Positions 1 through 64,000 of a stretch of 64,000 bases of DNA are shown one piece after another. Below the pieces are notes generated by a model. The model was not told the DNA's origin and ran no database searches. It was given only the letters and a program-made list of their open reading frames with translations. How positions within the stretch are numbered: the first letter of the stretch is position 1; every line of letters starts with the position of its first letter. Origin of the DNA: an uncultured virus (IMG/VR IMGVR_UViG_3300044445_000196) (lineage: Duplodnaviria; Heunggongvirae; Uroviricota; Caudoviricetes); IMG/VR virus record IMGVR_UViG_3300044445_000196; one strand, given 5' to 3'. Made by a program: the position numbers and the translations under genes.

Positions 1-2490
1 ATGCTCACCTCCACCGCGTACCGCTTCACCACCGCCGGAAGCCTCGACGCCAACCCCACCCTCGCCCGCCAGCGCGCGTCCGTCGCCCTCAGCGTCGCAC
101 CCGCCGGGACGACCTTCCTCACCCGCCGCGAGGGGGCGATGCTCGCGCACTACCTCGTCATGCCGGGCGAAGGTCACAGCGACCCCATCAACGCCGCGAA
201 GACGGTCGCTGCCCGCATCGAACAGGTTGAAGCGCCCGACCTCTCCGCCGTCGCGGCGGTCGCTGTGCTGCGGATGCCCACCGACGGGATCCCCGGGTCG
301 AACCCGCAGATGAACGCTGAGGTCGCCGCCGTCGTGGACGCCGCCTCGAGCGCGCTCCGCGACGGGGAATGGGTGGCTGCGTCCATCCGCAAACCCGCGC
401 AGTCAGAGGTCACCGGGCACGGCAAGTGGATGAGCCAGTACGGCGTCCACACGCACCACTCGAAGGAAGCGAACGCCGTCGTCATGAGCGTCTGGGCGGG
501 AGGTGATTCGCTCGGTCAAGCGCAGTCGCTGCTACAGCAGGTCGCGGGAGCCCTCCCCGGCTTCGACATGCCCCGGCGCGCGAACGGAATCAACACCCAC
601 GGCACCAAGCTCGCTTTCGCCGGCACCGCCGCGGCAGGCGCCGCGTACGGCATCGTCCCCGGCATCGTCGAGATCGCTGCCCCCTACCCGGCGCTCGGTT
701 TCGTCGTCGCCGGCGCGGGGGTCGCAGGCCTCACCCTCAGCGCGATGGACAAGCTGCCCTCGCGGATGAAGGCACTCCGCCAGAAGCTCGCGGTCGGCCT
801 CGTGCCCGCGCCCCCGCGCCGAGTGGTTCCCGCCGCGAAAGCCCGTGCGCAGCGCACGGACCGGGACGGCAATGTCACCCAGGTCGCACGTAACGCCAGC
901 TACCCGTTGCACACCGAGTCCTACCTCGTCGGCGCGCTGTCTCCGCTCACCCTCGTCGCCCCCCACGCCGGCGCGCAGTCGGGCGCTGCGATGACCTCCG
1001 CCCGCTCCACCCCACCGCAGCTGTTCGACGCCATCGGGCCCCTCTTCGGGTACGCCGACGGCGACATCCCCGTGCACCTCACCGACGAGGGAGACTGGCG
1101 AGGACTGATGGCGCTCGGCGCCGCCGGCTCCGGCAAGAGCGTGCTCCTGCAGGGCGTGTTTGGCTACGACGCCGCCCGCAAGGCAGGTCAGGTCCACCGC
1201 CCCTCGGGGCGCTTCAACGCGCAGGTCGCCTTCGACACCAAGGACGGCGCATCCGCGACCGAGTACACCGCATGGGCGGAGGCCGCGGGCCTGCCGATCC
1301 TCCGCACCGCTGACGAGTACGACGCGTGGACGAAGGGCCCGAAGACGACGCCGCCGGTGCTCGTGCTGAACGTCGCCGACCTCACCAGCGCGCTCGGTGT
1401 GGACCTGTTCCCCGCCACCGCCGACGCGATGAACCGTGCCCGCCGCGCCGTGGGTGCGCTGAAGTACACCTTCGGCGCGAACGCCATCGGACCGGAGTCG
1501 TTCGCGACCCTCAGCCGTGTCCTCATCGGCGCGTTCGCCGTCACCCCCGCCGTCGCCGCCGAGGCCCTGGTCGACACGGGCCGCTCCCCGTTCTTCTACG
1601 CCGGTCTCCTGCTCGGCACCCGCGGTGACGAGGTCGGTCAGCGCATCGCGCAGGCGCTCCGCTCCGCCGGCGAACGCGACAAGGTCGCCGAGGCGCTGAC
1701 GGCGTGGGAGGCCCTCGCGCCGCTGTACGCCCCGACCATCACCGTCGCCGCGCGCGCCCGCTTGACGCAGGCCCCGCAGAACAAGATGGAGCAGATGCTC
1801 GCCGCCGAACAGTGGTGGTCCCGCACCACCGCACCGACGTGGGCGCAGCTGCTCCAGGACAACGCCACGGTCATCATCGACTTCGGCGCCAAGGGCGGGT
1901 TCCTGATGGACGAGGAGCAGCGCGAGCAACTCGCGTCGCTGATGCTCTACACCCTGCACGAGGAGATCAAGCTGCACGCCGTCGGGTGGCAGGAGCAGAA
2001 CCGGATGGTCACCGTCTACGCCGACGAGCTCAAGCACATCGCCCGCAACTCCCCCGACGTCATCAACTGGGCCCGCCAGGACGGTCGCAGCTTCGGTGTG
2101 CGCCTGGTGGTCGCGACCCAGGAGCCGGAGCAGTTGGAGGACTCCGTCCGCAAGACCGTGATGGGTCTCGGCACGCTCGTCGCGTTCCAGCAGTCGGAGG
2201 CATCCGTCATCAAGGCGGTGCTCGAGAACATCTCCGTCGACGGCAGCGACTGGGAGACGAAAGACATCGCTCAGCTGCCGAAGTACCACGCCATCGTCCG
2301 CACCCACGATGGCGGGACGCCGCTGACCGCGTTCACTGCGCGGGTGGCATTCTTCCGGGGCCTGCGCGGCGAGGAGTTCATCGCCGCGCAGAATCGCACC
2401 GCCGGGGCCACCCCCACGCACACGACCGCGCCTGTCGCCGACGCCGGAATCACCTTCGCGGTGTTCGACCCCACCGCGGAGGAGAAGTGA
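1..2490 (+). CDS. VirD4/TraD-like type IV coupling ATPase (may extend upstream of the window)
   Basis: Two TM segments, Walker A GAAGSGKS, Walker B VYADELKH, and GRSFGVRLVVATQEPEQL typical of coupling proteins. Confidence 0.8.
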   Translation: MLTSTAYRFTTAGSLDANPTLARQRASVALSVAPAGTTFLTRREGAMLAHYLVMPGEGHSDPINAAKTVAARIEQVEAPDLSAVAAVAVLRMPTDGIPGSNPQMNAEVAAVVDAASSALRDGEWVAASIRKPAQSEVTGHGKWMSQYGVHTHHSKEANAVVMSVWAGGDSLGQAQSLLQQVAGALPGFDMPRRANGINTHGTKLAFAGTAAAGAAYGIVPGIVEIAAPYPALGFVVAGAGVAGLTLSAMDKLPSRMKALRQKLAVGLVPAPPRRVVPAAKARAQRTDRDGNVTQVARNASYPLHTESYLVGALSPLTLVAPHAGAQSGAAMTSARSTPPQLFDAIGPLFGYADGDIPVHLTDEGDWRGLMALGAAGSGKSVLLQGVFGYDAARKAGQVHRPSGRFNAQVAFDTKDGASATEYTAWAEAAGLPILRTADEYDAWTKGPKTTPPVLVLNVADLTSALGVDLFPATADAMNRARRAVGALKYTFGANAIGPESFATLSRVLIGAFAVTPAVAAEALVDTGRSPFFYAGLLLGTRGDEVGQRIAQALRSAGERDKVAEALTAWEALAPLYAPTITVAARARLTQAPQNKMEQMLAAEQWWSRTTAPTWAQLLQDNATVIIDFGAKGGFLMDEEQREQLASLMLYTLHEEIKLHAVGWQEQNRMVTVYADELKHIARNSPDVINWARQDGRSFGVRLVVATQEPEQLEDSVRKTVMGLGTLVAFQQSEASVIKAVLENISVDGSDWETKDIAQLPKYHAIVRTHDGGTPLTAFTARVAFFRGLRGEEFIAAQNRTAGATPTHTTAPVADAGITFAVFDPTAEEK

Positions 2491-3860
2491 CGCACCTCGC
2501 CTCCCTCCCCTCCCGCACCCCGACGCACCGACTGCGTGGGGCGGTGCGCGATGACCCGTACTGGTCGAGCATCTGGCGCAACGGATCCATCGGCGACTGG
2601 TACTCCGCGAACGACTATCGGGCGCTGCACCGCGCAGGCTTCGTCGTCGCCCCCGCGTGGTTGGACATGACCGAAGCGGACGCCCGCCGCCGGGTGCTGG
2701 CGCCCCGCAACCGGGAGAGCATCCTGCGCGTGCTCGCGGGCTTGGACCAGTGGCGCACGATGAGCGTGCAGCAGCTCGAAGCTCTCACCGATGTGCCCTC
2801 CCTCACCCGCGGGAACGCGTCGATGCTGTCCACGCTGTGGAACGCAGGCCTGGTGGAGATCTGCGAGCTCGGCGCGGTGTTCAAGCGCGGCCCCCGCGAA
2901 CGCGACGGCATCCTGGTGCGCCCCGCCCGCGCCGGGTCCGTCCTCGCGGAGTTCGAAGCGACCCTCACCTCCGTGGAGCGGGTGTCCGTGCACGCCGGTC
3001 TCGGTTTCGACAGCGACCGCCAGTTCACCCGCCACAACATCCTCGCCACCGAGCTTGCCCTGCGCGTCGCCGAGTACGGGCGTGCGGCGATGGTGCTCGG
3101 CGAGAAGCTGTCGACCATGTCCTTGCTGGCGTACTCCGGTGTCGGCCAGCCCGTCCCGAGCGCGGGCGCCGGCGGCAGCTCCGACCTCACCCTCGTACGC
3201 CCGGACGGTCTCCGCATCGCCGTGGAGCTGACCGCGTCCCTCTCCGGCGGCGCCGCCGGCTTCTACCGCAAGGCCGAACGCATCGTGCAGATCCTGCACC
3301 GCCGCCCCCTCGCGGAGACCGGGCTGATGGTGCTGTTCGTCGTCGCACCCCGCCAGGACTCCACCGACACCGACCCGCGCCGTGTGCTGGGACAGGTCAA
3401 GCGCGCGGTGCAGAAGGCGGTGCACACCTACCCCGGCACGGTGGTGGACCCCACCGCGGCACGCGTTGCCGTCGCGAGCTGGGCGGAGCTGTTCCCGACC
3501 GACCGCACCGCTCACCCCGACTTCTCCCTCCTCCCCGTCGAACGCCCCACCGGGCCCGGCTACCGCGGCGACCTCGACGACCCGCACGTGTGGGAGGAGG
3601 CGCGAATGCTCGACGCACAGTCCACACCGTTCACCGCGCTGAACCCGCGCGCGCTTACCGCCGTGGTCGGTAACGCCAGCGGACTGCGCGGCATCCCCCA
3701 CGCGCTCCGCCGCGAGCGCGGACGGCCGAACCTCTCCGACTGGGCGCTGCGTGAGCTCGGCTTCGACGAGGGCATCCCGCAGGTGCACGGGACCAAACCC
3801 ATCGGCGAAGGACGCGGCGTCAGCGGGGTGGCCGCCATTCCTGAGCGCCTGCGGTACTGA
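2487..3860 (+). CDS. Replication-relaxation-like (PD-(D/E)xK) protein, candidate relaxase
   Basis: GTG overlaps upstream stop; wHTH-like N-part, RHNILATEL and SDLTLVRPDGLRIAVELT motifs; directly follows the coupling protein. Confidence 0.6.
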   Translation: MTHLASLPSRTPTHRLRGAVRDDPYWSSIWRNGSIGDWYSANDYRALHRAGFVVAPAWLDMTEADARRRVLAPRNRESILRVLAGLDQWRTMSVQQLEALTDVPSLTRGNASMLSTLWNAGLVEICELGAVFKRGPRERDGILVRPARAGSVLAEFEATLTSVERVSVHAGLGFDSDRQFTRHNILATELALRVAEYGRAAMVLGEKLSTMSLLAYSGVGQPVPSAGAGGSSDLTLVRPDGLRIAVELTASLSGGAAGFYRKAERIVQILHRRPLAETGLMVLFVVAPRQDSTDTDPRRVLGQVKRAVQKAVHTYPGTVVDPTAARVAVASWAELFPTDRTAHPDFSLLPVERPTGPGYRGDLDDPHVWEEARMLDAQSTPFTALNPRALTAVVGNASGLRGIPHALRRERGRPNLSDWALRELGFDEGIPQVHGTKPIGEGRGVSGVAAIPERLRY

Positions 3861-3932
3861 CGCGAGGACAGCATGGCACCTCCGCCTGCAGGGGGAGGCG
3901 AGCGGAGCGAGCACCCACGTAGCGTCGACACC

Positions 3933-4115
3933 ATGAGCGAGACCAACCGCCCCGACCGCGACGAACGTCAGCGTCGTCTCACGGCCCTCGGCGTCTCGCT
4001 CGGCCTGTGCTTCGGCGCTCTCGCCGGGCTGCTGCTGTTCGACAACATCGGTGTCGGCATCGGCCTCGGCATCGGTGTGGGGCTCTCCGTCGCGGCGGTC
4101 GCCGGGCGCAAGTGA
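3933..4115 (+). CDS. Small glycine-rich membrane protein
   Basis: Two hydrophobic segments; TAGCGT -10-like hexamer 7 nt before ATG. Confidence 0.6.
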   Translation: MSETNRPDRDERQRRLTALGVSLGLCFGALAGLLLFDNIGVGIGLGIGVGLSVAAVAGRK

Positions 4116-4143
4116 GCTCGCGCCGACCGCGGATAATGGAGGG

Positions 4144-4689
4144 GTGACACCCCCGCTCCACCCCGGCACCACCCGCAGATGGGCCGCTGTGGTGTACGTC
4201 ACCGCGGCGCTGGCCTGGACCCTCGCCGGGCTCGGCGTGACGACGCTGCTCGCGCTGGGCGGGTTCGCTTGGGCATCTACGGACGCGACCCCCGTGGACG
4301 TGCGCCCCTACCTCTGGCTCGCCCTCGTGGGGGCACCGCTGCTGGTGTTCCTCGCACCGTTCTTTGTCCACCGGCTGACGACAGTGACGACGCAGTTGGC
4401 TGCCAGCTTCGCGGGGATGTTCGCACTGTGCTGCCTGGTTGTGGCCACCGGCGTCAGCGCCGTGCCCGCCATGGCTGAGGAGGGCGTCCCGCCGGCGGTG
4501 ATCGCAGACGCGTTCGGTTACGCCGTGGTGTGGTGTGCGATGCCGCTGAGTGTCGCCGTCGTGACCGCCGCGGTGCACGTGGCCGTCCGCAGCCGCCACG
4601 GAGTCACCCCACTGCCGCCGGGATGGGTGCCCGCCCCCGTGAACCGACCGGCGGCCCCGCGCGACACCGGCGAGATCCTCCTTCGCTGA
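4144..4689 (+). CDS. Four-TM membrane protein
   Basis: Four hydrophobic helices; start chosen at GTG after GATAAT. Confidence 0.6.
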   Translation: MTPPLHPGTTRRWAAVVYVTAALAWTLAGLGVTTLLALGGFAWASTDATPVDVRPYLWLALVGAPLLVFLAPFFVHRLTTVTTQLAASFAGMFALCCLVVATGVSAVPAMAEEGVPPAVIADAFGYAVVWCAMPLSVAVVTAAVHVAVRSRHGVTPLPPGWVPAPVNRPAAPRDTGEILLR

Positions 4690-4732
4690 GGCGCGCTGCC
4701 TCGTACATGCAGAGCACCTCGGACTTCGGTTT

Positions 4733-4996
4733 CTGCCAAGGTTGACCAGCTCTGCCAAGGTCACCTTGGCAGCGTTTTAGCCCGGAATTACGGGGCAGGA
4801 AGACCCCCCTGCCAAGGTAGCCAAGGTAGTAGGTAATCCATGAGGAGAAAAAGAGAGAGATAGAGATATCCCCCTCTCCCTCTCTTTTTCCTCTTATGGA
4901 TAGCTATTCCGCGCTTGCCAACCTTGGCAGCCACCTCAAGATCCGCGTCTTTCCGCGGCTCAACGGGGATCTCGACCTTGGCTTTTCGCTTGGCAG
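4733..4996. repeat. Origin-like array: CTGCCAAGGT repeats converging on an AT-rich imperfect palindrome
   Basis: Forward copies at 4733, 4752, 4809, 4820 (partial); reverse copies at 4763, 4921, 4975, 4989 (last two partial); purine/pyrimidine inverted repeat 4836-4901 around GATATC. Confidence 0.75.
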
Positions 4997-5024
4997 ACCC
5001 TGGCGCAGCTGGGCGGCGGCTCTC

Positions 5025-5035
5025 GCCGCGCACAT
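5025..5035 (+). promoter_or_regulatory. Class A motif GCCGCGCACAT, 7 nt before ATG 5043
   Basis: One of 11 exact copies found with identical spacing. Confidence 0.75.
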
Positions 5036-5042
5036 CAGGGGC

Positions 5043-5732
5043 ATGGCAGACATGACCCCCGACCAGATCGCCCAGCGCGAGGCAGCACGCACCCGCACCG
5101 GCGAGTTCGGCACCCACGACCGCACCGACCCCGAGATCGACCTGGGCGGCGGGAACGCCTACAACGACGTCACCGCCCCCGTCACCGTGAAGGTCCACCT
5201 CGAGCAGTGGCACGAGGACGCCTACGTCGTGACGGTGGGAGCCGTCGACTTCGACGCCCGCGCCCTCCTCGACGCTGAGCCCCTCCGCGAGCTGGAGAAC
5301 ACCGGCTCCGACACCGACTGGGTGTTCGAACGCGCGCAGACGCTCGGCCTCGTCGACGGCCACGACGGTCCGTTCACGGTCGAGCTCCCGGACGACTTCG
5401 AGGACTACATCACCCACCGCGAGAACAACGGCATGGTGGACGCGTACGAGCTCGCGCACGAGTCCATCGCTCTGCAGCAGGCCGAGGTCGCCACGAAGCG
5501 TCGCGCGGACGCACTCGAGGAAGCCGACCGTCAGCTGTCCATCGCCGGCACCGACCCGAAGACCAACGACGAGCTCACCCCGGGTGACGTGCTCGTCAGC
5601 GGCAAGCACCGCCTCACTATCGACAACATCGAGCGCTCCTCCACCATGCCGGGGATGCTCGCCGTCGAGACGGAGTTCGGAACCCTCTACCTCGACCCCG
5701 CAGAGACCAGCCAGGTCGAACGCGAGTTCTGA
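5043..5732 (+). CDS. Hypothetical protein with shared N-terminal signal-like peptide
   Basis: REAARTRTGEFGTHDRTDPEIDL; class A motif upstream; terminator downstream. Confidence 0.8.
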   Translation: MADMTPDQIAQREAARTRTGEFGTHDRTDPEIDLGGGNAYNDVTAPVTVKVHLEQWHEDAYVVTVGAVDFDARALLDAEPLRELENTGSDTDWVFERAQTLGLVDGHDGPFTVELPDDFEDYITHRENNGMVDAYELAHESIALQQAEVATKRRADALEEADRQLSIAGTDPKTNDELTPGDVLVSGKHRLTIDNIERSSTMPGMLAVETEFGTLYLDPAETSQVEREF

Positions 5733-5744
5733 GCGCGAGACGAC

Positions 5745-5770
5745 AGGCCCGGGTGCGCACCCGGGCCTTT
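5745..5770 (+). terminator. Intrinsic terminator
   Basis: Palindrome AGGCCCGGGTGC/GCACCCGGGCCT followed by T residues. Confidence 0.7.
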
Positions 5771-5822
5771 CGTGTGTCGCAGGGTGTGCAGCGACCCCCG
5801 CCCCTCACCTCAGGAGCCCATC

Positions 5823-6272
5823 GTGAACGTCCGCATCCTTTCCCTCTCCGCCGCCACCCTCGGCCTTGCCCTCGCGCTCACCGGGTGCTCGTCCGCCGCG
5901 GACCCGGCACCGTCGGAGCCCGCCCCCATCTCCAGCGAGTCCGCCCCGTCGCCCACCACGGGTGAGGACATCGCGAACTCCGGCGCCGCGGTCCTGCCGC
6001 TGCGTGTCGTCGAGATCGAGAGCAGGGAGGTCGACGGCGTGCAGGTGAATCGTCTTGTGCTCACCGACGCCACCCCGCTGAGCGGGGGCGAGTTCCAGGC
6101 GGTCCTCTCCGTCCTCCCCTCCACCAGCGCCGACAAGATTGCCCTCGTCGCCACCACCGCCGACGGGGCCCCCGTCGACGTCACCTCCGCCGCGGTCGAG
6201 CTGGATGTGCCCCAGGACACGTACCCGGAGGGTGCGCTGTTCACCGCGGACGACATCGACGCTCTTCGCTGA
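5823..6272 (+). CDS. Lipoprotein
   Basis: Signal peptide with lipobox LTGC; AGGAG RBS; GTCGCAGGGT (class C variant) at 5776. Confidence 0.8.
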   Translation: MNVRILSLSAATLGLALALTGCSSAADPAPSEPAPISSESAPSPTTGEDIANSGAAVLPLRVVEIESREVDGVQVNRLVLTDATPLSGGEFQAVLSVLPSTSADKIALVATTADGAPVDVTSAAVELDVPQDTYPEGALFTADDIDALR

Positions 6273-6278
6273 ACCCAC

Positions 6279-6317
6279 CGACAACGGCCCCGGTCACGGT
6301 GACCGGGGCCGTTGTCG
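6279..6317 (+). terminator. Long hairpin/terminator
   Basis: 19-bp perfect inverted repeat. Confidence 0.7.
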
Positions 6318-6338
6318 TCTGCGCGCATAGACCCCGGC

Positions 6339-6623
6339 ATGAGCGCGACGAGCAAGCGGACCTGCCCGCATCCGGAGAAGGCGAGACTGCGTAGCCCCGC
6401 CCACGCCCGCCAGACCGCCGCGTTCGCGGTGCGCGCCGACAACGCCCGACGCCTCATCGCCCCACCGCTGTGGTGGTACCGGTGCACATGCTCCCGCATC
6501 CACCTCACCTCCCGTGAGCCGCGGGAAGAGCCGGACGGGCGAACCACCGGCGTCGCGCACGCCGTCTCAGCCGCGCTGCAGCAGTGGGCGTTCCCCCCGG
6601 TCGCCGCAGGGTACGCGGCATGA
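6339..6623 (+). CDS. Small putative Zn-binding protein
   Basis: C...YRCTC..HLTS pattern; GCGCATAG at 6323. Confidence 0.65.
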   Translation: MSATSKRTCPHPEKARLRSPAHARQTAAFAVRADNARRLIAPPLWWYRCTCSRIHLTSREPREEPDGRTTGVAHAVSAALQQWAFPPVAAGYAA

Positions 6624-6769
6624 GCAAACGAGCCTCCGAACAGCGCGACGACATCACCGCCTGGTTCGCGTCCATGCCCGGCCTGATCTTCTCCGGCATC
6701 GTCCTCGGCGGCGGCGCGCTGTGGTTTATCGGCACCATCGTCGTCACTCTCATAAAGCAGGGGCTCTGA
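6620..6769 (+). CDS. Small single-TM protein
   Basis: Class C motif at 6603, 7 nt before ATG; hydrophobic segment. Confidence 0.6.
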   Translation: MSKRASEQRDDITAWFASMPGLIFSGIVLGGGALWFIGTIVVTLIKQGL

Positions 6770-6771
6770 GC

Positions 6772-7332
6772 ATGCCCAGCTACGGCCGCGCCGGCGGTTC
6801 GCTCGGCGGCGACGCCGCCTTCGCGAAGAACGCCGCCACCGCCCGCACCGGCCGAGCCGGAGAGGTCATCACCTCCATCGCCCTCGACAAGATGGCTCGC
6901 GACCTCGGGTTTGCCGTTCTCCACGACCTGCGCATCCCCGGAGCCCAGGCCAACATCGACCACATCGTCGTCTCCGGCGACCGGGTCTGGATCGTGGACA
7001 CGAAGGTGTGGAAGCCCGGCTTCTACTTCACCCTTTTCGGGCGTACCTACCGCGGCCGAGAGCGTGTCCCCCACGCCGACAAACGCGGCATCCCCCTCGC
7101 GCACACCCGCATCGAGGCGTACCTCCGCGAGAACGGCCACCCCGCCCGGATGCAGCGCCCGGTGATGGTCGTGCACCCCTCGAAGACCGGGCACAAGATC
7201 AGCCTCTGGGCGTACCGGCCGGCGTCGGATCCGGGTGCCCGGGTCCGGGCTGTCACCGTCGACCTGCTCGGCTTCCCTCCCCGCCCCGCCGACGCCGGCA
7301 TCGTCGCCGCCCTCACTCGCCTTCTGCACTAG
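6772..7332 (+). CDS. NERD-domain nuclease
   Basis: GRAGE...LHDLRIPG..NIDHIVVSGDRVWIVDTKVW signature. Confidence 0.85.
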   Translation: MPSYGRAGGSLGGDAAFAKNAATARTGRAGEVITSIALDKMARDLGFAVLHDLRIPGAQANIDHIVVSGDRVWIVDTKVWKPGFYFTLFGRTYRGRERVPHADKRGIPLAHTRIEAYLRENGHPARMQRPVMVVHPSKTGHKISLWAYRPASDPGARVRAVTVDLLGFPPRPADAGIVAALTRLLH

Positions 7333-7340
7333 GAGACACC

Positions 7341-10300
7341 GTGCCGCAGCGCAACGCAGCGGTCCAGGCTCCCGCGAACTTCGCACCGGTCATCGCGACC
7401 CTCGCCGTCGTCGCGGGGCTTCTGGCCCTCACCTTCCAGCTCCCCGGGGCCCTCATCATCGCCGCGGGAATCTCCGCCGCCGGGTTCTTCTTCAACGCGC
7501 CCCCGCAGCTGAACGCCAAGGAGGTCGTCCCCGAGCACGTTCAACGGCAGTCCCGCCGCTGGCGTGACCTCCGCTGGCGCGCGCTCATCCCCAACGGGGA
7601 CTGGCTGGTGAACCGGCCGGAGGAGATGCCGGCCTACCGCAACGGCGGCCGCGCGCTCACCGAGAAGATCGGAACGAAGCTGCCCGCCGCCGTCCGGGCA
7701 CCCCTCGGCATGCTCGGCGAAGGTCTCGGCGCCGCAGCCTGGCTCATCCTGCCCTCCCGGTGGGTGCCGCTGGTCGCGCTCAGCCTCGCTGCAGCCATCG
7801 CCACGATCCCCGCGAACCTCAGCTCCCTCGCGCAGTGGATGGACCCGGAATACCTCGCGTACGACCTGCTGTGGCTGAACGTCGTCTACACGTACGCCGT
7901 GGTCATGACTGTCGACGCCGTCACCCGCCGCACTGCCGCCGTCGCGGACCCCAGCCCCGGTGTGCCCATCAGCCACCTCACCGGCAAAGCCGCAACCGGT
8001 GACGGCGGTGCCTGGCGCGCGCTCATTGGCTTCGGCTTCCTCGCCGCCGTCATCGCCGTCGGCATCAGCCTCACCCTGCTCTCCCTCGAGCTCGGGTACC
8101 TGTTGGTTCCCGTCTGGCTCACCGGGAGCGGCCTGGGTGTCGCCGCGGCCGCCGGATGCCTGCACGGCGTCTCCCGCACCGGGGCTCTTGCCGCTTGGCG
8201 GGAGAAGGTCGCCGCTCGCGCCGCGTGGGAACCACGGTGGGAGGCGATGAAGAACCCGGAGGTGCGCCTCATCGACCACGCGACGGTCGGGTCCTTCGTC
8301 GTCGACACCTTCGAAGCGCCCCCGTCTCTGGGGTCAGCGAAAGCCATCAACCTCTACAACACCGTCGTGCCCTACCTCGCCGCCGGCGGGGAAGTCACGG
8401 TGGCGATGCTCACCGTGCCCGCGCTCGACAGTCAGGGTCAGCCCATCCCCGGTTCGGCGCACGCGACGCGCTTCCGCGTGGTCGTCGCCCCCGCCGACGC
8501 GGAGGTGAAGACCCGCGACACGGACGTTGATATCGCCGAGCTGAGCCTCGCCGCCGAGGTCGGAGCATTCAACGCCGCCCGCGAGATGGGCGCTCAGGTG
8601 CCGATCCTGCTCGGCCTGGAAGCCGCCCACACCCCCGACAGCCCCGTCGCGGTGTGGAAAACGACCTGGACCGTGCCGCTGGCATCCGCGATGACCGTCG
8701 CCTGGTCGCTCGGGGTGGACCCCGAGACCGGCATCTTCAACGAGGGGCGCGACACGTTCTTCGGCGACTTCGACGCCGCCACCCTCGGCGACCGGACCCT
8801 GCCTGCCCGGATGACGAAAGCCGCGTACGAAGCCCGGTGGATCCAGCGCTGGGCGGACGCGCTGAAACAGGGCGAGAAGCCCCCGCACCTGCAGTACGGC
8901 GCGGTCAAGCGCGAGCGCCTCAGCCCGACGCAGGAGCTGGTGTACGAGCCCTTCCTCGTCGGTCAGGGCCTCTCCCCCGCGCAGTATTTCGGCAAAAGCA
9001 TGCGCGAGCGCCTGTCCACCACGCTGAAAGCCGCTCCTTTCGTCGCCGTCATCGGTCTCACCGGACGCCTCGCCGCAGCCGCCGGACGCCTCGAGGATGG
9101 CATGCGCCACGCGCAGGGGTTCTGTGTTGTGCACTCCGCGACCCCCATCCCCACCAACCCCGCCGACATCGCCAGCCCCGGCCCGCGCGCCCGCGAGGTC
9201 GCGAACTGGGTCATGGGCGGCATCATCAACCGCGCGTTCGAGGACGCCAAGCTCGCCTACCCCGAAGTCATCTCCGCCGAAGCGCTCACCCGCCCGCAGA
9301 GCAAGGGCCACGTCTGGAAGGTGCACCTGCGCCTGTACGAAGGCGTCACCGCAGCGATGCTCAAACTCAACGCGGTCAAGCTCGCGCAGGCGATGGGCGG
9401 CGCCCGCTACCTCCGCTTCGAGGAGAGCACCTACGGCGCGTACGTCATCGTCGGCGCGATGCCGCGCGCAGAAGGGGTGAAGTTCGCCAACCCGATGGCC
9501 CTGGCCTACTGCGACAAGCTCGACTGGATGCAGGCGTTCCAGGACGTCGGCGTCCGCTCCGTCACTGATGGCTCGAGCCCGCTCATGCTGGACAATACCC
9601 CGCACGAGACGAACCCGAAGATCACCCGCCTGACCTTCTCCATGCCGGCGGGTCTGAACCTCGCGAAGATCCGCGAAGTCACCGACAAGCTGCGCGCCGC
9701 CACCGCGAACGACTACGTCGACATCCGCCCCGGAGACACCCCGGACAAGTTCGTCGTGCTCGCCGCGGAACAGAACCCCATCCCCTTCCCTGCCGTGCTC
9801 GACTGGGACGCCTCCGCTGACCTCAGCGGGAAGGGTGAGCACTCCATCCCGTTCGGCTACGCCACCGACGGCACCACCGTCAGCCTGAACTGGAAGAACG
9901 ACTTCCACATGATGGTGCTCGGCGGCTCCGGGTCCGGTAAGTCGTCGTTCATGCAGGTCCTCGTCGCCGGCGCCGTGCTCCGCGACTCCGACATCTTTGT
10001 GATGGACCCCACCAAGGGCGGTGTCGACTTCGAGTTCGCCGCGCCCTGGATCCGCGGGTTCGCCCGCGAAGGCCAGCACCTCGGCGCCGGTGAGCTCACC
10101 CAGCGCATCGGCATGGAGATGGAAGCACGCAAGAAGCTGAACGGCCAGTACGGCGTCGGCAACTACCGCGACCTCCCCGCGGAGGTCCGCCCCCGGCACA
10201 TGTTCGTCATCATCGACGAGTTCCAGTCCCTCATCAAGGAGGTCTCCCGCGGGACGCTGAAAGCCCCCGACACCACCGATGAGGTCGAGCTCGAGCTGTT

Positions 10301-11600
10301 CGAGCAGCGCAAGAACATCAACGACGGCGTCCGCAAGACCGCGATGTGGATCGGCAAGTTCGGCCGTGAGGCCCGCTCCGTCGGCATCACTGTCATCCTC
10401 GCCGGCCAGGGCATCAAGGCGGACGAACTGAAAGCCGTCGGCCTGCAGGGCATGAAGACCAACTTCAGCCGCGTGGCCCTCGGCAAGATGACGCACGGCG
10501 ACATGGCGTCCGCGTTCAAGGACGTCTCCATTCTCCCCAACCTCGGCTCCGTCGTCCCCCAGGGCCGCGGCATCTTCGAAGGCACCTCCGGCGACCCCGT
10601 CGTCATCCAGTCGTGGTTCGAGCCGGGCGGGCAGGCCGAGATGGCACGCCTGCTGGCCGAGCACATGCCACCCATCGACGATGCCACCCGCATTGACGTG
10701 ACGGAGCTGGAAGACCGCGTGAAGTCCGCCACCCCGAAAGGTTTCGGCGAGCTGGTCGAAGACGAACTCCCCGTCGACGACGATGAAGAGACCATCGCGC
10801 TGGACGCCTCGGAGCTCGGGCTCGACATCGGGGGCATGTCGTTCGAGGACCTCGATTTCGCCGCCGACGGCGACACCACCGCGGATGCCGCGACCGAGGC
10901 GGTACCCTCGGCCTCCGACGACGCGGTCGTCACACCAGCGCCCGAGCCGGCGGAGGCCGTGGACGACGCCCCGTGCTATCGCGACATGGTCGTCATTGGT
11001 GAGACGGTCGTCTTCGGCGAGCACGTGGCCTTCGGCGACGGAAGCGTCACGGGGTGGGCCGAGGGTGACGCCCTGGCGACGCTGTTGAGCGAGAACCCCG
11101 CCATCACCGACGTGGTGTGGGTCGACCCGATGCTAGACGAGCTCGATGACATCGGCATCCCCCGCCGCGACATCGCCGCTGACCTCTGCACCCAGCACGG
11201 CGTGACCTTATGGACCGGGGACGACGACGACGACACCGGCGACGACACCGGCGATGCCGAGCCGACCACGGAGCCCGAACCGGAAACCGCGTCCGCGCCG
11301 GAGACGGCCCCAGTGCCAGTCACGGACCTCGAACCGCAGGCGGAGACCACCCCGTCCATCCCGGCGCCGGCCAGCCTCTTGGACCCGCCCGCGGCCGCGC
11401 CGGAACCGGAATCTACCGAGACGCTGTTCGAGATGAACGACTTCGAGCCGGCACCGAACCCGACGCTGTTCGACATGGACGACTTCGAAGAACCGCGATT
11501 CGACCAGCCGCCCCCGAAGGTGCCCGACCTCAGCGACGCGCACGACCTTTTCGCCCCGCGCACGACCAACGCCCCGAAGGTCACCGGTATCGAGTTCTGA
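7341..11600 (+). CDS. Large membrane-anchored FtsK/SpoIIIE-domain ATPase
   Basis: N-terminal TM helices, HMMVLGGSGSGKS, IIDEFQSL, REARSVGITVILAGQ; acidic Pro-rich tail; AGGAG RBS. Confidence 0.85.
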   Translation: MPQRNAAVQAPANFAPVIATLAVVAGLLALTFQLPGALIIAAGISAAGFFFNAPPQLNAKEVVPEHVQRQSRRWRDLRWRALIPNGDWLVNRPEEMPAYRNGGRALTEKIGTKLPAAVRAPLGMLGEGLGAAAWLILPSRWVPLVALSLAAAIATIPANLSSLAQWMDPEYLAYDLLWLNVVYTYAVVMTVDAVTRRTAAVADPSPGVPISHLTGKAATGDGGAWRALIGFGFLAAVIAVGISLTLLSLELGYLLVPVWLTGSGLGVAAAAGCLHGVSRTGALAAWREKVAARAAWEPRWEAMKNPEVRLIDHATVGSFVVDTFEAPPSLGSAKAINLYNTVVPYLAAGGEVTVAMLTVPALDSQGQPIPGSAHATRFRVVVAPADAEVKTRDTDVDIAELSLAAEVGAFNAAREMGAQVPILLGLEAAHTPDSPVAVWKTTWTVPLASAMTVAWSLGVDPETGIFNEGRDTFFGDFDAATLGDRTLPARMTKAAYEARWIQRWADALKQGEKPPHLQYGAVKRERLSPTQELVYEPFLVGQGLSPAQYFGKSMRERLSTTLKAAPFVAVIGLTGRLAAAAGRLEDGMRHAQGFCVVHSATPIPTNPADIASPGPRAREVANWVMGGIINRAFEDAKLAYPEVISAEALTRPQSKGHVWKVHLRLYEGVTAAMLKLNAVKLAQAMGGARYLRFEESTYGAYVIVGAMPRAEGVKFANPMALAYCDKLDWMQAFQDVGVRSVTDGSSPLMLDNTPHETNPKITRLTFSMPAGLNLAKIREVTDKLRAATANDYVDIRPGDTPDKFVVLAAEQNPIPFPAVLDWDASADLSGKGEHSIPFGYATDGTTVSLNWKNDFHMMVLGGSGSGKSSFMQVLVAGAVLRDSDIFVMDPTKGGVDFEFAAPWIRGFAREGQHLGAGELTQRIGMEMEARKKLNGQYGVGNYRDLPAEVRPRHMFVIIDEFQSLIKEVSRGTLKAPDTTDEVELELFEQRKNINDGVRKTAMWIGKFGREARSVGITVILAGQGIKADELKAVGLQGMKTNFSRVALGKMTHGDMASAFKDVSILPNLGSVVPQGRGIFEGTSGDPVVIQSWFEPGGQAEMARLLAEHMPPIDDATRIDVTELEDRVKSATPKGFGELVEDELPVDDDEETIALDASELGLDIGGMSFEDLDFAADGDTTADAATEAVPSASDDAVVTPAPEPAEAVDDAPCYRDMVVIGETVVFGEHVAFGDGSVTGWAEGDALATLLSENPAITDVVWVDPMLDELDDIGIPRRDIAADLCTQHGVTLWTGDDDDDTGDDTGDAEPTTEPEPETASAPETAPVPVTDLEPQAETTPSIPAPASLLDPPAAAPEPESTETLFEMNDFEPAPNPTLFDMDDFEEPRFDQPPPKVPDLSDAHDLFAPRTTNAPKVTGIEF

Positions 11601-11609
11601 CGGGGTCGC

Positions 11610-12098
11610 CTACTCCACCGGCAGGGGCCCGTGGTCCTGCCGGGTCGCTCGCCACCGAGCGAACTCGACTCGGAGGAGGTCACGGTCATCCTCGTCCGCG
11701 AGGTGCTGAGAAAACTCCTTCGACGACATCCCGCCGGGGAGGTCCGCCGCGGCGTGCGCGGCCTCCGCCTGGTCCATCTTGTGAACCAGGCGGCTGAAGA
11801 CGTTATCGCCGGGAGGCCGAATGCTCGCTTTGACGATGCTCTCGTACTCCGCCGGTGTGCCCACAGCCCGCAGCATCTCCCCCGACGCCAGCGCGATTCG
11901 GAAGGTGACCTCCGCCCGCGCGTAGCCGTCCTTGAGGAAACCTTCGACGAGCAGGGCGCGCTTGCGGGTGAAGTAGCCGACGCTCTGCACGGTTCGGTCG
12001 CTGATCTCGACGCTCCGCCCCGTCCAATGCATGAGGGTCTCGAAACCGCTCACCCACACTCCCGTCGGTAGCCCTTCCGACGCCGCGATGACCTTCAT
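11610..12098 (-). CDS. Hypothetical protein
   Basis: 162-aa ORF filling the gap with protein-like composition. Confidence 0.55.
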   Translation of the reverse strand: MKVIAASEGLPTGVWVSGFETLMHWTGRSVEISDRTVQSVGYFTRKRALLVEGFLKDGYARAEVTFRIALASGEMLRAVGTPAEYESIVKASIRPPGDNVFSRLVHKMDQAEAAHAAADLPGGMSSKEFSQHLADEDDRDLLRVEFARWRATRQDHGPLPVE

Positions 12099-12181
12099 GT
12101 CAACAACCTAGGGCAGGCACCGCATCGCTCTGGGGCGGTCGGCGCGCATAGGGCGCCCATGACCGAACCCGGAGACCGCCG

Positions 12182-13009
12182 ATGATGGGCGCGCACCACG
12201 CTGGCACCGGTGCCGCCGCGTGGGTAGCCATCACCGCCACCTCCCCCGTCGTTCACACGCTGAACGTCTGGGGACACAACCTCGACGTCCACCTCATCCC
12301 CGCGGTGTCGCTGATGCCGATGGACCCCGCCGCCGTCGCCATCGGCGGTCTCGTCGCCGCGGGCGCCGCGCTCCTGCCGGATGCCGACCACCACAACGCC
12401 ACCATCGCCTACTCCATCCCCGGCGTCGGCAAGGCCGTCACCGCGGCCGTCGGCGCCGCCTCCGGCGGACACCGTCACGGCACGCACTCCGGGCTCTCCG
12501 CCATCGTCGTGTTCCTGCTCGCGTGGATCCTTACCATCGTCCCCGGCATCGTTTCCTCCGAACCTCTGCACCCCTACGTGCTCATCAGCGGGGTCATCGC
12601 CGCCGCGATGTTGTGCTTCGCGCTCAAGGTGCTGAAGATCGTCCGCTCCTGGGGCATGGCCTGGCTGGTCGGCATCGTCTTCTCCTCCGCCATCACCTTC
12701 CTGCTGCCCGAGCAGTGGGCGTGGCTGCCGTGGGCCATCGCCATCGGGTGGGTCACCCACATGGCCGGTGACTTCCTCACCGTCGGCGGCCTCCCCCTCA
12801 CCTGGCCGAAGAACTTCAAGCCGCCAGCCGCCGTCACCGCCACCCCGGTGCTCAAAAACGTCTGGATGAAGAACGGCTACTGGGCCGCGCCCATCCTCGG
12901 CCTCACCGGCAGTTGGCGGGAGTCGATGCTCGCCCTTCCCCTCACCTTCTATGGCCTGTTCGGGATCGCCGCCTCGGCAGTGATGCTGCTGCCTTTCTTC
13001 CCCGAGTGA
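12182..13009 (+). CDS. Membrane metal-dependent hydrolase (YdjM-like)
   Basis: MGAHH, LLPDADH, HRHGTHS, THMAGDFLT motifs with TM helices. Confidence 0.85.
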   Translation: MMGAHHAGTGAAAWVAITATSPVVHTLNVWGHNLDVHLIPAVSLMPMDPAAVAIGGLVAAGAALLPDADHHNATIAYSIPGVGKAVTAAVGAASGGHRHGTHSGLSAIVVFLLAWILTIVPGIVSSEPLHPYVLISGVIAAAMLCFALKVLKIVRSWGMAWLVGIVFSSAITFLLPEQWAWLPWAIAIGWVTHMAGDFLTVGGLPLTWPKNFKPPAAVTATPVLKNVWMKNGYWAAPILGLTGSWRESMLALPLTFYGLFGIAASAVMLLPFFPE

Positions 13010-13070
13010 TGTCCGCCGCAGGGTATCGGGCACCTACCTGTCCTGCGCCAACAGAGAGAACCACCCTCAC

Positions 13071-13622
13071 ATGAGCTACCCCGACTACAACGGGTTCGGC
13101 GACGCCGATCCCACCGCGTCCGACACCGTCGAGACGCCCGCGGCGGCACCTGCCCCCAGCACCTCTGACGCGGAGCGTAAGCCCCGCCGGAAGGCGCCGC
13201 GTCCAGCCCCGACGAAGCTGACCGCCGCACAGGTGCGCCGCGTCCTGACCCAGGCCGAGAGCATCCAGTCGCACAGCGACCAAACCCGCGAGCTCCTCGC
13301 CGCGGCGCTCGGCACCACCACCGACCTCGAAGAGCTCGTGGTGGGCTCTCTCGCCCCCGGCAAGGCGGGAGACAACGTCGCCGGGCTGCTCGAACTGCGC
13401 GAAGCCACCGGTTTCGCCGCGGTCGTCTCCGCCGGCAGCCTGCTGGAGGACAAGGACTCCGCCCGCCGCGTGTGGGCGTTGCTGACCGCGGTCGGTCAGG
13501 TGGCCGGGCCCATCCCCGCCAAGGACCTCGTCGCGGCCACCAACGTCGCCGAAGCCGGCCTCAACCTCGACGAGCGCGACGTGGAGCAGCTCATCGTCGT
13601 CCGCGACATCCTCGGCGCCTGA
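13071..13622 (+). CDS. Hypothetical protein, first gene of transfer operon
   Basis: Good codon bias; class C motif at 13015. Confidence 0.75.
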   Translation: MSYPDYNGFGDADPTASDTVETPAAAPAPSTSDAERKPRRKAPRPAPTKLTAAQVRRVLTQAESIQSHSDQTRELLAAALGTTTDLEELVVGSLAPGKAGDNVAGLLELREATGFAAVVSAGSLLEDKDSARRVWALLTAVGQVAGPIPAKDLVAATNVAEAGLNLDERDVEQLIVVRDILGA

Positions 13623-13626
13623 CGCG

Positions 13627-13965
13627 ATGGCCCGCTGCAGCACATGGCGCTTCACCGGAGGGAGCGCGGTCGACCGAATCCTTCCCGTCGGTCGCGACCA
13701 CTCGGTGTGGAAGCCGTGCTTTCAGCGGGTCCCCGAGGCGGGGCAGTGGTGCGACGACTGCATCAACGCCCTCATGATCTGCCCCGACGTCGAGGTGCGC
13801 CGCGCCCTCGTGGAACACCCGCCGCTGAGCACGAAGGTCCTCCGCGACCTCAAAACCGATTCCGACTACCTCACCCAGGCCCGCGCGAACGAGCGAACGA
13901 GCGAACGTCTCCGCGAGCGCCTTCGCGAGCACCAGACCGCCGACCGCGCCCCCATCAGGAGCTGA
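13627..13965 (+). CDS. Hypothetical Cys-containing protein
   Basis: Fills operon gap exactly; WCDDC motif. Confidence 0.6.
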   Translation: MARCSTWRFTGGSAVDRILPVGRDHSVWKPCFQRVPEAGQWCDDCINALMICPDVEVRRALVEHPPLSTKVLRDLKTDSDYLTQARANERTSERLRERLREHQTADRAPIRS

Positions 13966-13966
13966 C

Positions 13967-15094
13967 ATGGCCCGCAAGAACAAGAAAACCCCGGACGACC
14001 AGCCCGGGCTGCTCGACGCCGACGGCGTCGGCACCGACGACCTCCTCCACGTCAACTACGCCGCGCCCAACCAGGTGCTGCACGAGAAGTCCAGCCGACG
14101 TCGGAAGATCTTCGCCGTCACCTTCATCGTCGTCGCCTGCGGCGTGACGCTGAACGGCATCGCGCAGATCGCGAACCCACCTGTCGCCGAATCCGGCGGT
14201 GTGACCGCGAGCAGCACCGACGTGAACTCCTCGCGCGGAAAGTCGCTCGCGCACGACAAGATCAACCGCTGGCTCGCGCAGACCCCGTCGCCGCTGCCCG
14301 GCGGGTACATCGTCTCGTGGGACGGCTTCACCGACATCGCCGCCGGTGTCTCGGAAAACAAGGCTGAAAGCCCCGCCAACGCCGCAGAACTGCACACCTT
14401 CACCCTCGCGGCCAGGGTCGGCAACGACAGCACAGCCTTCTACGAAGCCACTGTTCTCGTCTCCGTCGACGACACCCTCGGCGCCATCACTGCCGCCGAG
14501 CCGTCGCTGCTGCCTCGCGTGCCCTCCACCACGCAGGGATGGTCGTCACAGACCTGGGCCGGGTACGAGACCGGTGCGAGCTCGCAGACGTTCGTACCCA
14601 CCGCCGAAGCCTGGGCGAAGGCGTTCACCGGTAGCGCCGCGGAGCTGCGCCTGTACGTCGGCGATGAGGACCCCAGCCACTCGTACATGCCGCTGCAGGG
14701 CGCTCGCGTCCTCGGCACGCAGGTGCTCAAGACCGGCTACATCAAGCCCGAGGACAACACCAACAAGGCAGAGCCGGAGACCCTTATCGCCCGCGTCGAG
14801 GTGACACTCGCCTGGTCTGCCGCCGCCGACGCGAAGGGTTCCAAGGTCACCTACGACGTCTTGGTCACCCGCGCCAACACCGCGAGCCCGCGCATCGTCG
14901 CGTGGGGACCGTCCGGTACGGGCCCGACCCTCGAGGCGTACGGCAACGCCATTCGCGGCGCCCAAATCTCCAGCGGCCCCGACAAGTCCGCACCCACCGC
15001 CGCGCCCGAACCGGCCGCCGACACGACCCAGGGCAGCGCCCCTGTCCTGGACAACATCGACCAGGCGCCCGCCCAGGAAGGAACCCAGGGCTGA
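13967..15094 (+). CDS. TcpC/VirB8-like conjugal transfer protein
   Basis: Bitopic protein with large extracellular part directly upstream of the VirB4-like gene; call rests on architecture and position. Confidence 0.55.
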   Translation: MARKNKKTPDDQPGLLDADGVGTDDLLHVNYAAPNQVLHEKSSRRRKIFAVTFIVVACGVTLNGIAQIANPPVAESGGVTASSTDVNSSRGKSLAHDKINRWLAQTPSPLPGGYIVSWDGFTDIAAGVSENKAESPANAAELHTFTLAARVGNDSTAFYEATVLVSVDDTLGAITAAEPSLLPRVPSTTQGWSSQTWAGYETGASSQTFVPTAEAWAKAFTGSAAELRLYVGDEDPSHSYMPLQGARVLGTQVLKTGYIKPEDNTNKAEPETLIARVEVTLAWSAAADAKGSKVTYDVLVTRANTASPRIVAWGPSGTGPTLEAYGNAIRGAQISSGPDKSAPTAAPEPAADTTQGSAPVLDNIDQAPAQEGTQG

Positions 15095-17622
15095 TGGCCA
15101 AGGGAAAGAACACCACCCCCGCACCCAGCGCTGTCGGCAGCAACAACACCGTCGGCCGCCGCCCGGTCTTCGAGTCGCGCGCCCGCAAGCCCCGCCCCGA
15201 CGGCCGGGTCGTCGGTGTCGACAACAGTGTGTGGCTGTACCGCACCGTCCCGCTCGGCTCCATCCGCGACGCCAAGACAACCGCCGAGGCGCTCAACATC
15301 AGCGGCCCGCTGGCCCACGCGTTCGCCGAGCTCGCCGGTCTGGCCACCACCCGAGGCATCAACCGGGCGCTGGCGAAGAAGAAGTACCGCGAGTTCCACC
15401 TCGTGCTCACCAACTACCCGAAGTGGTACGAGGCGCCGGCGTCCAGCCCCATCAAGAGCGACCTGAACCGCTGGTTCCAGGACCTCCAGGTCCTCGACCG
15501 TCGCGTGATGCTCGGTGTGCGCCTGGCCCCCTCGACCGGCGATGGTAGCGCGAAGGGCTTCCTCAACTCCGTCGAGCAGACCCTCTTCCACGGCGGTGTG
15601 CTCGAATCCGACTACGACAAGGACTTCCATCAGGTCTCTGCCGCAATGGACCGGGCGGGCTTGGGCACCCCCACCGCTGCCGACTGGGCAGCCGTGGACG
15701 GCTGGTGGAACCTCGGCGACCCCCGCCCCGTCGCGGAGCTCCGCCACACCGACCACATCCACTTCTTCTCCCGCCGCTCGGCGTGGGAGGACGCCGAGGA
15801 CGAGGGTCTGCTCGAGTGCGAGCCGTGGCTGGACCTGCCCCAGCACCGAGCCATCACCTTCGCCTCCCTCGCCGAGTTCGACCTGGGCTACACCCCCGTC
15901 GACGACAGCAAGACGTGGTGGGCCACCGACCTGGTGAACCTCGGCGCCCGCGTGGTCAGCGCCCGCGGCTTCATCGAGCCGCCCACCATCACCCGCCAGG
16001 AGCTCAAGACCACCCGGCGCAAGATGCGCGTCGACCTCGAAGAGGGCTACCAAAAGGGCAAGGACCAGGCCCGCCGCGAGGAGCGCGAGCAGGAGATCAA
16101 CTCCATCGAGGCGCAGTACGACATCGGCAAGGACGACATGCCGCCGACCATCGTCGACCTCTCCGTCATCGTGGGCCTCGCGGGCGTCTACTCCGACGAG
16201 GAAGCCATCCGCGTCTCCGCCGGGACGCTCTACATCATGAGCAACCGCCAGCTGCAGGCGTGGCACGAGACCATGATCTGCTCCGGCGTCCGCGGCAACC
16301 CGCACCTGCACGACGTGCCCGCGACCACCCTCGCCTACGCCGGGTTCAGCAACCTCACCCGCGTCGGCGACCCGGACGGCGCGTTCCTCGGGCTCACCCA
16401 CGACAAGCAGCCGGTGTACATGTCCCCCGTCGCCGCCTCCTCCGGCGACTCCGCGCCCCTGTGCCTCGTGGGCGCTGCCACCGGTTCCGGCAAGACGGTG
16501 CTGCTGCAGTGGATCGCGAAGCAGCACGGCATGATGGGCACCCCCACGGTCATCATCGACCCCAAGGAAGGCAGCGACCTGCGCGCGGCGTTCATGGACG
16601 TCCCCGGCTTCCAGGTGCGCAGCTTCGACGACTTCATCTCCTCCGACGGTGGCCTGGACCCCCTGACGCTGTACCCCACCCCGGCCGAGGGCATCCCGCT
16701 GGCCGCGGACATGCTGTTCAACGTCAACCCGTGGGGTAACGACGACCGCCGCAAGTACGAAGCGGAGATCGCCAACGCCATCCGCTACGGCGTCGAGCAC
16801 GGCGCACAGGTCACCGGCCAGGCGCTGGCCATCGCGTTCAAGGCCGGCCAGGTCTCCCGCGAAGCAATCGAGCCGGTGTTCAAGGTCGCGGCGACCTTCC
16901 CGATGTTCCGAGCGACCTTCGGCATGCAGCCGCCGGCGGAGGGGTCGAGCCTGGCGAAGTCGAACAGCATCACGCTGTTCATGCGAGGCAACTCCCCCCT
17001 GACGCTGCCGCCGATGGGCCGTGAACTCGCGCAGGACGAGATGTCCTCCGTCATGCGCCAGTCCGTGAACCTGCTGCGCCTGCTGGTGCGCGGATCCCTC
17101 ATCGCCCTCAGCGGCCGCGGCGGCGTCCTGCACATGGACGAGGCGTGGGTGCTCGAACGCGCCACCCCGCAGGAGCTGAACGAGGTCGGTCGTCTCGCCC
17201 GCTCGATGCAGGTGCTGCCGATCTTCTACACGCAGACCCCCACCGGTCCGCTCAAGCTCGGCCTGAAGGGGTACTTCTCCCGCGGGCTCATCGGCCACAT
17301 CTCCGACTCCGACGAAGCCGCCGCCGGCCTTGAGCTGTTCGGTGCGAAGCGACCGTCCACCCACGCGCGCGTCATCGCCCCCGACACCCTCGCCGGCGAC
17401 CAGGGCGCGAACCACAACTCCCTCAAGGCGCTGTGGACCTCCCGCGACCCGAACACCGGCAAGCGCACCCTGCTGCGCGGGTCCGAGTTCATGTATGGCG
17501 ACCTCAAGCAGCGCTTCGCTGCAACGACGGTCATGATGCCCGCGGAGTTCCTCGAACAGGCGTCCACGACGCCGGAGGACGTGGCTCGGCGGATGCGGGA
17601 GCTGCAGGCGCGCAGCTCCTAA
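15094..17622 (+). CDS. VirB4-like conjugation ATPase
   Basis: GAATGSGKT, VIIDPK, LHMDEAW, RLARSMQVLPIFYTQ. Confidence 0.85.
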   Translation: MAKGKNTTPAPSAVGSNNTVGRRPVFESRARKPRPDGRVVGVDNSVWLYRTVPLGSIRDAKTTAEALNISGPLAHAFAELAGLATTRGINRALAKKKYREFHLVLTNYPKWYEAPASSPIKSDLNRWFQDLQVLDRRVMLGVRLAPSTGDGSAKGFLNSVEQTLFHGGVLESDYDKDFHQVSAAMDRAGLGTPTAADWAAVDGWWNLGDPRPVAELRHTDHIHFFSRRSAWEDAEDEGLLECEPWLDLPQHRAITFASLAEFDLGYTPVDDSKTWWATDLVNLGARVVSARGFIEPPTITRQELKTTRRKMRVDLEEGYQKGKDQARREEREQEINSIEAQYDIGKDDMPPTIVDLSVIVGLAGVYSDEEAIRVSAGTLYIMSNRQLQAWHETMICSGVRGNPHLHDVPATTLAYAGFSNLTRVGDPDGAFLGLTHDKQPVYMSPVAASSGDSAPLCLVGAATGSGKTVLLQWIAKQHGMMGTPTVIIDPKEGSDLRAAFMDVPGFQVRSFDDFISSDGGLDPLTLYPTPAEGIPLAADMLFNVNPWGNDDRRKYEAEIANAIRYGVEHGAQVTGQALAIAFKAGQVSREAIEPVFKVAATFPMFRATFGMQPPAEGSSLAKSNSITLFMRGNSPLTLPPMGRELAQDEMSSVMRQSVNLLRLLVRGSLIALSGRGGVLHMDEAWVLERATPQELNEVGRLARSMQVLPIFYTQTPTGPLKLGLKGYFSRGLIGHISDSDEAAAGLELFGAKRPSTHARVIAPDTLAGDQGANHNSLKALWTSRDPNTGKRTLLRGSEFMYGDLKQRFAATTVMMPAEFLEQASTTPEDVARRMRELQARSS

Positions 17623-17657
17623 CCCCGTCGCACGTCGGTGTGATCTATACACCGGCC

Positions 17658-17698
17658 GGCCGGTCCGAGTTTTCCCAACTCGGACCGGCCTTTTCTTT
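17658..17698 (+). terminator. Intrinsic terminator
   Basis: 14-bp stem plus TTTTCTTT. Confidence 0.85.
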
Positions 17699-17808
17699 GC
17701 GCGCCACCCCCGGTGTCACGGAACCGAAAACGGCCCGCGCGCATGGCGCCGGGCATGAACACGCACACCGCCAGCGCACTTTCCGAGACCGCCGCGCACA
17801 TGCCGGCC

Positions 17809-19341
17809 ATGACCAACACCTCTCCGGCCGCCCTGGCCGCCACCTCCCTCCGCGCGTCCTCCATCACCCCCGACTACGACCGCACCCACGAGCGCGTCAA
17901 CGACGTCTGCCGCCAGATCGCCGAGGTCGCTCTCGCGGCCACCGACGGCCGCACCACCTACTCCTGGGAGGGCAACGGCATCCGCCTCGCCTACGCCGGA
18001 GACACCGTGGACGACCAGGGCGACTTCGCCTTCGGCCCCACCGTCCGCCAGTACCTTGTCGACGGGGTCTACAAGACCACCGCCCCCATCCCGTCGCAGT
18101 CCGGCACCGGCCTGCTGAACCTCGCCCTCGACCACGTCCGCGACTGCGACGACGCCGTGGTGGAGGCCAAGCGGCAGATCGTGTTCCTGCTGCTGGACCC
18201 CAGCCTCGACCTCGTCGGCTACACCATGCGTGTCACCTCGTCGTGGCACGGGCTGATGAACGAGTCGAACAAGATCCGCACCGCCCTCGCCATCCGCCTG
18301 GCCGAAGTCATCGAGCAGAAGGTCCTCGAGAACCCGGGCGCCGGACTCAACCTCCGCGACCTCACCGAGGGCGTCAACATCGTCGGGTACATGGTGAACA
18401 CCCTCGAGGGCTCCATCTTCAACCTGATGAAGCGGATCCACCAGAACGAGTCGAAGTCCCTCACCACGCTGGACACCCCCGCCACCGACGACGAGCCGGT
18501 GCGCCGTCCGCACGTGCGCGTTCTGTCGAAAGACATCCTCCCCGCCTCCGCCGAAGACCAGGCCATCGCCGGTGAGCTCGACATCCGCGCCCTGGCCCGC
18601 ATCGAAGCGATGGCCGACGAGGCCGACGCCGCCGCCGAAGCCCGCGCCGCCGGAGGGAAGGTCCGTCCCCGCCGGATGCAGGAGAAGGAGGCACTGGTCG
18701 CGCGCACCTTCCTGCAGCAGACGGGCCTGCCCGCACCCACCATCCCCGAGCTCGCCGAGCGCAAGCGGCTGCTCGCCGACCTGGCCGCGGAAGACGCCGC
18801 CTACGACGCGCTCGTCGCCGAAGCCGAGGCCGAGGCCGCGAAGGCGAGCGAAGCGGCCGGCGAGAAGGTCGCCGCTGTCATCCCCGTGCGCGAGCTCGGT
18901 GTCGCGTACCGTTCGTTCGACGCCTGGTACAACCTCCTGCACGGCGAGTTCAGCGAGCACGACGCCGATGTCCCCGACCGCTGGCTCACGATCTGGGAGC
19001 AGTACAGCGAGGACGACACCGTCGCACTGCACGCCGCCATCGCCGGACGCGAGATGCGCCTGCACACCGTCGTCGCCGGCGTCATGTCGGTGCCGGAGAA
19101 GATGAACAACGTCGCGAAGCTGCGCGTGCGCACCGCGATGGAGAAGTACAGCAAGGACGACACCTTCGCGCAGCTGGTGGCCGCGGCCGCCGGTGCGTAC
19201 GACCTCGCCCGCCAGGGCCTCGGCGTGGAGGCGTGGGAGGCGTCCGCCGCCGCCATCCTCGCGCACGGCGACTTCCCGAAGAAGACCACCATCGAGACCC
19301 TGACCCGGGTGTTCGACGACGCCATCTACTCGCTCGCCTGA
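17809..19341 (+). CDS. Hypothetical protein, possibly a divergent sigma-factor-like regulator
   Basis: Class A motif 17791-17801 7 nt before ATG; weak resemblance to sigma70 regions 2 and 3.2; own terminator. Confidence 0.7.
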   Translation: MTNTSPAALAATSLRASSITPDYDRTHERVNDVCRQIAEVALAATDGRTTYSWEGNGIRLAYAGDTVDDQGDFAFGPTVRQYLVDGVYKTTAPIPSQSGTGLLNLALDHVRDCDDAVVEAKRQIVFLLLDPSLDLVGYTMRVTSSWHGLMNESNKIRTALAIRLAEVIEQKVLENPGAGLNLRDLTEGVNIVGYMVNTLEGSIFNLMKRIHQNESKSLTTLDTPATDDEPVRRPHVRVLSKDILPASAEDQAIAGELDIRALARIEAMADEADAAAEARAAGGKVRPRRMQEKEALVARTFLQQTGLPAPTIPELAERKRLLADLAAEDAAYDALVAEAEAEAAKASEAAGEKVAAVIPVRELGVAYRSFDAWYNLLHGEFSEHDADVPDRWLTIWEQYSEDDTVALHAAIAGREMRLHTVVAGVMSVPEKMNNVAKLRVRTAMEKYSKDDTFAQLVAAAAGAYDLARQGLGVEAWEASAAAILAHGDFPKKTTIETLTRVFDDAIYSLA

Positions 19342-19349
19342 GCCCACCT

Positions 19350-19387
19350 GAAACGCCGCCGTCCCGTGTTCACGACGGCGGCGTTTC
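19350..19387 (+). terminator. Intrinsic terminator
   Basis: GAAACGCCGCCGTC...GACGGCGGCGTTTC. Confidence 0.75.
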
Positions 19388-19418
19388 GGCGTATCCGGGC
19401 GCCGCGCACATGAGTGCC

Positions 19419-20234
19419 ATGACCGACATCAACGCCGCCGCCGAGAGCGCCCGCGAGAACCACCGAACTACCAGCGGCCAGTTCGGCACGCAGAATCACT
19501 CCGCGCCCGAGATGAGCCTGCCGGCGCTCGTCAAAGTCCAGTGGACCCCGGGCGATTACGACACGCTCATCGCCAGCGAGACGAACCCGTGGGTGCAGGC
19601 TGACGGCGAGCCCGTCGACCTGGCCGGGTACTCCATCGCCACCCGTGCCGATTGCGACTGCACCGGCGACGGGTTCGAAGGCGTCATCCTGGCGATGGAC
19701 ACCCGCGAGGGCATCCAGCGCTGCGACACGTGCGGGAAGTTCGAGAGCGACCTCGACGCCGCACAGCACACCGCCGAGGTCCTCACCGCACGCACCGGGC
19801 GCGAGCACACCGTCTGGTTCACTCCCGACGAAGAGGCCCTGCCCGCGCTCGAGGCGGATGACGACCCCCTCCCCGACCCGGTTGCTGGGGCGCAGGAGCA
19901 GTACACCAACAGCATCGCGATGCACGCTCAGCGTCGCGACTACCTCAACCGGCAGTTCGACATCCTCCGCCGTGACGAAGCGGAAACCCACCAGCGGTAC
20001 ATCGACGAGGCCCTGCCAGCCGTGCACCCGGACGCGGTGAAAGTCGTCTTCGCGACCTACCACCTCGGCGGCCCGACCGCCGAAGTCTTCGACGCGACGG
20101 ATGAGCCCATCAAGCTGTCGGAGGAGCAGAAGACCCAGCGCGCCAACCTCGCCCGCACCCTGTCGAGCGGCCTGCAAAGCGGCGTGCACACGCTGCACCT
20201 GAGCCCGCCCGCCCCGACGACGGGACCGGCATGA
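19419..20234 (+). CDS. Hypothetical protein with shared N-terminal peptide and Cys pairs
   Basis: RENHRTTSGQFGTQNHSAPEMSL; class A motif at 19401; CDC and CDTC. Confidence 0.8.
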   Translation: MTDINAAAESARENHRTTSGQFGTQNHSAPEMSLPALVKVQWTPGDYDTLIASETNPWVQADGEPVDLAGYSIATRADCDCTGDGFEGVILAMDTREGIQRCDTCGKFESDLDAAQHTAEVLTARTGREHTVWFTPDEEALPALEADDDPLPDPVAGAQEQYTNSIAMHAQRRDYLNRQFDILRRDEAETHQRYIDEALPAVHPDAVKVVFATYHLGGPTAEVFDATDEPIKLSEEQKTQRANLARTLSSGLQSGVHTLHLSPPAPTTGPA

Positions 20235-20360
20235 GCCCCATCGAGGAAGAAGACATCGACTGACAGGTGAGCTGCGCGCGCCCGCGCGCAGCGAGCCCGA
20301 GAGCGAGCGCGGCGCCCCATCGCCGCAGGGTACGCGGCGACGGAAGGAACCGCTCTCACC

Positions 20361-22181
20361 ATGTCGATCCAGACCCTCGAACTCACCCCCGGCCCCGGGT
20401 TCGACCCGAACAACTCGCAGCACGTCTCACGCGTCATCGAGAAGGTCGTCGCCGCCGAGCAGGCCAAGGCCAACGCCGCCGCCACGGCCGCCGGGGATGA
20501 GGTCGCCGGGGAGATGGGCGACAACCGCGCCGACTGGAAGGTGCTCAGCTTCGACGCGAAGACCGGCAAGCTCACCATCTACCGTCAGGCCGCGGTCACC
20601 CAGATCGACGTCGACAAGCGCGGTACCCGCACGGTGTCCATCCCCGCGGGCACGAAAGCCTCCGAAGCCGAGGGCATCGCCGCGCGCCTGCAGGAGATGC
20701 ACGAGGGGTACTACCTCTCTGAGTTCAACCCGCACCTCGGCAAGGCGCAACTGACGAAGATGTCGCTCGAGGAGTTCCGCGTGCGCGAGGCTATCGCCAC
20801 GGCCATCAGCGTCAAGCCCTGGGACCTGAAAGTGAAGGGCTCGAAGGCCGCCGGTTACGAGGTGAAGTTGCCGGCGTCGTTCATGCCGTCTAAGCACGAC
20901 GAGAAGATCCAGGAGGTCGCGGAGACCGTCGCCGGCCAGTTCGGCTGGTACTGGGAGTCGGACCCCGTCACCCTGAAAGGCAACATCGTCCCCTCCGTCC
21001 CTCCGACCTTCCCCGGCTCCATCCCGTTCCCGATGGATCTACTGCCCAAGCCCACCCCGGGCCTGGTCAACCCCATCCCCTTCGGCATGGCCCTGGCCGC
21101 CCGCGGCGATGAGGACAACTCCGTCTGCTGGCTGCGCCTCGAGGACGCACCCCACAGCCAGGTCGGCGGCACCTCCGGCTCCGGTAAGTCCGTGACCCTC
21201 AACAGCATCGTCGCCGGCGCCCTTGCCGCCGGCGCCGAGCTCGCCATCGTCGATGTGCCCGCCAAGGCCGTCGACTACGAGCTGTGGCGGCCGTTCGTGC
21301 GCAAGAACGGGTGGGGCTGCGAGTCGTTCGAAGAGAACGCCGTCATGCTGCAGGAGCTGTACAACGAGGGCAACCGCCGCGCTGAGGTCCTCAAACGCTA
21401 CGGCGCGAAGAAGCTCACGGAGCTGCCGCCGGACATCCTCGCCACGATGCCACCCGTCCTCATCGTCTGCGACGAGGTCACCGGTCTGTTCGCCCCCGCC
21501 AACGAGAAGCCTCCGCGCGGTCTCGCATCCGACCACCCCCTCGTCATCGAGGCAGCGTCCAAGGCCACGGCGAGCGCGATGATTGCCTCCTACATCGCCA
21601 AGATCGCCGCGGAGCAGCGCTTCGTCGGGTTCAAGCTCATCCTCGCCACCCAGGTCGCCAGCACCGCCACCGGTATCACCACGGCGCTGCGCACGAACCT
21701 CGGCAACAAGATGTTGCTCGGCGCGCGCGCCACCGACGGCAACCGCAAGCTCATCCTCGCCGACGTCACCGCCGCCCCCGAGATCCCGAAGCACATCCAG
21801 CAGGCCGAGGGCCTCGTCCCCAAGGGTGTCGGCGTCGCAGAGCTGGAAGCACAGCGCCCCATGGTGTTCAAGTCGTTCTATGCCTCGGAGAAGGACTTCA
21901 TCAAGCAGCTGAACGCGCGCGGCATCACCGGCCTCCCCCTCACCCAGCTGGACGCCACCCGCCCGGACCCCGCGAAGGTGAAAGAGGCGTTCCCGGAAGC
22001 TGCACGGATGGCCGAGGAGCAGCGCCTCGACGAGAAGAAGTTCGGCGCGGGCCCCCAGGCCGTCCAGGACTGGCAGCTCGACCCCACCACCGGCGAGAAG
22101 CTGAACCCGCGCCAAGCCGCCAACCGCGCGAGGCACCTGCTCACCGTCCAGGCGAAAGCTGCGAAGGCCGCGGAAGCGTGA
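20361..22181 (+). CDS. Second FtsK/SpoIIIE-domain ATPase, no obvious TM
   Basis: PHSQVGGTSGSGKS, LIVCDEV, RFVGFKLILATQ; class C motif at 20322. Confidence 0.85.
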   Translation: MSIQTLELTPGPGFDPNNSQHVSRVIEKVVAAEQAKANAAATAAGDEVAGEMGDNRADWKVLSFDAKTGKLTIYRQAAVTQIDVDKRGTRTVSIPAGTKASEAEGIAARLQEMHEGYYLSEFNPHLGKAQLTKMSLEEFRVREAIATAISVKPWDLKVKGSKAAGYEVKLPASFMPSKHDEKIQEVAETVAGQFGWYWESDPVTLKGNIVPSVPPTFPGSIPFPMDLLPKPTPGLVNPIPFGMALAARGDEDNSVCWLRLEDAPHSQVGGTSGSGKSVTLNSIVAGALAAGAELAIVDVPAKAVDYELWRPFVRKNGWGCESFEENAVMLQELYNEGNRRAEVLKRYGAKKLTELPPDILATMPPVLIVCDEVTGLFAPANEKPPRGLASDHPLVIEAASKATASAMIASYIAKIAAEQRFVGFKLILATQVASTATGITTALRTNLGNKMLLGARATDGNRKLILADVTAAPEIPKHIQQAEGLVPKGVGVAELEAQRPMVFKSFYASEKDFIKQLNARGITGLPLTQLDATRPDPAKVKEAFPEAARMAEEQRLDEKKFGAGPQAVQDWQLDPTTGEKLNPRQAANRARHLLTVQAKAAKAAEA

Positions 22182-22615
22182 GCGACGACAAGCTGGACCT
22201 GACCACGTGGGATCGGATCCGCTATGGCTGGCTCCCCCGCATCGGGTCCTTCGCTGTGGGCCTGCTCGCGCTTCTCCTCGTCGGACTTGTAGGCGTGCCC
22301 CTCATCGTCGCGGCCGCGACCGCCAACAGCGGCACTCAGCTCGAGCAGGCCACCGAACCTGCGGTCGAGCCACCCGCACCACCGGTCACCGTCGTGGACG
22401 AACCGCCCGCCCCTGACATGCCGCCCGCGCCACCGGAGGTCGTCTCTGAGCCGGTCGTAGAGATTCCGGTCGCCCCCGAACCGCAGCGGGAGCCCGAGCC
22501 CTACTACGAGAACTGCACCGCGGTGCGGGCGGCGGGCGCGGCCCCCATCTATCCGGACGACCCAGGGTGGCAGGACAAGTTCGACGGCGACAACAACGGC
22601 ATCGGGTGCGAGTGA
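22178..22615 (+). CDS. Excalibur calcium-binding domain membrane protein
   Basis: TM, Pro-rich linker, YYENCTAVRAAGAAPIY...DGDNNGIGCE. Confidence 0.9.
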   Translation: MSDDKLDLTTWDRIRYGWLPRIGSFAVGLLALLLVGLVGVPLIVAAATANSGTQLEQATEPAVEPPAPPVTVVDEPPAPDMPPAPPEVVSEPVVEIPVAPEPQREPEPYYENCTAVRAAGAAPIYPDDPGWQDKFDGDNNGIGCE

Positions 22616-22664
22616 CCTCCACCCGCCGCCGCCGCAGACGCACCCACGCCGCAGGGTGATGGAC

Positions 22665-23255
22665 GTGACCGCCCCCACGACCACCGCCCGTCCGCGTCGT
22701 CGGTTCATCGTCCTCGCCGCTGTCGCCGCGCTCGCTCTGCTTGCGTCCGCCGCATGGACCGCCCACGAGTACCGCTACCGTGGCGCGCCGAACGGCGGGA
22801 CGGCGCAGGAGGAACACGACCGCATCACGAGCAACGTCGACGCGGCCGCGGCCATCCTCGGGGGCCACGCGCGTGTGCACCAGCGGTACGCGGATTCGTG
22901 CACCGCACCCGGCTGGCATCACGACGGCGTCCGGTTCCAGTACGTGCTGCTGGTCCCCGCCGCCGAGGCCCCGGACGCCGCAGCGCTGTCCGCCGTGAAC
23001 AACCTCTGGGCGGGCAACGGTCTGATGACCAAGTACCTGGCACCGACCGAACATGGCGGCGGCCCGGGGGTGCAGACCATCCACGGTCAGAACGACCCCA
23101 CCGGTGTGTCCCTCGCAATGGCGGCTGCTCACTCCCCCAATTTCGATGAGCAGGGGTCGCTCTACCTCGTCGCCGGCTACTCGAGGTGCAGCACGGGCGG
23201 AGACGTGGCGGACTATCCCGACTGGGACGTTTACCGAGCGCCGGCGGGCGGATGA
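22665..23255 (+). CDS. Secreted/membrane-anchored hypothetical protein
   Basis: RRR plus hydrophobic N-terminus; class C motif at 22648, 7 nt before GTG. Confidence 0.7.
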   Translation: MTAPTTTARPRRRFIVLAAVAALALLASAAWTAHEYRYRGAPNGGTAQEEHDRITSNVDAAAAILGGHARVHQRYADSCTAPGWHHDGVRFQYVLLVPAAEAPDAAALSAVNNLWAGNGLMTKYLAPTEHGGGPGVQTIHGQNDPTGVSLAMAAAHSPNFDEQGSLYLVAGYSRCSTGGDVADYPDWDVYRAPAGG

Positions 23256-23276
23256 AGCCACGCGCATAGGGCTGGC

Positions 23277-23498
23277 ATGGCCACGGTTTCGATGACGCGC
23301 AGTGGATTCTGCACCTGGATATCGCCGGGTTCGCACGTCTGGTGCCGCTCGCGCGATTTCCGCTGCACCTGCCCGTGTCACACCGACCCGGCCGCCGCCG
23401 AGACTCTCGATGCGGAAGCCGAAGCATGTGCCGCAGGGTACGAAACGAGCCGACAGGCCGAGTCCGACGATGAGTCGGGCGAGGGGCAAGGCACTTGA
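23277..23498 (+). CDS. Small Cys/His-rich protein
   Basis: C..H..C...CTCPCH; GCGCATAG 7 nt before ATG. Confidence 0.6.
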   Translation: MATVSMTRSGFCTWISPGSHVWCRSRDFRCTCPCHTDPAAAETLDAEAEACAAGYETSRQAESDDESGEGQGT

Positions 23499-23586
23499 GA
23501 GTGGGCCTTCATTGAGCGCGTAGCGGAGCGCAAGAACCCCGAAACCGCCAGGGCGGGTCTCCATCCCGGAGACCCGCCCTTCTCTC
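23447..23586 (+). ncRNA. Candidate structured small RNA
   Basis: Class C motif at 23430, several short stems, closing terminator hairpin 23550-23580. Confidence 0.3.
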
Positions 23587-23647
23587 GTCCTCGCACGGCT
23601 TCTGTTCCGTCACGCGACAACCCTGCCGCGGCGCGCATAGAGGCGCC

Positions 23648-23824
23648 ATGGCCACCACCTCCGAGCCCCTCGTGACCCGCGTCGAAGTCATCGACAGCAC
23701 CGGTCGCGCCTTCGTCGGTCACTTCGAGCCCGGCGTCCAGATCGACCTGCAGGACGAAGGGCGCACGGTGAAGATCTTCGCCGGTGCCTCTGTCCCCGTC
23801 TCCACCGTCTACTCGAAGGGCTGA
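23648..23824 (+). CDS. Small phage-type hypothetical protein (58 aa, not in ORF track)
   Basis: MATTSEPLVTRVEVIDSTGRAF...LQDEGRTVKIF; GCGCATAG 7 nt before ATG. Confidence 0.75.
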   Translation: MATTSEPLVTRVEVIDSTGRAFVGHFEPGVQIDLQDEGRTVKIFAGASVPVSTVYSKG

Positions 23825-23825
23825 C

Positions 23826-24062
23826 ATGCTCCGCTTCTACCGCACCACCGAAGGCATCGTCACCGCCCTCGTCGTCTACGTCGCTATCGCGTTCGGCATC
23901 GTCGCGCTCCACGACGCCGTGTCGGGCTCGATCCTGCTCACCCTGGCCAGCATTGTCTTCGGTGGGGCCGGGTTCTACCTGTACCAGGACGCCATCAGCC
24001 GCATCTTCGACGCTGTCCACGACCGCAGCGAGGGCCTACTCGCTGAGGTGTTCAGCGCATGA
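23826..24062 (+). CDS. Small two-TM protein
   Basis: Hydrophobic ORF, operon-coupled. Confidence 0.7.
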   Translation: MLRFYRTTEGIVTALVVYVAIAFGIVALHDAVSGSILLTLASIVFGGAGFYLYQDAISRIFDAVHDRSEGLLAEVFSA

Positions 24063-24670
24063 CCGGGCAGTTCCGCCACCAGCACCGCGAGTGGCTGCTC
24101 AACCCTGCGCTCGGGGCAGGCACCGTCGCCCAGATGATCCGGGAGCGCAAGGCACTCCTCCGCCGATCACGGCGCGCCGAGACGACCGCTGCCATCTTCC
24201 TCGTGCTGATCTTCGTGGCTGTCATCACCGGCGCCGTGCTCGGCCAGAACGCGGGTGAGGGCCTCGGCTGGTCTGTGGCCCTCATCGGTGGTGGCACCGC
24301 GTTCGCCGTGACCGTCGTGAGTGCCGTCGTACACAGCATCGCCGACGAACTGGTGGACAAGCTCGACCAGAAGTGGGTCGCCGACGGTGACGCCGTGGAT
24401 CTGCATCCTCTCGATACCTTCGCCGTCGCCGACGAGGTGCCGACGGAGAACGTCTGGGCCGCGGCTGTCCTCGCGCGCGACGCACTCACTCATGCAGGCC
24501 GTCTCCGATGGGCGATAGAGGCGCGAGTGGACGGACGTCTGGTCCCCGCCGCGTACCCCACTCACGACCAGGTGCAAGACGCTGATGTCGAGATGCGGCA
24601 GCGAGCCGCAGAGCTGCTAGATCCCGGCGCGCACCGTGTTGACGCGTGGTTGCGGGAGTACGCCGCATGA
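24059..24670 (+). CDS. Two-TM membrane protein
   Basis: ATGA overlap with upstream gene. Confidence 0.7.
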   Translation: MTGQFRHQHREWLLNPALGAGTVAQMIRERKALLRRSRRAETTAAIFLVLIFVAVITGAVLGQNAGEGLGWSVALIGGGTAFAVTVVSAVVHSIADELVDKLDQKWVADGDAVDLHPLDTFAVADEVPTENVWAAAVLARDALTHAGRLRWAIEARVDGRLVPAAYPTHDQVQDADVEMRQRAAELLDPGAHRVDAWLREYAA

Positions 24671-24942
24671 ACACCGACGACACGGTCGCCATCACCCGCC
24701 GCGAGCAGGCCGTCCACCGAGCGGCCACCCGCGAACGCATCACCACCGCCCTGCTCATCCTCGCCACCGTCGCCTGCGCCGCTGTCGCCGCGCTGTCCGG
24801 CTCGCTGAACGTCCCCCTCGCCATCGTCCTCCTGCTCGCCCTGGCCGCCGACGTCATCGCCGTTCGCTCCCGCTGGTTCGCGCAGGCTGAGCGCGACAGC
24901 TACCTCCGCCATCTCCGCAACATCACCGGAGACCGCTCATGA
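24667..24942 (+). CDS. Small two-TM protein
   Basis: ATGA overlap. Confidence 0.7.
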   Translation: MNTDDTVAITRREQAVHRAATRERITTALLILATVACAAVAALSGSLNVPLAIVLLLALAADVIAVRSRWFAQAERDSYLRHLRNITGDRS

Positions 24943-25334
24943 CGACCGTGCTGCTGCTGACCGGCCCCGCCCGCGCCATCATCACCGACACCCTCGCCGA
25001 GCAGACGGGGTGGAATGTTCTCTCCGTGACCACTGCGTGCGGGCGCACGCCGGCTGCAATACTGCGCGCGGTAGCGCTCAGGCACGCGAGATCGAAGACC
25101 TCCGTGATCCTCAGCACCCCCGGCCAAGCCATCATCGAGAACGACGCGTGGGTGCACGCCCTCTCCTACGACCTCGTCATCGAGGGAGCAGAGCTCGCCA
25201 TCGTCCACGCCGGTCCCGACCCGGTCGAACTCGACCCAGAACACCACGTCGTCGCGGTCACCGCCGACCGCTCACGCACGGCCATCGAAGACGACGTGAC
25301 CCTCTTCGCCCTCGAACTGCGTTCCGCGGCCTGA
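24939..25334 (+). CDS. Hypothetical protein
   Basis: ATGA overlap; protein-like composition. Confidence 0.65.
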   Translation: MTTVLLLTGPARAIITDTLAEQTGWNVLSVTTACGRTPAAILRAVALRHARSKTSVILSTPGQAIIENDAWVHALSYDLVIEGAELAIVHAGPDPVELDPEHHVVAVTADRSRTAIEDDVTLFALELRSAA

Positions 25335-25396
25335 GGCACCGGTTCGCCGCAGGGTAGCCGGGGACTTCATCCCCTGCGAGAGATCGGCAGCACTCC

Positions 25397-27172
25397 ATGC
25401 CCAATCCCTATGTCGTCATCGGCGGTATCGCCGTCGGTGTTGTCGTCGCCGCCTTCGGGATCTTCGCCGTACCCGGGTGGGTGGAGATGGCCCAGGACAG
25501 CAACGCCCAGCGCGACCTCGGCAACATCCGCGACGCGCAAGTGAACCAGTACACCCTGAACAAGTCCTACGGTGCCGACCTCGCCTCCTTCGAGAAGGAC
25601 AGCGACTGGGGCATCGACTTCAACCTCTCCGACGGCATCAAGGACTACGAGCTGACCACCTCGAAGAACTTCCAGAAGTGGTGCGCCTCTATCCAGTCGG
25701 CCTCTGGCAGGTGGTTCGCCACCACCGGCGAGAACACCGCCATCGCCTCCGGCAAGACCTCCGAGGAAGCGCTCGCGAACGCCGGGTGCGACCTGTCCGA
25801 ACCGGTCATTCCCGTCGTGCCCATCATCACGGCGGCCTACACGCTGAACTGCCCGACCACGACCGAGGTGCGGGTGCCCATCGGCGGCGCCCGCGGCACC
25901 CTGGACTGGGGTGACGGCACCATCGTCGAGGCTGCGGCCGACGGCGAGCTGCCCGCTCACACGCTCACCGGCGGCCAAGAGTACAAGATCACCTTCACCG
26001 GCACCTTCGACAACCTCAACACCACCACGTTCAACGAGACCGGCGCCATGACCTACCGCGTACTCGACGCGGCGCGACTCTGCTACCGCAGCATGGATCT
26101 GTGGGATGAGCGGTCCGGGACCACGGACGCCAGCTACGCGTTCGGCGGCATGCGCAACCTCACCAAGGTGCCCGGCAACCTGCCCTCCACCGTCGACAGC
26201 CTCGTGGCCGCGTTCGACATCGCCACGTCGTTCAACGACAACGCCATCACGACCTGGAACGTCGGGAACGTTCGGCACTTCGACGCCATGTTCAGCTACG
26301 CCACCCAGTTCAACCAGGACATCGGCCACTGGGATGTCGGCCGGGCCACCACGATGAACGCCATGTTCGCCGAGGCGCGGAAGTTCAATCAGCCGCTGAA
26401 CGACTGGAACGTCTCCCAGGTCACCGACTTCGGGCGCATGTTCCGCATGGCCACCTCGTTCAATCAGGACCTCGACCACTGGAAGACCTCCTCCGCAATC
26501 CGCATGGAGGACATGTTCTGGCAGGCCGCGGCGTTCAACGGCAACGTCACTACCTGGGACACCCGCAACGTGATCCGTATGGACACGATGTTCGCCGGCG
26601 CCACGACGTTCAACCAGCCCATCGGAGGCTGGGACGTCTCGAATCTGCAGAACTCCGCGCTGATGTTCACCAACGCCGTGCGCTTCAATCAGCCGCTCAA
26701 CGACTGGGACATGGGCGCAGTCCGGGACATGAGCTGGATGTTCCAGGGGGCCGCGCAGTTCGACCAGCCGCTCGACAAGTGGGACACCTCTGCGGCCACG
26801 ACGATGGCCTCGATGTTCAGCGCGGCGAGCGCATTCAACCGGGACATCTCGATGTGGGACACCTCCAAGGTGACCACTATGGAGTCGATGTTCGCTGGAG
26901 CGAAGAAGTTCAACGCCCCCGTGCAGAAGTGGAACATCCGCAGCGTCACCGCGATGGAGAACATGTTCGCGAACACTGATGCGTTCAACCAGCCGGTGGG
27001 CTCGTGGGACGTCTCGAAGGTGCGGACTTTCTACTACATGTTCCTCAACGCCAAGGCGTTCGACCAGGACGTGTCGAACTGGACGAACGTGAAGGCTGAC
27101 CCGCAGGTGAAGGACCGCTCCTGGTTCGCCAACCTGCTCGCCACCTCGAAGCTGCCGGCGAACCTCCGCTGA
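25397..27172 (+). CDS. Surface protein: pilin-like N-terminus plus DUF285/BspA-type repeats
   Basis: About 12 25-aa repeats (MF..A..FNQPL..WD); pilin-like TM helix; class C motif at 25346. Confidence 0.85.
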   Translation: MPNPYVVIGGIAVGVVVAAFGIFAVPGWVEMAQDSNAQRDLGNIRDAQVNQYTLNKSYGADLASFEKDSDWGIDFNLSDGIKDYELTTSKNFQKWCASIQSASGRWFATTGENTAIASGKTSEEALANAGCDLSEPVIPVVPIITAAYTLNCPTTTEVRVPIGGARGTLDWGDGTIVEAAADGELPAHTLTGGQEYKITFTGTFDNLNTTTFNETGAMTYRVLDAARLCYRSMDLWDERSGTTDASYAFGGMRNLTKVPGNLPSTVDSLVAAFDIATSFNDNAITTWNVGNVRHFDAMFSYATQFNQDIGHWDVGRATTMNAMFAEARKFNQPLNDWNVSQVTDFGRMFRMATSFNQDLDHWKTSSAIRMEDMFWQAAAFNGNVTTWDTRNVIRMDTMFAGATTFNQPIGGWDVSNLQNSALMFTNAVRFNQPLNDWDMGAVRDMSWMFQGAAQFDQPLDKWDTSAATTMASMFSAASAFNRDISMWDTSKVTTMESMFAGAKKFNAPVQKWNIRSVTAMENMFANTDAFNQPVGSWDVSKVRTFYYMFLNAKAFDQDVSNWTNVKADPQVKDRSWFANLLATSKLPANLR

Positions 27173-27220
27173 GGCCGTGCGCGGTGACGGGCCCACACCG
27201 TCACCGCGCATGGAGCTCGC

Positions 27221-27478
27221 ATGGTCACCATCACGCCTCCCAGCCCCGCCCCCGTCGACACCACCGTCACCGCATACCGGCTGTCGACGCAGCACCGCTG
27301 TGACGCGTGCGGCGCGCAGGCGTACATCGCCGCGACGGTGAGCGGAACCGAGCTGCTGTTCTGCGCCCACCACGGCCGCAAGTACGAGACGAAGCTCCGC
27401 GCTGCCGCGACCTCGTGGCATGACGAGTCGGCGCGTCTGCTCGAGGAGCAGTCTCGCGCGAACGGGACCAAGAAGTGA
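27221..27478 (+). CDS. Small actinobacterial Zn-binding protein
   Basis: RCDACGAQAY...LLFCAHH; GCGCATGG 7 nt before ATG. Confidence 0.8.
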   Translation: MVTITPPSPAPVDTTVTAYRLSTQHRCDACGAQAYIAATVSGTELLFCAHHGRKYETKLRAAATSWHDESARLLEEQSRANGTKK

Positions 27479-27813
27479 CCGCCCTCCGCGAGGCCCTGGC
27501 CGCGCAACTGCACTCCGCACTCGGCCGCAACGACTGGGCAACCCTCGTCGAGGACGAGCGGGCGGAAGTGCTCGCCGCAGCTGACAAGCTGCTCGCGGCC
27601 CCCGACCTCGTCATTCGTTCCGCCGTCCCCACCGACGCTGACACCGAGCGCGGCGCGAAGGCGCTGTGGATGCAGGAGAACCACGGCAGCGAGGGGTGGG
27701 CCGAGATGGCCTGGGCGGAGATGACCTCCCCCGACGACTGGTCGGAGTATGCCTTCGAGCTCTCCGAGACCGCGCGCACCGTCCTCACCGCACAGGCAGG
27801 AGCACGACCGTGA
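27475..27813 (+). CDS. Hypothetical protein
   Basis: GTGA overlap. Confidence 0.7.
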   Translation: MTALREALAAQLHSALGRNDWATLVEDERAEVLAAADKLLAAPDLVIRSAVPTDADTERGAKALWMQENHGSEGWAEMAWAEMTSPDDWSEYAFELSETARTVLTAQAGARP

Positions 27814-28208
27814 CCGACCACACTGCCGCCGAGAACATCAACCCGCTGCAGGACGGCCTCACCGGCGAGCAAGTCGACTTTTTGGGCAAGGTCCTCGGCG
27901 CGAACGCCGCGTGGAGCGCCGGCATCCACGAGGCCGCTCTTGACGGTCAAGAACGGCAGGCCGCGGAGTGGGCGCAGCGGTACGTCGCTCTGCACTGGCA
28001 GCTTCGTCATGTGCTCGGGAAGGTCCCGGCGTACGAGCGGGAGACCGAGCTGTTCACCGCCCTCGCCGACGTCGTCGACGACACCGTCTGGTGGGCCGAG
28101 CACGCCGGAGATGCCGTCGCCCACCACTTCGAGCGGACCCAGCGCCGCAAGGCCGAACGCGCCGAGCGCGCCGCCACAGCTGCCGCACCCGTCGGCACCG
28201 AAAGCTGA
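27810..28208 (+). CDS. Hypothetical protein
   Basis: GTGA overlap, AGGAG RBS. Confidence 0.7.
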   Translation: MTDHTAAENINPLQDGLTGEQVDFLGKVLGANAAWSAGIHEAALDGQERQAAEWAQRYVALHWQLRHVLGKVPAYERETELFTALADVVDDTVWWAEHAGDAVAHHFERTQRRKAERAERAATAAAPVGTES

Positions 28209-28215
28209 GGACACC

Positions 28216-28515
28216 GTGCCAGACACCCCTGTCACCGCCGAAGCCGCCCGCCGGTACCCCGCCGAAACCGGTCTCGACAGCCTCGAAGTGCACGTCACCC
28301 AGGGCGCCCTGCGCACTGCGCGCCGTCGGGACTTCGTCCAAGGCGCGGTCTGGGCCGATGAGCAGCGCGCCGCCCGCGTCCCCCAGCAGCAGGTCGACGC
28401 CCTTCTCGCCGAGGCCCGCAGCATGGTGAACATCAGCAAGATCGGCGACGGCGCTCGCGGAGTCATCAACGATCTCGCCAACGCGTTGCGGGAGATCAGC
28501 AAGCCCAGCACCTGA
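28216..28515 (+). CDS. Hypothetical protein
   Basis: GAGGA RBS before GTG. Confidence 0.65.
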   Translation: MPDTPVTAEAARRYPAETGLDSLEVHVTQGALRTARRRDFVQGAVWADEQRAARVPQQQVDALLAEARSMVNISKIGDGARGVINDLANALREISKPST

Positions 28516-28649
28516 CGGCCACAGGACACGGACCACGGGCCAGGCGTTCGTTAGCAAACCGTTACCACCATGATTCGGTGAAACGCCCAGTTATGCCGCA
28601 GGGGGATAAGTGAAGCACCCGTTCATCTCGCACCGTTGAGGGGCTCACC

Positions 28650-29630
28650 ATGCCAAATCCATATGCCGTCTTCGGCGGCGTCACCGTCGCCACCATCGTT
28701 GCCGCCTTCGGCATCCTCGCCGTGCCCGGGTGGGTCGCTTACGCGCAGGACGCCGCTGCCATGCGCGACCTCGGTCAGGTCAGCCAGGCGCAGGCCAACT
28801 CCTACACCCTGACCAAGACCTACGCGTCGGACATCGAGTCGTTCAACGACAGCGAGTGGGGCGTGGACATCACCCTCTCGCAGGGCGTCAAACTCGTCGC
28901 CCTCGAAGGCACTGAGGCGTCCTGGTGCGCCGCCGTCCTGTCGCAGACGGGCACCTATTTCGCCGCCACCGGCGAGAGCTCGCAGCTGGGTTCCGGTGAC
29001 ACCGCGGCCGAAGCGCTGGTCAACGCCGAGTGCGACCCGAACCCGCCCAAGACCGAGCCGACGCCAACCCCCGAGGCCACCACCCCGGCGTCGGAGACGA
29101 CCCCGACGCCGGCACCGACCGCGACCACGCCTGCGGTGACCCCGACGCCGTCCACGACGGTGCCCCCGAAGGTCACCCCCACCCCGCAGCCGACCGCGTC
29201 GACGCCGCCGACGACCACGCCGACCCCCGCGGCAACGACCCCGCCGAAGGTCACGCCCACGACGCCGCCGCGGTCCACCCCGACGCCGTCGCCGAGCCGG
29301 ACGCCGAACCCGGGCACGACCACCTCGCCGTGGACCTGCTCGAACATGAACGCCGGCGGCCGCGACTACAACACCGGCTGGGGCGGCACGTCCACCTCCA
29401 ACAACGGCGCCACCCAGACGTGCAACACCAGCACCGGAACGGTGACGCAGCAGGCCGGCGGCGGCACCACCACCACGGATGGCGGGCAGACCGTCATCAT
29501 CCGCAACGGTGTCACCACCACCTACTCCTCGACCGGAGAGATCATCTCGCAGACCGGCGGGGGCACCTCCACCAGCGGTGGCGGCTCCGCCTACATTGGC
29601 GGAAACAACACCGGCATCATCAAGCGGTGA
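28650..29630 (+). CDS. Surface protein: pilin-like N-terminus, Pro/Thr stalk, Gly/Thr-rich tip
   Basis: N-terminal ~135 aa paralogous to 25397; GCCGCAGGGG at 28595. Confidence 0.85.
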   Translation: MPNPYAVFGGVTVATIVAAFGILAVPGWVAYAQDAAAMRDLGQVSQAQANSYTLTKTYASDIESFNDSEWGVDITLSQGVKLVALEGTEASWCAAVLSQTGTYFAATGESSQLGSGDTAAEALVNAECDPNPPKTEPTPTPEATTPASETTPTPAPTATTPAVTPTPSTTVPPKVTPTPQPTASTPPTTTPTPAATTPPKVTPTTPPRSTPTPSPSRTPNPGTTTSPWTCSNMNAGGRDYNTGWGGTSTSNNGATQTCNTSTGTVTQQAGGGTTTTDGGQTVIIRNGVTTTYSSTGEIISQTGGGTSTSGGGSAYIGGNNTGIIKR

Positions 29631-29634
29631 CACC

Positions 29635-29669
29635 CGAAAGGGGCCAGGTGCAGCGCCTGGCCCCTTTCG
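29635..29669 (+). terminator. Intrinsic terminator
   Basis: CGAAAGGGGCCAGG...CCTGGCCCCTTTCG. Confidence 0.75.
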
Positions 29670-29761
29670 CGCGCCGTCGACGTCGCCGAAGCTCGCAGGC
29701 GGGAACCCGCCGGGCGCATAGGGGCCGGGCACACCACCCGGCCCCTTCGAACGGATCCACC

Positions 29762-30208
29762 ATGACCTCCGAGCTTCGCTTCAAGCTGCTCTCCCCCACC
29801 GCCACCGCCCCCACGCGCGCGCACGCCACCGACGCCGGCTTCGATCTCCATGCCGACGAGCACGTCACGCTCGAGCCCGGCGAGCACAAACTCATAGGGT
29901 GTGGCTTCGCGATGGCCCTGCCCGAGGGCACCGCTGGGCTCGTCTGCCCCCGTTCCGGCCTCGCCAGCAAGAGCGGCGTCACCGTCCTCAACGCCCCCGG
30001 CATCATCGACGCCGGCTACCGCGGCGAAACGAAGGTCATCCTCGTCAACCACGGCACCAAGCCCTTCCGCGTCTCCCCCGGGGACCGAATCGCCCAGCTC
30101 GTCATCACCCCGTTCCTCGCCCCGACCTTCATCGAAGCTCCCGTCACCGAGGACCCCACCGACCGCGGCATCCGCGGGTTCGGCTCGACCGGGGTCGCCG
30201 TCGCGTGA
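29762..30208 (+). CDS. dut: dUTP diphosphatase
   Basis: AGFDL, PRSGLA, GIIDAGYRGE, GDRIAQL, RGIRGFGSTG motifs. Confidence 0.97.
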   Translation: MTSELRFKLLSPTATAPTRAHATDAGFDLHADEHVTLEPGEHKLIGCGFAMALPEGTAGLVCPRSGLASKSGVTVLNAPGIIDAGYRGETKVILVNHGTKPFRVSPGDRIAQLVITPFLAPTFIEAPVTEDPTDRGIRGFGSTGVAVA

Positions 30209-30428
30209 CGGACCCGCCGGCGTCTGGCTTCCTCGGGAACATGCGACGCCGCTCGCGACCCTCGCCGGAGTTCGACCTCGATGGGGCTCTCATGCCCTGA
30301 TCCCGCAGGTGAGGAACCCGGAGGTGCCGCCCGCATGTATCGGGGGTGTCACAGACGCGCAGCTGCGCCGCGCATGGGATGGTTCACACCGTTCCGCGGC
30401 TCGACCGCACCAACCAAGGAGTCATCCG

Positions 30429-30695
30429 ATGAAGTCCCTCCGCACCGTGGCCGTCGCCATCGCGCTCGCCCTTCCCGTCTCGCTCGTCGCCGTTGCCGCC
30501 CCGGCCACCGCCGCCGAAACCACGTCCTGCGCCAGCGCCGGCAGCCGCTCGTACAACACCGGCATCGGCTACAAGAAGACCACCACGGTCACGTCATGCA
30601 CGACTGCCGGGGACCGCGCGTACACGAACAACACCGTCGCGAAGAACACCGGCGGCAAGCTCGTCGTCATCAACGGCAAGATCGTCCGCCGTTGA
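30429..30695 (+). CDS. Small secreted protein
   Basis: AAGGAG RBS, Sec signal ending ATA-A, two Cys. Confidence 0.8.
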   Translation: MKSLRTVAVAIALALPVSLVAVAAPATAAETTSCASAGSRSYNTGIGYKKTTTVTSCTTAGDRAYTNNTVAKNTGGKLVVINGKIVRR

Positions 30696-30714
30696 CGGCT
30701 CGCAGGCGCTGAGG

Positions 30715-30750
30715 AACAGCACGGACGCTCTGTCGCGTCCGTGCTGTTTC
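30715..30750 (+). terminator. Intrinsic terminator
   Basis: AACAGCACGGACGC...GCGTCCGTGCTGTT. Confidence 0.75.
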
Positions 30751-30957
30751 GTGTGGCCTGGCGCCGCAGGGTGGAGGGTGATCGGAGGCACGCATGCATG
30801 GCGACAGCACGCGGACTACCGCGGCGTGACGACCGACAGGAACTTGGCGCGCAACGACGTCCCGAATCTGGCCTGGAGTCAGCCCCGGCGCGTGGAACCC
30901 CTTCACCCGGCAGAACGAGGACCGAGGCACCGGCCCCCGCGCCGCAGGGTAGAGGTC

Positions 30958-31074
30958 GAGGCGTGTTCCCGTCTCACCACCCGGCCGTGCCGGGGCTGGC
31001 ATTCCTTCCTCGGCTGGTCCCGGCGCGGCGGAAACGGGAAGACCCCCGGCGCACTGGGGGATCGCCGGGGGTCT
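30958..31074 (+). ncRNA. Candidate small RNA with anti-SD-like loop
   Basis: Class C motif 30941-30950; 17-bp stem 30984-31000/31013-31029 with 4 G-U pairs; loop AUUCCUUCCUCG; terminal hairpin 31040-31074. Confidence 0.55.
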
Positions 31075-31156
31075 GATACGCGAGAACTCCCACGAGGGAG
31101 CTCGAAATCACGCACCCGAGCTCGCCTGGGGGGCAAGCGAGCTCAAGGTGTCGAGC

Positions 31157-31456
31157 CTATTCGATGAAGCCCTCCGTGGACGCGAGCTGCTCCTTCAGCG
31201 CGGCGAGCTCGGCGTTCTTCGCGTCGACGGCGGCCTGGGTTGCCTCGGAGGCGGCCTTGTTCTCGGCGACCGCGGCCTGCGCCTGCTCGAGCTCGGCGAC
31301 GGCTGCGGCGCGCTGTTCCTGCGCGTTCACCTCGACGCTGACGCCGACGGTGCCGGCGGCGATGATGGCGGCGAGCAGGACGATGGGCGTGGCTTTAGCG
31401 AGCTTCGGGCGAATGCCGGAGAGGCGGGGGCTGGTGGGGGAAGCGGTGGCGGTCAT
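31157..31456 (-). CDS. Small membrane-anchored coiled-coil protein
   Basis: GAAAGGA RBS, TM, Ala/Glu-rich helix. Confidence 0.75.
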   Translation of the reverse strand: MTATASPTSPRLSGIRPKLAKATPIVLLAAIIAAGTVGVSVEVNAQEQRAAAVAELEQAQAAVAENKAASEATQAAVDAKNAELAALKEQLASTEGFIE

Positions 31457-31496
31457 GGGGTTCCTTTCGGGGTCGTGGGGTGCATGCGCGGTGTCA

Positions 31497-32552
31497 TCAG
31501 CCGGGGATGACGCCGTCCCAGATGCCCGCCGCCCAGGCGACCTGTTCACCGGTGCAGCCGTACGTCGTGTACCCACCGAAGCGCTGCGTGACCATGCAGT
31601 CGGCGAGGAGTTCGATGTTGCTGCCGAACACGCGGTTATAGCCCGCCGACGGCATCAGGTCGTTGTACACGCGGTACTGGTAAATGTGAGCCAGCTCGTG
31701 ACGCATCGCGTACAGGCGGTAGAAGTCGGGGGTACTTGCGATGTCGGGGTGGACCATGATGCCGATGCTGTAGTCCGCGCAGGCGTTCGCCCAGGTACCG
31801 CCGCAGTTGCCGTCGTAGACGGAGAGGGCGAAGCGGCCACCGCCGGCGTCGTTGAGTTGCTGTCGCAGTTCTAGGAACCAGGGGTCGTTGCTGGTCGGTC
31901 CGCCGCCGCGACCGACGTTGTCGTTGACGCGTGCGGGGGTCCCGCCGGTGGTCTTTCCTCCCCCACCACCGCCACCGCTACTGGCACCGCCGCCGCTCGA
32001 CTTGGTCCCACCGCTTGAGCCCGAGCTGCCGCTGTTGCCGGAGGAGCTGCTCTTGGTGGCCTGCTTCTCTCGTGCCGCTTTGGCTGCGGCTTCCTCCGCG
32101 GCCTTCCGGGCGGCGTTGTCGAACTCGGTGATGACGGCCGCAAGCTCGACAGCGGCCGCTTCCACCGCGGCGGTCTGCTCCTGCACCGCGGAGGAGTCCG
32201 CCGCGGTGAGCACGGCCCGCTGCGCGTCGAGGACACGCTGGCGGTACGGTGCGGTGTCGACCTTCCCATCAGCCGCCCCGAGGATCTCCTTCGCAGCGCC
32301 GACGTGGGTGAGGAAGTCACCGCGCGCGTCGCGAGCGCCCTCGAGGCCTGCGACGGTCTTGGTGCGCTCAGTGAGCGCTCGCTCGGCGGATGTGTCCGCG
32401 GCGAGCGCGGATGCCGCCTGTTCCGCCTCTGCCGCGGTGGCGCGTATCGAGTCGGTTTCCTGGGCGGTGACGAGGGCGTACGCGCCGTACCCGCCCGCGC
32501 CGAGCACAAGGGCGGAGGCGAGCACGATGGACAGTACGGAGCGCTTCTGCAT
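31497..32552 (-). CDS. Secreted coiled-coil protein with C-terminal HExxH metallopeptidase-like domain
   Basis: Signal/TM, coiled coil, Gly/Ser linker, RHELAH...ELLADC; GCGCATAG 7 nt before ATG. Confidence 0.75.
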   Translation of the reverse strand: MQKRSVLSIVLASALVLGAGGYGAYALVTAQETDSIRATAAEAEQAASALAADTSAERALTERTKTVAGLEGARDARGDFLTHVGAAKEILGAADGKVDTAPYRQRVLDAQRAVLTAADSSAVQEQTAAVEAAAVELAAVITEFDNAARKAAEEAAAKAAREKQATKSSSSGNSGSSGSSGGTKSSGGGASSGGGGGGGKTTGGTPARVNDNVGRGGGPTSNDPWFLELRQQLNDAGGGRFALSVYDGNCGGTWANACADYSIGIMVHPDIASTPDFYRLYAMRHELAHIYQYRVYNDLMPSAGYNRVFGSNIELLADCMVTQRFGGYTTYGCTGEQVAWAAGIWDGVIPG

Positions 32553-32641
32553 GCGCGCTCTATGCGCCACGTCGCGGCGTGCGCGGAGGCCGTGTTCATA
32601 CTCCGGCCGTCAGATGGTGTGGGACGGCGCATAGTGGACCG

Positions 32642-33019
32642 ATGACCGACGCCAACGACCCTGACGACGACGGTCGCATCCGCGTCTTCGTGAACTCGAA
32701 CCTCGGGTGGTCCCGCGGGAAGATGGCCGCTCACGTGGCCCACACTGTGCTCACCGCCGCCGGCGTCCACCCGGACGTCCCCATTGTCGTGCTCGGCGCG
32801 AAACCGCGCACCATCGAGGAGATGGCGACCCATATCCGCGACGAGGGCCGCACGGAACTCGAGCCCGGAACGCTCACGGCGGGGACCGACTACGTCTTCG
32901 CGTCCGCGGCCGCGCGCGAGGAAGCTGTCGCAAGGCTCCTCGCGCTCGCCCAGGATGCCGACGACCCGAAGCTCACCATCGAGCTCACCGAGATCCTCGC
33001 GCTGCTCAACGTCCGCTGA
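32642..33019 (+). CDS. Peptidyl-tRNA hydrolase PTH2-like protein
   Basis: SRGKMAAHVAH...IRDEGRTELEPGTLT; GCGCATAG 7 nt before ATG. Confidence 0.8.
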   Translation: MTDANDPDDDGRIRVFVNSNLGWSRGKMAAHVAHTVLTAAGVHPDVPIVVLGAKPRTIEEMATHIRDEGRTELEPGTLTAGTDYVFASAAAREEAVARLLALAQDADDPKLTIELTEILALLNVR

Positions 33020-33046
33020 GCGGCGAGCGCCGCGCATGGATGAGGC

Positions 33047-33544
33047 ATGAGCCTCGACCTTCTCTCGCGCGAAGACCAGCGCGTGCTCGACAACGCCCCG
33101 TGTCCCCGCTGCGCAGGCGACCGGCTCCGTACCGACTTCACCGGCTCCGGCCGCTGCCACGCCGAACGCCCCGCCGAGCCGACGGGCGCCGGCGACTGGG
33201 CACGCGGGGTGGCCGCGGCCTACGACGACTACGCCAACACCCGCTTCCCCGACAGCCGTGATGCGCGCGTGCGTCTGCACCGCACCGCCGAAGCCTGGCG
33301 CACTGCAGCGCTGCGCTACGACGAGGAGGGCGCCCCGGAGCCGACGACAGAGCTGGCGGTGGGGCAGGTCTGGCAGAGCGACCGAGACGGGCTCAGCATC
33401 CGCCTGCGCCGTCGCCTTGACCCGCTCGGCTGGTGGTACGACATCCTGGACCCCGGCCACATCCGAAACGGCGGTGAGATGTTCACGGCCATCATCCTCG
33501 AGCGGATGACGCTCCGCCACATCCCCACGGAGCCCTCATGCTGA
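33047..33544 (+). CDS. Hypothetical protein with CxxC
   Basis: GCGCATGG 7 nt before ATG. Confidence 0.7.
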   Translation: MSLDLLSREDQRVLDNAPCPRCAGDRLRTDFTGSGRCHAERPAEPTGAGDWARGVAAAYDDYANTRFPDSRDARVRLHRTAEAWRTAALRYDEEGAPEPTTELAVGQVWQSDRDGLSIRLRRRLDPLGWWYDILDPGHIRNGGEMFTAIILERMTLRHIPTEPSC

Positions 33545-33951
33545 CCCTCATCGGCAAGCGCACGGAACCGCTGAACATCTCCCTCCCCGACTTCGACAAG
33601 GGCCACCGCTGCCCCGGCTGGTCGGGCGAGGGCTGGAAGTTTAACGCGGTCAACTGGTGCAACGATGAACTCGCCCCCGGCGAGCGCCGGTGGGCGATGA
33701 CGGTGCGCCGCGGCGCGCGCCGCCCCGACGTCGAGGACATCTTCGACCTGCCCGGCTTCTACTCCTGGCGGCTGCGTCGGACCAACTGCTGCAATACCAT
33801 CGTGCTGCCCCAGTGGACGATGTACCTGGCGCCCGGGTCGTGGCGCATCGAGCGCCTGAGCTACGGCGGCCTCTACTTCGGCCCCGCCTGGAGGCTGCTG
33901 TCGAACCCGTTCCGCCGTGTGTGGTGGCGCATCGAGGCTCGCTGGCTCTGA
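33538..33951 (+). CDS. Hypothetical Trp/Cys-rich protein
   Basis: GGAG RBS, overlaps upstream gene. Confidence 0.65.
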   Translation: MLTLIGKRTEPLNISLPDFDKGHRCPGWSGEGWKFNAVNWCNDELAPGERRWAMTVRRGARRPDVEDIFDLPGFYSWRLRRTNCCNTIVLPQWTMYLAPGSWRIERLSYGGLYFGPAWRLLSNPFRRVWWRIEARWL

Positions 33952-33973
33952 CCGTCGCCGCAGGGTGTCGGGG

Positions 33974-34597
33974 GTGACCACCCTCGACACCTCCTCCTTC
34001 GACGCTCCCCTCCAACTGGTTCGCATGGGCCAGCTCTTCGACACGCACGTGCTGCTGCGCTACGTCGGCGACCCCGACCCCGCGGCCATCCCCATCACCG
34101 CCGACGAGCACCGGCTTCTGAAGGGTCTGGACCCGGCGGCGTTCGACTACAAGGGCCTGCGCCCCGGACAGCGAGCGAGCGTGCTCGACCTCATCGAACG
34201 CGACCTCATCCGCGCCGTCGAACCCACCGACGGGTTCCGCGCGTACTCCTGGGCGCTGGATGTCACCGCCCCCATCACCGTCATGCGTTCGCCGTTCGAG
34301 CCCGGGTACATGTGCGTTGCGCAGGGCCGTTCCTTCGACCTGACCGAGATGGCCAACCCGCTCCTGGACGCGATGGACGGTGTGCGCACCGTCGCCGATG
34401 TCACGGCTGCGATGCAGGACCGGGTTCTCAGCGCACCGGACGGTCGCGGGGTCATCGAATCGGCGCGGGAAGCCGGCACCACCTTCTACGTCCAGCTGTG
34501 CGACGCCGGAATGTCCCTGACCCGGGGCCTCGTCACGTCCGGTGCCGCCACCGCGATCCCCGCACGCCGCGTGGTCGAGGTACCGGTCGCCGCCTGA
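33974..34597 (+). CDS. Hypothetical protein with PqqD/RRE-like C-terminal segment
   Basis: FDLTEMANPLLDAMDGVRTVADV; class C motif 7 nt before GTG. Confidence 0.65.
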   Translation: MTTLDTSSFDAPLQLVRMGQLFDTHVLLRYVGDPDPAAIPITADEHRLLKGLDPAAFDYKGLRPGQRASVLDLIERDLIRAVEPTDGFRAYSWALDVTAPITVMRSPFEPGYMCVAQGRSFDLTEMANPLLDAMDGVRTVADVTAAMQDRVLSAPDGRGVIESAREAGTTFYVQLCDAGMSLTRGLVTSGAATAIPARRVVEVPVAA

Positions 34598-34632
34598 CAC
34601 CGCGCATGGTCACCCCGACCATCGGAGGACCC

Positions 34633-35163
34633 ATGCCCAGCACCTGCGCCGAGACCGGCTGCACCCAGACCGTCGCGCCTTCCTGGGGTTCGCTCTGGTG
34701 TGCGATGCACGACGAAGAGCACCTCATCGTGTTCGAGCTGATGCGTGACGCCGCGGACGCGGCCCACACCCAGGTCGTCCACGAGCTCACCGTCGGCGCC
34801 ATCGACAAGCGACTGCAGCATTTCGTCGCCCGGGACGACGTCGGCGACCTCGCCAACATCAACGCCGCCCGCGCCGCACTCCTTGCCGCGAACGCCGCCC
34901 TCGGCGCCCTCGAAGACGGCGGACACCTCGTCCCGGAAGGCGCTCGCACCGAACGCCGCTACCAGGTTGCCGCCGACGGCGAACCGGTCACCGAGCTGCT
35001 CACGCCCGACGGGTTCGAGGCATGGATGAAGCAGAACACCCTGCCCGCCTCCCACGACGTCCTCGTGCACCGCACCATCGTCACCACGATCCCCCGTCTC
35101 CTCCCCGCCGCGTTCATCGAGACCGCGGCCCCCGCCGAGCCCGTGCCGGAGGACGCCTTCTGA
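34633..35163 (+). CDS. Hypothetical protein with N-terminal C/H cluster
   Basis: GGAGG RBS; C..C...C..H. Confidence 0.7.
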   Translation: MPSTCAETGCTQTVAPSWGSLWCAMHDEEHLIVFELMRDAADAAHTQVVHELTVGAIDKRLQHFVARDDVGDLANINAARAALLAANAALGALEDGGHLVPEGARTERRYQVAADGEPVTELLTPDGFEAWMKQNTLPASHDVLVHRTIVTTIPRLLPAAFIETAAPAEPVPEDAF

Positions 35164-35315
35164 GCACATGGACCCGATGAACCTCACCTGCACCGTCATC
35201 GGGGTGGCACTCATCACCGGGGGCATCCTCGTCGCCGTCAGCGGACACCGCGAGGCTCCCGACGAGGACGTCGACCCCGAACACCCTCCCACCGGCATCC
35301 ACCTCTGAGGACACC

Positions 35316-35546
35316 ATGCCCACCACCGACGCCTCCCCCGCACCGGTAGACCCCACGCTGCCCGAGGGCTTCCGCTGGGCCGCCTGCAGCCAACGGCTGT
35401 CCATCACCGCGGCCGCACACCGTCACGCGGTCCGCCGTGGCGCGCTGGACACCGTCTGCGGGCACTCCGCCACCCACACCGACATCTGGCGCGCGAACAG
35501 CACCAAGCCCGCCTGCCCCGCCTGCACCGAAAGGCTCACCTCATGA
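35316..35546 (+). CDS. Small putative Zn-finger protein
   Basis: H...CG...CPAC. Confidence 0.65.
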   Translation: MPTTDASPAPVDPTLPEGFRWAACSQRLSITAAAHRHAVRRGALDTVCGHSATHTDIWRANSTKPACPACTERLTS

Positions 35547-36373
35547 CCCAGATCCACGTCAACGAGCAGATGCTCACCTCCGCCGTCCGCTACGCCATCG
35601 GCCGCATGACCTACGTCGTGAGCATGACCTGCGCTGCAGTCCGTGGGTCGTGGGATCAGCTGAGCCCGCAGGCCCAGGCCGTCATCGCGCGCGACATCGA
35701 GCACGCTCTCGCCGTCGCCGGCGGCCGCGGCGACACCGTCAGCATGGACATGGACCACCGGGACTGGGCTGACCTGCTCACCTGGATCCGCGAGCGCCCC
35801 GTCGACGACGACTCCGGTCCGGAGACCGGTTATCCGAGCGACGCGGAGCTGCGGAAGCTCGCGACCTTCACCGGCAGCCCCCGTGAGCTGATGGAGTACG
35901 CCCAGACGCTCTGGCGCGGTGGCGCAGGCACCTCGTTGAAGGTCGTCGAACGATGGGGGCGCCCTCACCACCGCGTCTCCTTCGTCACCGGCGGATGGAG
36001 CGGATGCGAGAGCGTCATCGGCGTCCTCAACGCCACGCTCGCGGTCATGTACGCCCGCGAGTGGCGGTACGGCGGGATGTACGTGTTCGAGTTCCCCGCC
36101 GACCTCTGGGAAAGCGACGTCTCCTGGGACTGGTCCGCACGGAGCCACGACGACGCGATGCCCCCGCAGGTCGCCGAAGCACGCGACCGCCTCGCGCACC
36201 TCGAACAGCAGGTCGAAGCGCACCGCGCGTACCTGACCAGCATGGTCGGCGTGAAGCACCCCGACCCGCACGACGACAGCTTCGTCGACGCGCTCCTCCA
36301 CCTCGAACAGCGCCTCGCACCCGCACCTGCCGCGGGCGCGCCGGTCCCATTCGGGCCCTCGTGGACGCCGTGA
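35543..36373 (+). CDS. Phage-type hypothetical protein
   Basis: AVRYAIGRMTY and TGGWSGCE segments; ATGA overlap. Confidence 0.75.
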   Translation: MTQIHVNEQMLTSAVRYAIGRMTYVVSMTCAAVRGSWDQLSPQAQAVIARDIEHALAVAGGRGDTVSMDMDHRDWADLLTWIRERPVDDDSGPETGYPSDAELRKLATFTGSPRELMEYAQTLWRGGAGTSLKVVERWGRPHHRVSFVTGGWSGCESVIGVLNATLAVMYAREWRYGGMYVFEFPADLWESDVSWDWSARSHDDAMPPQVAEARDRLAHLEQQVEAHRAYLTSMVGVKHPDPHDDSFVDALLHLEQRLAPAPAAGAPVPFGPSWTP

Positions 36374-36780
36374 CCTCGGGAACGTGGGGGCCGGGACCCT
36401 ACGACAGCGATGCCGGGCACACGTACCTCACCGACCTTCAATACGGCCTCCTCGGCGACGACCAACCGGCGCCGACCGTCCTCCTCGCGATGCCCGCAAC
36501 CACCCGCGAGCTCGCCCAGCAGCAGTACGCTCTCGCAGCGCTCATCGCTGTGGCGACCGGGGCGGACACCGCCCTGCATGTCCCCGCCGCGGTCACGCAC
36601 CTCGCCGCGGACAGCGACCAGGAGTGGGCAGGGCTGCTTTCCGCCGCCCGGGACGCCCTGAACGAGCTCCTCAGCGACCCGTACGCACTGATCTGGCAGG
36701 GGTGGGACGACGGCGCCCTCCTCGTGAAACGGCGGGTCCGTGTCCTCCGAGCGCTCCTGCACCGCGCATGTGAGAGCTGA
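36370..36780 (+). CDS. DUF4259-like protein
   Basis: GTWGPGPYDSD N-terminus. Confidence 0.55.
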   Translation: MTSGTWGPGPYDSDAGHTYLTDLQYGLLGDDQPAPTVLLAMPATTRELAQQQYALAALIAVATGADTALHVPAAVTHLAADSDQEWAGLLSAARDALNELLSDPYALIWQGWDDGALLVKRRVRVLRALLHRACES

Positions 36781-36805
36781 CCCGCTCCGCGCGAAAGGAC
36801 CGACC

Positions 36806-37279
36806 ATGGACTTCCTCGCCACCCTCCCCCTCGGCACGCTCTTCACCTACCCCACTGCTCGGCAGCACTGCCGCGACGGTCAGGCCGTCCTCGTGGAGTA
36901 CCAGGGTCGGCGCGTGCTCATCGACACGTACTGGGGACGTACCAGCGCCAGCATCGACGACCACTTCCTCACCGATGACGAGCGGGCCGCGGCCACCGTG
37001 TCGTTCCGTCCCGACCACCACCGGGAGATCACCGCGTGGCAGGCGGAGGTCCACGGTGACGCCGCGGTCAAGGTCACCTGGCAGCACAGCTGCTACCAGC
37101 AGTTCTACGTCACCAACGACACCCCTGAGCTGACGGAGATCGACTACGCCCGCCACCAGCTCGCGAGCGACGAGGCGGGACTCGCCGAGGCCGAGGCCAC
37201 AGTCGAGCGCCGACGCTCCAGCATCGAGCGCGGACGCCGCCGCATCGCCGAGCTCGAGAGCGCCGTGGTGCCGGTATGA
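36806..37279 (+). CDS. Hypothetical protein
   Basis: AAAGGA RBS; C-terminal coiled coil. Confidence 0.75.
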   Translation: MDFLATLPLGTLFTYPTARQHCRDGQAVLVEYQGRRVLIDTYWGRTSASIDDHFLTDDERAAATVSFRPDHHREITAWQAEVHGDAAVKVTWQHSCYQQFYVTNDTPELTEIDYARHQLASDEAGLAEAEATVERRRSSIERGRRRIAELESAVVPV

Positions 37280-37809
37280 GCGGCGGTGCGTTCGCCTGCC
37301 ACGGCGTTCAGGTGAGCCTGGACGACATCATCACGATGGTCGAGGAGACCTCCGAGGAGTCGTGGCAGACGGAGGTCGTCCGCTCAGCGGACGGCACTCG
37401 CAACTGCTTCTTCGGCCACCTGCATGCGCTCGGCGTCACCCTCGCCGCCGACGTGTCTGCCGAGGCCCTGCCCCGCTCCACGCGCCCCGACATCACCCCC
37501 GGCGATTACATCGGATCCCGCCTCTGGGACTGGTTCGAAAGTGCGTGGGCGACCACGTACGCCATCTACCCCGTCAACGACGGGACGAACCCCGCATACC
37601 CGCAGCAGACCCCACGTCAGCGAGTCCTGGCGTACTTGCGAGCCCTGCACTCCGGCATGGAGCTGACCACGGAGGAGTCGCTGGACGACCAGTTCCATGG
37701 TCGCTTCGGCGGGGAAGACTGCGGCGTCGCGTACCCGCACCTGCCCCTGTCGACGGGTGATGACACCGTCTGCCGGCGCTGCAAACGACCCTTGGAGATC
37801 CTCGTATGA
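37276..37809 (+). CDS. Hypothetical protein
   Basis: ATGA overlap; NCFFGH, VNDG..PAY motifs. Confidence 0.7.
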   Translation: MSGGAFACHGVQVSLDDIITMVEETSEESWQTEVVRSADGTRNCFFGHLHALGVTLAADVSAEALPRSTRPDITPGDYIGSRLWDWFESAWATTYAIYPVNDGTNPAYPQQTPRQRVLAYLRALHSGMELTTEESLDDQFHGRFGGEDCGVAYPHLPLSTGDDTVCRRCKRPLEILV

Positions 37810-38180
37810 GCACCGTGGTGAATCTGCGACCGCGCGCCGAGAGCGTGACCGCGCTCCTCCTGGAAGACGGCGTCACCTCCGCGGGCGACATCGAGTCGTT
37901 CTGCGGTGAGGGAAACGTCAACGTCGGGCGCGTCGACGGCGATGACCGGGACCTGCGGTGGATTCACGTGACCACCCCCGCCGGGGTCGTCGAAGCACGG
38001 TACAGCGACTGGCTGGTCCAGCTCGCGCCTGGCGTTGTCATCGTCGTCCCGTCCGATGCGGTGATGGCAGCCTTCACCCCCGCGACCGACGAGGATGCCG
38101 GGCGGATGCGTCAGGCGCTCCGTCCCGACCCGATGCTGGTCACGGCCACCGCTCTCGCGCGGTCCCTCCGGACTGGCTGA
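37806..38180 (+). CDS. Hypothetical protein
   Basis: ATGA overlap. Confidence 0.65.
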   Translation: MSTVVNLRPRAESVTALLLEDGVTSAGDIESFCGEGNVNVGRVDGDDRDLRWIHVTTPAGVVEARYSDWLVQLAPGVVIVVPSDAVMAAFTPATDEDAGRMRQALRPDPMLVTATALARSLRTG

Positions 38181-38287
38181 CCCCCCCCCTACGGATGTCC
38201 ACCCCTCCCGCCACGCAACGCGGGCGGCGACACCACCGCATTCGCGGCGGGTGGGCACTGCATCCGACGCGAGCCCCTTCCCCCGGG

Positions 38288-38311
38288 TCACATTAGACAT
38301 GTCTAATGTGA
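38288..38311. promoter_or_regulatory. 24-bp perfect AT-rich palindrome, candidate operator
   Basis: TCACATTAGACATGTCTAATGTGA; related site at 41133-41152. Confidence 0.65.
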
Positions 38312-38313
38312 AC

Positions 38314-38757
38314 GTGAACACGCACCGCCCGCGCGTCCTCGCCGTCGCCTGCCGGGTGCTCGGCGCAGGGTCAGCCCTGCTCGACGACGTCGTCGACTCC
38401 GCGCTCATCGAGGCGGCGACCCTGACCGGCATGACGGACAATCCGGATGCGGAGCGTCGACTCGTGCGCGACATCGTGCAGCGTCACGCCACGGCAGCTT
38501 TCGCCGCGCGCCAGCGCGCGCGTGTGCTCACCCCGCGCCCGTACCGGCAGCGCGACCACTTCCCGCGCATTGCCGGCACCCCGTCAGGTGGCCTTGGCGG
38601 CCTGAGTCAGCTCGCCGCCAGCAGCAGGCCCCGCAGCTCCGACCGATTGGACACGCCCACCCGGCGGATGGCGCGCGCGACGTGGGACTCCACGGTGCGC
38701 ACCGACAGGCTCAACGCCTGCGCGATCTCCTTGTTCGTCTTGCCGGCGGAGACGTAG
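38314..38757 (+). pseudogene. Possible ECF sigma region-2-like fragment
   Basis: HRPRVLAVACRVLGAGSALLDDVVDSALIEA; frame runs 150 nt into the convergent LuxR gene. Confidence 0.35.
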
Positions 38758-41051
38758 CGGACCACTTCGCGCTCCCGCGGGCTCCAGGTCAGTTCGCCTG
38801 CGTCCCGGCCGCCGCCGCGCGCCGCGCGCCGGTTCGCCGCGAACGCGCGCGCCTCCTCGTTGCGCTTGCTCCACTGACGGGCGATGGACGCCCACGCCGC
38901 GGCCATGGACGAGTGCGAGGATAGCGTCTCGGTCTCGTTGAGCATGTCCTCGGCTGCCGCGATGTCGCCCCGACACAGGGCACGCAGCCACTCGCTGATG
39001 CCGTCCAACCCGGCCGCGCCGAGCAGACGCACCCGCGCGTCAAGAGGGCGGATCCTCTCCGGGGAGGGGTCGATGGTGGCGGCGAGCTGGTAGCTCAACG
39101 CGGCCGCCAAGCGGTGTCCTTTCGCCCACTGCTCGTTGGCCAGCTCGGTTGCGACCTCGGCGGCCTGGGCCGTCTCCCCCGCCGCTTCGAGCTCGAGCGC
39201 CCGCTGCCACATCGGGTGAGCGCCGGGGAACGGCGAGCCCAGCGGGTGAGGCACGTCCGGGGTGAACTCGGGAGGCACGGGTGTGTCCGCCCCGCGGTAC
39301 GCCGCCACCCATCCTGAAGCGATCCCCTGCTGGACGAGGGAGTCCTGCACAGGAGCACCCATCGCGAGCAGGTCACGCATGTGGCTCTGGGTCAGGGAAC
39401 GGTCACCGTAGAAGCCGACGCTCAGCCCGGAGAGATAGGTGATGGATGCCAGCTCCTGCCACCGGCCGTCCTTCTTCGCGGACGCGTAGCGCTGAGCGAC
39501 GTCGGCGGTGAGGGAGTCGTACTCGCCGTCCGCAACCCGTATGAGGCAGGTGATGGTGAAGGTGTCCACGTAGGAGCACATCGGGTTCCGGCCGTCCACG
39601 TCGGCGAGCAGCTGTCGCGCTTCGTCGATCCGCCCGCCGAGGGTGAGGGCGTGCAGCTTCGCCCACTTCACCATGTCCTCCGTGCCGGGCCACAGTCCCT
39701 CGAAGCTCGTCGGCAGCGCATCCAGCTGGGGCGGCTGCCCGGTCATCACGGCGGCGAAGACCTCAGCCGCACGCACGCACCCGGCCAGGCGCGGGTCGGC
39801 GGCCTCCCGCTTCGCGAGGCGTTCGAGGGTGGGCTGCACCTGCCCGCGGCGGTAGACGGAATGCTTCAGGTACAGCAGCTCCCACCGCACGATGTCGTCC
39901 AGGTCGCCGTCGAGACCCGCGGAGGCTTCGAACAGGTCGTCGATCTCGGTGTGGGGGGCGCTGCGGGCATTCAGCGCGTCGATCATCGCCGCGGCGGAGC
40001 CCAGCGTCGGTTGCGCCTCCCAGGCCCGCCGTGCTTCCATCTCGCTGCGCTGGACGGTGGAGTAGACGTCGGAGAGCAGGGTGAGCGTCGTCAGCGGCGG
40101 CGCCGGCGACGCGGCCGGTGGGGCCCCGATGTCTGCGCTGAGGAGTGCATGGCGCACGCGGTTGGGGTGGCGGAGGAAGAACTGGTCGATCAGGGCGCTG
40201 CCGACGGTCACCACAGGCCCGGCCTCCCCCGGCGACAGCCGCACCAGGTCGAGGTCGCTCATCTCGGCGATCAGTTCCGCGCCGAGGGCTTTCGCAGCGT
40301 TCGGTAGGGGGGTGGGCCCAAGCAGCGACAACCGTTCGATTCCGTCTCGGTGACGCCGGTCGAGGGTGGAGAGCATGGTCTCCGCGATGGCGGCGGCCCC
40401 CCGCGTCCATAAGCCACCGTTGGTGAGGGTGGCGCGGCCGTCTTTGACCGTCAGTTCTTCCTCTTCGAGGGCGCTGGCGACGACGGCGGCTGCCACTCCC
40501 GCGGACCCGCAGCTGAGCGCCGCCAGGTGCGCCATCGCCTGCGCGTCGAGGTCGAACCCGAACTTGGCGGCCAGGATCTTGCCGAGGGCGGCGATCTCGT
40601 ACGTCGGCATCTCGAAGCTTCGAGCACGCCCGATCCCGGGCAGCGCGAACGGTCCGGGCACGCCACGGTTGACGCCCCGCGTGGTCACCAGGGGGATGCC
40701 GTGACCCTGGTGGACGTGCACCAGCGCCGCCCAGCTCTCACGGTCGATGTACTCCCAGTCGTCGACGGCGATCACGGAACCGTCGGCTCGGAGCTTCTGC
40801 GCGATCTCGCCGGCGACGTCGAAAGGGGTGTCCCGGCGCAGGCCGCTCAGGCCCAGCGCGCCGAGGGGAACGTCCCCCAGCATCGGCCGGCCGGTGACGA
40901 TCAGCACCTCGCGTCCGAGCGAGCGGAAATGCCGGGCGATCTGGCTGACCAGGGTGGTGCGCCCGGAGAGGCGCCCGCCGGAGATGTCGGCGTTGTGGAG
41001 GTTGTCGACGGCGTTGATGACGCCGAGAAGAAGTGTCTCTTGTACTGGCAT
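38607..41051 (-). CDS. Large LuxR-family regulator (degenerate NTPase plus C-terminal HTH)
   Basis: SPREREVVRYVSAGKTNKEIAQALSLSVRTVESHV; GGRLSGRTT Walker-A-like. Confidence 0.9.
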   Translation of the reverse strand: MPVQETLLLGVINAVDNLHNADISGGRLSGRTTLVSQIARHFRSLGREVLIVTGRPMLGDVPLGALGLSGLRRDTPFDVAGEIAQKLRADGSVIAVDDWEYIDRESWAALVHVHQGHGIPLVTTRGVNRGVPGPFALPGIGRARSFEMPTYEIAALGKILAAKFGFDLDAQAMAHLAALSCGSAGVAAAVVASALEEEELTVKDGRATLTNGGLWTRGAAAIAETMLSTLDRRHRDGIERLSLLGPTPLPNAAKALGAELIAEMSDLDLVRLSPGEAGPVVTVGSALIDQFFLRHPNRVRHALLSADIGAPPAASPAPPLTTLTLLSDVYSTVQRSEMEARRAWEAQPTLGSAAAMIDALNARSAPHTEIDDLFEASAGLDGDLDDIVRWELLYLKHSVYRRGQVQPTLERLAKREAADPRLAGCVRAAEVFAAVMTGQPPQLDALPTSFEGLWPGTEDMVKWAKLHALTLGGRIDEARQLLADVDGRNPMCSYVDTFTITCLIRVADGEYDSLTADVAQRYASAKKDGRWQELASITYLSGLSVGFYGDRSLTQSHMRDLLAMGAPVQDSLVQQGIASGWVAAYRGADTPVPPEFTPDVPHPLGSPFPGAHPMWQRALELEAAGETAQAAEVATELANEQWAKGHRLAAALSYQLAATIDPSPERIRPLDARVRLLGAAGLDGISEWLRALCRGDIAAAEDMLNETETLSSHSSMAAAWASIARQWSKRNEEARAFAANRRAARGGGRDAGELTWSPREREVVRYVSAGKTNKEIAQALSLSVRTVESHVARAIRRVGVSNRSELRGLLLAAS

Positions 41052-41226
41052 GCCTCATGGACGAGGCATCGGGTGGGGGAAGAGCGACGAAAAGGTAACC
41101 GGTGCCCCGCATCTTTCGTCGGGATCCATTGTCCATTAGACATGCCCAACGGGCGATTTGAATGTGCGAGATGCCGACACACTCAGTAATTTCCTGCGGA
41201 CTACTGAGACGAAAAACCAGTAGTCG

Positions 41227-41733
41227 TCAGGCGGCCCCGGTCACCCAGAGCTCACCTTCGCCCACCTTGACCAGCGACTGCAGGAACGCGGCCTCGTTGG
41301 TGGGGTCCAACCACCGCACGCTCCCGACCGGGCGGGGCGCATCCGTGAACGGTTCGTACGCCGTCGTCATCAGCACAAGCGGGTCCGAGGGGTTCCAGCG
41401 GTCGATACCCGCAGCCGTCTCCTTATCCCGCAACGCCGCGTTCAGTTCCTCGTCGCTCAGGCGCACGCCCTGCGAAGCCAGGTCAGCGAGGATCAGAGCC
41501 TGCGCCTGCTTTGCGATGGGCGCCAGGTAGTCGATGCGGGCCTGCAAGTGCAGGTCGTCTTCGTGCTCGTCGTCAAGCCCGTCGTATCCGGGGATGAGGA
41601 CGCCGACGATGTCGCTGAGGGAGTCCGCGAAGACCATGTCGCCCTTGCGGGTCAGCCATCCGACCAGCCACGTCCGCCCCTCAGGGTGGGCCGGCCAGGC
41701 CAGGTCTTCTACTACCACTGCTACCAAGGTCAC
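41227..41733 (-). CDS. Hypothetical protein
   Basis: 168-aa ORF preceded by tandem class C and class B motifs (41758-41782). Confidence 0.7.
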   Translation of the reverse strand: MTLVAVVVEDLAWPAHPEGRTWLVGWLTRKGDMVFADSLSDIVGVLIPGYDGLDDEHEDDLHLQARIDYLAPIAKQAQALILADLASQGVRLSDEELNAALRDKETAAGIDRWNPSDPLVLMTTAYEPFTDAPRPVGSVRWLDPTNEAAFLQSLVKVGEGELWVTGAA

Positions 41734-41981
41734 TCCCGTGGGTCGTTGTCCGTCCCGCTATGCGCGACACCTACCCTGCGGCGGCACGACCATCAGCACA
41801 TAGCTTGGCGCATCGCTCTCTAGACCTGGTACCGGGGAGATCAGGTATGCACGACCCCGGATTCGTGATCCGAAGCTCGAAAACGGCTCGGCACCCCGAA
41901 GGGTTCCCGGGCAGCGTCCGCCCGAATCTCGCGATGCGCTGTGCCATCGTACTGTGACGACGCAGTCCGCATAGGCGTTCC

Positions 41982-42488
41982 GTGACGCACACCACTCCGC
42001 CCAAAGCCACTACCTACCCCCGCATCTCACGCTACGGCTGGTACGGCCTGGCAGGCGCGCTCATCGCCCTCCTGGTCTCCGCATCCCTCGCCATCCCGGC
42101 CGTCACCGACTCCCTCAAACGCGGGGAGGCGCTCGCGCAGATGACCTCCGCCACCGCCGAGCTCGAGCAGGCGGACGAAGCGGTTGAATCCGCCATAGGT
42201 GCAGTACGTGACGCGCGGCAGCAGGCAGCCGCCGCCGTCGTGGGACGTGACGCACGGAGCACAGAGACCCTGCGCAGCCTTGCCCGGGTCACCGCCGACG
42301 GGCAGCTCGACGGGGAAGTCTTCCCCCAGGGACCCCCCGCGGCCAGCTCCCCCGTTCTCCCCACCACCCCGCAGGGCATGCGCGCCCGTGCGGAGGAGAA
42401 CAGCGCCGCAGCGGCCGACCGCGCCGCGCGCGCCGAGCTCTACCGCGTACGAGCCGAGGAGATCACCCGCGCTGCGGCGGCGCTGTGA
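41982..42488 (+). CDS. Membrane-anchored coiled-coil protein
   Basis: TM plus Ala-rich helix; CCGCATAG 7 nt before GTG. Confidence 0.7.
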   Translation: MTHTTPPKATTYPRISRYGWYGLAGALIALLVSASLAIPAVTDSLKRGEALAQMTSATAELEQADEAVESAIGAVRDARQQAAAAVVGRDARSTETLRSLARVTADGQLDGEVFPQGPPAASSPVLPTTPQGMRARAEENSAAAADRAARAELYRVRAEEITRAAAAL

Positions 42489-42501
42489 CGCATAGGCGAG
42501 C

Positions 42502-42888
42502 GTGACCAACACCGCGTACCTCCGCCTCATCGTTCTCCGCCTGACCGGCATCCTGACCCAGGGCTTCCTCCTCGTCGCCGCCACCTCGCTCTACGTCGTC
42601 GGCCTCCTCGAAGTCCACCTCGGCCTGCTCCTGCTCGCCCTCGTGCTCACCTGGGCGATCCTCCGCCCGGCCGCCGCGCGCGCGCTCGCTGAGCACCAGT
42701 GGGACACCACCGCGAAGATGCCCGTCGAGCGGGACGCGTTCATCCGCCTGCGCAACGTCCGCGCGCGCCGGCGCGCGCGCAAGAGTGCCGGCATCCGCCC
42801 GGACCGGTTCGACACCACCCAGGCTGTGATGACCACCCTGGTGTGGTTCGTCTTCCTGTCCTACCTCGCCAGTGTCGCGCCGGTCTGA
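42502..42888 (+). CDS. Three-TM membrane protein
   Basis: Hydrophobic segments; ACGCATAG upstream. Confidence 0.7.
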   Translation: MTNTAYLRLIVLRLTGILTQGFLLVAATSLYVVGLLEVHLGLLLLALVLTWAILRPAAARALAEHQWDTTAKMPVERDAFIRLRNVRARRRARKSAGIRPDRFDTTQAVMTTLVWFVFLSYLASVAPV

Positions 42889-42926
42889 TGACCACCACCG
42901 CCACTCCCACCGCGCATGGATCCCCC

Positions 42927-45098
42927 ATGGCCTCCTCTACTGCTGCGCTCGACATCCTCAGCACCACCGTCCGCCTCACCGTCGGAGACAAGGCCGAACC
43001 CCGCCCCGGGCAGGTGCTGCTCACGCGGCAGGCATCCCGCGCGCTCGACGAGCGAAAGCACGTCGCCGCCGTCGCCCCGACCGGCTCCGGCAAGAGCTTC
43101 TCCCTGGGCGCCCCCGCCTTCGAGCGCGCAGCCCTCCACGGCGAGCGCAGCGTCATCTCCACCGAATCCCTCACGCTGCAGAAGCAGATCATGGAGAAGG
43201 ACTTCCCGCGTCTGGCCGAGGCCACGATGCAGCTGTACGGGAAGGAGGTTACGTTCGCGGTGCTGAAAGGCGTCGGCAACTACATCGACCCGCGGCAGAT
43301 GACGGCCACCGCCGCCCTCATCACTGGCGAGGCCGACACCAAGCGCAAGACCAGCGAGTGGCTGGAACTCATCTTCCGAGCCAAGCCCACCGCGGCGGCC
43401 CTTCAAGCGCTCGACGGGGCCGATTTCGAGCTCACGAAGCACCTGCTGATGTGGTGCTTCGGGCAGTACGACGACGACAACACCATTGGCGACCGCCACT
43501 CCTGCCCCCTGAAAGTGACCGAGGCCGAATGGCGGCACGTCAGCGCGTCCTCCGCGGAAGCCGCGGGCGCCGACGACCACTGGCTGTACCCGAAGGCGCT
43601 CATCGCGAAAGAGAAGGCGGCCGGGGCGAATATCGTCATCGTCAACCACACCCTCCTCGCCATCCAGGCTGCGCGCGGCATCAACATCGTCCTCGGCAAC
43701 AGCACGTACGGCGACTTCGACCACCTGCTCATCGACGAGGCGCACGCCCTGCCCTCCGAGGTGCGCAAGCAGGGCGCGTCCATCGTGTCCGGCGGAGTCA
43801 TCATGAGCTTGCTCTACAAGGTGGACAAGCTCGCCGACGGCACCGGCCGGTGGAAGACCTCCGGCGAGCAGCTCGCCGACGCGCTCGACCGGGAGCTTCG
43901 CGGCTTCCTCCGCGGCCCGAAGCAGCGCAAGGTGGAGAAGGAGGAGGACCCGCTCGGCGATGTCGGCCTCATGCTCACCGCGTGGGTGAAAGACGCGCAG
44001 AAGTACCTCAAGCCCGCCGCCGAGTCCAGCGTCACCCGCACGATGCTGGAGGGCAAGCGAGCCATCCAGCGCTGCGACGAACTCCTCGCTGCCATCGCCA
44101 GCTGCTCGTCCTTCCGGGCGGGTGACGCCCGGTGGGTGGAACTGCCCGAGACCCAGGCGGGCACGACCCGCCGCGCGTGGGCGTCTGCGAACGCCAGCCC
44201 TGTGAACGTGGGCCAGAAGCTGCTGCACAACCTGTACACCATCGACCAGGGCGAGGACGAGGACCCGCTCGCTCTCGGCGTCGTCGCGGTGTCCGCGACC
44301 CTCCCGGAGGGGTTCGCGTTCCAGGCGGGGCTCGCGGCGCAGGTGGTGGAGTACGAGTCGCCTTTCGCTGACGCCTACGGCGGCTCGAGCCTGTTCATCC
44401 CGAACGGCGTGCCGCACATGATGGCACTGACCGCCCCCAGCTATGGGCGTCGGAAGTTCGACACGGCCGCGCACCAGAAGTGGGCGGCGGAGATGGCCCG
44501 GCGACTCATCGAAGCCAACGGCGGCTCGGCCCTCCTGCTGGCCGCGTCTGCGCGCTCGGGGAAGTTCTACGTCGAGCAACTGCGCCGGCAGTTCCCGCAC
44601 CTGGCCATCCACAGCCAGTGGGATGGTCCGACGGCCACCTCGACGGTCGACGACTGGAAGAGCGACCCGTCCTCGGTGCTGGTCGGTACGCGGTCGCTGA
44701 TGACGGGTCTGGATGCCCCCGGGGAGACGAACACGCTCGTCATCCTCGACCGGATCCCCCGCTCGCCCTCGAACGCCCAGGACGACGCCCGGGTAGAGGA
44801 TCTCATCAGCCGCGGTATCGAGAAGTTCAGTGCGGAGCGCATCGTCTACGCCGGGGACGCCGCGCTTCTCGAAGCGCAGGCTGTGGGCCGCCTCATCCGC
44901 TCGGCGTCCGACCGTGGCATGGCTGCGGTGCTGGACCCCCGACTGCTGAAGTACAACCGCTCGTCGTTCCCGGGGTACGCCGAGCCGACCCGGAAGACGT
45001 ACATGAAGCCGCTGGATGCTTTCGCGGTGAAGCTCAGCGATGAGGATGCTGCTCTCGGGTGGCTGCGTGCGCGCCGCGGGGCTCTGGTCACCGTCTAG
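42927..45098 (+). CDS. dinG: DinG-family ATP-dependent helicase (alternative start 42888)
   Basis: APTGSGKS, LKGVGNY, IVIVNH, IDEAH, SATL, GLDAPGE, QAVGRLIRS. Confidence 0.9.
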   Translation: MASSTAALDILSTTVRLTVGDKAEPRPGQVLLTRQASRALDERKHVAAVAPTGSGKSFSLGAPAFERAALHGERSVISTESLTLQKQIMEKDFPRLAEATMQLYGKEVTFAVLKGVGNYIDPRQMTATAALITGEADTKRKTSEWLELIFRAKPTAAALQALDGADFELTKHLLMWCFGQYDDDNTIGDRHSCPLKVTEAEWRHVSASSAEAAGADDHWLYPKALIAKEKAAGANIVIVNHTLLAIQAARGINIVLGNSTYGDFDHLLIDEAHALPSEVRKQGASIVSGGVIMSLLYKVDKLADGTGRWKTSGEQLADALDRELRGFLRGPKQRKVEKEEDPLGDVGLMLTAWVKDAQKYLKPAAESSVTRTMLEGKRAIQRCDELLAAIASCSSFRAGDARWVELPETQAGTTRRAWASANASPVNVGQKLLHNLYTIDQGEDEDPLALGVVAVSATLPEGFAFQAGLAAQVVEYESPFADAYGGSSLFIPNGVPHMMALTAPSYGRRKFDTAAHQKWAAEMARRLIEANGGSALLLAASARSGKFYVEQLRRQFPHLAIHSQWDGPTATSTVDDWKSDPSSVLVGTRSLMTGLDAPGETNTLVILDRIPRSPSNAQDDARVEDLISRGIEKFSAERIVYAGDAALLEAQAVGRLIRSASDRGMAAVLDPRLLKYNRSSFPGYAEPTRKTYMKPLDAFAVKLSDEDAALGWLRARRGALVTV

Positions 45099-45103
45099 GA
45101 ACG

Positions 45104-45140
45104 ACGAAAGCCCCACCCGTCGCGGGTGGGGCTTTCGTTT
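45104..45140. terminator. Bidirectional terminator
   Basis: ACGAAAGCCCCACCCG...CGGGTGGGGCTTTCGT between convergent genes. Confidence 0.85.
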
Positions 45141-45144
45141 GCGC

Positions 45145-45669
45145 TCAGACCGCCGCGACGAGCGGCAGCGTGCCGATAACGATGCGTCGGTCCCACCCGG
45201 GGATCTTGCTGTCGAGCAGGGCGCGACGCGTGTCGTCGAAGGCGACGGTTCCACGGCCGGCGGCGCCCTGGCGCTGGTTCACCAAGAAGCGGGCGAGCTG
45301 GCGCTCGTGCGAGGAGCGTCCGCCCGTGGACGGCATCCGACCGTGGTAGGCGCGGAAGCGACGAACCTGAGTGGTGCGCGTGCGGTGGTCGACCTTCGTG
45401 CGGCGACCGAGGGCCTTGGCGCGGACGTTCTCGCCTCGCCAGCCGGGGACGTGGGTATCGAGCCACTGGACCTGCTCGACGCTGAGCGGACCCTTGTCCT
45501 GTGCGGTGCCGTACAGGCGCGAGCGCAGCATGCGCAGGGTGTTGCCGGCGCGGCGCTCCTCCGGTGTTTCAGCGGCACTCTGTCGGGGCAGAGCACCGTT
45601 CTCTGAGACGAAGGCGGCGAGGGTCTGGGCGGACGAGAGCCAGGGGGGAGCGGCTACGGTGGCGTTCAT
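45145..45669 (-). CDS. Helicase-associated (HA) repeat protein
   Basis: Two repeats of F..HG..P...ER.L...L...R...LD...PGW. Confidence 0.7.
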   Translation of the reverse strand: MNATVAAPPWLSSAQTLAAFVSENGALPRQSAAETPEERRAGNTLRMLRSRLYGTAQDKGPLSVEQVQWLDTHVPGWRGENVRAKALGRRTKVDHRTRTTQVRRFRAYHGRMPSTGGRSSHERQLARFLVNQRQGAAGRGTVAFDDTRRALLDSKIPGWDRRIVIGTLPLVAAV

Positions 45670-45854
45670 GCGAGCTTTCGGGCTGTGACAGCTGCGGCGG
45701 GCTGTCGGGCGAGGTGAGCACTGAGGGAGCTGCTCGCGTGTTGGGGACATTCCCCTAACGTTGACCTACCCATGCGCGGGCTACTGGTTTTTGCGTGACA
45801 CCTCAAGTTGAGTACCCCGGTTGACTCATATGTTGCACGCATGTTATGCGAGTG

Positions 45855-47150
45855 TTACTCGCCTGTTGCTTCCTCGATCTTGCCTCGGGTGATGACGGTC
45901 TGGTCGGTCCCGCGGAACTCCCCATGCTCCTTGACCGTGCCCGTGACGACGCGCTTCGAGCCGACGTCGAGGCTATGCCAGCCGGATCGGTTCCAGATCA
46001 CCTGGGCTCCGGTCTCGTCGTCGCGGAAGGTCAGGCGGGTGCTGTAGCCGTGGTCCCCCTCGATGGGGGCGTGGCTTGCCGTCAACGTCATCGGTCGGTC
46101 TCGGAGGCGCTCCCCCACCTGGCCGACGTGCCCGGGCTCGTAGAGGCGGTCGCTCTCCTCCTTCTTCAGCGCGTCCCGTGCTGCCCACGCGAGTGCGTTG
46201 CGGTGCGCGGCGACGGCGGAGGCGCCGATGCCGAAGTGTTTGCGAGCGACCCAGCGCTCCTTGCCGGCGAGGACCGCCCGGAGGTTGTCGATGTAGTCGC
46301 TGCCGCCGTCGGGCTGTTCGTTCACCCACGCGAGGATGCGTTCCGCTTTCGCGCGGCGCTCAGGCTCGTGGCCTTCCGCGACGAGGCGGCGAAGGTTCTC
46401 CGCAACGCGCTGGGCGGTGGGCGGATCCTGGTAGGTGGCCTTCGACTTCGGGATGAAGTGCTCCCCGTCGCCACTGGCCGCGAGGGCTGCGCCGATGAGG
46501 TCGACCGCTTCCACGGTGACATCCCCAGTCGAGGAGGACCAGCGCGCCTCCTCATCTTCCTCGCCTTCACGGGCGTCTTCGAGGTCGAATGTCATCGCCC
46601 ACAGACCCTCGGGCCGGACACCGAGGAATGCGCCCATGCAGTTGCTGCCGACGACCTTCTGCTCCCCCTCGTCGTTGACGACGGTGTAAACCTTCCCGCG
46701 GCGGCGGGCGTGACCGCAGTGGTCGCAGCGCATCTCCTCCACACGGGCCGAGCCGTAGTTGACGATGTGCCCATCCGCGGTGAGCTCGTGCGCACCGGCG
46801 AACTTCCATCCCGCCTGCCGGATGACGGGGGTGCTCAGGGTGAGGTGGACGGCAGAGACGCCCACGACGTCGTTCTCGGGGACGTGGACGTACTCCTCCA
46901 CCTCGTAGGTGAAGCGCTCCTCGACGCCCGCGCGAGCGAGCCGGCGGTTCGCGCGCTCGATGCGCTTGACCACCTCGGGCAGCTGCGAGGCGGGCATGTC
47001 GTACACCGGCGAGCTCGGCTCCCAGTCCAAGGGGTACCCGTCGGAGGAGAGCTCGATCTCGGGGTCGGAGTGGGTGTGCTCGCCGAAGCGGCCGCTGTCG
47101 GTGTCGCGGGCGTTTTCGCGCCGCTGGGCGGCGTCGTCGCTGATGCTCAT
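45855..47150 (-). CDS. Shared-peptide protein with Zn-binding centre and OB-fold-like C-terminus
   Basis: RENARDTDSGRFGEHTHSDPEIEL; CDHCG..R...VGSNC; GTVKEHGEFRG..QTVITR. Confidence 0.85.
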   Translation of the reverse strand: MSISDDAAQRRENARDTDSGRFGEHTHSDPEIELSSDGYPLDWEPSSPVYDMPASQLPEVVKRIERANRRLARAGVEERFTYEVEEYVHVPENDVVGVSAVHLTLSTPVIRQAGWKFAGAHELTADGHIVNYGSARVEEMRCDHCGHARRRGKVYTVVNDEGEQKVVGSNCMGAFLGVRPEGLWAMTFDLEDAREGEEDEEARWSSSTGDVTVEAVDLIGAALAASGDGEHFIPKSKATYQDPPTAQRVAENLRRLVAEGHEPERRAKAERILAWVNEQPDGGSDYIDNLRAVLAGKERWVARKHFGIGASAVAAHRNALAWAARDALKKEESDRLYEPGHVGQVGERLRDRPMTLTASHAPIEGDHGYSTRLTFRDDETGAQVIWNRSGWHSLDVGSKRVVTGTVKEHGEFRGTDQTVITRGKIEEATGE

Positions 47151-47157
47151 GACAGTG

Positions 47158-47181
47158 ATGTGCGCGGCGCGCCGCGCACAT
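47158..47181. promoter_or_regulatory. Back-to-back class A motifs (divergent promoter pair)
   Basis: ATGTGCGCGGC-GC-GCCGCGCACAT; each half 7 nt from an ATG (47150 minus, 47189 plus). Confidence 0.8.
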
Positions 47182-47188
47182 GTGGGGC

Positions 47189-48385
47189 ATGACCATCTCC
47201 CGTGATGCCGCCGCCCGCCGCGAGTCCGCCCGCCAGTCCACCGGTGAGTTCGGTGAGCACGCCCACTCGGCACCCGAACTCACCCTAGCCACGGACTCCC
47301 CCTGGCCCGCTGACCTCGGCGGCGGGGACGGCCCGTGGGGCGAGGTCAGCGTTGAGTACGGTGCCCGCACCCCGTGGGGCCCCGCCCAGCACCAGGAGAA
47401 GGTCGCGGACGGCATCGTCTTCGTCCCCACCGAAGGTCACGGCGGCTACAAGCTGTCGAAGGAACGCAACGCCGCCATCCCCCGCCCGTACCGTTCCGCC
47501 AGCGGGTGGTACGAGGAGGACACCGAACAGCACATCGTGGTTTTCTACCACCACGACGTCGTCGCCCGACAGGACGCGAACCGCACCCGTGACGAGCGTC
47601 TCGCCGCCGAAGATGAGTCCCTGCGCGACTGGTACCCCGCGGCGTGGGAGAAGGCGAACGGCCGCGAGCTCGAGCCAGGTGAGAGCCGCGCGAAGGACGA
47701 GCAGAGCTGGACTGCGGTGCACGGGGATGACTACGTCGCCGTCGCCCAGCAGCGCATCGAGGACGGTCTCATCCTGGTCACCGCACGCCGGTCGTCCACC
47801 GGCGACGAGGATCGGTTCGTCCTCACCGCCGCACAGCGCGATGAGGCCTCGTCCGGCACTGCGTCTGAGCTCGGCAGCCGGGGCCGGTTCGTGGTCCCGA
47901 ACGGCATCAAGGCAGAGCCGCGCCCGGAGCCCGCTCCGACCAAGCCCGCGTTCACCGCTGTTCCGGCCACGGAGGGTCTGACTGCCGCGGCCGCGAAGAA
48001 GGTCTCCGCCGACCTCGACAAGCGCTGGCGTCTGAGCGATGACACGGTGCTGACGCTCCGCCAGCAGATCGAGCAGGGGCACATCACCGGCAAGACCGTC
48101 CTCGTCGACGACAACGGCACGCGGAAGTTCTACCTCGAGGACGGCGGGAGCGGCGTGATGGCGGTGGCGAAGGCCACCTTCGACGCTTTCGAAGCGCCTG
48201 ACCGCCGCACCGAGGTCGACCACGCGCGCGAGTTCTGGCAGATCGTTCAGGCGAAGAAGTCCAAGGCGCAGCGCGCGGTGGATGGGAGCTGGCGTCCGAC
48301 GAGCGCGCAGTACGACGAGCTGCGCGCGGCCAGCACCGCCGAGCGCGACGCCTACGACGCGTACAAGGCGCTGCGCGACAGCTGA
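47189..48385 (+). CDS. Shared-peptide protein with DUF7007-like domain
   Basis: RESARQSTGEFGEHAHSAPELTL; TPWG...GI..V.T.GHGG..LS..RN...WYEED. Confidence 0.8.
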   Translation: MTISRDAAARRESARQSTGEFGEHAHSAPELTLATDSPWPADLGGGDGPWGEVSVEYGARTPWGPAQHQEKVADGIVFVPTEGHGGYKLSKERNAAIPRPYRSASGWYEEDTEQHIVVFYHHDVVARQDANRTRDERLAAEDESLRDWYPAAWEKANGRELEPGESRAKDEQSWTAVHGDDYVAVAQQRIEDGLILVTARRSSTGDEDRFVLTAAQRDEASSGTASELGSRGRFVVPNGIKAEPRPEPAPTKPAFTAVPATEGLTAAAAKKVSADLDKRWRLSDDTVLTLRQQIEQGHITGKTVLVDDNGTRKFYLEDGGSGVMAVAKATFDAFEAPDRRTEVDHAREFWQIVQAKKSKAQRAVDGSWRPTSAQYDELRAASTAERDAYDAYKALRDS

Positions 48386-48395
48386 CCCGCGCGCC

Positions 48396-49100
48396 TCACA
48401 GGAGGCTGCGGAAAGGCAGCGTCGGCGGGTCCAGCTCGTCGAACACCTCGGCACCTTCGACGACCACCGGCTGCGGGGTGCGGGTGCGCCGGATGCCGAC
48501 CGCGGTCAGCACGGCAGCGATGACGCCCACCCCCGCCGCGCCCAGCCACAGCATGAGTGGGGGCACTGCCGCGAGCGAGCGCTGCCACAGCTCTGACGAG
48601 ACGCGACGTTCGACGGTGTGCAGGTACGACACCGTGTGCGCGTATCCCTCATTCGTGACGTTCTGCTCGGTGTCGTCGACGCGGGCGACGACGGTGTCTG
48701 CGAGGGCGAGGATCTCGCCGTAGTTTGAGGTGTACTCACCCACCGTCAGGGTGGCGTCATCCTGGACGACCGGGGTGTACCCGCCGGTCAGTCGAAGCGC
48801 CTTGTCGAGGTCCGCACTGATGGTGCAGGGGTCCAAGACGCTGAACCCGCCACAGTCGGTGTGTACGGTCGCGCCGGCGAACAGCAGCTTGAGGGAGAAG
48901 TCGTCCTGCTCATCCTGGTCGTAGGTGCTCAGCTGCACGGCGGCATCGAGCGAGACGTACTCGGGCACGAGACGGTCCATGGCGATGGCGAAACGCTCCC
49001 GTGCGGCGTCGCCGACGAGGATGTGGTTGGTGCCGAGCACGAGCATCCCCGCGAGGATCCCGGCGCCGGCGGCGATGGCGATGCGGTTCAGCTGCTCCAT
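48396..49100 (-). CDS. Membrane protein with two terminal TMs
   Basis: N- and C-terminal hydrophobic helices. Confidence 0.7.
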   Translation of the reverse strand: MEQLNRIAIAAGAGILAGMLVLGTNHILVGDAARERFAIAMDRLVPEYVSLDAAVQLSTYDQDEQDDFSLKLLFAGATVHTDCGGFSVLDPCTISADLDKALRLTGGYTPVVQDDATLTVGEYTSNYGEILALADTVVARVDDTEQNVTNEGYAHTVSYLHTVERRVSSELWQRSLAAVPPLMLWLGAAGVGVIAAVLTAVGIRRTRTPQPVVVEGAEVFDELDPPTLPFRSLL

Positions 49101-49324
49101 CAGAAGTCGTAGCCCGGGGTGAGTCGCGCGAGGATCTGCTGCTCCGGCAGGAGGTACTCGCGGAACCCGCCGCGGCAGGCGACGAGCACGGCGTAGACGG
49201 TCTCCACACCGGCGAGAATGGCGGTGATGATGCCGTGGTGCCGCCGCGTGGAGCCGTCGGCGATGACAACCTCCATCCCTTCGGCGAAACCGAAATCGGG
49301 GGCGGGGGTGGAGTCGAGGTCCAT
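49100..49324 (-). CDS. Small hypothetical protein
   Basis: GGAG RBS; TGATG coupling to next gene; GCGCATAG upstream. Confidence 0.6.
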   Translation of the reverse strand: MDLDSTPAPDFGFAEGMEVVIADGSTRRHHGIITAILAGVETVYAVLVACRGGFREYLLPEQQILARLTPGYDF

Positions 49325-49383
49325 GGGTTCTCCGTGGTGGGCGGTGGAGCGGGATGTCGCCCCTATGCGCGCTCCGGGAATGC

Positions 49384-49414
49384 CGAAGGGCCCCGCATGG
49401 TGCGGGGCCCTTCG
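49384..49414 (-). terminator. Hairpin/terminator
   Basis: CGAAGGGCCCCGCA...TGCGGGGCCCTTCG. Confidence 0.7.
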
Positions 49415-49428
49415 TGCGCGGTCAGCGG

Positions 49429-49773
49429 TCAGGCGGCGACGAGCTCGCGCCGGGACGCGAGGGTGCGCTCGGCGTCGGCGTACGCGTCGATGAGGTCGAC
49501 CTGGTTGCCGGTGGTCGTGCGAGCGGCGAAGAGGACCTCGTCACCGTCGCGCACCTCGGGGAACTGGATGATGGGGGCCTGGGCGACGCCTGCAGCCCTG
49601 AGCGCGGCGAAGTCGTCGGCGTTCTCGGGAGCGGCGATGGCGCGTTCGAACGGGACCAGGTGCTTGCTCTTGAACTGGAGCTTCGCGCCGATGCACTGCG
49701 GGCACGGCGTCTTCGTCCAGATCGTCAGTTCGGTGACGGCGGGGGCGTCGAAGGAGGGAGCGCGGTCGTTCAT
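49429..49773 (-). CDS. NrdH-like glutaredoxin
   Basis: IWTKTPCPQC...QAPII. Confidence 0.8.
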   Translation of the reverse strand: MNDRAPSFDAPAVTELTIWTKTPCPQCIGAKLQFKSKHLVPFERAIAAPENADDFAALRAAGVAQAPIIQFPEVRDGDEVLFAARTTTGNQVDLIDAYADAERTLASRRELVAA

Positions 49774-49847
49774 AGTCGTTCTCGTTTCAGTGGTGGGGTG
49801 TGAAACGCCGCCCGGGTCTCCCCGGGCGGCGTTCGGAGGGTGGGGCT

Positions 49848-50630
49848 TTAGGGGGCGGTGGTGTCGCCGTGGAGGGCGTAGGTGGACAGCGCGTCCAGGC
49901 GCCGGTAGCGGTTGCCGGAGAGCCAGCCAGCCTCGCGGATGCGGTGCACCTCTGCGTGGAACGCATCGACCTTCGCGTGAGAAGCGCCGTCATCGCCGGA
50001 GTAGGGTTCGTTGGCCATCTCCGCCAGGCGGGGGTAGTCGAGGATGCTGTGCCCCTCGGGGAGGTTCTGCAGCTGATGCTCGGCGAACAGGCGCGCGTTC
50101 TCCGCGGTGACCTCCGCCTCCGCCCCGACCTGCCGGCCTTCGCGCCACATCTCGTCGACGTAGCGGGCGTTGCTGGCGGCCTGCGAGTCCGCGGCGCGGA
50201 GCGCTGCCTCATCGACCTGGGTGACGTTCAGTCCGCCGTTGTTGTTGCCGACGTAGCGGCCGCTGCGCGCGCGGTGGTACGCGACCTCGTACGAGGCTTC
50301 GACCTGGTCGGGGTCGGGGTTCCCCTCGAACGGCAAGCGGTGCGGGAGGTAGCGCTCGAGCACGGTCAGAGGCACCTCGGGTCCGCCGGCATCCGCCCAG
50401 ACCTTCTTGCGCTGGACCGCGAACGTGCCGTAGTCGAACCGCCGCATCGCGATGTCCCGCGCGAGCGCGGAGCGTCCGCCGGTGGCGGAGTCGATGGCAG
50501 CCTGCGTGTCGGCGCCACGGGTGACTTCACCGGTGAGGGGACCTTCTGGGGCGCTGTGGGTGGACTCGACGAAGCGTCCGTCGCTGGTACTACGGGGGTG
50601 GGCGGTGGTGTCAAAAGGCTGCGTGGTCAT
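49848..50630 (-). CDS. Shared-peptide hypothetical protein
   Basis: HPRSTSDGRFVESTHSAPEGPL; variant motif GCCCCGTACAT 7 nt before ATG. Confidence 0.8.
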   Translation of the reverse strand: MTTQPFDTTAHPRSTSDGRFVESTHSAPEGPLTGEVTRGADTQAAIDSATGGRSALARDIAMRRFDYGTFAVQRKKVWADAGGPEVPLTVLERYLPHRLPFEGNPDPDQVEASYEVAYHRARSGRYVGNNNGGLNVTQVDEAALRAADSQAASNARYVDEMWREGRQVGAEAEVTAENARLFAEHQLQNLPEGHSILDYPRLAEMANEPYSGDDGASHAKVDAFHAEVHRIREAGWLSGNRYRRLDALSTYALHGDTTAP

Positions 50631-50668
50631 GTCACTCATGTACGGGGCGGGGCGGGGGAATGACCGGC

Positions 50669-50896
50669 CTATGCGGCGAACGTGAGCGCGGCGACGGCGG
50701 CCGCGGCGGCGCGGTCGATGGCGTCGCCGTCGAGGTCGGTGTACCCGTGCCCGGGGGCGGACCCGGTGAGGAAGTCCGCAATGGTGGCCTCGAACGCATC
50801 CGGGTCCGGTGCCGCGGGCAGGCCCGCCTCGGGGGCGCTGTGGGCCACCTGCTCGAACCGACCGAACGGGTCCCGCGTCTGGGCAGGGGCGCTCAC
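50669..50896 (-). CDS. Short shared-peptide protein (75 aa)
   Basis: QTRDPFGRFEQVAHSAPEAGL; GTGA overlap. Confidence 0.7.
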   Translation of the reverse strand: MSAPAQTRDPFGRFEQVAHSAPEAGLPAAPDPDAFEATIADFLTGSAPGHGYTDLDGDAIDRAAAAAVAALTFAA

Positions 50897-52074
50897 GCTG
50901 CGGCCTTCTCGGCGGGGGCTCGCATCGCACCGTTGAACAGCTTGTCGATGCGGTTGAGCTCGGTGTCGGTGAGCCCGGTCTCCGGCTGGAAGTGGCGAAG
51001 GATGGCTGCCTGACCGGCGGCGCGGCCGAGGACGGAGGCGTCGTTGGGGGAAGCGCAGTGGCGTTCCGGAGACCAGTCGTGGTTCTCGCGTCCGATGATC
51101 TCGGCTCGTTCGAGGCGCTCGAAGGCGTCGTTCATCTTCGCGACGGTCTTGCGGTACCTGGCTGCTCGGGACTCGGTGAGCTTGGCGACAGCCGCGGCGA
51201 GGCGGGGTTCGGCGTCGTCCCCGAGGGTGTCGATGTCCGCGTCGACGCCGGAAGCCGCGGTGGTGGCCGCGCTCATCCGGTGGCCGAGGTCGCGTGCGCT
51301 CGTGACGTGCTGCTGCAGCCCGGTGACGGTCTCGACGTCCATGACCGACCATTCGTCGTACTCGCTGAGGACGGCGGCCTGCACGCTCGCGCGGGCGACG
51401 ATGAGACCGTTGTCGTCGACGGCGTCGCAAGCGCCCTGGAGCTCGTCGGGGCCGTACCCCTCGAGGTACGCCCATCCTTCGACCTCCCCAGCGATGAGGT
51501 CGCGCTGAGCGAGCTCGCCGATGGCGTGGGTGGCCGCCTGCTCGGTGTCGAGGAAGGCCCTCAGGTGGTTGCTGTGGCCGTCCACCTTCATCGCGTCGCG
51601 GACGCCGAGGGATTCGGTGTACGCGTTGATGCCGGCGATGTCCTCGCCTGGCGCGTCCGCGAGCTCACGCGCGTTGACGCGCATCGCGTCGACCGCGGCG
51701 CTCTGGCGGGCGATGACGACGGTGGAGATGTCGGGATCGGTGCGGACGTAGCGGGGGTCGGCGGTGAAGTCGCTCTCCCACTCGATGTCGGTGAGCGAAC
51801 CAGGCTCGCGGTGCGAGAGGACCAGCCACCCGTCGTCGCGGACGGCACCGACGAACGCGTGCACCTCCTCACCGTTCACGTCCTGGTACAGCACCGGCTC
51901 GAGCACGGCGAAGCCGGGCGCTTCGGTGGGCGGGGCCTGCAGGAAGTCGCTCAGGTCGGTGTCGTCGGAGGCGTCGTCGAGGGACAGCTCGGGAGCGGAC
52001 TGCTCCTTCGTGTCGAAGCGGCCGGTGGCCTCGCGGGGGTGGAGGGCAGCGTCCCAGGTGGTCGTCGTGGTCAT
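50893..52074 (-). CDS. Shared-peptide hypothetical protein
   Basis: WDAALHPREATGRFDTKEQSAPELSL; variant motif GCCGGGTACAT 7 nt before ATG. Confidence 0.8.
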   Translation of the reverse strand: MTTTTTWDAALHPREATGRFDTKEQSAPELSLDDASDDTDLSDFLQAPPTEAPGFAVLEPVLYQDVNGEEVHAFVGAVRDDGWLVLSHREPGSLTDIEWESDFTADPRYVRTDPDISTVVIARQSAAVDAMRVNARELADAPGEDIAGINAYTESLGVRDAMKVDGHSNHLRAFLDTEQAATHAIGELAQRDLIAGEVEGWAYLEGYGPDELQGACDAVDDNGLIVARASVQAAVLSEYDEWSVMDVETVTGLQQHVTSARDLGHRMSAATTAASGVDADIDTLGDDAEPRLAAAVAKLTESRAARYRKTVAKMNDAFERLERAEIIGRENHDWSPERHCASPNDASVLGRAAGQAAILRHFQPETGLTDTELNRIDKLFNGAMRAPAEKAAA

Positions 52075-52111
52075 GCTGTCCATGTACCCGGCACCTCGCT
52101 ATATTCAGCGC

Positions 52112-52663
52112 ATGGGCCTAGTGGACGACGCGGACAGTCATTCGAGGAAGTGGGCGACTGCTGCGCGCACGAGAGCCGACCACGAAGCATCGCTCGACGA
52201 GCCGTTGCGCGAGGTCTGGGTGAGTGAATTGGTCGGGATGCTGCAGCAGAGCCGCATCCCGCCATTGCCTGTGTATTTACAACACGACCGGTTCGCACGC
52301 CAATCGTGGCTGGGGCGAATGACCTGTGACGTGACCTTCTGGGGGATGGCGTGGTCCCTACATGGCAGGTACCATGACGCCGACCGGAACACCTCGGATT
52401 ATGTGTTGCTGGTTCCCGATGGCCAGCTCTTCTCCGGCTCCGTCACTCTCATGCCAGGCAAAGCCAGTCCTATCTCCTACGCCGGCGTTCACGCAGATCA
52501 CCTCCAGCTTTGGGGCCACACAACGATTGTCCCATCACGCATTACCCGCAGGGGCGGGGCCGATCTTCGCACCCGGGTCGGTCTCAGTGTTGCGGCTGCG
52601 CTCCGGCGTGGGGACATGCCGGTGCAGGGCACGATTGAGGGGTTGAGTTCAGTTCACTACTGA
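52112..52663 (+). CDS. Hypothetical protein, paralog 1
   Basis: MGLVDDADSH; TATATT 6 nt before ATG. Confidence 0.7.
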   Translation: MGLVDDADSHSRKWATAARTRADHEASLDEPLREVWVSELVGMLQQSRIPPLPVYLQHDRFARQSWLGRMTCDVTFWGMAWSLHGRYHDADRNTSDYVLLVPDGQLFSGSVTLMPGKASPISYAGVHADHLQLWGHTTIVPSRITRRGGADLRTRVGLSVAAALRRGDMPVQGTIEGLSSVHY

Positions 52664-52748
52664 CGGCGGTGCGCCGCCATCAGAACCGGCCAGCGTGACT
52701 CGCCTCCGCGTGGTGGAGGACTCGCCGGTGTCCCGCTATGTTCAGCGC

Positions 52749-53273
52749 ATGGGCCTTTTGGACGACGCGGACGCACATCTCCAGCGGGAAGCGCAGAAAG
52801 CGCGCGAGCGCGAAGAGGAAAGGAGGCGCGCGGCTGAACCCGTCCGCGAGGACTGGATGTCTGAGCTGGTTGAACTTCTCCGTGCACATCGGGTGCAGCC
52901 TTGGCCCATGTACGTCATCACGGAGCGGACGGAGAGGAACTCGTTCTTCAGTTCCATGTCGGTGCACGAACAGGTGAGCCTGTGGGCCGAGGGATGGGTA
53001 CTGACCGGATTCGACCCGACGAGAAACGACGGTTTCGGCGCGACATTCAGTGTCATTCTCACCACGGACGGGTCCATGTGGAATCTGGGCAGGCAAAGAA
53101 CAAAGCAGCCTCACGGAACCGCCACACGCGGCTTTCGCCCGGGGCATGTTCTGCGCCACATCTTGTACGAGGATGCACCTCAGCCCCAACGGGGATCGGG
53201 CTCCGACGGCCATCTGCGCGAATGGGTCGGGGTTCGCGTCGCAGCGGCGCTCCGCAGCGGAGCCGCCATCTAG
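52749..53273 (+). CDS. Hypothetical protein, paralog 2
   Basis: MGLLDDADAH; TATGTT 6 nt before ATG. Confidence 0.7.
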   Translation: MGLLDDADAHLQREAQKAREREEERRRAAEPVREDWMSELVELLRAHRVQPWPMYVITERTERNSFFSSMSVHEQVSLWAEGWVLTGFDPTRNDGFGATFSVILTTDGSMWNLGRQRTKQPHGTATRGFRPGHVLRHILYEDAPQPQRGSGSDGHLREWVGVRVAAALRSGAAI

Positions 53274-53545
53274 CTACGGGCGTCATTGCGACCCTGCGCC
53301 CTCCCCACGGAGACTGCGGTCAGGAACGGTCTGAGGCCGTCTGACTCCAACGGTGTAAGCGCTGAACACCATTGCGCCTGGATGTTCCTAACGTTTCTGC
53401 CAAGCTCGCTGGAGGATGTGTGGGAGTCGACTTCCGCGACCTCATCGGCGCCCCCACCGCAGTTGCACTCACCCGTGGGGACAAGCCCCAGCGAGGCACG
53501 CTGGTCGCCTGGTAAGCCCACCCCGCCTGCATGTCACACCATGAT

Positions 53546-54286
53546 CTACGCAGTTAGCGCCACGGCACGTTCCCGGGTGCTCTCAGCCCGAACGTACCGC
53601 TTGGGCACTCGGAGGCTCTCGCCCGTGGCGAGGTCCACCAGCTGGAAGTTCTTCGGGCCGGGGCGGAGGATGCTGTACCGGCGGACGGTGTACCCGGAGA
53701 GGGTCACGCGAACGACCGGTTCGTCGGCGACGGCGGCGAGGTTCCGCTGGCGGACGTCCTCGCGCATCTCCCGCATGGTCGGGGCGGCCTCCCCGTCGGG
53801 GTAGGTCAGCTCTTTCGCGCACCGGAGGGTGTGCCCGTCCTCGCCGACGAGGAGGTAGCTCTTGTCGTTGTCTTTCAGCACGCGCCACCGCTGGTCGCTG
53901 AACTTCGCGTTGCGCACGCGTAGGAACGGCTTCCCGGCGACGGCGTCGAGGTTGGCTTGCAGGGCGGCGTCGCGGGTGGCGTAGGGGTTCTCACCGCATG
54001 CGCGAGGGGTGGCGCCGAGGGAGACGGCGACCGCGCGCCAGCGCGGCCCGTGCTTGGCGGCGGGTCCAGCCTTGGCGTGCGCGATCTCGTGGAGGATGGT
54101 GTTCCGCACGCTCTTCTCGTCGGCGTGGGAGGCGTAGTGCCGGGACATGCTGATGCGCCGCGGAGTGAACTGGCACAGCCCCATCCGGCGTGTGGCGTTG
54201 TCGAACGCGAACGTCCACCCGAGGCTGTCGAGGCCGTGAGTGGCCATGAGGTCGTGAGCGAGGGTCTTGGCGTCGTTCAGGTCCAT
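53546..54286 (-). CDS. SprT-like zinc metalloprotease
   Basis: FDNATRRMGLC, TILHEIAHA, HGPRWR; alternative start 54298. Confidence 0.88.
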   Translation of the reverse strand: MDLNDAKTLAHDLMATHGLDSLGWTFAFDNATRRMGLCQFTPRRISMSRHYASHADEKSVRNTILHEIAHAKAGPAAKHGPRWRAVAVSLGATPRACGENPYATRDAALQANLDAVAGKPFLRVRNAKFSDQRWRVLKDNDKSYLLVGEDGHTLRCAKELTYPDGEAAPTMREMREDVRQRNLAAVADEPVVRVTLSGYTVRRYSILRPGPKNFQLVDLATGESLRVPKRYVRAESTRERAVALTA

Positions 54287-54320
54287 GTGACTGTCCATGC
54301 GCGGTTCCCCGCGCGCGGTG

Positions 54321-55064
54321 TCACGCGCAGGCGAAGGATCCGCAGACGCCGGTGACGGGCAGGGCGGTGAAGCACTCCCCACAGTATTCGACGGGCTTCG
54401 GGGTGCGGGCGGCGACCAGCGCCTCCCGTTCGGCCTTGGCGGCCGCGGCGGCGATGGCGAAGCGTCCGCGGGCGTCTTCGTTGATCTGCGCCTCACCGCG
54501 GGCGAAGTCGTGAGCGTCGATGGCCGCTGCCCACGACGATGCCGTGGCGGCGCGGCGGGCGGTGGTGTCCTCCCCCAGTTCGGCGCGCTCGGAGATCGCG
54601 TCGCTGGCGCCTTCGAGACCGTTCTCGCGGAAGCCGGCGACGGCGGGGGTGGCCTCGGCGAGCTCGACGACCAGCTGCGCGCGCTCGTCGTCGTCTAGGC
54701 GCTGCATCTCCTCACCTAGCGCGGTCAGGCGCCAGGCGGATCCGCCGTCGTAGGAGGGGTCGGATTCCACCAGCCCGAGGTAGCCGGCGGCGTTGAGGTA
54801 GTAGGCACCCTGACGGTGGTCCATGTCGAGCGCCTGCGCGACGGAGCCGGGGGTGTTGACGTCGTTGGCGACCGCGGCGACGGCGGCGGAGACCTGCTCG
54901 AGACGGTTCGCCTGCGGGACGGGGTACGACTCGTCGATGGCTTCGGTGTACGACGGCAGCGCCCGCAGGTGCAGCCCCGTCTCCGGTGCCGAGTTCATCT
55001 TCGTGGCGAAGGTGCCGGCGCTCTCGCGGGGGTGCTTCGCTTCGTCCCAGTGTGGTGTGGCCAT
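54321..55064 (-). CDS. Shared-peptide protein with winged-HTH and C-terminal Zn ribbon
   Basis: WDEAKHPRESAGTFATKMNSAPETGL; PQAN...RQGAYYLNAAGYLGLV...LT..G; CGECFTALPVTGVC. Confidence 0.8.
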   Translation of the reverse strand: MATPHWDEAKHPRESAGTFATKMNSAPETGLHLRALPSYTEAIDESYPVPQANRLEQVSAAVAAVANDVNTPGSVAQALDMDHRQGAYYLNAAGYLGLVESDPSYDGGSAWRLTALGEEMQRLDDDERAQLVVELAEATPAVAGFRENGLEGASDAISERAELGEDTTARRAATASSWAAAIDAHDFARGEAQINEDARGRFAIAAAAAKAEREALVAARTPKPVEYCGECFTALPVTGVCGSFACA

Positions 55065-55194
55065 GCTCGTCATGTGCGCGGCGGCTCCGGCTTCTTCGCG
55101 GGGGTCAGGGGCTCCCCTATGCGCTCCGCGGGCGGGTTCTCCGGGCGCTTGCGCTTGGCGGCGCGGTCGAGCTTGCGCCGGCGGGACGCGGCGG

Positions 55195-55872
55195 TCACTC
55201 CTTCATCTCCACGGCCATCCGCACGAGGTCTTCGGCTGCGGCCATGGCCTGGCGCACGCGCGCGAGCTGCGCGTCGGTGAGGTTCTCCACCGCGGCGGGG
55301 TCGAGCCCGTTGTCCATCGCTCGGCCGAGCAGGTGACGGATGGCGAGCGCGTCGCCCTGGCGCTGCAGCTTCTCCCCGACGGCGGCGTCCGCGGCCGCGC
55401 GCGCGGGGTCCGGCAGCGAGATGTCGTCGAACTCGAGGGTGGTGCCGTCGTCGCCGGTGAAACCGGCCTGGCGAGCAGCCTTGTAGTCGTCGAAGTGGAA
55501 GTCGTTGATGTCGGGGTACGCGTCGGGATCGTCGTACTCGACGTCGTTACCCTCAGCGTCCTCGTAGCCCCCGAAGCTCAGACGGGAGACACCATCCTCG
55601 TAGTCCCAGTAGAAGTTCGCGCGCGTGGCGGTGGGGATCGCTTCACGGGCGTCCGCGACGAACGCCGCCATGCGCGTCTCCGTCGCCTTCTCGTCCGCGA
55701 GGTACGAGTCGTAGCTGTGCACGTCGCTGAGCGCGCGCATCCGGTCCGCGGGGGTCGCCTCGGGCGCCGCGAGCTCGGCTTCGGGGGCGGAGTGCTCCTG
55801 GACGCCGAACTTGCCGGTGGCAGTGCGGGCGCTTTCGCGGGCGGCTTCGGCGTTGGGGGTGATGTCGCTCAC
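55195..55872 (-). CDS. Shared-peptide acidic protein
   Basis: RESARTATGKFGVQEHSAPEAEL. Confidence 0.8.
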   Translation of the reverse strand: MSDITPNAEAARESARTATGKFGVQEHSAPEAELAAPEATPADRMRALSDVHSYDSYLADEKATETRMAAFVADAREAIPTATRANFYWDYEDGVSRLSFGGYEDAEGNDVEYDDPDAYPDINDFHFDDYKAARQAGFTGDDGTTLEFDDISLPDPARAAADAAVGEKLQRQGDALAIRHLLGRAMDNGLDPAAVENLTDAQLARVRQAMAAAEDLVRMAVEMKE

Positions 55873-56732
55873 GAGGAGGCTCCGTTTCGGTGGGGGCGCG
55901 CGGGGATTCGCGCGCCGGTGGGGAGGGAGAGGTAGGAGCCGTCGTCGAGCGCGACGCTGACGGCGCCTTTCGCGCCGTGAGGGTCGGCGCCGCGGACGAC
56001 ACCGACGATGTCGGCGCCGGCGGGCCGGTGCTCCGCGAGGTGGCGAAAGTCGACGTGGTCGCCAGCGCGCAGCTCTCGGAGGTCGATGAGCGGGTCGGTG
56101 GCCCCGTGCGCGGCACGGCGGCTGAGTTCGGCGGCGGCGAGCTCACGCTCGGGGTCGTCCGGGTCGTCGGTGGTCTCCATCTGGTGCAGTCCCGCGGCCG
56201 CGTCCTGAGGGGTGTTCGAGGGGTACTGCGTCTCGAAGTCGGCGATGAAGTCGTTGTCGTACGCGGTCGCGAGGGCACCGTCGGAGATGAGGCGGTGGTG
56301 GCGCGCTTCCTGCCAGGTGGAGTTCTGCCGCGTGGCTGTCGGGTCGCTGGTGTCCACCAGTTCGGGGGTGACGGCGTCGCGCAGCCACGTCGGAGCGTCG
56401 GCGAGGGTGGTCCAGTGGTCGTCGTCGAGCTCGCTGGTCTGCTCGGGGGTGAGCGCCAGTTCGCGCACGGGAAGAAGTCGCTGGTCGAGGTCAGCGTTGT
56501 CCCATCCGTCTTCGTCCGGTCCCCACACGTACGCGGTGACCACGCGGCCGCGGTTGAAGTCGTTCCACGTGTTGATGCCGATGCGTTCCGGAGTGAGCCC
56601 ATCCCGCAGCGCAGGGTAGGCGTAGGAATCGAGGGCAAGTTCGGGGGCGGTATGCTCCTGCGCGCCGAAGCGGCCGTCGGTGGCGCGAGCGTGTTCGCGC
56701 GCGGTGGTCGCGGCGGTGGTGATGTCGGTCAT
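55869..56732 (-). CDS. Shared-peptide hypothetical protein
   Basis: REHARATDGRFGAQEHTAPELAL; class A motif 56740-56750. Confidence 0.8.
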   Translation of the reverse strand: MTDITTAATTAREHARATDGRFGAQEHTAPELALDSYAYPALRDGLTPERIGINTWNDFNRGRVVTAYVWGPDEDGWDNADLDQRLLPVRELALTPEQTSELDDDHWTTLADAPTWLRDAVTPELVDTSDPTATRQNSTWQEARHHRLISDGALATAYDNDFIADFETQYPSNTPQDAAAGLHQMETTDDPDDPERELAAAELSRRAAHGATDPLIDLRELRAGDHVDFRHLAEHRPAGADIVGVVRGADPHGAKGAVSVALDDGSYLSLPTGARIPARPHRNGASS

Positions 56733-56737
56733 ACCGG

Positions 56738-57787
56738 TCATGTGCGCGGCGCGCGGAGGGCGGCGTACATGCCCTGGAACTCGTCGAAGTCCCGGGCCTG
56801 CTTCGCCGAGACAACGTCCCGGTCGATGGTGCGAGTGGTGCCGCCGAAACCGTCGTCGACTTCGATGACCGCGCCCGGGTGAGCCAGCAGCCCGTCGCGC
56901 AACTTGCCCCACGCTTCGTCGAGGTCGGCCTGCCGGCGGGGCGGGTTGCCGGGACGGCCGTAGTCGCGGTCGAGGGTGTAGGGCTCGGGGTATTCCACAC
57001 GCGGGGGTGTGCGGTGGCGGGTGTCGGGGGTGTACGCCTCGGTGAGCGTCATCGGTCCGACGTCTGGGAGTCGCTCGTCGAAGCGGGCGCGGGCGTCGTC
57101 GTTGCCGCACAGACTGCGTGCTTCGGTGACGGCGAGGTCGTACTCGTGGGGTGCGTAGTACCCGTGCGGGAGGGGGCCGGGCTCGCCGATGTAGAGGTCC
57201 TGGCGGACGTCGGCGCTGTGGCCGAAGCCGTAGACCTCGACCTTGTAGGCGGGAGTGCCGGTCGCTTGCCACAGCGCACCGTCGATGACGCGGTAACCCT
57301 CGAGGTCGGTGTTGGCGTTTCGTTCGAGGGAGGCGCGGATGAACTGGTCCGTGGCGTGGGCGGGGTAGGTCTCGTCGCGGTATCCGCGGTGCAGCTGCCC
57401 GACGGTATCCGAGGTGACCTGCTGGTGCTGCCCGTCGCGGTCTTCGACGGGTCGAAACATGCGCCCGTCGATGGTGCGGATCTGGATGACGCCGTCCCCC
57501 TGCGGGTCCCAGCGGGAGCTGGACATCGTGAGCGCGACCGGGGCGTCCTCGGCGTCGACGACAGCGACACGGACCGGGACGGTGGCCTCGAGCTCGACGT
57601 CACGGGGCTTGCGTGCGCGGGGTGGGATGACGTCGCGCTGGGTGTACCGGATGGTCGCCTCACCGACGACCTCGCTCGGTGCGGCGTCCAAGCTCAGCTC
57701 GGGGGCGGAGCGCGCGTGCTCGCCGAACTCTCCGGTGGACTGGCGGGCGTTCTCGCGGCGGGCGGCGGCATCACGGGAGATGGTCAT
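56738..57787 (-). CDS. Shared-peptide hypothetical protein
   Basis: RENARQSTGEFGEHARSAPELSL; class A motif 57795-57805. Confidence 0.8.
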   Translation of the reverse strand: MTISRDAAARRENARQSTGEFGEHARSAPELSLDAAPSEVVGEATIRYTQRDVIPPRARKPRDVELEATVPVRVAVVDAEDAPVALTMSSSRWDPQGDGVIQIRTIDGRMFRPVEDRDGQHQQVTSDTVGQLHRGYRDETYPAHATDQFIRASLERNANTDLEGYRVIDGALWQATGTPAYKVEVYGFGHSADVRQDLYIGEPGPLPHGYYAPHEYDLAVTEARSLCGNDDARARFDERLPDVGPMTLTEAYTPDTRHRTPPRVEYPEPYTLDRDYGRPGNPPRRQADLDEAWGKLRDGLLAHPGAVIEVDDGFGGTTRTIDRDVVSAKQARDFDEFQGMYAALRAPRT

Positions 57788-57805
57788 GGCTCCTATGTGC
57801 GCGGC

Positions 57806-58303
57806 TCAGGAGGAGAACGCTCGCGCGCGGGACGCCCGGGCCCAGATCCGGACGTCGATGACGAGGAGGTCTCGCAGGCGTTCGCGCGCTTGCTGAGCCG
57901 CGCCCGCGGCGTCGGCACTGTCGATGTCGGCGGTGTGTTCGACGGCGATTTGGCCGAGGGCGATGTCGTCCGCGGGGGCGGGCGCTCCGTTGCGGGTGAT
58001 GGGGCGGTGGGCCTGGCCGAGGTAGATCCGTTCGCCGCGGTCGGGGTCGTTCACGGTGGCATCGGCTGAGGTCTCATGCACGCGCACGTCGACGGGCACC
58101 TGCTCGACGCGGGTCCGTCCGAACCACCCTCGCCGGGTGACGGGAACACCGAGGCGAAGGGTGCGGGTGCGGACGGTACGCGCGGATGCTGCTGCCCCGG
58201 CGACGCGAGGGGGAACGCTCACCTCGGGGGCAGAGTGCTCCTGTGCGCCGAACTGGCCGGCGGCCTGCCGGGCGTGCTCGCGTCGTGCTGCGTTGTCGTG
58301 CAT
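57806..58303 (-). CDS. Shared-peptide hypothetical protein, partial paralog of the 57787 gene
   Basis: REHARQAAGQFGAQEHSAPEVSV; class A motif 58311-58321. Confidence 0.75.
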   Translation of the reverse strand: MHDNAARREHARQAAGQFGAQEHSAPEVSVPPRVAGAAASARTVRTRTLRLGVPVTRRGWFGRTRVEQVPVDVRVHETSADATVNDPDRGERIYLGQAHRPITRNGAPAPADDIALGQIAVEHTADIDSADAAGAAQQARERLRDLLVIDVRIWARASRARAFSS

Positions 58304-58340
58304 GACTGCCATGTGCGCGGCCAGCGCGGGCCACCCGCTG

Positions 58341-58904
58341 TCAGCGGCGGCGGCCGCCGCGGGGCCGGGGTGCGCGAACGGTCGCGCCGGCGGGGAGAGC
58401 GCTCGTGTCCGCGGCGGGGTCGCCGTAGCCGGTGCCCTGCTCGCTCTCGATGCCGGCGGCGCCGCGCTCGGAAGCTGCGACGGCCTTGATGTCCGCCCAG
58501 GCGTTGAGGACGTGCCCGCTGTGGCCCTTCACCTTCACAAGGGTGGCGGCGGGGAGGCCGCGGGCGCGGCGGGCGTCCCGAACTTGGATGAGCTGGCGCA
58601 TGATGTCGGGGTTCGCGACGGGGGTTCCGCTGGCGGTGACCCAGCTCTTGCGGTTCCAGCCGTCCATCCACTTGTCGTACGCGTTGATGACGTATTGGCT
58701 GTCGATGAGGACGGTGAGTTCGGGGACGTCGGCGTGGTGGTCGAGGGCGTTCAGCAGTGCGAGCAGTTCGCCGATGTTGTTGGTGCCGTCGCGGAGGGAC
58801 CCGGATTCCCAGCGGCCGTCCTCGCTGACCCACGCCCAGCCGGTGGGGCCGGGGTTGCGCTTGCAGGCGCCGTCGGTGGCGATGGTCACGGGGCTGGGGC
58901 TCAC
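58341..58904 (-). CDS. rnhA: Ribonuclease HI
   Basis: TDGACKRNPGP, TNNIGEL, IDSQYV, VKGHSG..LN..AD. Confidence 0.95.
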   Translation of the reverse strand: MSPSPVTIATDGACKRNPGPTGWAWVSEDGRWESGSLRDGTNNIGELLALLNALDHHADVPELTVLIDSQYVINAYDKWMDGWNRKSWVTASGTPVANPDIMRQLIQVRDARRARGLPAATLVKVKGHSGHVLNAWADIKAVAASERGAAGIESEQGTGYGDPAADTSALPAGATVRAPRPRGGRRR

Positions 58905-59047
58905 AGGGGTCTCCTCAGGTTGAGGAACGTCGCGGGCGCAGGCTGGCCTCGCCGAGCTGAAGTAAGCAGCACGGGTCGTGGGGGCCTTCGGCAGGAAAAG
59001 CTATGTCCGAGCCGGGGACCGTTGACGCCCCGCGACGTTCAGTGGGT

Positions 59048-59545
59048 CTATGCGCGGGCGACGAAGGAGGTGATCTCCCCGTCGGGGTCCAGCGTGTACT
59101 TGTGCGGGGTCTCCCCGTCCACGTACGCCATCACGTCGTAGTAGTCGTCGCTGTGGCCGGACTCGAAGACGTAGAGGGCCGCTTCGGAGCCGTTGGGGTG
59201 CGTGTTCTCGATGTGCTCGCGCAGCACCTCGGGGATCGTGTGCTTGGAGGATGCCGCCTCGAGGTCTGCGCGCAGATGCGCGATCTCGGCCTGCGCGTCG
59301 GCGAGGAGGCTGGCGGCATGGCCGGAGTTGTCGGTCTGAAAGTCCTCCCAGTCCTCGTACGCGTCATCGTCGCCATCGGCTTCCGCATACGCCTCCTGGG
59401 CGTCTGTGTAGTCGTTGAGGTAGGCGGCGATCTGTTCGTCCAGTGGCGGCTTCTCGGCGGTGAGCGCGGCTTCCGGGGCGGAGTGCCCTTTGGCGGTGAA
59501 CTCCCCGGTAGCGGCACGGGGGTGGTCCTCGGGGGTGAAGGTCAT
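59048..59545 (-). CDS. Shared-peptide acidic protein
   Basis: EDHPRAATGEFTAKGHSAPEAAL. Confidence 0.8.
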   Translation of the reverse strand: MTFTPEDHPRAATGEFTAKGHSAPEAALTAEKPPLDEQIAAYLNDYTDAQEAYAEADGDDDAYEDWEDFQTDNSGHAASLLADAQAEIAHLRADLEAASSKHTIPEVLREHIENTHPNGSEAALYVFESGHSDDYYDVMAYVDGETPHKYTLDPDGEITSFVARA

Positions 59546-59548
59546 GGC

Positions 59549-60328
59549 TCAGGCCTCTCGGGTCAGGGTGTGGGTGGTGCCGCCGGCGTCGTTGTCCTCT
59601 TCCGGGAGGTAGCCGAGGTCGATGCGGGCGAGCGTGACGCGGTAGTCCGCCATCTCCCGGGTGTTCAGATCCAGCGGGACGAGCGCGCCATCGCGGTCGT
59701 ATGCCCCGATGATGTCGGGAACGTACTCGTAGCCGCCGCGTTCGTTCTTCTGGATCAGGTCGACGAGCTCGATGCGCTCGATACCGTCGGGCATGTTCGC
59801 GCGGAGGTAGTCCTGCGCCTCGCGCTGGAAGTGGTCGTTCACGGCGGTGAGAGCGCGGCTGGCGAGGTAGTTGCGCTCCGCGGCGGCGTCGGGGTCCGGG
59901 CGCTCGGTGGGGCGCCACTCCCACCCGGCCCGGCCGCCCTTCTCGTACATGGGCTCAAGCTCGACGGCGGCGCTGTGGCCGTTGACCATCCCATTGATGG
60001 TCGGCTCGTGCTGGGTACGGTAGGTGTCGAGCCCCCAGGGCTGTTCACCCGCCTTGGTGAGGTACAGCGCGGGGATGAGCCGGCCGTCCTGCTCGATGAA
60101 GCGGACGCCTTCCACGTGCTCCGGGAGGTGGGAGGCTGCCCACGCGACGCGCGCCTCACGGCACTGAGCGGCGGCTTCCTCGCGCGCGCCCCAGGCGTCG
60201 TTCGCGGCCGCGGCGGGGTCACCGTTGACGCCCACCTCGGGGGCGGTGTGCTCCTGAGCGCCGAAGCGGCCGGAGTCCTGACGGGCGTTCTCGCGCGCGG
60301 CGGCCGCGGTGGCGGTGATGTCGGTCAT
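59549..60328 (-). CDS. Shared-peptide hypothetical protein
   Basis: RENARQDSGRFGAQEHTAPEVGV; class A motif 60336-60346. Confidence 0.8.
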   Translation of the reverse strand: MTDITATAAAARENARQDSGRFGAQEHTAPEVGVNGDPAAAANDAWGAREEAAAQCREARVAWAASHLPEHVEGVRFIEQDGRLIPALYLTKAGEQPWGLDTYRTQHEPTINGMVNGHSAAVELEPMYEKGGRAGWEWRPTERPDPDAAAERNYLASRALTAVNDHFQREAQDYLRANMPDGIERIELVDLIQKNERGGYEYVPDIIGAYDRDGALVPLDLNTREMADYRVTLARIDLGYLPEEDNDAGGTTHTLTREA

Positions 60329-60366
60329 GGTCACCATGTGCGCGGCGACCGCGCATGCACGGTCAC

Positions 60367-60864
60367 ATGACCATCCCTCTTGTCGCCAAGCCTGTCGATT
60401 GCTCGTCCGTCTGCATGACCGCGGGGCAGGTGCGCGCCACCGGCGATGACACGCTCCTGGCGATGCTCGAGGGCCGATCCGATATGCCCGACGGGGAGTT
60501 CGTCTACCGCCAGCCGAACTGCCCCGAGCACGGTGAGCCGGGGACGGTCAGCGCCGCCATCGTCAGCCTCGCCGCAGCGCACCGGGATTGGGTGGCGGCG
60601 GACTTCGACCACGAAGCAAACCCCGGCTCCTACGGCGCGATGTGCAGCGCGGACCTGACGAGCGAGCGCCGGGACGAGGCAGTCTCTGAGCTGGTTCTCG
60701 CGCTGTTGCGCGAACGCCTGGGCCTGCGGGGTGAGCCGACGGTTGACCAGGTCCGCGACGCCCTCATCGCGAAGGCGCGGGACACGGATCGCTGGAGGGC
60801 TCAGGCGGTGTCGTACGCCGCGGGTGTGGACGCGGCACTGACGGCACTGACCCGCGTCCTCTGA
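60367..60864 (+). CDS. Hypothetical protein with Cys/His cluster
   Basis: CSSVC...CPEHG; GCGCATGC upstream, divergent from class A motif. Confidence 0.6.
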   Translation: MTIPLVAKPVDCSSVCMTAGQVRATGDDTLLAMLEGRSDMPDGEFVYRQPNCPEHGEPGTVSAAIVSLAAAHRDWVAADFDHEANPGSYGAMCSADLTSERRDEAVSELVLALLRERLGLRGEPTVDQVRDALIAKARDTDRWRAQAVSYAAGVDAALTALTRVL

Positions 60865-60961
60865 CGCTTGTCCAGCTCGACGTCCAGGTCGGGGCTGTCG
60901 ACGACGAAACGGGTGAGCAGCCCCGTGACGGTGTCGTGCGCCCAGACGTGGCCGTTACCGG

Positions 60962-61804
60962 TCATCTCACGTCCAGCGTGAAAGCCGCGTCGGGGCGGTC
61001 GTTGCCAGCGGGGCGCATGCCGTCACTGCGGTAGCCGAAGCCTCGCACGCGGCCGAGGATGAACGCGTCATCCGGGTCGTCGCCATTCGGTCGACGGTGC
61101 GCGCCGCGGGTGTCCTCGAAATGCACGACCTCGAGCGCGGAAGGCCCATCTTCCGAGAAGCGCAGGTGCACGTGGGAGATGCCGGCGTCGGCGGCGCGCA
61201 TGCGGATGGAGCGTTCGAGCCAAACGTCCTTTCCGCGACGCAGCTGCGGGTTCACGATGCCGTGCTCCGCCATGTCCTGGTCGATGTCGGCCTGGTACTT
61301 CTCGATGAGCCGGTCGGCCTCGTGCTCGTCGAAGTCGAGGGAGACGCTGTCATCTCCGTGCTCGTCGACCCAGTTGCGATAGTCGAGATCGTTGCCCTGA
61401 CCGAACGACCACCCGACCTCGTACGCGAAGCTGCGCAGGGCCGGATCGAGGTCTTCCACGTCGTTCCCGTCGGCGTCCTCGGCCGACTCGAACATCAGCA
61501 TCTTCGGGCCGTTCTCGTTGTCCGGGTCGACGCGGTAGAAGACCTTGCGCACCTCGACGGGAAGGTCGCGAGCGGCGTCGATGATGTGCTCCTCGACGAT
61601 GACGTCGGCGAGCTCCTTCTGCTGACGAATCAGCTCCGCTTCCTTCTTGCGAAGGGCGTTGAGGTGGTCGCTGTCGAAACGGGGCTTGTGCGGGTGCGCG
61701 TCGAGTGTGACCTCGGGCGCGGAGTGCTGTTGGACGCCGAACTGGCCTCCGGCGGTGCGGGCGGCGTCCTGCGCTGCCTGCGCAGCGGGGTTGATGTTCG
61801 TCAT
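60962..61804 (-). CDS. Shared-peptide hypothetical protein
   Basis: QDAARTAGGQFGVQQHSAPEVTL; GGAGGA RBS; ATGA overlap. Confidence 0.8.
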   Translation of the reverse strand: MTNINPAAQAAQDAARTAGGQFGVQQHSAPEVTLDAHPHKPRFDSDHLNALRKKEAELIRQQKELADVIVEEHIIDAARDLPVEVRKVFYRVDPDNENGPKMLMFESAEDADGNDVEDLDPALRSFAYEVGWSFGQGNDLDYRNWVDEHGDDSVSLDFDEHEADRLIEKYQADIDQDMAEHGIVNPQLRRGKDVWLERSIRMRAADAGISHVHLRFSEDGPSALEVVHFEDTRGAHRRPNGDDPDDAFILGRVRGFGYRSDGMRPAGNDRPDAAFTLDVR

Positions 61805-62436
61805 GCGAGTTCCTCCGCGGCCGCACGCGCGGCGTCGTGGGTGGGGTGGGTGCTGACGAGATCCCCGTCGAGGGTGCGCACTTCCACGGGTGCGGTGTCG
61901 TCGAACGACGCTTCCACGGTCACATGGTCCCCGAATCGCCCGCCGATGGAGTGGGTCTCTTCGTTGAACCATTCGGTGATGCCGTGGTCGTCGTCGAGGC
62001 GGCTGGCCATCACCTCGCGCACGTCCCACCCGTGCCGTCCGCGGTCCATGCCATTCACGCGGAGGCGTTCGAGGTCCTCGGTGGCCTGCGTGACGAGCTC
62101 GTCGTTCGTGTCGCCGTTGTCCCAGTTGCTGTCGGTGTACTGCAGGTCGATGAGCTCGACGTCGCCGGTGGTGGTGTTGGTGCCGTTGGCCGTGATGATG
62201 GCGAGGGAGGGGTTCTCCCGGGCGTGCTCCGCGAGCGCGGCGAGCATCAGCTCACGTGTCTCGGCGCGCGTCATCGGGCGGTCGTCGCGGCCGGCGAGGA
62301 CAGCATCCACCGCCGCGTGGTGGCTGGCGGGGGCGAGGGTCGCCTCGGGTGCGGTGTGCTGCTGGACGCCGAACTGGCCTCCGGCTGTGCGTGCGGTTTC
62401 CTGCGCGGCTTTGGCGGCGGGGCTGATGTCGGTCAT
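61801..62436 (-). CDS. Shared-peptide hypothetical protein
   Basis: QETARTAGGQFGVQQHTAPEATL; class A motif 62444-62454. Confidence 0.8.
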   Translation of the reverse strand: MTDISPAAKAAQETARTAGGQFGVQQHTAPEATLAPASHHAAVDAVLAGRDDRPMTRAETRELMLAALAEHARENPSLAIITANGTNTTTGDVELIDLQYTDSNWDNGDTNDELVTQATEDLERLRVNGMDRGRHGWDVREVMASRLDDDHGITEWFNEETHSIGGRFGDHVTVEASFDDTAPVEVRTLDGDLVSTHPTHDAARAAAEELA

Positions 62437-62459
62437 ACCGACCATGTGCGCGGCCCGCG

Positions 62460-63266
62460 TCAGGGCTGGGTGAAGCGGAGGGTGAACGGGGCGCCGGTGT
62501 CGTTGCGTTCCATCTGCTGGGTCGGGTTCGTGTAGCGCGCAGCGGCCCAGAGCACTTCGTGGTCGTCGAGGACTCCGCTGCCGGCACGGTTTCGTCGACC
62601 GGCGGTGGTGTGGATGGCGACCGCTTTGAGGCCCTCCCGGCCTTCCTCGTCCCAGTCGAGCTCGACGGCTGCGAAGCCCTGCTCGCGGGCCACCTGGGCG
62701 AGGTAGCGGGTGGTGGCAGTGTCGATGTCCTCGCCAATCTCGCGGGAGCTGCGGCCGCGAGTGTTCGTGCGCCACTCCTCCTCGAGCGCGGTGATGCGGG
62801 CACGGGTGCCTTCCTTGCTCACGTCGAGGTGCGCGTAGAGCCCGTCCAGCTGGAAGTCGGCGTCCGAGACCCGGCCCCCGAGGTCGACGGATGCCTCCTT
62901 GTGGGAGGCCTCGGCGCTGTCTGGCATGTAGGTTCCACCGCGCAGGGTGCCGGTGTACTCGGCGGCGAAAACCACACCGTCGGAGTCCTTGGTGATGACG
63001 AAGCGGAGCGCGTCCGCCGTCGGGGGTGCATCGGCCCACAGCTGCGACACCCGCTGCTCGGCGATCTGCGCCTCCACCGCTTCGAGCTGCGCATCCAGAC
63101 CGGCGCGGACGGCGAGGAGGTCGTTCAATCGCTTCTGGTTCGGCGTCGGCTCGGTGACGATGAGCTCGGGGGCACTGTGCTCCTGTTGGCCGAACTGGCC
63201 GTTGGCGCGTCGGGAGGCTTCGACGACGCGGCGGTAGGCGGCGTCGGCAAGGGGAGTGTGTGACAT
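62460..63266 (-). CDS. Shared-peptide hypothetical protein
   Basis: EASRRANGQFGQQEHSAPELIV; GAGGA RBS. Confidence 0.8.
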   Translation of the reverse strand: MSHTPLADAAYRRVVEASRRANGQFGQQEHSAPELIVTEPTPNQKRLNDLLAVRAGLDAQLEAVEAQIAEQRVSQLWADAPPTADALRFVITKDSDGVVFAAEYTGTLRGGTYMPDSAEASHKEASVDLGGRVSDADFQLDGLYAHLDVSKEGTRARITALEEEWRTNTRGRSSREIGEDIDTATTRYLAQVAREQGFAAVELDWDEEGREGLKAVAIHTTAGRRNRAGSGVLDDHEVLWAAARYTNPTQQMERNDTGAPFTLRFTQP

Positions 63267-63280
63267 GGGGGTGGGTCCTC

Positions 63281-64000
63281 TCAGCGGGTGACGCCGTGCT
63301 CGGCGGCGAGGGCGGCGAGGGCCTTCTTCGCCTCGCCGGCGGTGATCTTCTCGGCCTTGCGTTGGCCCTTGATGGCGAACTCGCCGCGGACGTAGTCCAG
63401 GGGCAGGCTGTGCTTGGCGGCGACGGCGTGAGCGATCTCGTCGATGGCGCGGTCTTCGTGCTGCTCACGCTCGTCACGCTCGGCGCTGGGTGCGCCGTAT
63501 CCGCGCCAGCCGAGCTTGTCGGTGGCCCACACCACGGCGGAACGTTCGGTTTTGAACCGCTCGGTGTTCCGCCACGTTTCGGGGCCCTCGCCGTTGTCTG
63601 TGCGCACGACGAACTCGGAGCCGTCTTCGGTGAGTCCGTTTTCGATGCGTTTGGCGTCGCGGGCGACCTTCGCCTGGGCGCGCTCCTCGCGCTCGGCCTG
63701 CTGACGCTTCTCATCCGCGCTGAACATGGTGGTCGGGCGACCGAGCACCTCGACCGGCGCCGACGGGAAGCACGTTGTACAGGCGCGTTGACCGGCGGCC
63801 TCGACGATGGCATCCTCGTCCATGCCGGAGTATTCGGTCAGCCACGCGAAGCGCGTCAGCTTCCCCTCGCGGTTGCACGTCGAGCACGACATGCCGCTAT
63901 GAACGTGTCCTTGCGGGCCGGGAACGAGGAAGGCGCGGGTCCAGCCGCCGCGGTAGTCGTACTCGCCCTCGTAGTAGTCCTGCTCCTGCTGGATGGCGCG
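63281..64000 (-). CDS. Phage-type Cys/His protein, 5' end outside window
   Basis: GHVHSGMSCSTC...CTTCFPSAP; frame open to window edge. Confidence 0.7.
   Translation of the reverse strand, partial: RAIQQEQDYYEGEYDYRGGWTRAFLVPGPQGHVHSGMSCSTCNREGKLTRFAWLTEYSGMDEDAIVEAAGQRACTTCFPSAPVEVLGRPTTMFSADEKRQQAEREERAQAKVARDAKRIENGLTEDGSEFVVRTDNGEGPETWRNTERFKTERSAVVWATDKLGWRGYGAPSAERDEREQHEDRAIDEIAHAVAAKHSLPLDYVRGEFAIKGQRKAEKITAGEAKKALAALAAEHGVTR

Follow-up and report, generated by a model that had tools for sequence, protein, structure and literature searches.

Phage transcription cascades are known in which genes are marked by dedicated promoter words, as in T4, where the late promoter TATAAATA is read by gp55, and in SPO1, whose cascade involves gp28 and gp33/34. 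Among conjugative elements, SXT/R391 and ICEclc encode SetCD and BisDC, respectively, which are master activators of many transfer promoters and bind upstream of ordinary promoters. Recurrent words are also found in mycobacteriophages: the start-associated sequences of cluster K have a Shine-Dalgarno-like core, and cluster A stoperators are not known to keep a fixed register relative to the start codon. In the sections of PMC3890552 on which we draw, leaderless transcripts constitute 33% of mRNAs in C. glutamicum, and leaderless sigma-A promoters of actinobacteria carry a -10 TANNNT a few nucleotides before a transcription start site that coincides with the start codon.

The 64-kb stretch of DNA analysed here (the window) lies within a 146-kb contig of a large actinobacterial conjugative element and contains three short words, A, B and C, upstream of genes. 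Like the T4 and SPO1 cascades, this mobile element appears to mark its genes with private, -10-only words of several classes; unlike those phages, it is conjugative, and a complete relative lacks capsid and terminase genes. If the reader proposed below holds, an element-encoded master factor would switch on the integrated element as in the SetCD and BisDC programmes, from which it would differ in two ways: the block that is conserved would itself be the -10 region, and many of the transcripts would have no leader. Short asymmetric words before many genes are shared with the cluster K and cluster A sequences, but those described here have no Shine-Dalgarno core and their register is fixed. They resemble actinobacterial leaderless promoters, as far as these are covered by the same sections of PMC3890552, in the constant short distance of a putative -10 block from the start codon, in the lack of a Shine-Dalgarno sequence and the near or complete lack of a -35, and in the use of one promoter type with an optional leader; in contrast to the promoters described there, A and B are not TANNNT. 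A further difference is that the words are confined to the element, absent as such from host chromosomes, and divided into three that serve separate gene sets.

Three words with a fixed register

Sites were placed relative to our own gene calls, which are based on codon usage and leave 9.5% of the window non-coding, and word counts were compared with shuffled sequences. The class A word GCGCACAT, whose spelling had not been given before and which was identified here as GCC-GCGCACAT, has 11 matches in the window (3.31 +/- 1.80 in shuffles, largest 9). The class B word GCGCATRG has 23 (6.97 +/- 2.47 in 100 dinucleotide shuffles, largest 12), and the class C word GCCGCAGGGT has 10 (0.49 +/- 0.69, largest 2). 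Every motif coordinate in an earlier note on this DNA was found in the window. The same words were recovered from intergenic 7-mer enrichment. When the 8-mers at -15 to -8 of any ATG were all ranked without a preset motif, GCGCACAT (11/11) and GCGCATAG (5/11) came first, and GCGCATGG was found at this position in 3 of its 12 occurrences.

The location of the words is almost exclusively non-coding. For class B this applies to 18 of 23 sites; three more coincide with the end of a gene or with a start whose call is wrong or uncertain (42912, 55124 and 59055), and two are within genes (28766, antisense, and 55675, sense). The last base of word A is 7 nt before the start codon (N7) at all 11 sites, and the codon is always ATG. 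N7 spacing is found at 8 of the 23 class B sites, with N8 at three more, and at 3 of 12 class C sites, a number that comprises the ten exact matches and two variants (5776 and 28595). GCGCA occupies -15 to -11 in classes A and B alike, as expected from the earlier observation that its distance to the ATG is equal in both.

Words are also found 29-143 nt upstream of genes, and several of these distant copies are followed by a Shine-Dalgarno-like sequence, including those before the FtsK-type gene at 20361 and the starts at 30429 and 49324. Where the word is not followed by a start codon, a purine stands at the eighth position past it in 44 of 51 cases (9/9 for window C, 9/12 for window B, and 12/16 and 14/14 for two words of a relative) and a pyrimidine at the seventh in 40 of 51, the pattern of a transcription start. 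A conserved -35 was not found in class A, B or C. The actinobacterial TANNNT hexamer is not matched by words A and B, in which -12 is C and -7 is a base other than T. Nor is the spacing from A to T constant, since the C word reads CAGGGT in the window and CAGGGGT in a relative. Because this Y-1/R+1 register is kept where there is no start codon, and because one word heads a candidate small RNA, the most likely role of the words is that of promoter blocks in the -10 region, from which leaderless or short-leader transcripts would arise.

Gene sets downstream of the words

Coordinates are on the + strand unless marked (-). Class A is associated with N-terminally tagged proteins, as had been proposed. 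Its + strand sites precede the ATGs at 5043 (5028-5035; tagged 229-aa protein), 17809 (17794-17801), 19419 (19404-19411; tagged) and 47189 (47174-47181; tagged DUF7007 protein). Those on the - strand precede the ATGs at 47150 (47158-47165; tagged 431-aa protein, phrog_2319), 55064 (55072-55079; tagged DUF7226 protein), 56732 (56740-56747), 57787 (57795-57802; a CATA form without an internal ATG), 58303 (58311-58318), 60328 (60336-60343) and 62436 (62444-62451), the last five also encoding tagged proteins. Sites 47158-47165 and 47174-47181 are arranged back to back and form a 24-nt palindrome. The ATG at 17809 is in frame, 54 nt inside an ORF that begins after the class B site at 17739, and this B/A pair is also present in the related loci L001 and L002. 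Flanks, spacers and tag-coding DNA have diverged among class A sites, and the word is invariant. Since the sites share a downstream tag-coding module, part of their likeness may reflect common descent rather than independent selection.

Class B precedes genes of nucleic-acid enzymes and many small genes with no assigned role, in line with the earlier grouping. N7 spacing is seen at the ATGs 12159 (12144-12151; an ORF of 8 codons, its stop overlapping the YdjM-like start at 12182), 23277 (23262-23269), 23648 (23633-23640; retained in L002 and L005), 27221 (27206-27213; DUF7455), 32552 (32560-32567, -), 32642 (32627-32634; PTH2-like), 33047 (33032-33039) and 42927 (42912-42919; DinG/YoaA-like helicase); all but the first had been reported with this spacing, which was confirmed. 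The spacing is N8 at 6339 (GCGCATAG, 6323-6330), 17755 (17739-17746; N8 retained in L001 and L002) and 54286 (54295-54302, -; SprT-like). The variant reported before 41982 is CCGCATAG (41967-41974), which ends 7 nt before that GTG, and a second variant, ACGCATAG (42488-42495), is N6 from the GTG at 42502. More distant copies are found 40 nt before the dUTPase start at 29762 (29714-29721), 51 nt before the Shine-Dalgarno-led start at 30429 (30370-30377), 38 nt before 49324 (49363-49370, -), ~100 nt upstream of an HA-domain gene (45770-45777, -) and 143 nt before the RNase H start (59048-59055, -), where the TAG of the word is the stop of gene 59048-59545. The copies claimed upstream of dut, SprT, RNase H and the HA-domain gene are thus all present. 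Site 34602-34609 is on a gene junction (34597/34606), and 55117-55124 (-) has the class A site at 55079 located 37 nt downstream. Site 41758-41765 (-) is 39 nt before the start at 41718, immediately downstream of the class C site 41773-41782. Two matches, 52108-52115 and 52745-52752, are within copies 1 and 2 of a 48-nt repeat, behind TATATT and TATGTT, respectively, and may belong to another type of site.

Class C is found before DNA translocases, the VirB4 operon, pilin-like and surface proteins and a lipoprotein gene, which agrees with the assignment made previously, and GCCGCAGGGT occurs at all ten places then listed. It is N7 from the ATG at 6620 (6603-6612), the start of a 49-aa ORF followed by NERD and a 1419-aa FtsK/HerA-like gene, and from the GTGs at 22665 (22648-22657; membrane protein) and 33974 (33957-33966), the three starts for which this spacing had been given. 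Elsewhere the distances are larger: 46 nt to 13071, the head of the VirB4-like operon (13015-13024); 29 nt to the FtsK/TraB-like gene at 20361 (20322-20331; retained in L001, L002 and L005); 41 nt to 25397, which encodes a DUF285/PARCEL surface protein whose N-terminus is pilin-like (25346-25355); and 54 nt to 41718 (41773-41782, -), in tandem with the class B site at 41765. The two variants, both at the positions reported, are GTCGCAGGGT (5776-5785), 37 nt upstream of the lipoprotein gene at 5823 (lipobox LTGC), and GCCGCAGGGG (28595-28604), 45 nt before 28650, which encodes a second pilin-like N-terminus. A 375-aa protein that had been named TcpC has no family match in Pfam, PHROGs or NCBIfam. 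Sites 30763-30772 and 30941-30950 have no called gene downstream. Site 23430-23439 heads a candidate structured small RNA (23440-23590, +) with a terminator-like hairpin, for which no Rfam family was matched. Its DNA identity to L005 is 82%, versus 70% for the adjacent FtsK gene, and compensatory changes are seen in 6 of its 44 predicted pairs.

Conservation and confinement to the element family

In L001, L002 and L005, whose FtsK proteins are 64-82% identical to that of the window, the words and their N7/N8 spacing are retained at orthologous sites, and the spacers and flanks around them diverge. Of the 12 loci that were examined, 10 have GCCGCAGGG(G)T upstream of the FtsK orthologue, including orthologues with as little as 47% identity; two of the 12 (L003 and L004) are near-identical copies. 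More distant relatives carry other words. In the 3.2-Mb genome of Microbacterium sp. oral taxon 186 (G003), which contains an ICE of ~210 kb (C2:118.8-326.1 kb), 54 of 57 matches to CCGTGCATGTG (control 4), 29 of 32 to GCCGCAGGGGT (control 2) and 10 of 13 to CCGCACTCATG (control 0) are inside this stretch. In M. esteraromaticum, all 26 matches to GGGTATGT-N7-ATG (control 1) are within one stretch of 137 kb. The window's own C word is not enriched in two related chromosomes (22 matches versus 26 in the background, and 13 versus 16). These distributions support the view that the words are private to the element family and that relatives carry their own versions with the same geometry.

The division of genes by function over three words, claimed on the window alone, extends to orthologues: between the window and the G003 ICE, at 31-64% protein identity, the class was unchanged in 10 of 10 comparisons. 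Class C is retained at the small ORF with NERD, the head of the VirB4 operon, FtsK and the pilin-like gene; class B at the helicase, the dUTPase, the HA-domain gene and a 58-aa gene; and class A at DUF7007 and at the phrog_2319 protein, the word being a variant before the G003 orthologue of the latter.

These data bear on the alternative that the words are promoters for a host sigma factor, primary or alternative, with the three forms being variants of strength or condition and no element factor involved. Actinobacterial promoters often consist of a -10 only, and leaderless transcripts are up to a third of mRNAs (PMC3890552, in the sections cited above); CAGGGT inside word C fits nANNNT, and the window has no sigma gene. 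We nevertheless consider this unlikely. All 43 G003 matches to GTGCATGT-N7-ATG are inside the ICE (control 1), with 0 of 43 in the ~3 Mb beyond it. Outside the ICE, the counts of the three 11-mers stay at the level of their controls, so that no host regulon uses them. Moreover, the words of the two Microbacterium elements differ from each other but are uniform within each, and no class swap was seen among the ten orthologue comparisons.

A candidate reader

We infer that the words would be read by at least one element-encoded specificity factor. The dedicated sigma factors postulated in the earlier note find a counterpart in related elements, but not in the window: family and profile searches detected no sigma or RNA polymerase gene within its 64 kb, where the sole sigma-like similarity is the LuxR-type HTH of an 814-aa protein. 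Both Microbacterium genomes encode a divergent FliA-like sigma candidate of 285-296 aa that is missed by Pfam. Only sigma chains were found among the 50 Foldseek matches listed for its AlphaFold model (pLDDT 71), 38 of them at E <= 1e-3 (best 2.4e-5), with low TM-scores of 0.2-0.3, poor superposition being expected for multi-domain sigma models. The family profile (148 sequences) matches FliA (1rp3) at E 4e-8; sigma factors account for 15 of the 16 matches that it has in the PDB at E <= 0.01. FtsK orthologues of the sigma-bearing elements are only 46-48% identical to that of the window. Among the 20 family members listed, none is on a contig of the same length as the window's or those of its closest relatives, and the candidate is linked to none of the classes A, B and C.

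According to the part of PMC12784957 that describes sigma-28 promoters, their composite -10 element is (-15)GCCGATAA(-8), with A-11 flipped out. The element's words likewise form a one-piece 8-bp block at -15 to -8 with G-15, C-14 and A-11. A sigma-28-type reader is favoured because of this match in register, and the best candidate is the predicted divergent sigma-70-family protein of FliA (sigma-28) type, FliA being its best profile match, encoded by related elements. The correspondence is partial: sigma-28 (FliA/WhiG) promoters have a TAAA-like -35, unlike the words, which lack a conserved one; only 5 of 8 letters agree between GCGCATAG and GCCGATAA; and the window contains no such sigma gene for the putative reader.

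Other readings and proposed mechanism

Binding by an element repressor or activator over ordinary core promoters, with the fixed start distance as a by-product, is more doubtful than use by a host sigma factor. The words are asymmetric, oriented with transcription and present in dozens of copies, as cluster A stoperators are in outline, and genes of an integrated ICE need silencing. However, no second -10-like element was found at the sites beyond the words themselves, the register is exact to one base in 11 of 11 A sites and in the 43 B-like G003 sites, and the Y-1/R+1 signature at a constant distance past the word would be unneeded for an operator. An action on RNA or translation, as a start-associated sequence or as a processing site that makes leaderless mRNAs, is very improbable. 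Words do sit just before start codons, and 7 nt is also a typical Shine-Dalgarno spacing; yet they are unlike Shine-Dalgarno sequences, the same words occur 29-143 nt upstream, where several genes have a Shine-Dalgarno sequence of their own, and one heads the candidate non-coding RNA. Least credible are functionless remnants of duplicated or recombined 5' gene modules, which would explain why class A always accompanies a tag-coding 5' end but not why the word is invariant amid diverged flanks, spacers and tag-coding DNA, why B and C precede unrelated genes or why relatives conserve the words.

The reading that we prefer, to which we assign a probability of roughly two in three, is that the words are -10 blocks of promoters belonging to a family of large Micrococcales conjugative elements, not to the host, and define three regulons. 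From the sequence patterns we infer that transcription starts at a fixed distance past the word and that the three classes are separately controlled. Each block would set a transcription start 8 nt past its last base; a start codon at that position would give a leaderless mRNA, and elsewhere the product would be an mRNA whose leader of 30-60 nt carries a Shine-Dalgarno sequence, or a non-coding RNA. Regulon A would comprise the genes of proteins that share the N-terminal tag, regulon B the nucleic-acid enzymes and many small genes, and regulon C the DNA translocases, the VirB4 operon, the pilin-like and surface proteins and the small RNA. Words A, B and C most likely serve as the element's own promoters and divide its genes among three sets under separate control, and these genes would remain silent until the element makes its own specificity factor or factors.

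Three upstream words at a fixed distance from start codons

Every motif site listed in the earlier note was located in the window, and the class A word, which was not spelled out there, was worked out as GCGCACAT, always occurring in the form GCC-GCGCACAT. That note had named enrichment over background and motif discovery as points to check, and both came out in favour of the motifs. All three classes exceed dinucleotide shuffles, with 23 matches for the class B word GCGCATRG (shuffle mean 6.97), 10 for the class C word GCCGCAGGGT (shuffle mean 0.49) and 11 for the class A word (shuffle mean 3.31), and the observed count was reached by no shuffle for any class. A word-blind scan of the 8-mers at −15 to −8 of any ATG in the window recovers the words, with GCGCACAT (11/11) and GCGCATAG (5/11) ranking at the top and GCGCATGG found at 3/12. 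All three words are almost confined to DNA outside coding sequence: 18 of the 23 class B sites lie in the non-coding fraction, which amounts to 9.5% of the window by our own gene calls, another three coincide with the end of a gene or with a doubtful start, and the remaining two are inside genes. The end of the word is placed exactly 7 nt before the start codon (N7) at all 11 class A sites, at 8 of 23 class B sites (with 3 more at 8 nt), and at 3 of 12 class C sites, two variants counted. After the shared core [G/C]CGCA, four suffixes dominate the non-coding sites (GGG, 13; TAG, 12; TGG, 10; CAT, 10) and any other suffix occurs at most five times, so the word classes are discrete.

No conserved −35 or other upstream column was detected for any class. 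GTCAC or GTGTCAC is present 17–19 nt upstream of 4 of 21 class B words (at ∼17712, 23610, 30347, and 45799 on the minus strand), and these boxes may serve some of the promoters as a −35-like element or as a factor site. Recognition by WhiA or an ECF sigma factor was set aside, as the GTGTCAC box accompanies a few class B sites only.

Several sites combine words in unusual ways. At 47158–47181, two divergent class A words form a perfect 24-nt palindrome between the starts at 47150 (minus strand) and 47189 (plus strand). At 17739–17811, a class B word (8 nt before the ATG at 17755) and a class A word (N7, ATG at 17809) lie 54 nt apart in the same frame, an arrangement that is kept in two related loci (L001 and L002) and that would be predicted to yield two protein forms. 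The class B word at 12144 is followed at N7 by an eight-codon ORF (12159–12185), whose stop codon shares an ATGA overlap with the start codon of the YdjM-like gene; this ORF is possibly a leaderless upstream ORF coupled to that gene.

Gene content and the genes behind each word

The window has a G+C content of 69% and contains ∼78 genes according to our own codon-usage calls, which are not curated. Domain matches identify a VirB4-like ATPase (AAA_10; 15094–17622) and two FtsK/SpoIIIE-type translocases (FtsK_SpoIIIE; 7341–11600 and the 606-aa protein at 20361–22181). The VirB4-type ATPase and FtsK-type translocase are those of a type IV secretion conjugative element, with an integrase at the border in a relative; no relaxase was identified in the same test. 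The window also encodes NERD, YdjM-like, and Excalibur proteins, a DUF285/PARCEL surface protein, an 814-aa LuxR-type regulator, and, among nucleic-acid and other genes, a dUTPase, a DinG/YoaA-type helicase, an HA-domain protein, an SprT-like protein, and RNase H. The tRNA scan returned no tRNA genes. The deposited plasmids and phages include no near-identical DNA, and the sequencing runs that contain the window DNA are mostly leaf metagenomes (23 rows listed, none of them an RNA run). The 606-aa FtsK-type protein, which is on record on a 146-kb contig, has relatives in Microbacterium, Brevibacterium, Agromyces, Curtobacterium, and metagenomes. Several of these relatives, at ∼1000–1060 aa, contain Hint or LAGLIDADG domains, which are inteins inserted in the translocase.

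The gene sets were compared with those of an element that Microbacterium sp. oral taxon 186 (G003) carries in its genome by BLASTP between our own gene calls, in which 23 of 78 window proteins had a partner. The promoter class agrees in all 10 pairs that were readable on both sides. In both elements, class C heads the small ORF before NERD, the VirB4 operon, FtsK, and the pilin-like gene; class B precedes the helicase, the dUTPase, the HA-domain gene, and a 58-aa gene; and class A precedes DUF7007 and the phrog_2319 protein, the G003 orthologue of the latter having a variant word. The partners of the PTH2-like gene and of a 163-aa protein lie inside G003 operons headed by a B-like word, which is consistent but indirect. 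Within G003, one tagged protein is an exception, as it follows a B-like word at 8 nt (218476). The claim that three promoter classes partition genes by function is well supported by anatomy and conservation.

Class A had been described as preceding tagged genes. A shared N-terminal peptide (the tag) is present on 10 of the 11 class A products in the window, which carry G-x-F-G...(S/T/D)(A/P)PE within the first 35 residues (genes at 5043, 19419, and 47189 on the plus strand, and at 47150, 55064, 56732, 57787, 58303, 60328, and 62436 on the minus strand). Three further tagged genes (59545, 61804, and 63266, all on the minus strand) are led by a Shine-Dalgarno (SD) sequence, and at least two of them are directly downstream of class A genes. 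The window tag spans ∼35 aa with the pattern ..AA..ARE.AR..G.FG.Q.HSAPE. In G003, all 10 sites with a spacing of 6–7 nt head proteins beginning MSTFDE-LHPRGQA-NAGQF--K-N-AP, one of which is ArdC-like. The tag could be an export or transfer signal.

Conservation of the words in related elements

In the closest relatives of the window, L001, L002, and L005 (FtsK identity of 81, 82, and 64%, respectively), the A, B, and C words are found at orthologous places with the 7- or 8-nt spacing kept, and the letters of the spacer and the flanks have diverged. Of 12 loci inspected, 10 have GCCGCAGGGT or GCCGCAGGGGT ahead of the FtsK orthologue, down to a protein identity of 47%; L003 and L004 are near-identical and count as one. 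No word was found in L012, and L014 has GCAGGGCT at N7. Overall 8-mer counts in the relatives are uninformative, being swamped by codon usage.

One of the related loci (L013), a complete relative, belongs to the 3.2-Mb G003 genome, in which the words pile up in a single stretch (C2:∼116.4–326.1 kb). Of 57 genome matches to CCGTGCATGTG, 54 fall in this stretch (4 matches for the reversed control); the corresponding numbers are 29 of 32 for GCCGCAGGGGT (control, 2), 10 of 13 for CCGCACTCATG (control, 0), and 43 of 43 for GTGCATGT-N7-ATG (control, 1). An excisionase-like ORF and a tyrosine integrase adjoining a host gene mark the start of the stretch, and a dUTPase gene adjoining host transporter genes marks its end. 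It carries VirB4, FtsK, a prepilin peptidase, and a T2SSF-type pilus protein, together with a DNA polymerase III alpha subunit, SSB, and an ArdC-like protein, and is an integrated conjugative element of ∼210 kb. Its words follow the geometry seen in the window, with the block at −15 to −8 (the C-like word ends at −8) and N7 to the start codon. M. esteraromaticum (G004) has a further version: GGGTATGT-N7-ATG matches 26 times versus 1 in the control, and a single contig holds every match in a 137-kb span. The window's class C word is at background level in two related chromosomes.

The words as probable promoters of leaderless and leadered transcripts

The words occur in two settings: they either abut the start codon, leaving no room for a ribosome-binding site, or lie 29–143 nt upstream of genes, several of which have an SD-like sequence in between (e.g. 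the FtsK-type gene at 20361 and the genes at 30429 and 49324). At sites without a start codon 6–8 nt away, position 8 after the word, which at the other sites is taken by the A or G of the start codon, is a purine in 9 of 9 class C and 9 of 12 class B cases, as well as in 12/16 and 14/14 cases for two words of G003, and the preceding base is a pyrimidine in 40 of 51 such sites of the window and G003. A pyrimidine followed by a purine, here at positions 7/8, is typical of bacterial transcription starts.

Directly after the class C word at 23430 lies a candidate structured small RNA (23440–23590, plus strand). These ∼150 nt are 82% identical to L005, compared with 70% for the neighboring FtsK gene, and in both L002 and L005 the candidate is conserved more strongly than that gene. 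Its predicted fold contains 44 pairs, six of which show compensatory changes, and ends with a terminator-like hairpin. At the Rfam gathering score there were no matches, this segment included. The stretch is probably a small RNA.

These two settings, the pyrimidine–purine register, the small RNA, and the layout of actinobacterial leaderless genes argue for a role in transcription rather than translation. The start-associated sequence of cluster K has an SD-like core just upstream of the start codon; the window words differ from it in lacking a GGAGG-like core and in also being found 29–143 nt upstream of genes. According to one study, one third of C. glutamicum mRNAs are leaderless, and most promoters have the −10 element alone (PMC3890552); actinobacterial leaderless genes described there likewise have a −10-region block a few bases before the start codon. 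The reading of the words as promoters, many of them predicted to give leaderless transcripts, is well supported, with the transcription start assumed from the register. Most class A words contain an internal in-frame ATG (GCGCACATG). This ATG is predicted not to be the start codon because 3 of 11 class A words have CATC or CATA instead and because it is out of frame at one G003 site.

Words A and B do not match the actinobacterial sigma-A leaderless promoter. Such a promoter has a TANNNT hexamer that ends ∼6–7 nt before the transcription start, whereas words A and B read CACATN and CAT(A/G)GN at −12 to −7, with no T at −7. Word C, with CAGGGT at −13 to −8, is the sole class that fits nANNNT, and in the C-like word of a relative the distance from A to T is one base longer.

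Other sites in non-coding DNA

Two class C words on the plus strand (30763 and 30941) fall within a gap of 461 nt; no gene was called downstream of them on the plus strand, and they could head small ORFs or RNAs. Homology of the site at 30941 with a hairpin-bearing class C site of G003 was considered, and the alignment was not convincing. The 264-nt non-coding segment before the class A gene at 5043 (4733–4996) contains six copies of CTTGGCAG in both orientations (the whole window has seven, versus an expectation of 1.4). These may be an array of binding sites, for instance for partition, for an origin, or for a regulator. Another region of ∼1.4 kb (52084–53545) has almost no convincing gene (a 31-aa ORF alone was called) and a lower G+C content of 0.65. 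It contains a 48-nt direct repeat at 52088 and 52725 (85% identical), within which a TATATT or TATGTT hexamer directly precedes GCGCATGG, and a second, 42-nt repeat at 52592 and 53459.

A candidate sigma factor in the related elements

The words are not used by host chromosomes, and the elements of two Microbacterium hosts differ from each other in their words, which are uniform within each element. From these observations, together with the departure of words A and B from TANNNT and the missing −35 element, we infer that the factor that reads the words is encoded by the element itself. The earlier note had attributed the classes to dedicated sigma factors or activators. A dedicated sigma factor is plausible for the family, given the FliA-like protein of G003 and G004 described below; none was found in the window. 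Pfam, PHROGs, and NCBIfam searches returned no sigma factor or RNA polymerase there, a profile of the candidate sigma family had no match among all six-frame ORFs of the window and none in L001, L002, or L005, and none of the 20 family members listed sits on a contig that matches the window's in length. In the reader search, the only match to DxDGD, the motif of two-barrel RNA polymerases, was a 75-aa ORF. Searches for canonical sigma domains in the G003 element (PF04542, PF08281, and TIGR02937, E ≤ 1) produced just HTH-level matches, which fell on a resolvase and a transposase inside the element. Of the 223 proteins called there, 214 were run through hmmscan, and at E ≤ 1e-4 none showed a domain of a sigma factor or RNA polymerase; the nine genes left out cross the borders of 20-kb pieces, and one of them encodes the 285-aa sigma candidate.

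This candidate was reached through a weak region-2 match in the G004 element, which led to a 296-aa protein (C26:71114–72004; Sigma70_r2, just 16.9 bits in Pfam). Its homologue in G003 (C2:274291–275148) has 285 aa and is 33% identical. In Foldseek searches with the AlphaFold model of the 296-aa protein (pLDDT 71), the best 50 matches listed were all sigma chains of RNA polymerase initiation complexes, 38 of them at E ≤ 1e-3 (best, 2.4e-5), with low TM-scores of 0.2–0.3, as expected for a multi-domain protein. The family comprises 227 representatives at E ≤ 1e-3. A profile of 148 members matched FliA (1rp3) at E 4e-8, and sigma factors accounted for 15 of its 16 PDB matches at E ≤ 0.01; Sigma70_r3 was reached individually by 14 of the 148 members. 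On the basis of the Foldseek and profile matches, the 296/285-aa protein is a predicted divergent sigma factor of the FliA kind. Its gene in G004 is SD-led with no private word in front, as might be the case for a first-tier regulator. The 277/318-aa gene upstream has no family match and no clear likeness to the candidate.

The words themselves share some features with sigma-28 (FliA/WhiG) promoters, for which a composite −10 element, (−15)GCCGATAA(−8), is described (PMC12784957). If the A of the ATG is taken as +1, both GCGCACAT and GCGCATRG occupy the same register, −15 to −8, with G−15, C−14, and A−11. However, sigma-28 promoters also have a conserved −35 element at fixed spacing, which is absent from the window words.

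A 336/345-aa protein with a tag-like N-terminus (L038:1646–2656 in G004 and L035:4996–6033 in G003) may be a second sigma-like factor. It has weak region-2 and region-3 matches (15 bits), Atlas feature scores below 0.9 to sigma clusters, a match to Mycobacteriophage_Gp53 just below the cut-off, and an AlphaFold pLDDT of 52.

Implications for giant conjugative elements of Micrococcales

A wider reading, which we consider unlikely as a whole (probability of roughly 15%), is that in Micrococcales, giant conjugative elements have a transcription program of three tiers that is complete in itself, built on private promoters of one piece and on one or more divergent sigma-28-like factors, encoded by the element, that read them. 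The class A tier would be reserved for proteins with the N-terminal export tag, including the ArdC-like anti-restriction protein, and these would be sent through the mating channel to deliver defence-breakers to the recipient ahead of gene expression there. The weakly sigma-like protein of the relatives also has a tag-like N-terminus, though it follows a different word, and perhaps a transcription starter would be delivered as well. Among the papers listed in full-text searches, none dealt with leaderless promoters private to conjugative elements of actinobacteria, which is not proof of absence.

If the reading of the words as three classes of element-specific promoters is correct, elements of 140–210 kb in Microbacterium and its relatives would keep dozens to ∼100 genes under promoters that the host does not use, and such promoters would fall into three conserved classes across a widespread element family. 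As the words stop at element borders, the elements could be delimited from sequence alone. Gene starts could also be corrected, since many genes would be leaderless and the apparent 'MxxM' extension of class A products would be the promoter's own ATG, and unknown genes could be sorted into mating apparatus, tagged proteins, and nucleic-acid functions. The candidate reader would point to a sigma-factor family that is missed by Pfam profiles, and cultured Microbacterium strains would offer a tractable system in which to study the silence of an integrated element and its subsequent ordered activation.

What the first reader, a model, noticed from the sequence alone, without database searches (positions are those of the whole stretch)
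45855..63266. Seventeen unrelated proteins share one N-terminal address peptide: candidate protein-targeting/delivery system
Seen: genes starting at 5043, 19419, 47189 (+) and 47150, 50630, 50896, 52074, 55064, 55872, 56732, 57787, 58303, 59545, 60328, 61804, 62436, 63266 (-) all carry R-x3/4-G-[QREKT]-F-x4-[HRQN]-[ST]-[AD]-P-E-x2-[LV] in their first ~35 aa, e.g. RESARQSTGEFGEHAHSAPELTL and HPRAATGEFTAKGHSAPEAAL. After it the proteins differ completely (Zn/OB-fold, DUF7007-like, wHTH plus Zn ribbon, acidic domains, a 75-aa mini protein). The peptide is hydrophilic, so it is not a Sec, Tat or lipoprotein signal. Interspersed enzymes (RNase H, SprT, glutaredoxin) lack it. Inference: a portable tag read by one partner, most simply a substrate signal for the element's VirD4/VirB4 or FtsK ATPases delivering a cocktail of early-acting proteins to recipient cells. 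Alternatives are a particle-packaging signal, a protease site or a docking motif. From memory, HPR..G.F resembles a short motif in some phage head-associated proteins (unverified). I know of no characterised system matching this.
Basis: partly seen in the sequence, partly recalled or inferred. Interest (0 to 1): 0.93.

Follow-up and report, generated by a model that had tools for sequence, protein, structure and literature searches.

The report
Shared start tag on megaplasmid proteins
Seventeen otherwise unrelated proteins of a conjugative giant plasmid from leaf-dwelling actinobacteria begin with the same floppy 30-residue peptide, whose core also sits in front of the cargo modules of phage head proteins, so it probably labels proteins that travel with mobile DNA, though its reader is still unknown.

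Summary
All 17 ORFs start with R-x3-4-G-x-F-x4-5-[HRQN]-[ST]-[AD]-P-E-x2-[LV]; 200 triplet shuffles gave a mean of 0.025 matches. Conservation is at the protein level. The bodies are unrelated: 1 of 136 pairs is similar.

The tag is a modular, disordered add-on. An exhaustive profile search found 351 protein clusters, essentially all matching at residues 1-45. No Pfam, PHROGs, NCBIfam or PDB entry matches it.

It heads roughly 40-50 genes on each of two related Micrococcales megaplasmids. These share a coupling-protein/nuclease module that lies next to tagged genes. The second half of the tag is element-specific across three subtypes.

Its HPR-x3-G-x-F core recurs inside phage portal- or MuF-fused polyvalent proteins, between the head anchor and effector modules.

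Most genes also carry a promoter-like GCCGCG[CT]ACAT-N7-ATG.

Best reading (about 0.4): a cargo handle for proteins leaving with the DNA through the type IV system. I found no paper describing the tag.

The parts
5043..5732 (+). tagged gene, 229 aa (tag MADMTPDQIAQREAARTRTGEFGTHDRTDPEIDL), inside the coupling-protein/nuclease/NERD gene row
   Evidence: promoter-like motif upstream
19419..20234 (+). tagged gene, 271 aa, just upstream of the FtsK-like gene
   Evidence: promoter-like motif upstream
47189..48385 (+). tagged gene, 398 aa, DUF7007 body; conserved in pS16 and pPA-B-2242
   Evidence: AlphaFold residues 1-47 pLDDT<50, body 82-95
45855..47150 (-). tagged gene, 431 aa; body matches phrog_2319 and untagged phage proteins
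47151..47188 (.). divergent control region with palindrome CATGTGCGCGGCGCGCCGCGCACATG (two promoter-like motifs back to back)
49848..50630 (-). tagged gene, 260 aa, HPR-type (type B) tag
   Evidence: GTACAT variant upstream
50669..50896 (-). tagged mini protein, 75 aa, GTG start, SD-like upstream, no promoter motif
50893..52074 (-). tagged gene, 393 aa, type B tag (TTWDAALHPREATGRF)
54321..55064 (-). tagged gene, 247 aa, type B tag, DUF7226 body
55195..55872 (-). tagged gene, 225 aa, GTG start, operon-internal
55869..56732 (-). tagged gene, 287 aa
56738..57787 (-). tagged gene, 349 aa
57806..58303 (-). tagged gene, 165 aa
59048..59545 (-). tagged gene, 165 aa, type B tag (MTFTPEDHPRAATGEF), operon-internal
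59549..60328 (-). tagged gene, 259 aa
60962..61804 (-). tagged gene, 280 aa, operon-internal
61801..62436 (-). tagged gene, 211 aa
62460..63266 (-). tagged gene, 268 aa, operon-internal
17794..19341 (+). promoter-like motif (17794-17801) plus N7-ATG gene 17809-19341 that starts MTNTSPAALAA but lacks the G-x-F...APE tag: promoter and tag are separable
1..2490 (+). coupling-protein-like ATPase, 829 aa (candidate reader; binding not shown)
   Evidence: weak AAA_10 hit; homologue P0285 named 'type IV secretory system conjugative DNA transfer family protein' by NCBI; conserved in pS16, pPA-B-2242 and G385
2487..3860 (+). 457-aa protein overlapping the coupling-protein stop; wHTH-like N-terminus plus conserved D233/E247/K262; candidate nuclease or relaxase substitute
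   Evidence: weak Foldseek hits, E about 0.1, mostly PD-(D/E)XK nucleases
15094..17622 (+). VirB4-like ATPase (AAA_10)
7341..11600 (+). 1419-aa membrane-anchored FtsK/HerA-like ATPase next to a NERD nuclease gene (6772-7332)
20361..22181 (+). 606-aa FtsK/TraB-like DNA translocase

Best explanation
The peptide is a portable, intrinsically disordered N-terminal 'cargo handle'. A family of conjugative megaplasmids of Micrococcales (this Microbacterium-type element, Curtobacterium pS16, Pseudarthrobacter pPA-B-2242 and pACHL01) puts it on a large share of its soluble accessory proteins. One reader, specific to the element or its host, recognises it. The most likely purpose is to recruit these proteins to the DNA-transfer machine (coupling protein and type IV secretion channel). 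They would then leave the donor with the plasmid DNA and act early in the recipient, as the effector modules of phage portal/MuF polyvalent proteins leave the capsid with phage DNA. Shown here: the tag's existence, modularity, N-terminal restriction, disorder, element-specific co-variation, linkage to the transfer module, and homology of its core to the phage junction motif. Inferred: recognition by the coupling protein, transfer, and early action.
For: (1) Modularity. The bodies are unrelated (1 of 136 pairs similar). phrog_2319 aligns to residues 50-427 only. Phage homologues of that body start after the tag, and Rhodococcus phage Finch gp27 has no tag.
(2) N-terminal restriction. 351 clusters score E<=1e-3. 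Among the 211 proteins fetched, the Phe of G-x-F lies at residue <=30 in 193. All 9 with Phe beyond residue 36 have an internal Met 19-22 residues upstream, so they are over-called starts.
(3) Disorder. Residues 1-47 have pLDDT<50 on a well-folded body.
(4) One reader. Within each element subtypes A, B and C share the same second half: H[ST][AD]PE..L in the window, [RH]..[ED]..[VI]TL in pS16, HS[DE].[VP]..L in pPA-B-2242.
(5) Link to transfer genes. The tag HMM hits 4 of 6 plasmids that carry the VirB4-like ATPase (11, 20, 6 and 8 hits), against 0 of 5 control genomes. In G206 3 of the 5 hits, and in G389 all 7, lie on the VirB4 contig. The order coupling protein, nuclease, tagged genes, NERD is kept in the window, pS16 and pPA-B-2242.
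(6) Cargo type. Tagged relatives carry SprT-like (3), LPD29 (3), KTSC (2), DUF7007 (2) and Peptidase_M78 (1) domains. LPD29 is a polyvalent-protein domain (PMC5512222, passages read).
(7) Phage parallel. HPR-x3-G-x-F-x-EK gave 119 viral loci and 95 distinct contexts. 78 of 95 also carry an unsearched W/F at -7..-4, as type B tags do. Among the 40 ORFs >=600 aa scanned, the annotated ones show the motif between a portal or MuF domain and effector modules. Example L193: portal 64-391, motif 429, topoisomerase 507-691. Example L195: portal 46-397, motif 500, PBECR1 566-653.
Against: No reader is identified. Characterised T4SS signals are C-terminal or internal (my knowledge). Four genomes carry a 37-41% identical VirB4-like ATPase. 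Three of them (G394, G358, G367) show no tag or promoter motif in the 56-100 kb scanned; the fourth (G385) has a divergent tag that my profile missed. Bifidobacterium pMP7017 has the ATPase family (27% identity) but 0 tag hits. Only 13 of 135 tagged relatives have any Pfam domain, so 'effector-like cargo' rests on few cases. Two tagged genes sit inside the transfer gene rows and could be machine parts rather than cargo. The phage motif shares only the first half of type B tags; types A and C share just R/K..G-x-F. In phages the motif could equally be a cleavage site. No expression or proteomic data exist.
Confidence: 0.4

Rival explanations
1. Docking motif for a cellular hub without transfer. 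The tag plugs all these proteins into one plasmid or host complex (replisome, segregation or nucleoid complex, chaperone) inside the cell that carries the plasmid.
For: It is a disordered short linear motif on a flexible linker. Its second half is element- or host-specific. Two tagged genes lie inside machine operons. Tags are found on roughly 40-50 genes per plasmid, many far from transfer genes.
Against: This does not explain why the same core precedes effector modules of capsid-borne portal/MuF proteins. No hub candidate was found. No known clamp- or SSB-type motif resembles it (my knowledge).
Confidence: 0.2
2. Processing site or propeptide. The motif is recognised by a protease, either element-encoded (SprT-like, M78-like) or host. 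The protease cuts cargo free from portal/MuF anchors in phages and removes, activates or destabilises the N-terminus of plasmid proteins.
For: In phage ORFs the motif lies at junctions between the anchor and effector modules, the natural place for a cleavage site. The window tag ends in A-P-E, which resembles the S/A/G-x-E sites of some prohead proteases (recalled, not tested). SprT-like genes occur in the window and in pS16, and some SprT-like proteins are themselves tagged.
Against: The P-E is not conserved in pS16 or pPA-B-2242 tags. No protease is conserved in all tag-bearing elements: the SprT-like gene was not found in pPA-B-2242 at E<=1e-6. Removing 30 residues from a free N-terminus has no obvious purpose unless it is coupled to targeting.
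Confidence: 0.15
3. Expression-cassette hitchhiker. The promoter-like motif, the start codon and the first ~30 codons spread together as one 5' module. The peptide matters for expression (translation of short-leader mRNAs, nascent-chain control), not for addressing.
For: 12 of 17 tagged genes have [CT]ACAT-N7-ATG. In pS16, 35 of 44 motif sites are followed by N7-ATG/GTG, and about 33 of those ORFs look tagged (the last count by eye).
Against: Five tagged genes lack the motif and have SD-like sites. Gene 17809 has the motif but no tag. In pPA-B-2242 the motif precedes 31 ORFs, of which only 2 are truly tagged (by eye). Codon usage shows selection on the peptide. The core also occurs deep inside phage ORFs.
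Confidence: 0.1
4. Particle-packaging signal. The element, or a helper, makes capsid- or injection-type particles, and the tag loads proteins into them, as the T4 capsid-targeting sequence or PVC payload leaders do.
For: There is homology to a motif of capsid-resident phage proteins. The plasmids carry phage-like nucleotide-metabolism genes: dUTPase, RNase H, thymidylate synthase and DHFR. One tag-bearing 94.5-kb contig is filed as viral in IMG/VR (L196).
Against: Pfam found no capsid, portal, terminase, sheath or tube family in the 76 ORFs of this window. The strict tag pattern found no true hit in viral contigs. Only 64 kb of a 146-kb contig was visible.
Confidence: 0.05

Closest known systems
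Polyvalent proteins of phages and conjugative elements and their solo-domain versions (Iyer, Burroughs, Anand, de Souza, Aravind 2017, PMC5512222; passages read)
   Same: They are encoded beside T4SS or head-packaging genes. They hold diverse effector-type domains predicted to be delivered with the DNA. LPD29 occurs in 3 tagged relatives. The tag core sits between modules of portal/MuF-fused polyvalent proteins.
   Different: Here each body is a separate small protein rather than one giant polypeptide. The shared element is a short disordered peptide. 'HPR' has 0 occurrences in that paper's text.
MuF polymorphic toxins of temperate phages (Jamet et al. 2017, PMC5576092; term search only)
   Same: An N-terminal head-anchoring domain is followed by variable C-terminal toxin or effector modules. 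My viral hits include MuF + ADP-ribosyltransferase ORFs with the motif right after MuF (L204, L209).
   Different: The paper's text holds none of 'HPR', 'motif', 'linker' or 'cleavage'. The plasmid proteins have no MuF or portal domain.
Phage T4 capsid-targeting sequence on internal proteins (my knowledge, not tested)
   Same: A short N-terminal peptide is shared by unrelated proteins, directs them to travel with the DNA, and is later cleaved after Glu.
   Different: No capsid or scaffold genes were seen in the window. The sequences are unrelated. Cleavage of this tag is unknown.
N-terminal marker motifs and leaders of secreted effector repertoires (MIX and RIX of type VI effectors, LXG of type VII, PVC payload leaders; my knowledge)
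   Same: One N-terminal marker on many polymorphic cargo proteins is read by one delivery machine.
   Different: A different machine would be involved (a T4SS-type conjugation system, if any). The tag is much shorter than LXG or MIX domains, and its sequence is unrelated.
Type IV secretion substrate signals (C-terminal tails of VirE2/VirF, BID domains, XVIPCD, Dot/Icm E-block; my knowledge)
   Same: These are signals read by a coupling protein, which lets proteins pass through a conjugation-type channel.
   Different: Those signals are C-terminal or internal. This tag is strictly N-terminal, and no binding to the coupling protein has been shown.

Membership tests
Sec / Tat / lipoprotein signal peptides | hydrophobic h-region after a basic n-region (plus twin-Arg or lipobox) | tested here: not met
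   None of the 17 proteins has a 19-residue window with mean Kyte-Doolittle >=1.6. The tag is hydrophilic.
Polyvalent proteins (Iyer et al. 2017) | two or more effector-type domains in one polypeptide | tested here: not met
   Each of the 17 has at most one Pfam domain and is 75-431 aa long. They fit only the paper's 'solo forms'.
Polyvalent proteins (Iyer et al. 2017) | encoded beside T4SS or portal-terminase genes | tested here: met
   The same window holds coupling-protein-like, VirB4-like and FtsK-like genes.
Polyvalent proteins (Iyer et al. 2017) | domains from the polyvalent repertoire (LPD, ART, MPTase, PBECR and others) | tested here: inconclusive
   0 of the 17 window proteins have such a domain. 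3 of 135 tagged relatives carry LPD29.
Polyvalent proteins (Iyer et al. 2017) | delivered with the DNA into the new host | not testable with these tools
   This needs mating or virion proteomics.
Phage portal/MuF junction motif ([WF]-[DN]-E-x-x-HPR-x3-G-x-F-x-E-K; defined here, not in print as far as I searched) | aromatic residue 3-5 before HPR, then x3-G-x-F | tested here: met
   This holds for type B tags only. The filter shows it for 3 of 3 window, 4 of 4 pS16 and 2 of 2 pPA-B-2242 type B tags. The fourth window HPR tag (55064, PHWDEAKHPRESAGTF) also fits by eye. 78 of 95 viral contexts have the aromatic residue.
Phage portal/MuF junction motif | E-K two residues after the Phe | tested here: inconclusive
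   The pS16 type B tags have F-[TA]-E-K. The window tags have F-T-A-K, F-D-T-K, F-A-T-K and F-V-E-S. Types A and C lack it.
T4SS substrate signal | recognised by the coupling protein | not testable with these tools
   The one co-fold attempt gave no verdict (see Tried and rejected). A binding or transfer assay is needed.
T4SS substrate signal | C-terminal or internal position (characterised examples, my knowledge) | tested here: not met
   The tag is N-terminal in the window and, once over-called starts are allowed for, in essentially all 211 relatives fetched.
Type VII (ESX) substrates | EccC/EssC ATPase and WXG100-type helical hairpin substrates | tested here: not met
   The 1419-aa FtsK-like protein scores 25.6 bits against an EccCa cut-off of 509. 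No WXG100 Pfam hit appears among the window ORFs.
T4 capsid-targeting sequence / PVC payload leader | co-encoded capsid-scaffold or contractile-injection genes | tested here: not met
   Pfam found no such family in the 76 window ORFs. Only 64 kb of the 146-kb contig was seen.

The most novel reading that the evidence does not exclude
The tag is the first N-terminal, sequence-defined translocation signal for a conjugative type IV system. The same ancient handle is used by tailed phages to load and eject effector modules. This would be a common 'travel-with-the-DNA' code shared by capsids and conjugation channels. It would let a plasmid send a cocktail of some 40-50 separate early proteins ahead of, or with, its DNA, under a dedicated short-leader promoter regulon.
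Probability: 0.25. Interest if true: 0.92.

Novelty: new variant of a known kind. Interest (0 to 1): 0.8.

Why it matters
If the tag is an address label, it names at one stroke the protein cargo of a whole family of poorly known actinobacterial megaplasmids. That cargo amounts to hundreds of protein families, 122 of 135 sampled without any Pfam domain. It would also explain a recurrent but, as far as I could search, undescribed junction motif in phage portal/MuF polyvalent proteins. It would give a short, transplantable peptide for testing protein transfer during Gram-positive conjugation, where substrate signals are unknown. It would also provide a bioinformatic handle for finding early-acting factors, plausibly anti-defence ones. 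The linked promoter-like motif defines a plasmid-wide regulon that can be mapped by 5'-end RNA sequencing.

Tried and rejected
**Co-fold of tag and coupling protein.** The coupling-protein alignment (A3, 829 aa) was folded with the tag alignment (A1): no verdict (score 0.00, mark 0.32).

**Known families.** Nothing matched the tag:
- Pfam on the whole proteins and on the tags alone (0 families at E<=5).
- PHROGs on the tags alone: 5 families, each hit by 1 of 17 tags, best E 0.12.
- NCBIfam.
- PDB sequences: 0 hits at E<=10.

**ESM Atlas lead.** A type B tag pointed to LPD28 clusters (score 0.75). This was not upheld. LPD28 was found in 0 of 4 plasmids. The single LPD28 ORF found in 301 genomes has no tag.

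**MuF ORFs in cellular genomes.** Six MuF ORFs from 301 Actinomycetales genomes (349-570 aa, not polyvalent) hold no HPR motif. The motif turned up only when viral contigs were scanned directly.

**Near-identical DNA.** None in plasmids or phages.

**Whole genome.** None is held for this window.

**RNA evidence.** No RNA holder is listed for the stretch.

**Fold searches.**
- DUF7007 model: no match at E<=0.001.
- The 457-aa protein: only weak hits.

**Literature.** No paper on the tag was found in searches. 'HPR' has 0 occurrences in PMC5512222, PMC5576092 and PMC3482391.

**Rejected ideas.**
- Prepilin (A24) leader: no hydrophobic stretch follows the Gly.
- Clamp-binding motif: no QL[SD]LF-like pattern.
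- PE/PPE similarity (APE..L): judged coincidental.

Full report
**1. Observation**

- The reversed sequence gives 0. Two hundred triplet shuffles give a mean of 0.025 and a maximum of 1.
- In the alignment of the first 42 residues (A1), M1, R16, G20, F22, P30 and E31 are invariant.
- Conserved residues are written with different codons, including Ser as both TCN and AGY, so selection is on the peptide.
- None of the 17 proteins has a hydrophobic segment.
- After the tag, only 1 of 136 body pairs is detectably similar.
- Pfam names only two bodies (DUF7007, DUF7226). PHROGs names one: phrog_2319 covers residues 50-427, which leaves the tag out.

**2. Context**

The window has about 70% G+C. By my GC3-based gene call it holds about 76 ORFs.

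| Coordinates | Gene product |
|---|---|
| 1-2490 | coupling-protein-like ATPase; one homologue is named 'type IV secretory system conjugative DNA transfer family protein' by NCBI |
| 2487-3860 | overlapping 457-aa protein; conserved D/E/K triad and weak fold matches to PD-(D/E)XK nucleases |
| 6772-7332 | NERD nuclease |
| 7341-11600 | 1419-aa membrane-anchored FtsK/HerA-like ATPase |
| 15094-17622 | VirB4-like ATPase |
| 20361-22181 | FtsK/TraB-like translocase |

- The element belongs to a 146-kb contig.
- Homologues of its transfer proteins come from Microbacterium isolates.
- The stretch recurs in leaf metagenomes of several studies.

**3. How far the tag reaches**

- A word-indexed profile search found 78 proteins.
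- An exhaustive HMMER search of 1.84 billion representatives found 351 with E<=1e-3 and 22 with E<=1e-10. The best 150 almost all match at residues 1-45.
- In the 211 proteins fetched, the Phe lies at residue <=30 in 193. All 9 cases beyond residue 36 have an internal Met 19-22 residues upstream and the translated promoter motif ('AAHM') before it, so they are over-called starts.
- Of 135 tagged relatives, 13 have a Pfam family:
  - SprT-like 3
  - LPD29 3
  - DUF7007 2
  - KTSC 2
  - Peptidase_M78, Transglut_core3 and PspC, 1 each
- The tag is rare in genomes. The strict DNA pattern hit 1 true locus among GTDB representatives (a Microbacterium MAG), 0 in viral contigs, and about 25 high-GC metagenome loci.
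- The profile hit 4 of 401 genomes of the order at E<=1e-4.

**4. Related megaplasmids**

Profile A1 was run against plasmids that carry a VirB4-like homologue:

| Plasmid | Tag HMM hits |
|---|---|
| Curtobacterium pS16 | 20 |
| Pseudarthrobacter pPA-B-2242 | 11 |
| pACHL01 | 8 |
| Arthrobacter zg-Y1110 plasmid | 6 |
| Euzebya plasmid | 1 (weak) |
| Bifidobacterium pMP7017 | 0 |

I read pS16 and pPA-B-2242 whole. Three tag subtypes appear:

- Type A: MT.I.PAAAARE.AR...G.FG.Q.H
- Type B: [FW]..E..HPR...G.F..K
- Type C: (R/Q)QPxG.P.GG.F

A regex-plus-GC3 filter gave 63 candidates in pS16 and 51 in pPA-B-2242. Reading them one by one, I judge roughly 45 and 40 to be real. That is about 6-8% of the 727 and 556 annotated features. 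The same filter is imperfect on the window: it returns 2 false hits and misses some true ones.

The second half of the tag is the same across subtypes within an element but differs between elements. This argues for one reader per element or host.

**5. Link to transfer genes**

- The coupling protein, the 457-aa nuclease, NERD, VirB4-like ATPase, its 375-aa neighbour and a DEAD-type helicase are shared by the window, pS16, pPA-B-2242 and the partial contig G385.
- All four elements have tags. G385 carries type C tags that profile A1 missed.
- In each complete element, tagged genes follow the coupling-protein/nuclease pair on the same strand. In pPA-B-2242 this is an array of about 22 tagged genes at 152-182 kb.
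- The link is not universal. Of 10 genomes (from 401) with a VirB4-like homologue, A1 found tags in G206 and G389 (partly and wholly on the VirB4 contig, respectively), plus one weak stray hit in G385. Five VirB4-negative controls gave 0.
- Three VirB4-positive regions of 56-100 kb (G394, G358, G367) have neither tag nor promoter motif.

**6. Promoter-like motif**

- Twelve of the 17 tagged genes have GCCGCG[CT]ACAT exactly 7 nt before the ATG. The other five abut upstream genes and have purine-rich SD-like sites.
- GCGYACAT occurs 14 times against 4.16 expected.
- Of 12 sites of the 10-mer, 11 are followed by N7-ATG, and 10 of those genes are tagged.
- Gene 17809-19341 has the motif but no tag.
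- In pS16, 35 of 44 sites are followed by N7-ATG/GTG, and nearly all of those ORFs are tagged.
- In pPA-B-2242 a relaxed form precedes 31 ORFs, mostly untagged.
- Fifty-two aligned upstream regions show no -35 conservation.
- I read this as a plasmid-family promoter giving leaderless or 7-nt-leader mRNAs. That is inference; no transcript data exist.

**7. Phage connection**

Earlier notes of this scan (e1-5753139, e1-5328016, e1-5753117) described the same tag elsewhere and claimed that its core separates modules of phage head proteins. I tested this.

- The pattern H-P-R-x3-G-x-F-x-E-K gave 119 viral loci. I estimate a few dozen by chance, but this was not computed by a tool.
- There were 95 distinct contexts: 59 in frames >=300 aa and 69 internal. 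78 carry an unsearched W/F at -7..-4, and an unsearched Glu at -3 is the commonest residue there (56%).
- G+C of these loci runs from 0.35 to 0.75.
- Pfam on 40 ORFs >=600 aa shows portal or MuF domains followed by effector modules: ART-PolyVal (4), ADPrib_exo_Tox (3), Zeta_toxin (4), Topoisom_I (2), PBECR1/3 and 2'-5' RNA ligase (3). Where both domains were annotated, the motif lies between the anchor and the effector.
- Named phage portals match only residues 1-429 of one such ORF, so the motif-bearing part is an add-on.
- Every HPR-type (type B) tag examined in the plasmids shares the aromatic residue 3-5 before HPR.

**8. Interpretation**

The tag is a disordered handle: residues 1-47 have pLDDT<50 on a folded DUF7007 body. 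It is added to pre-existing protein families and read by one partner.

The phage parallel and the synteny with the coupling-protein module make 'proteins that travel with the DNA' the best-supported reading. I hold it at about 0.4.

The rivals are a non-transfer docking motif, a protease site, an expression cassette, and particle packaging.

No paper describing the tag or the phage junction motif was found in my searches. Supplements were not read.

Noticed in passing
window 5028-5035, 17794-17801, 19404-19411, 47158-47165, 47174-47181, 55072-55079, 56740-56747, 57795-57802, 58311-58318, 60336-60343, 62444-62451 (plus GTACAT variants before 50630 and 52074): A promoter-like motif, GCCGCG[CT]ACAT, lies exactly 7 nt before start codons. 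No -35 element is conserved. The motif is kept across genera (Microbacterium-type element, Curtobacterium pS16, Pseudarthrobacter pPA-B-2242). In pPA-B-2242 it precedes 31 ORFs, most of them untagged. It may mark leaderless or 7-nt-leader transcripts of a plasmid-specific regulon.
   Followed up: partly
window 2487-3860 (+): A 457-aa protein is translationally coupled to the coupling-protein gene. It has a wHTH-like N-terminus and a conserved D233/E247/K262 triad. The model has pLDDT 87, and weak fold hits are mostly restriction-type nucleases. It could be the missing relaxase of plasmids that MOB-suite calls non-mobilizable.
   Followed up: partly
window 47151-47188: A perfect palindrome, CATGTGCGCGGCGCGCCGCGCACATG, lies between the divergent tagged genes 47150(-) and 47189(+). 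These are the two tagged genes best conserved in related plasmids.
   Followed up: partly
window 25397-27172 (+): A 591-aa protein carries five DUF285 repeats (E 1.4e-157) and an N-terminal hydrophobic segment. Its first-codon-position G+C is unusually low (0.52) for this element.
   Followed up: no
window 6772-11600 (+): A NERD nuclease gene is followed by a 1419-aa ATPase with five N-terminal membrane segments and a single FtsK/HerA-like P-loop region. It has about 540 and 300 residues of unassigned sequence on either side. It was found in pS16 but not in pPA-B-2242 at E<=1e-6.
   Followed up: no
window 45855-47150 (-); L296 2983-4257: The body of this tagged protein has untagged homologues in large phages: Rhodococcus phage Finch gp27 (eight genes downstream of the major head protein gene, gp19), Gordonia phages ('DNA binding domain protein'), and Vibrio and Aeromonas T4-like phages.
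   Followed up: partly
L196/L197 (IMG/VR contig of 94.5 kb, G+C 0.66): A contig filed as viral carries two N-terminal type B tags, with the translated promoter motif ('AAHI') upstream of one of them. It looks like a fragment of the same megaplasmid family rather than a phage.
   Followed up: no
window 29030-30208 (+): A dUTPase domain (residues 258-388) is fused behind about 250 residues of unassigned, Ala/Gly-rich sequence. Related plasmids also carry thymidylate synthase and DHFR, a phage-like nucleotide-metabolism set.
   Followed up: no
window 54000-63900: This stretch is held almost whole (0.57-0.99 of sampled words) by DNA runs of leaf metagenomes and some organism-labelled runs from several studies. 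The element is therefore widespread in the phyllosphere.
   Followed up: no
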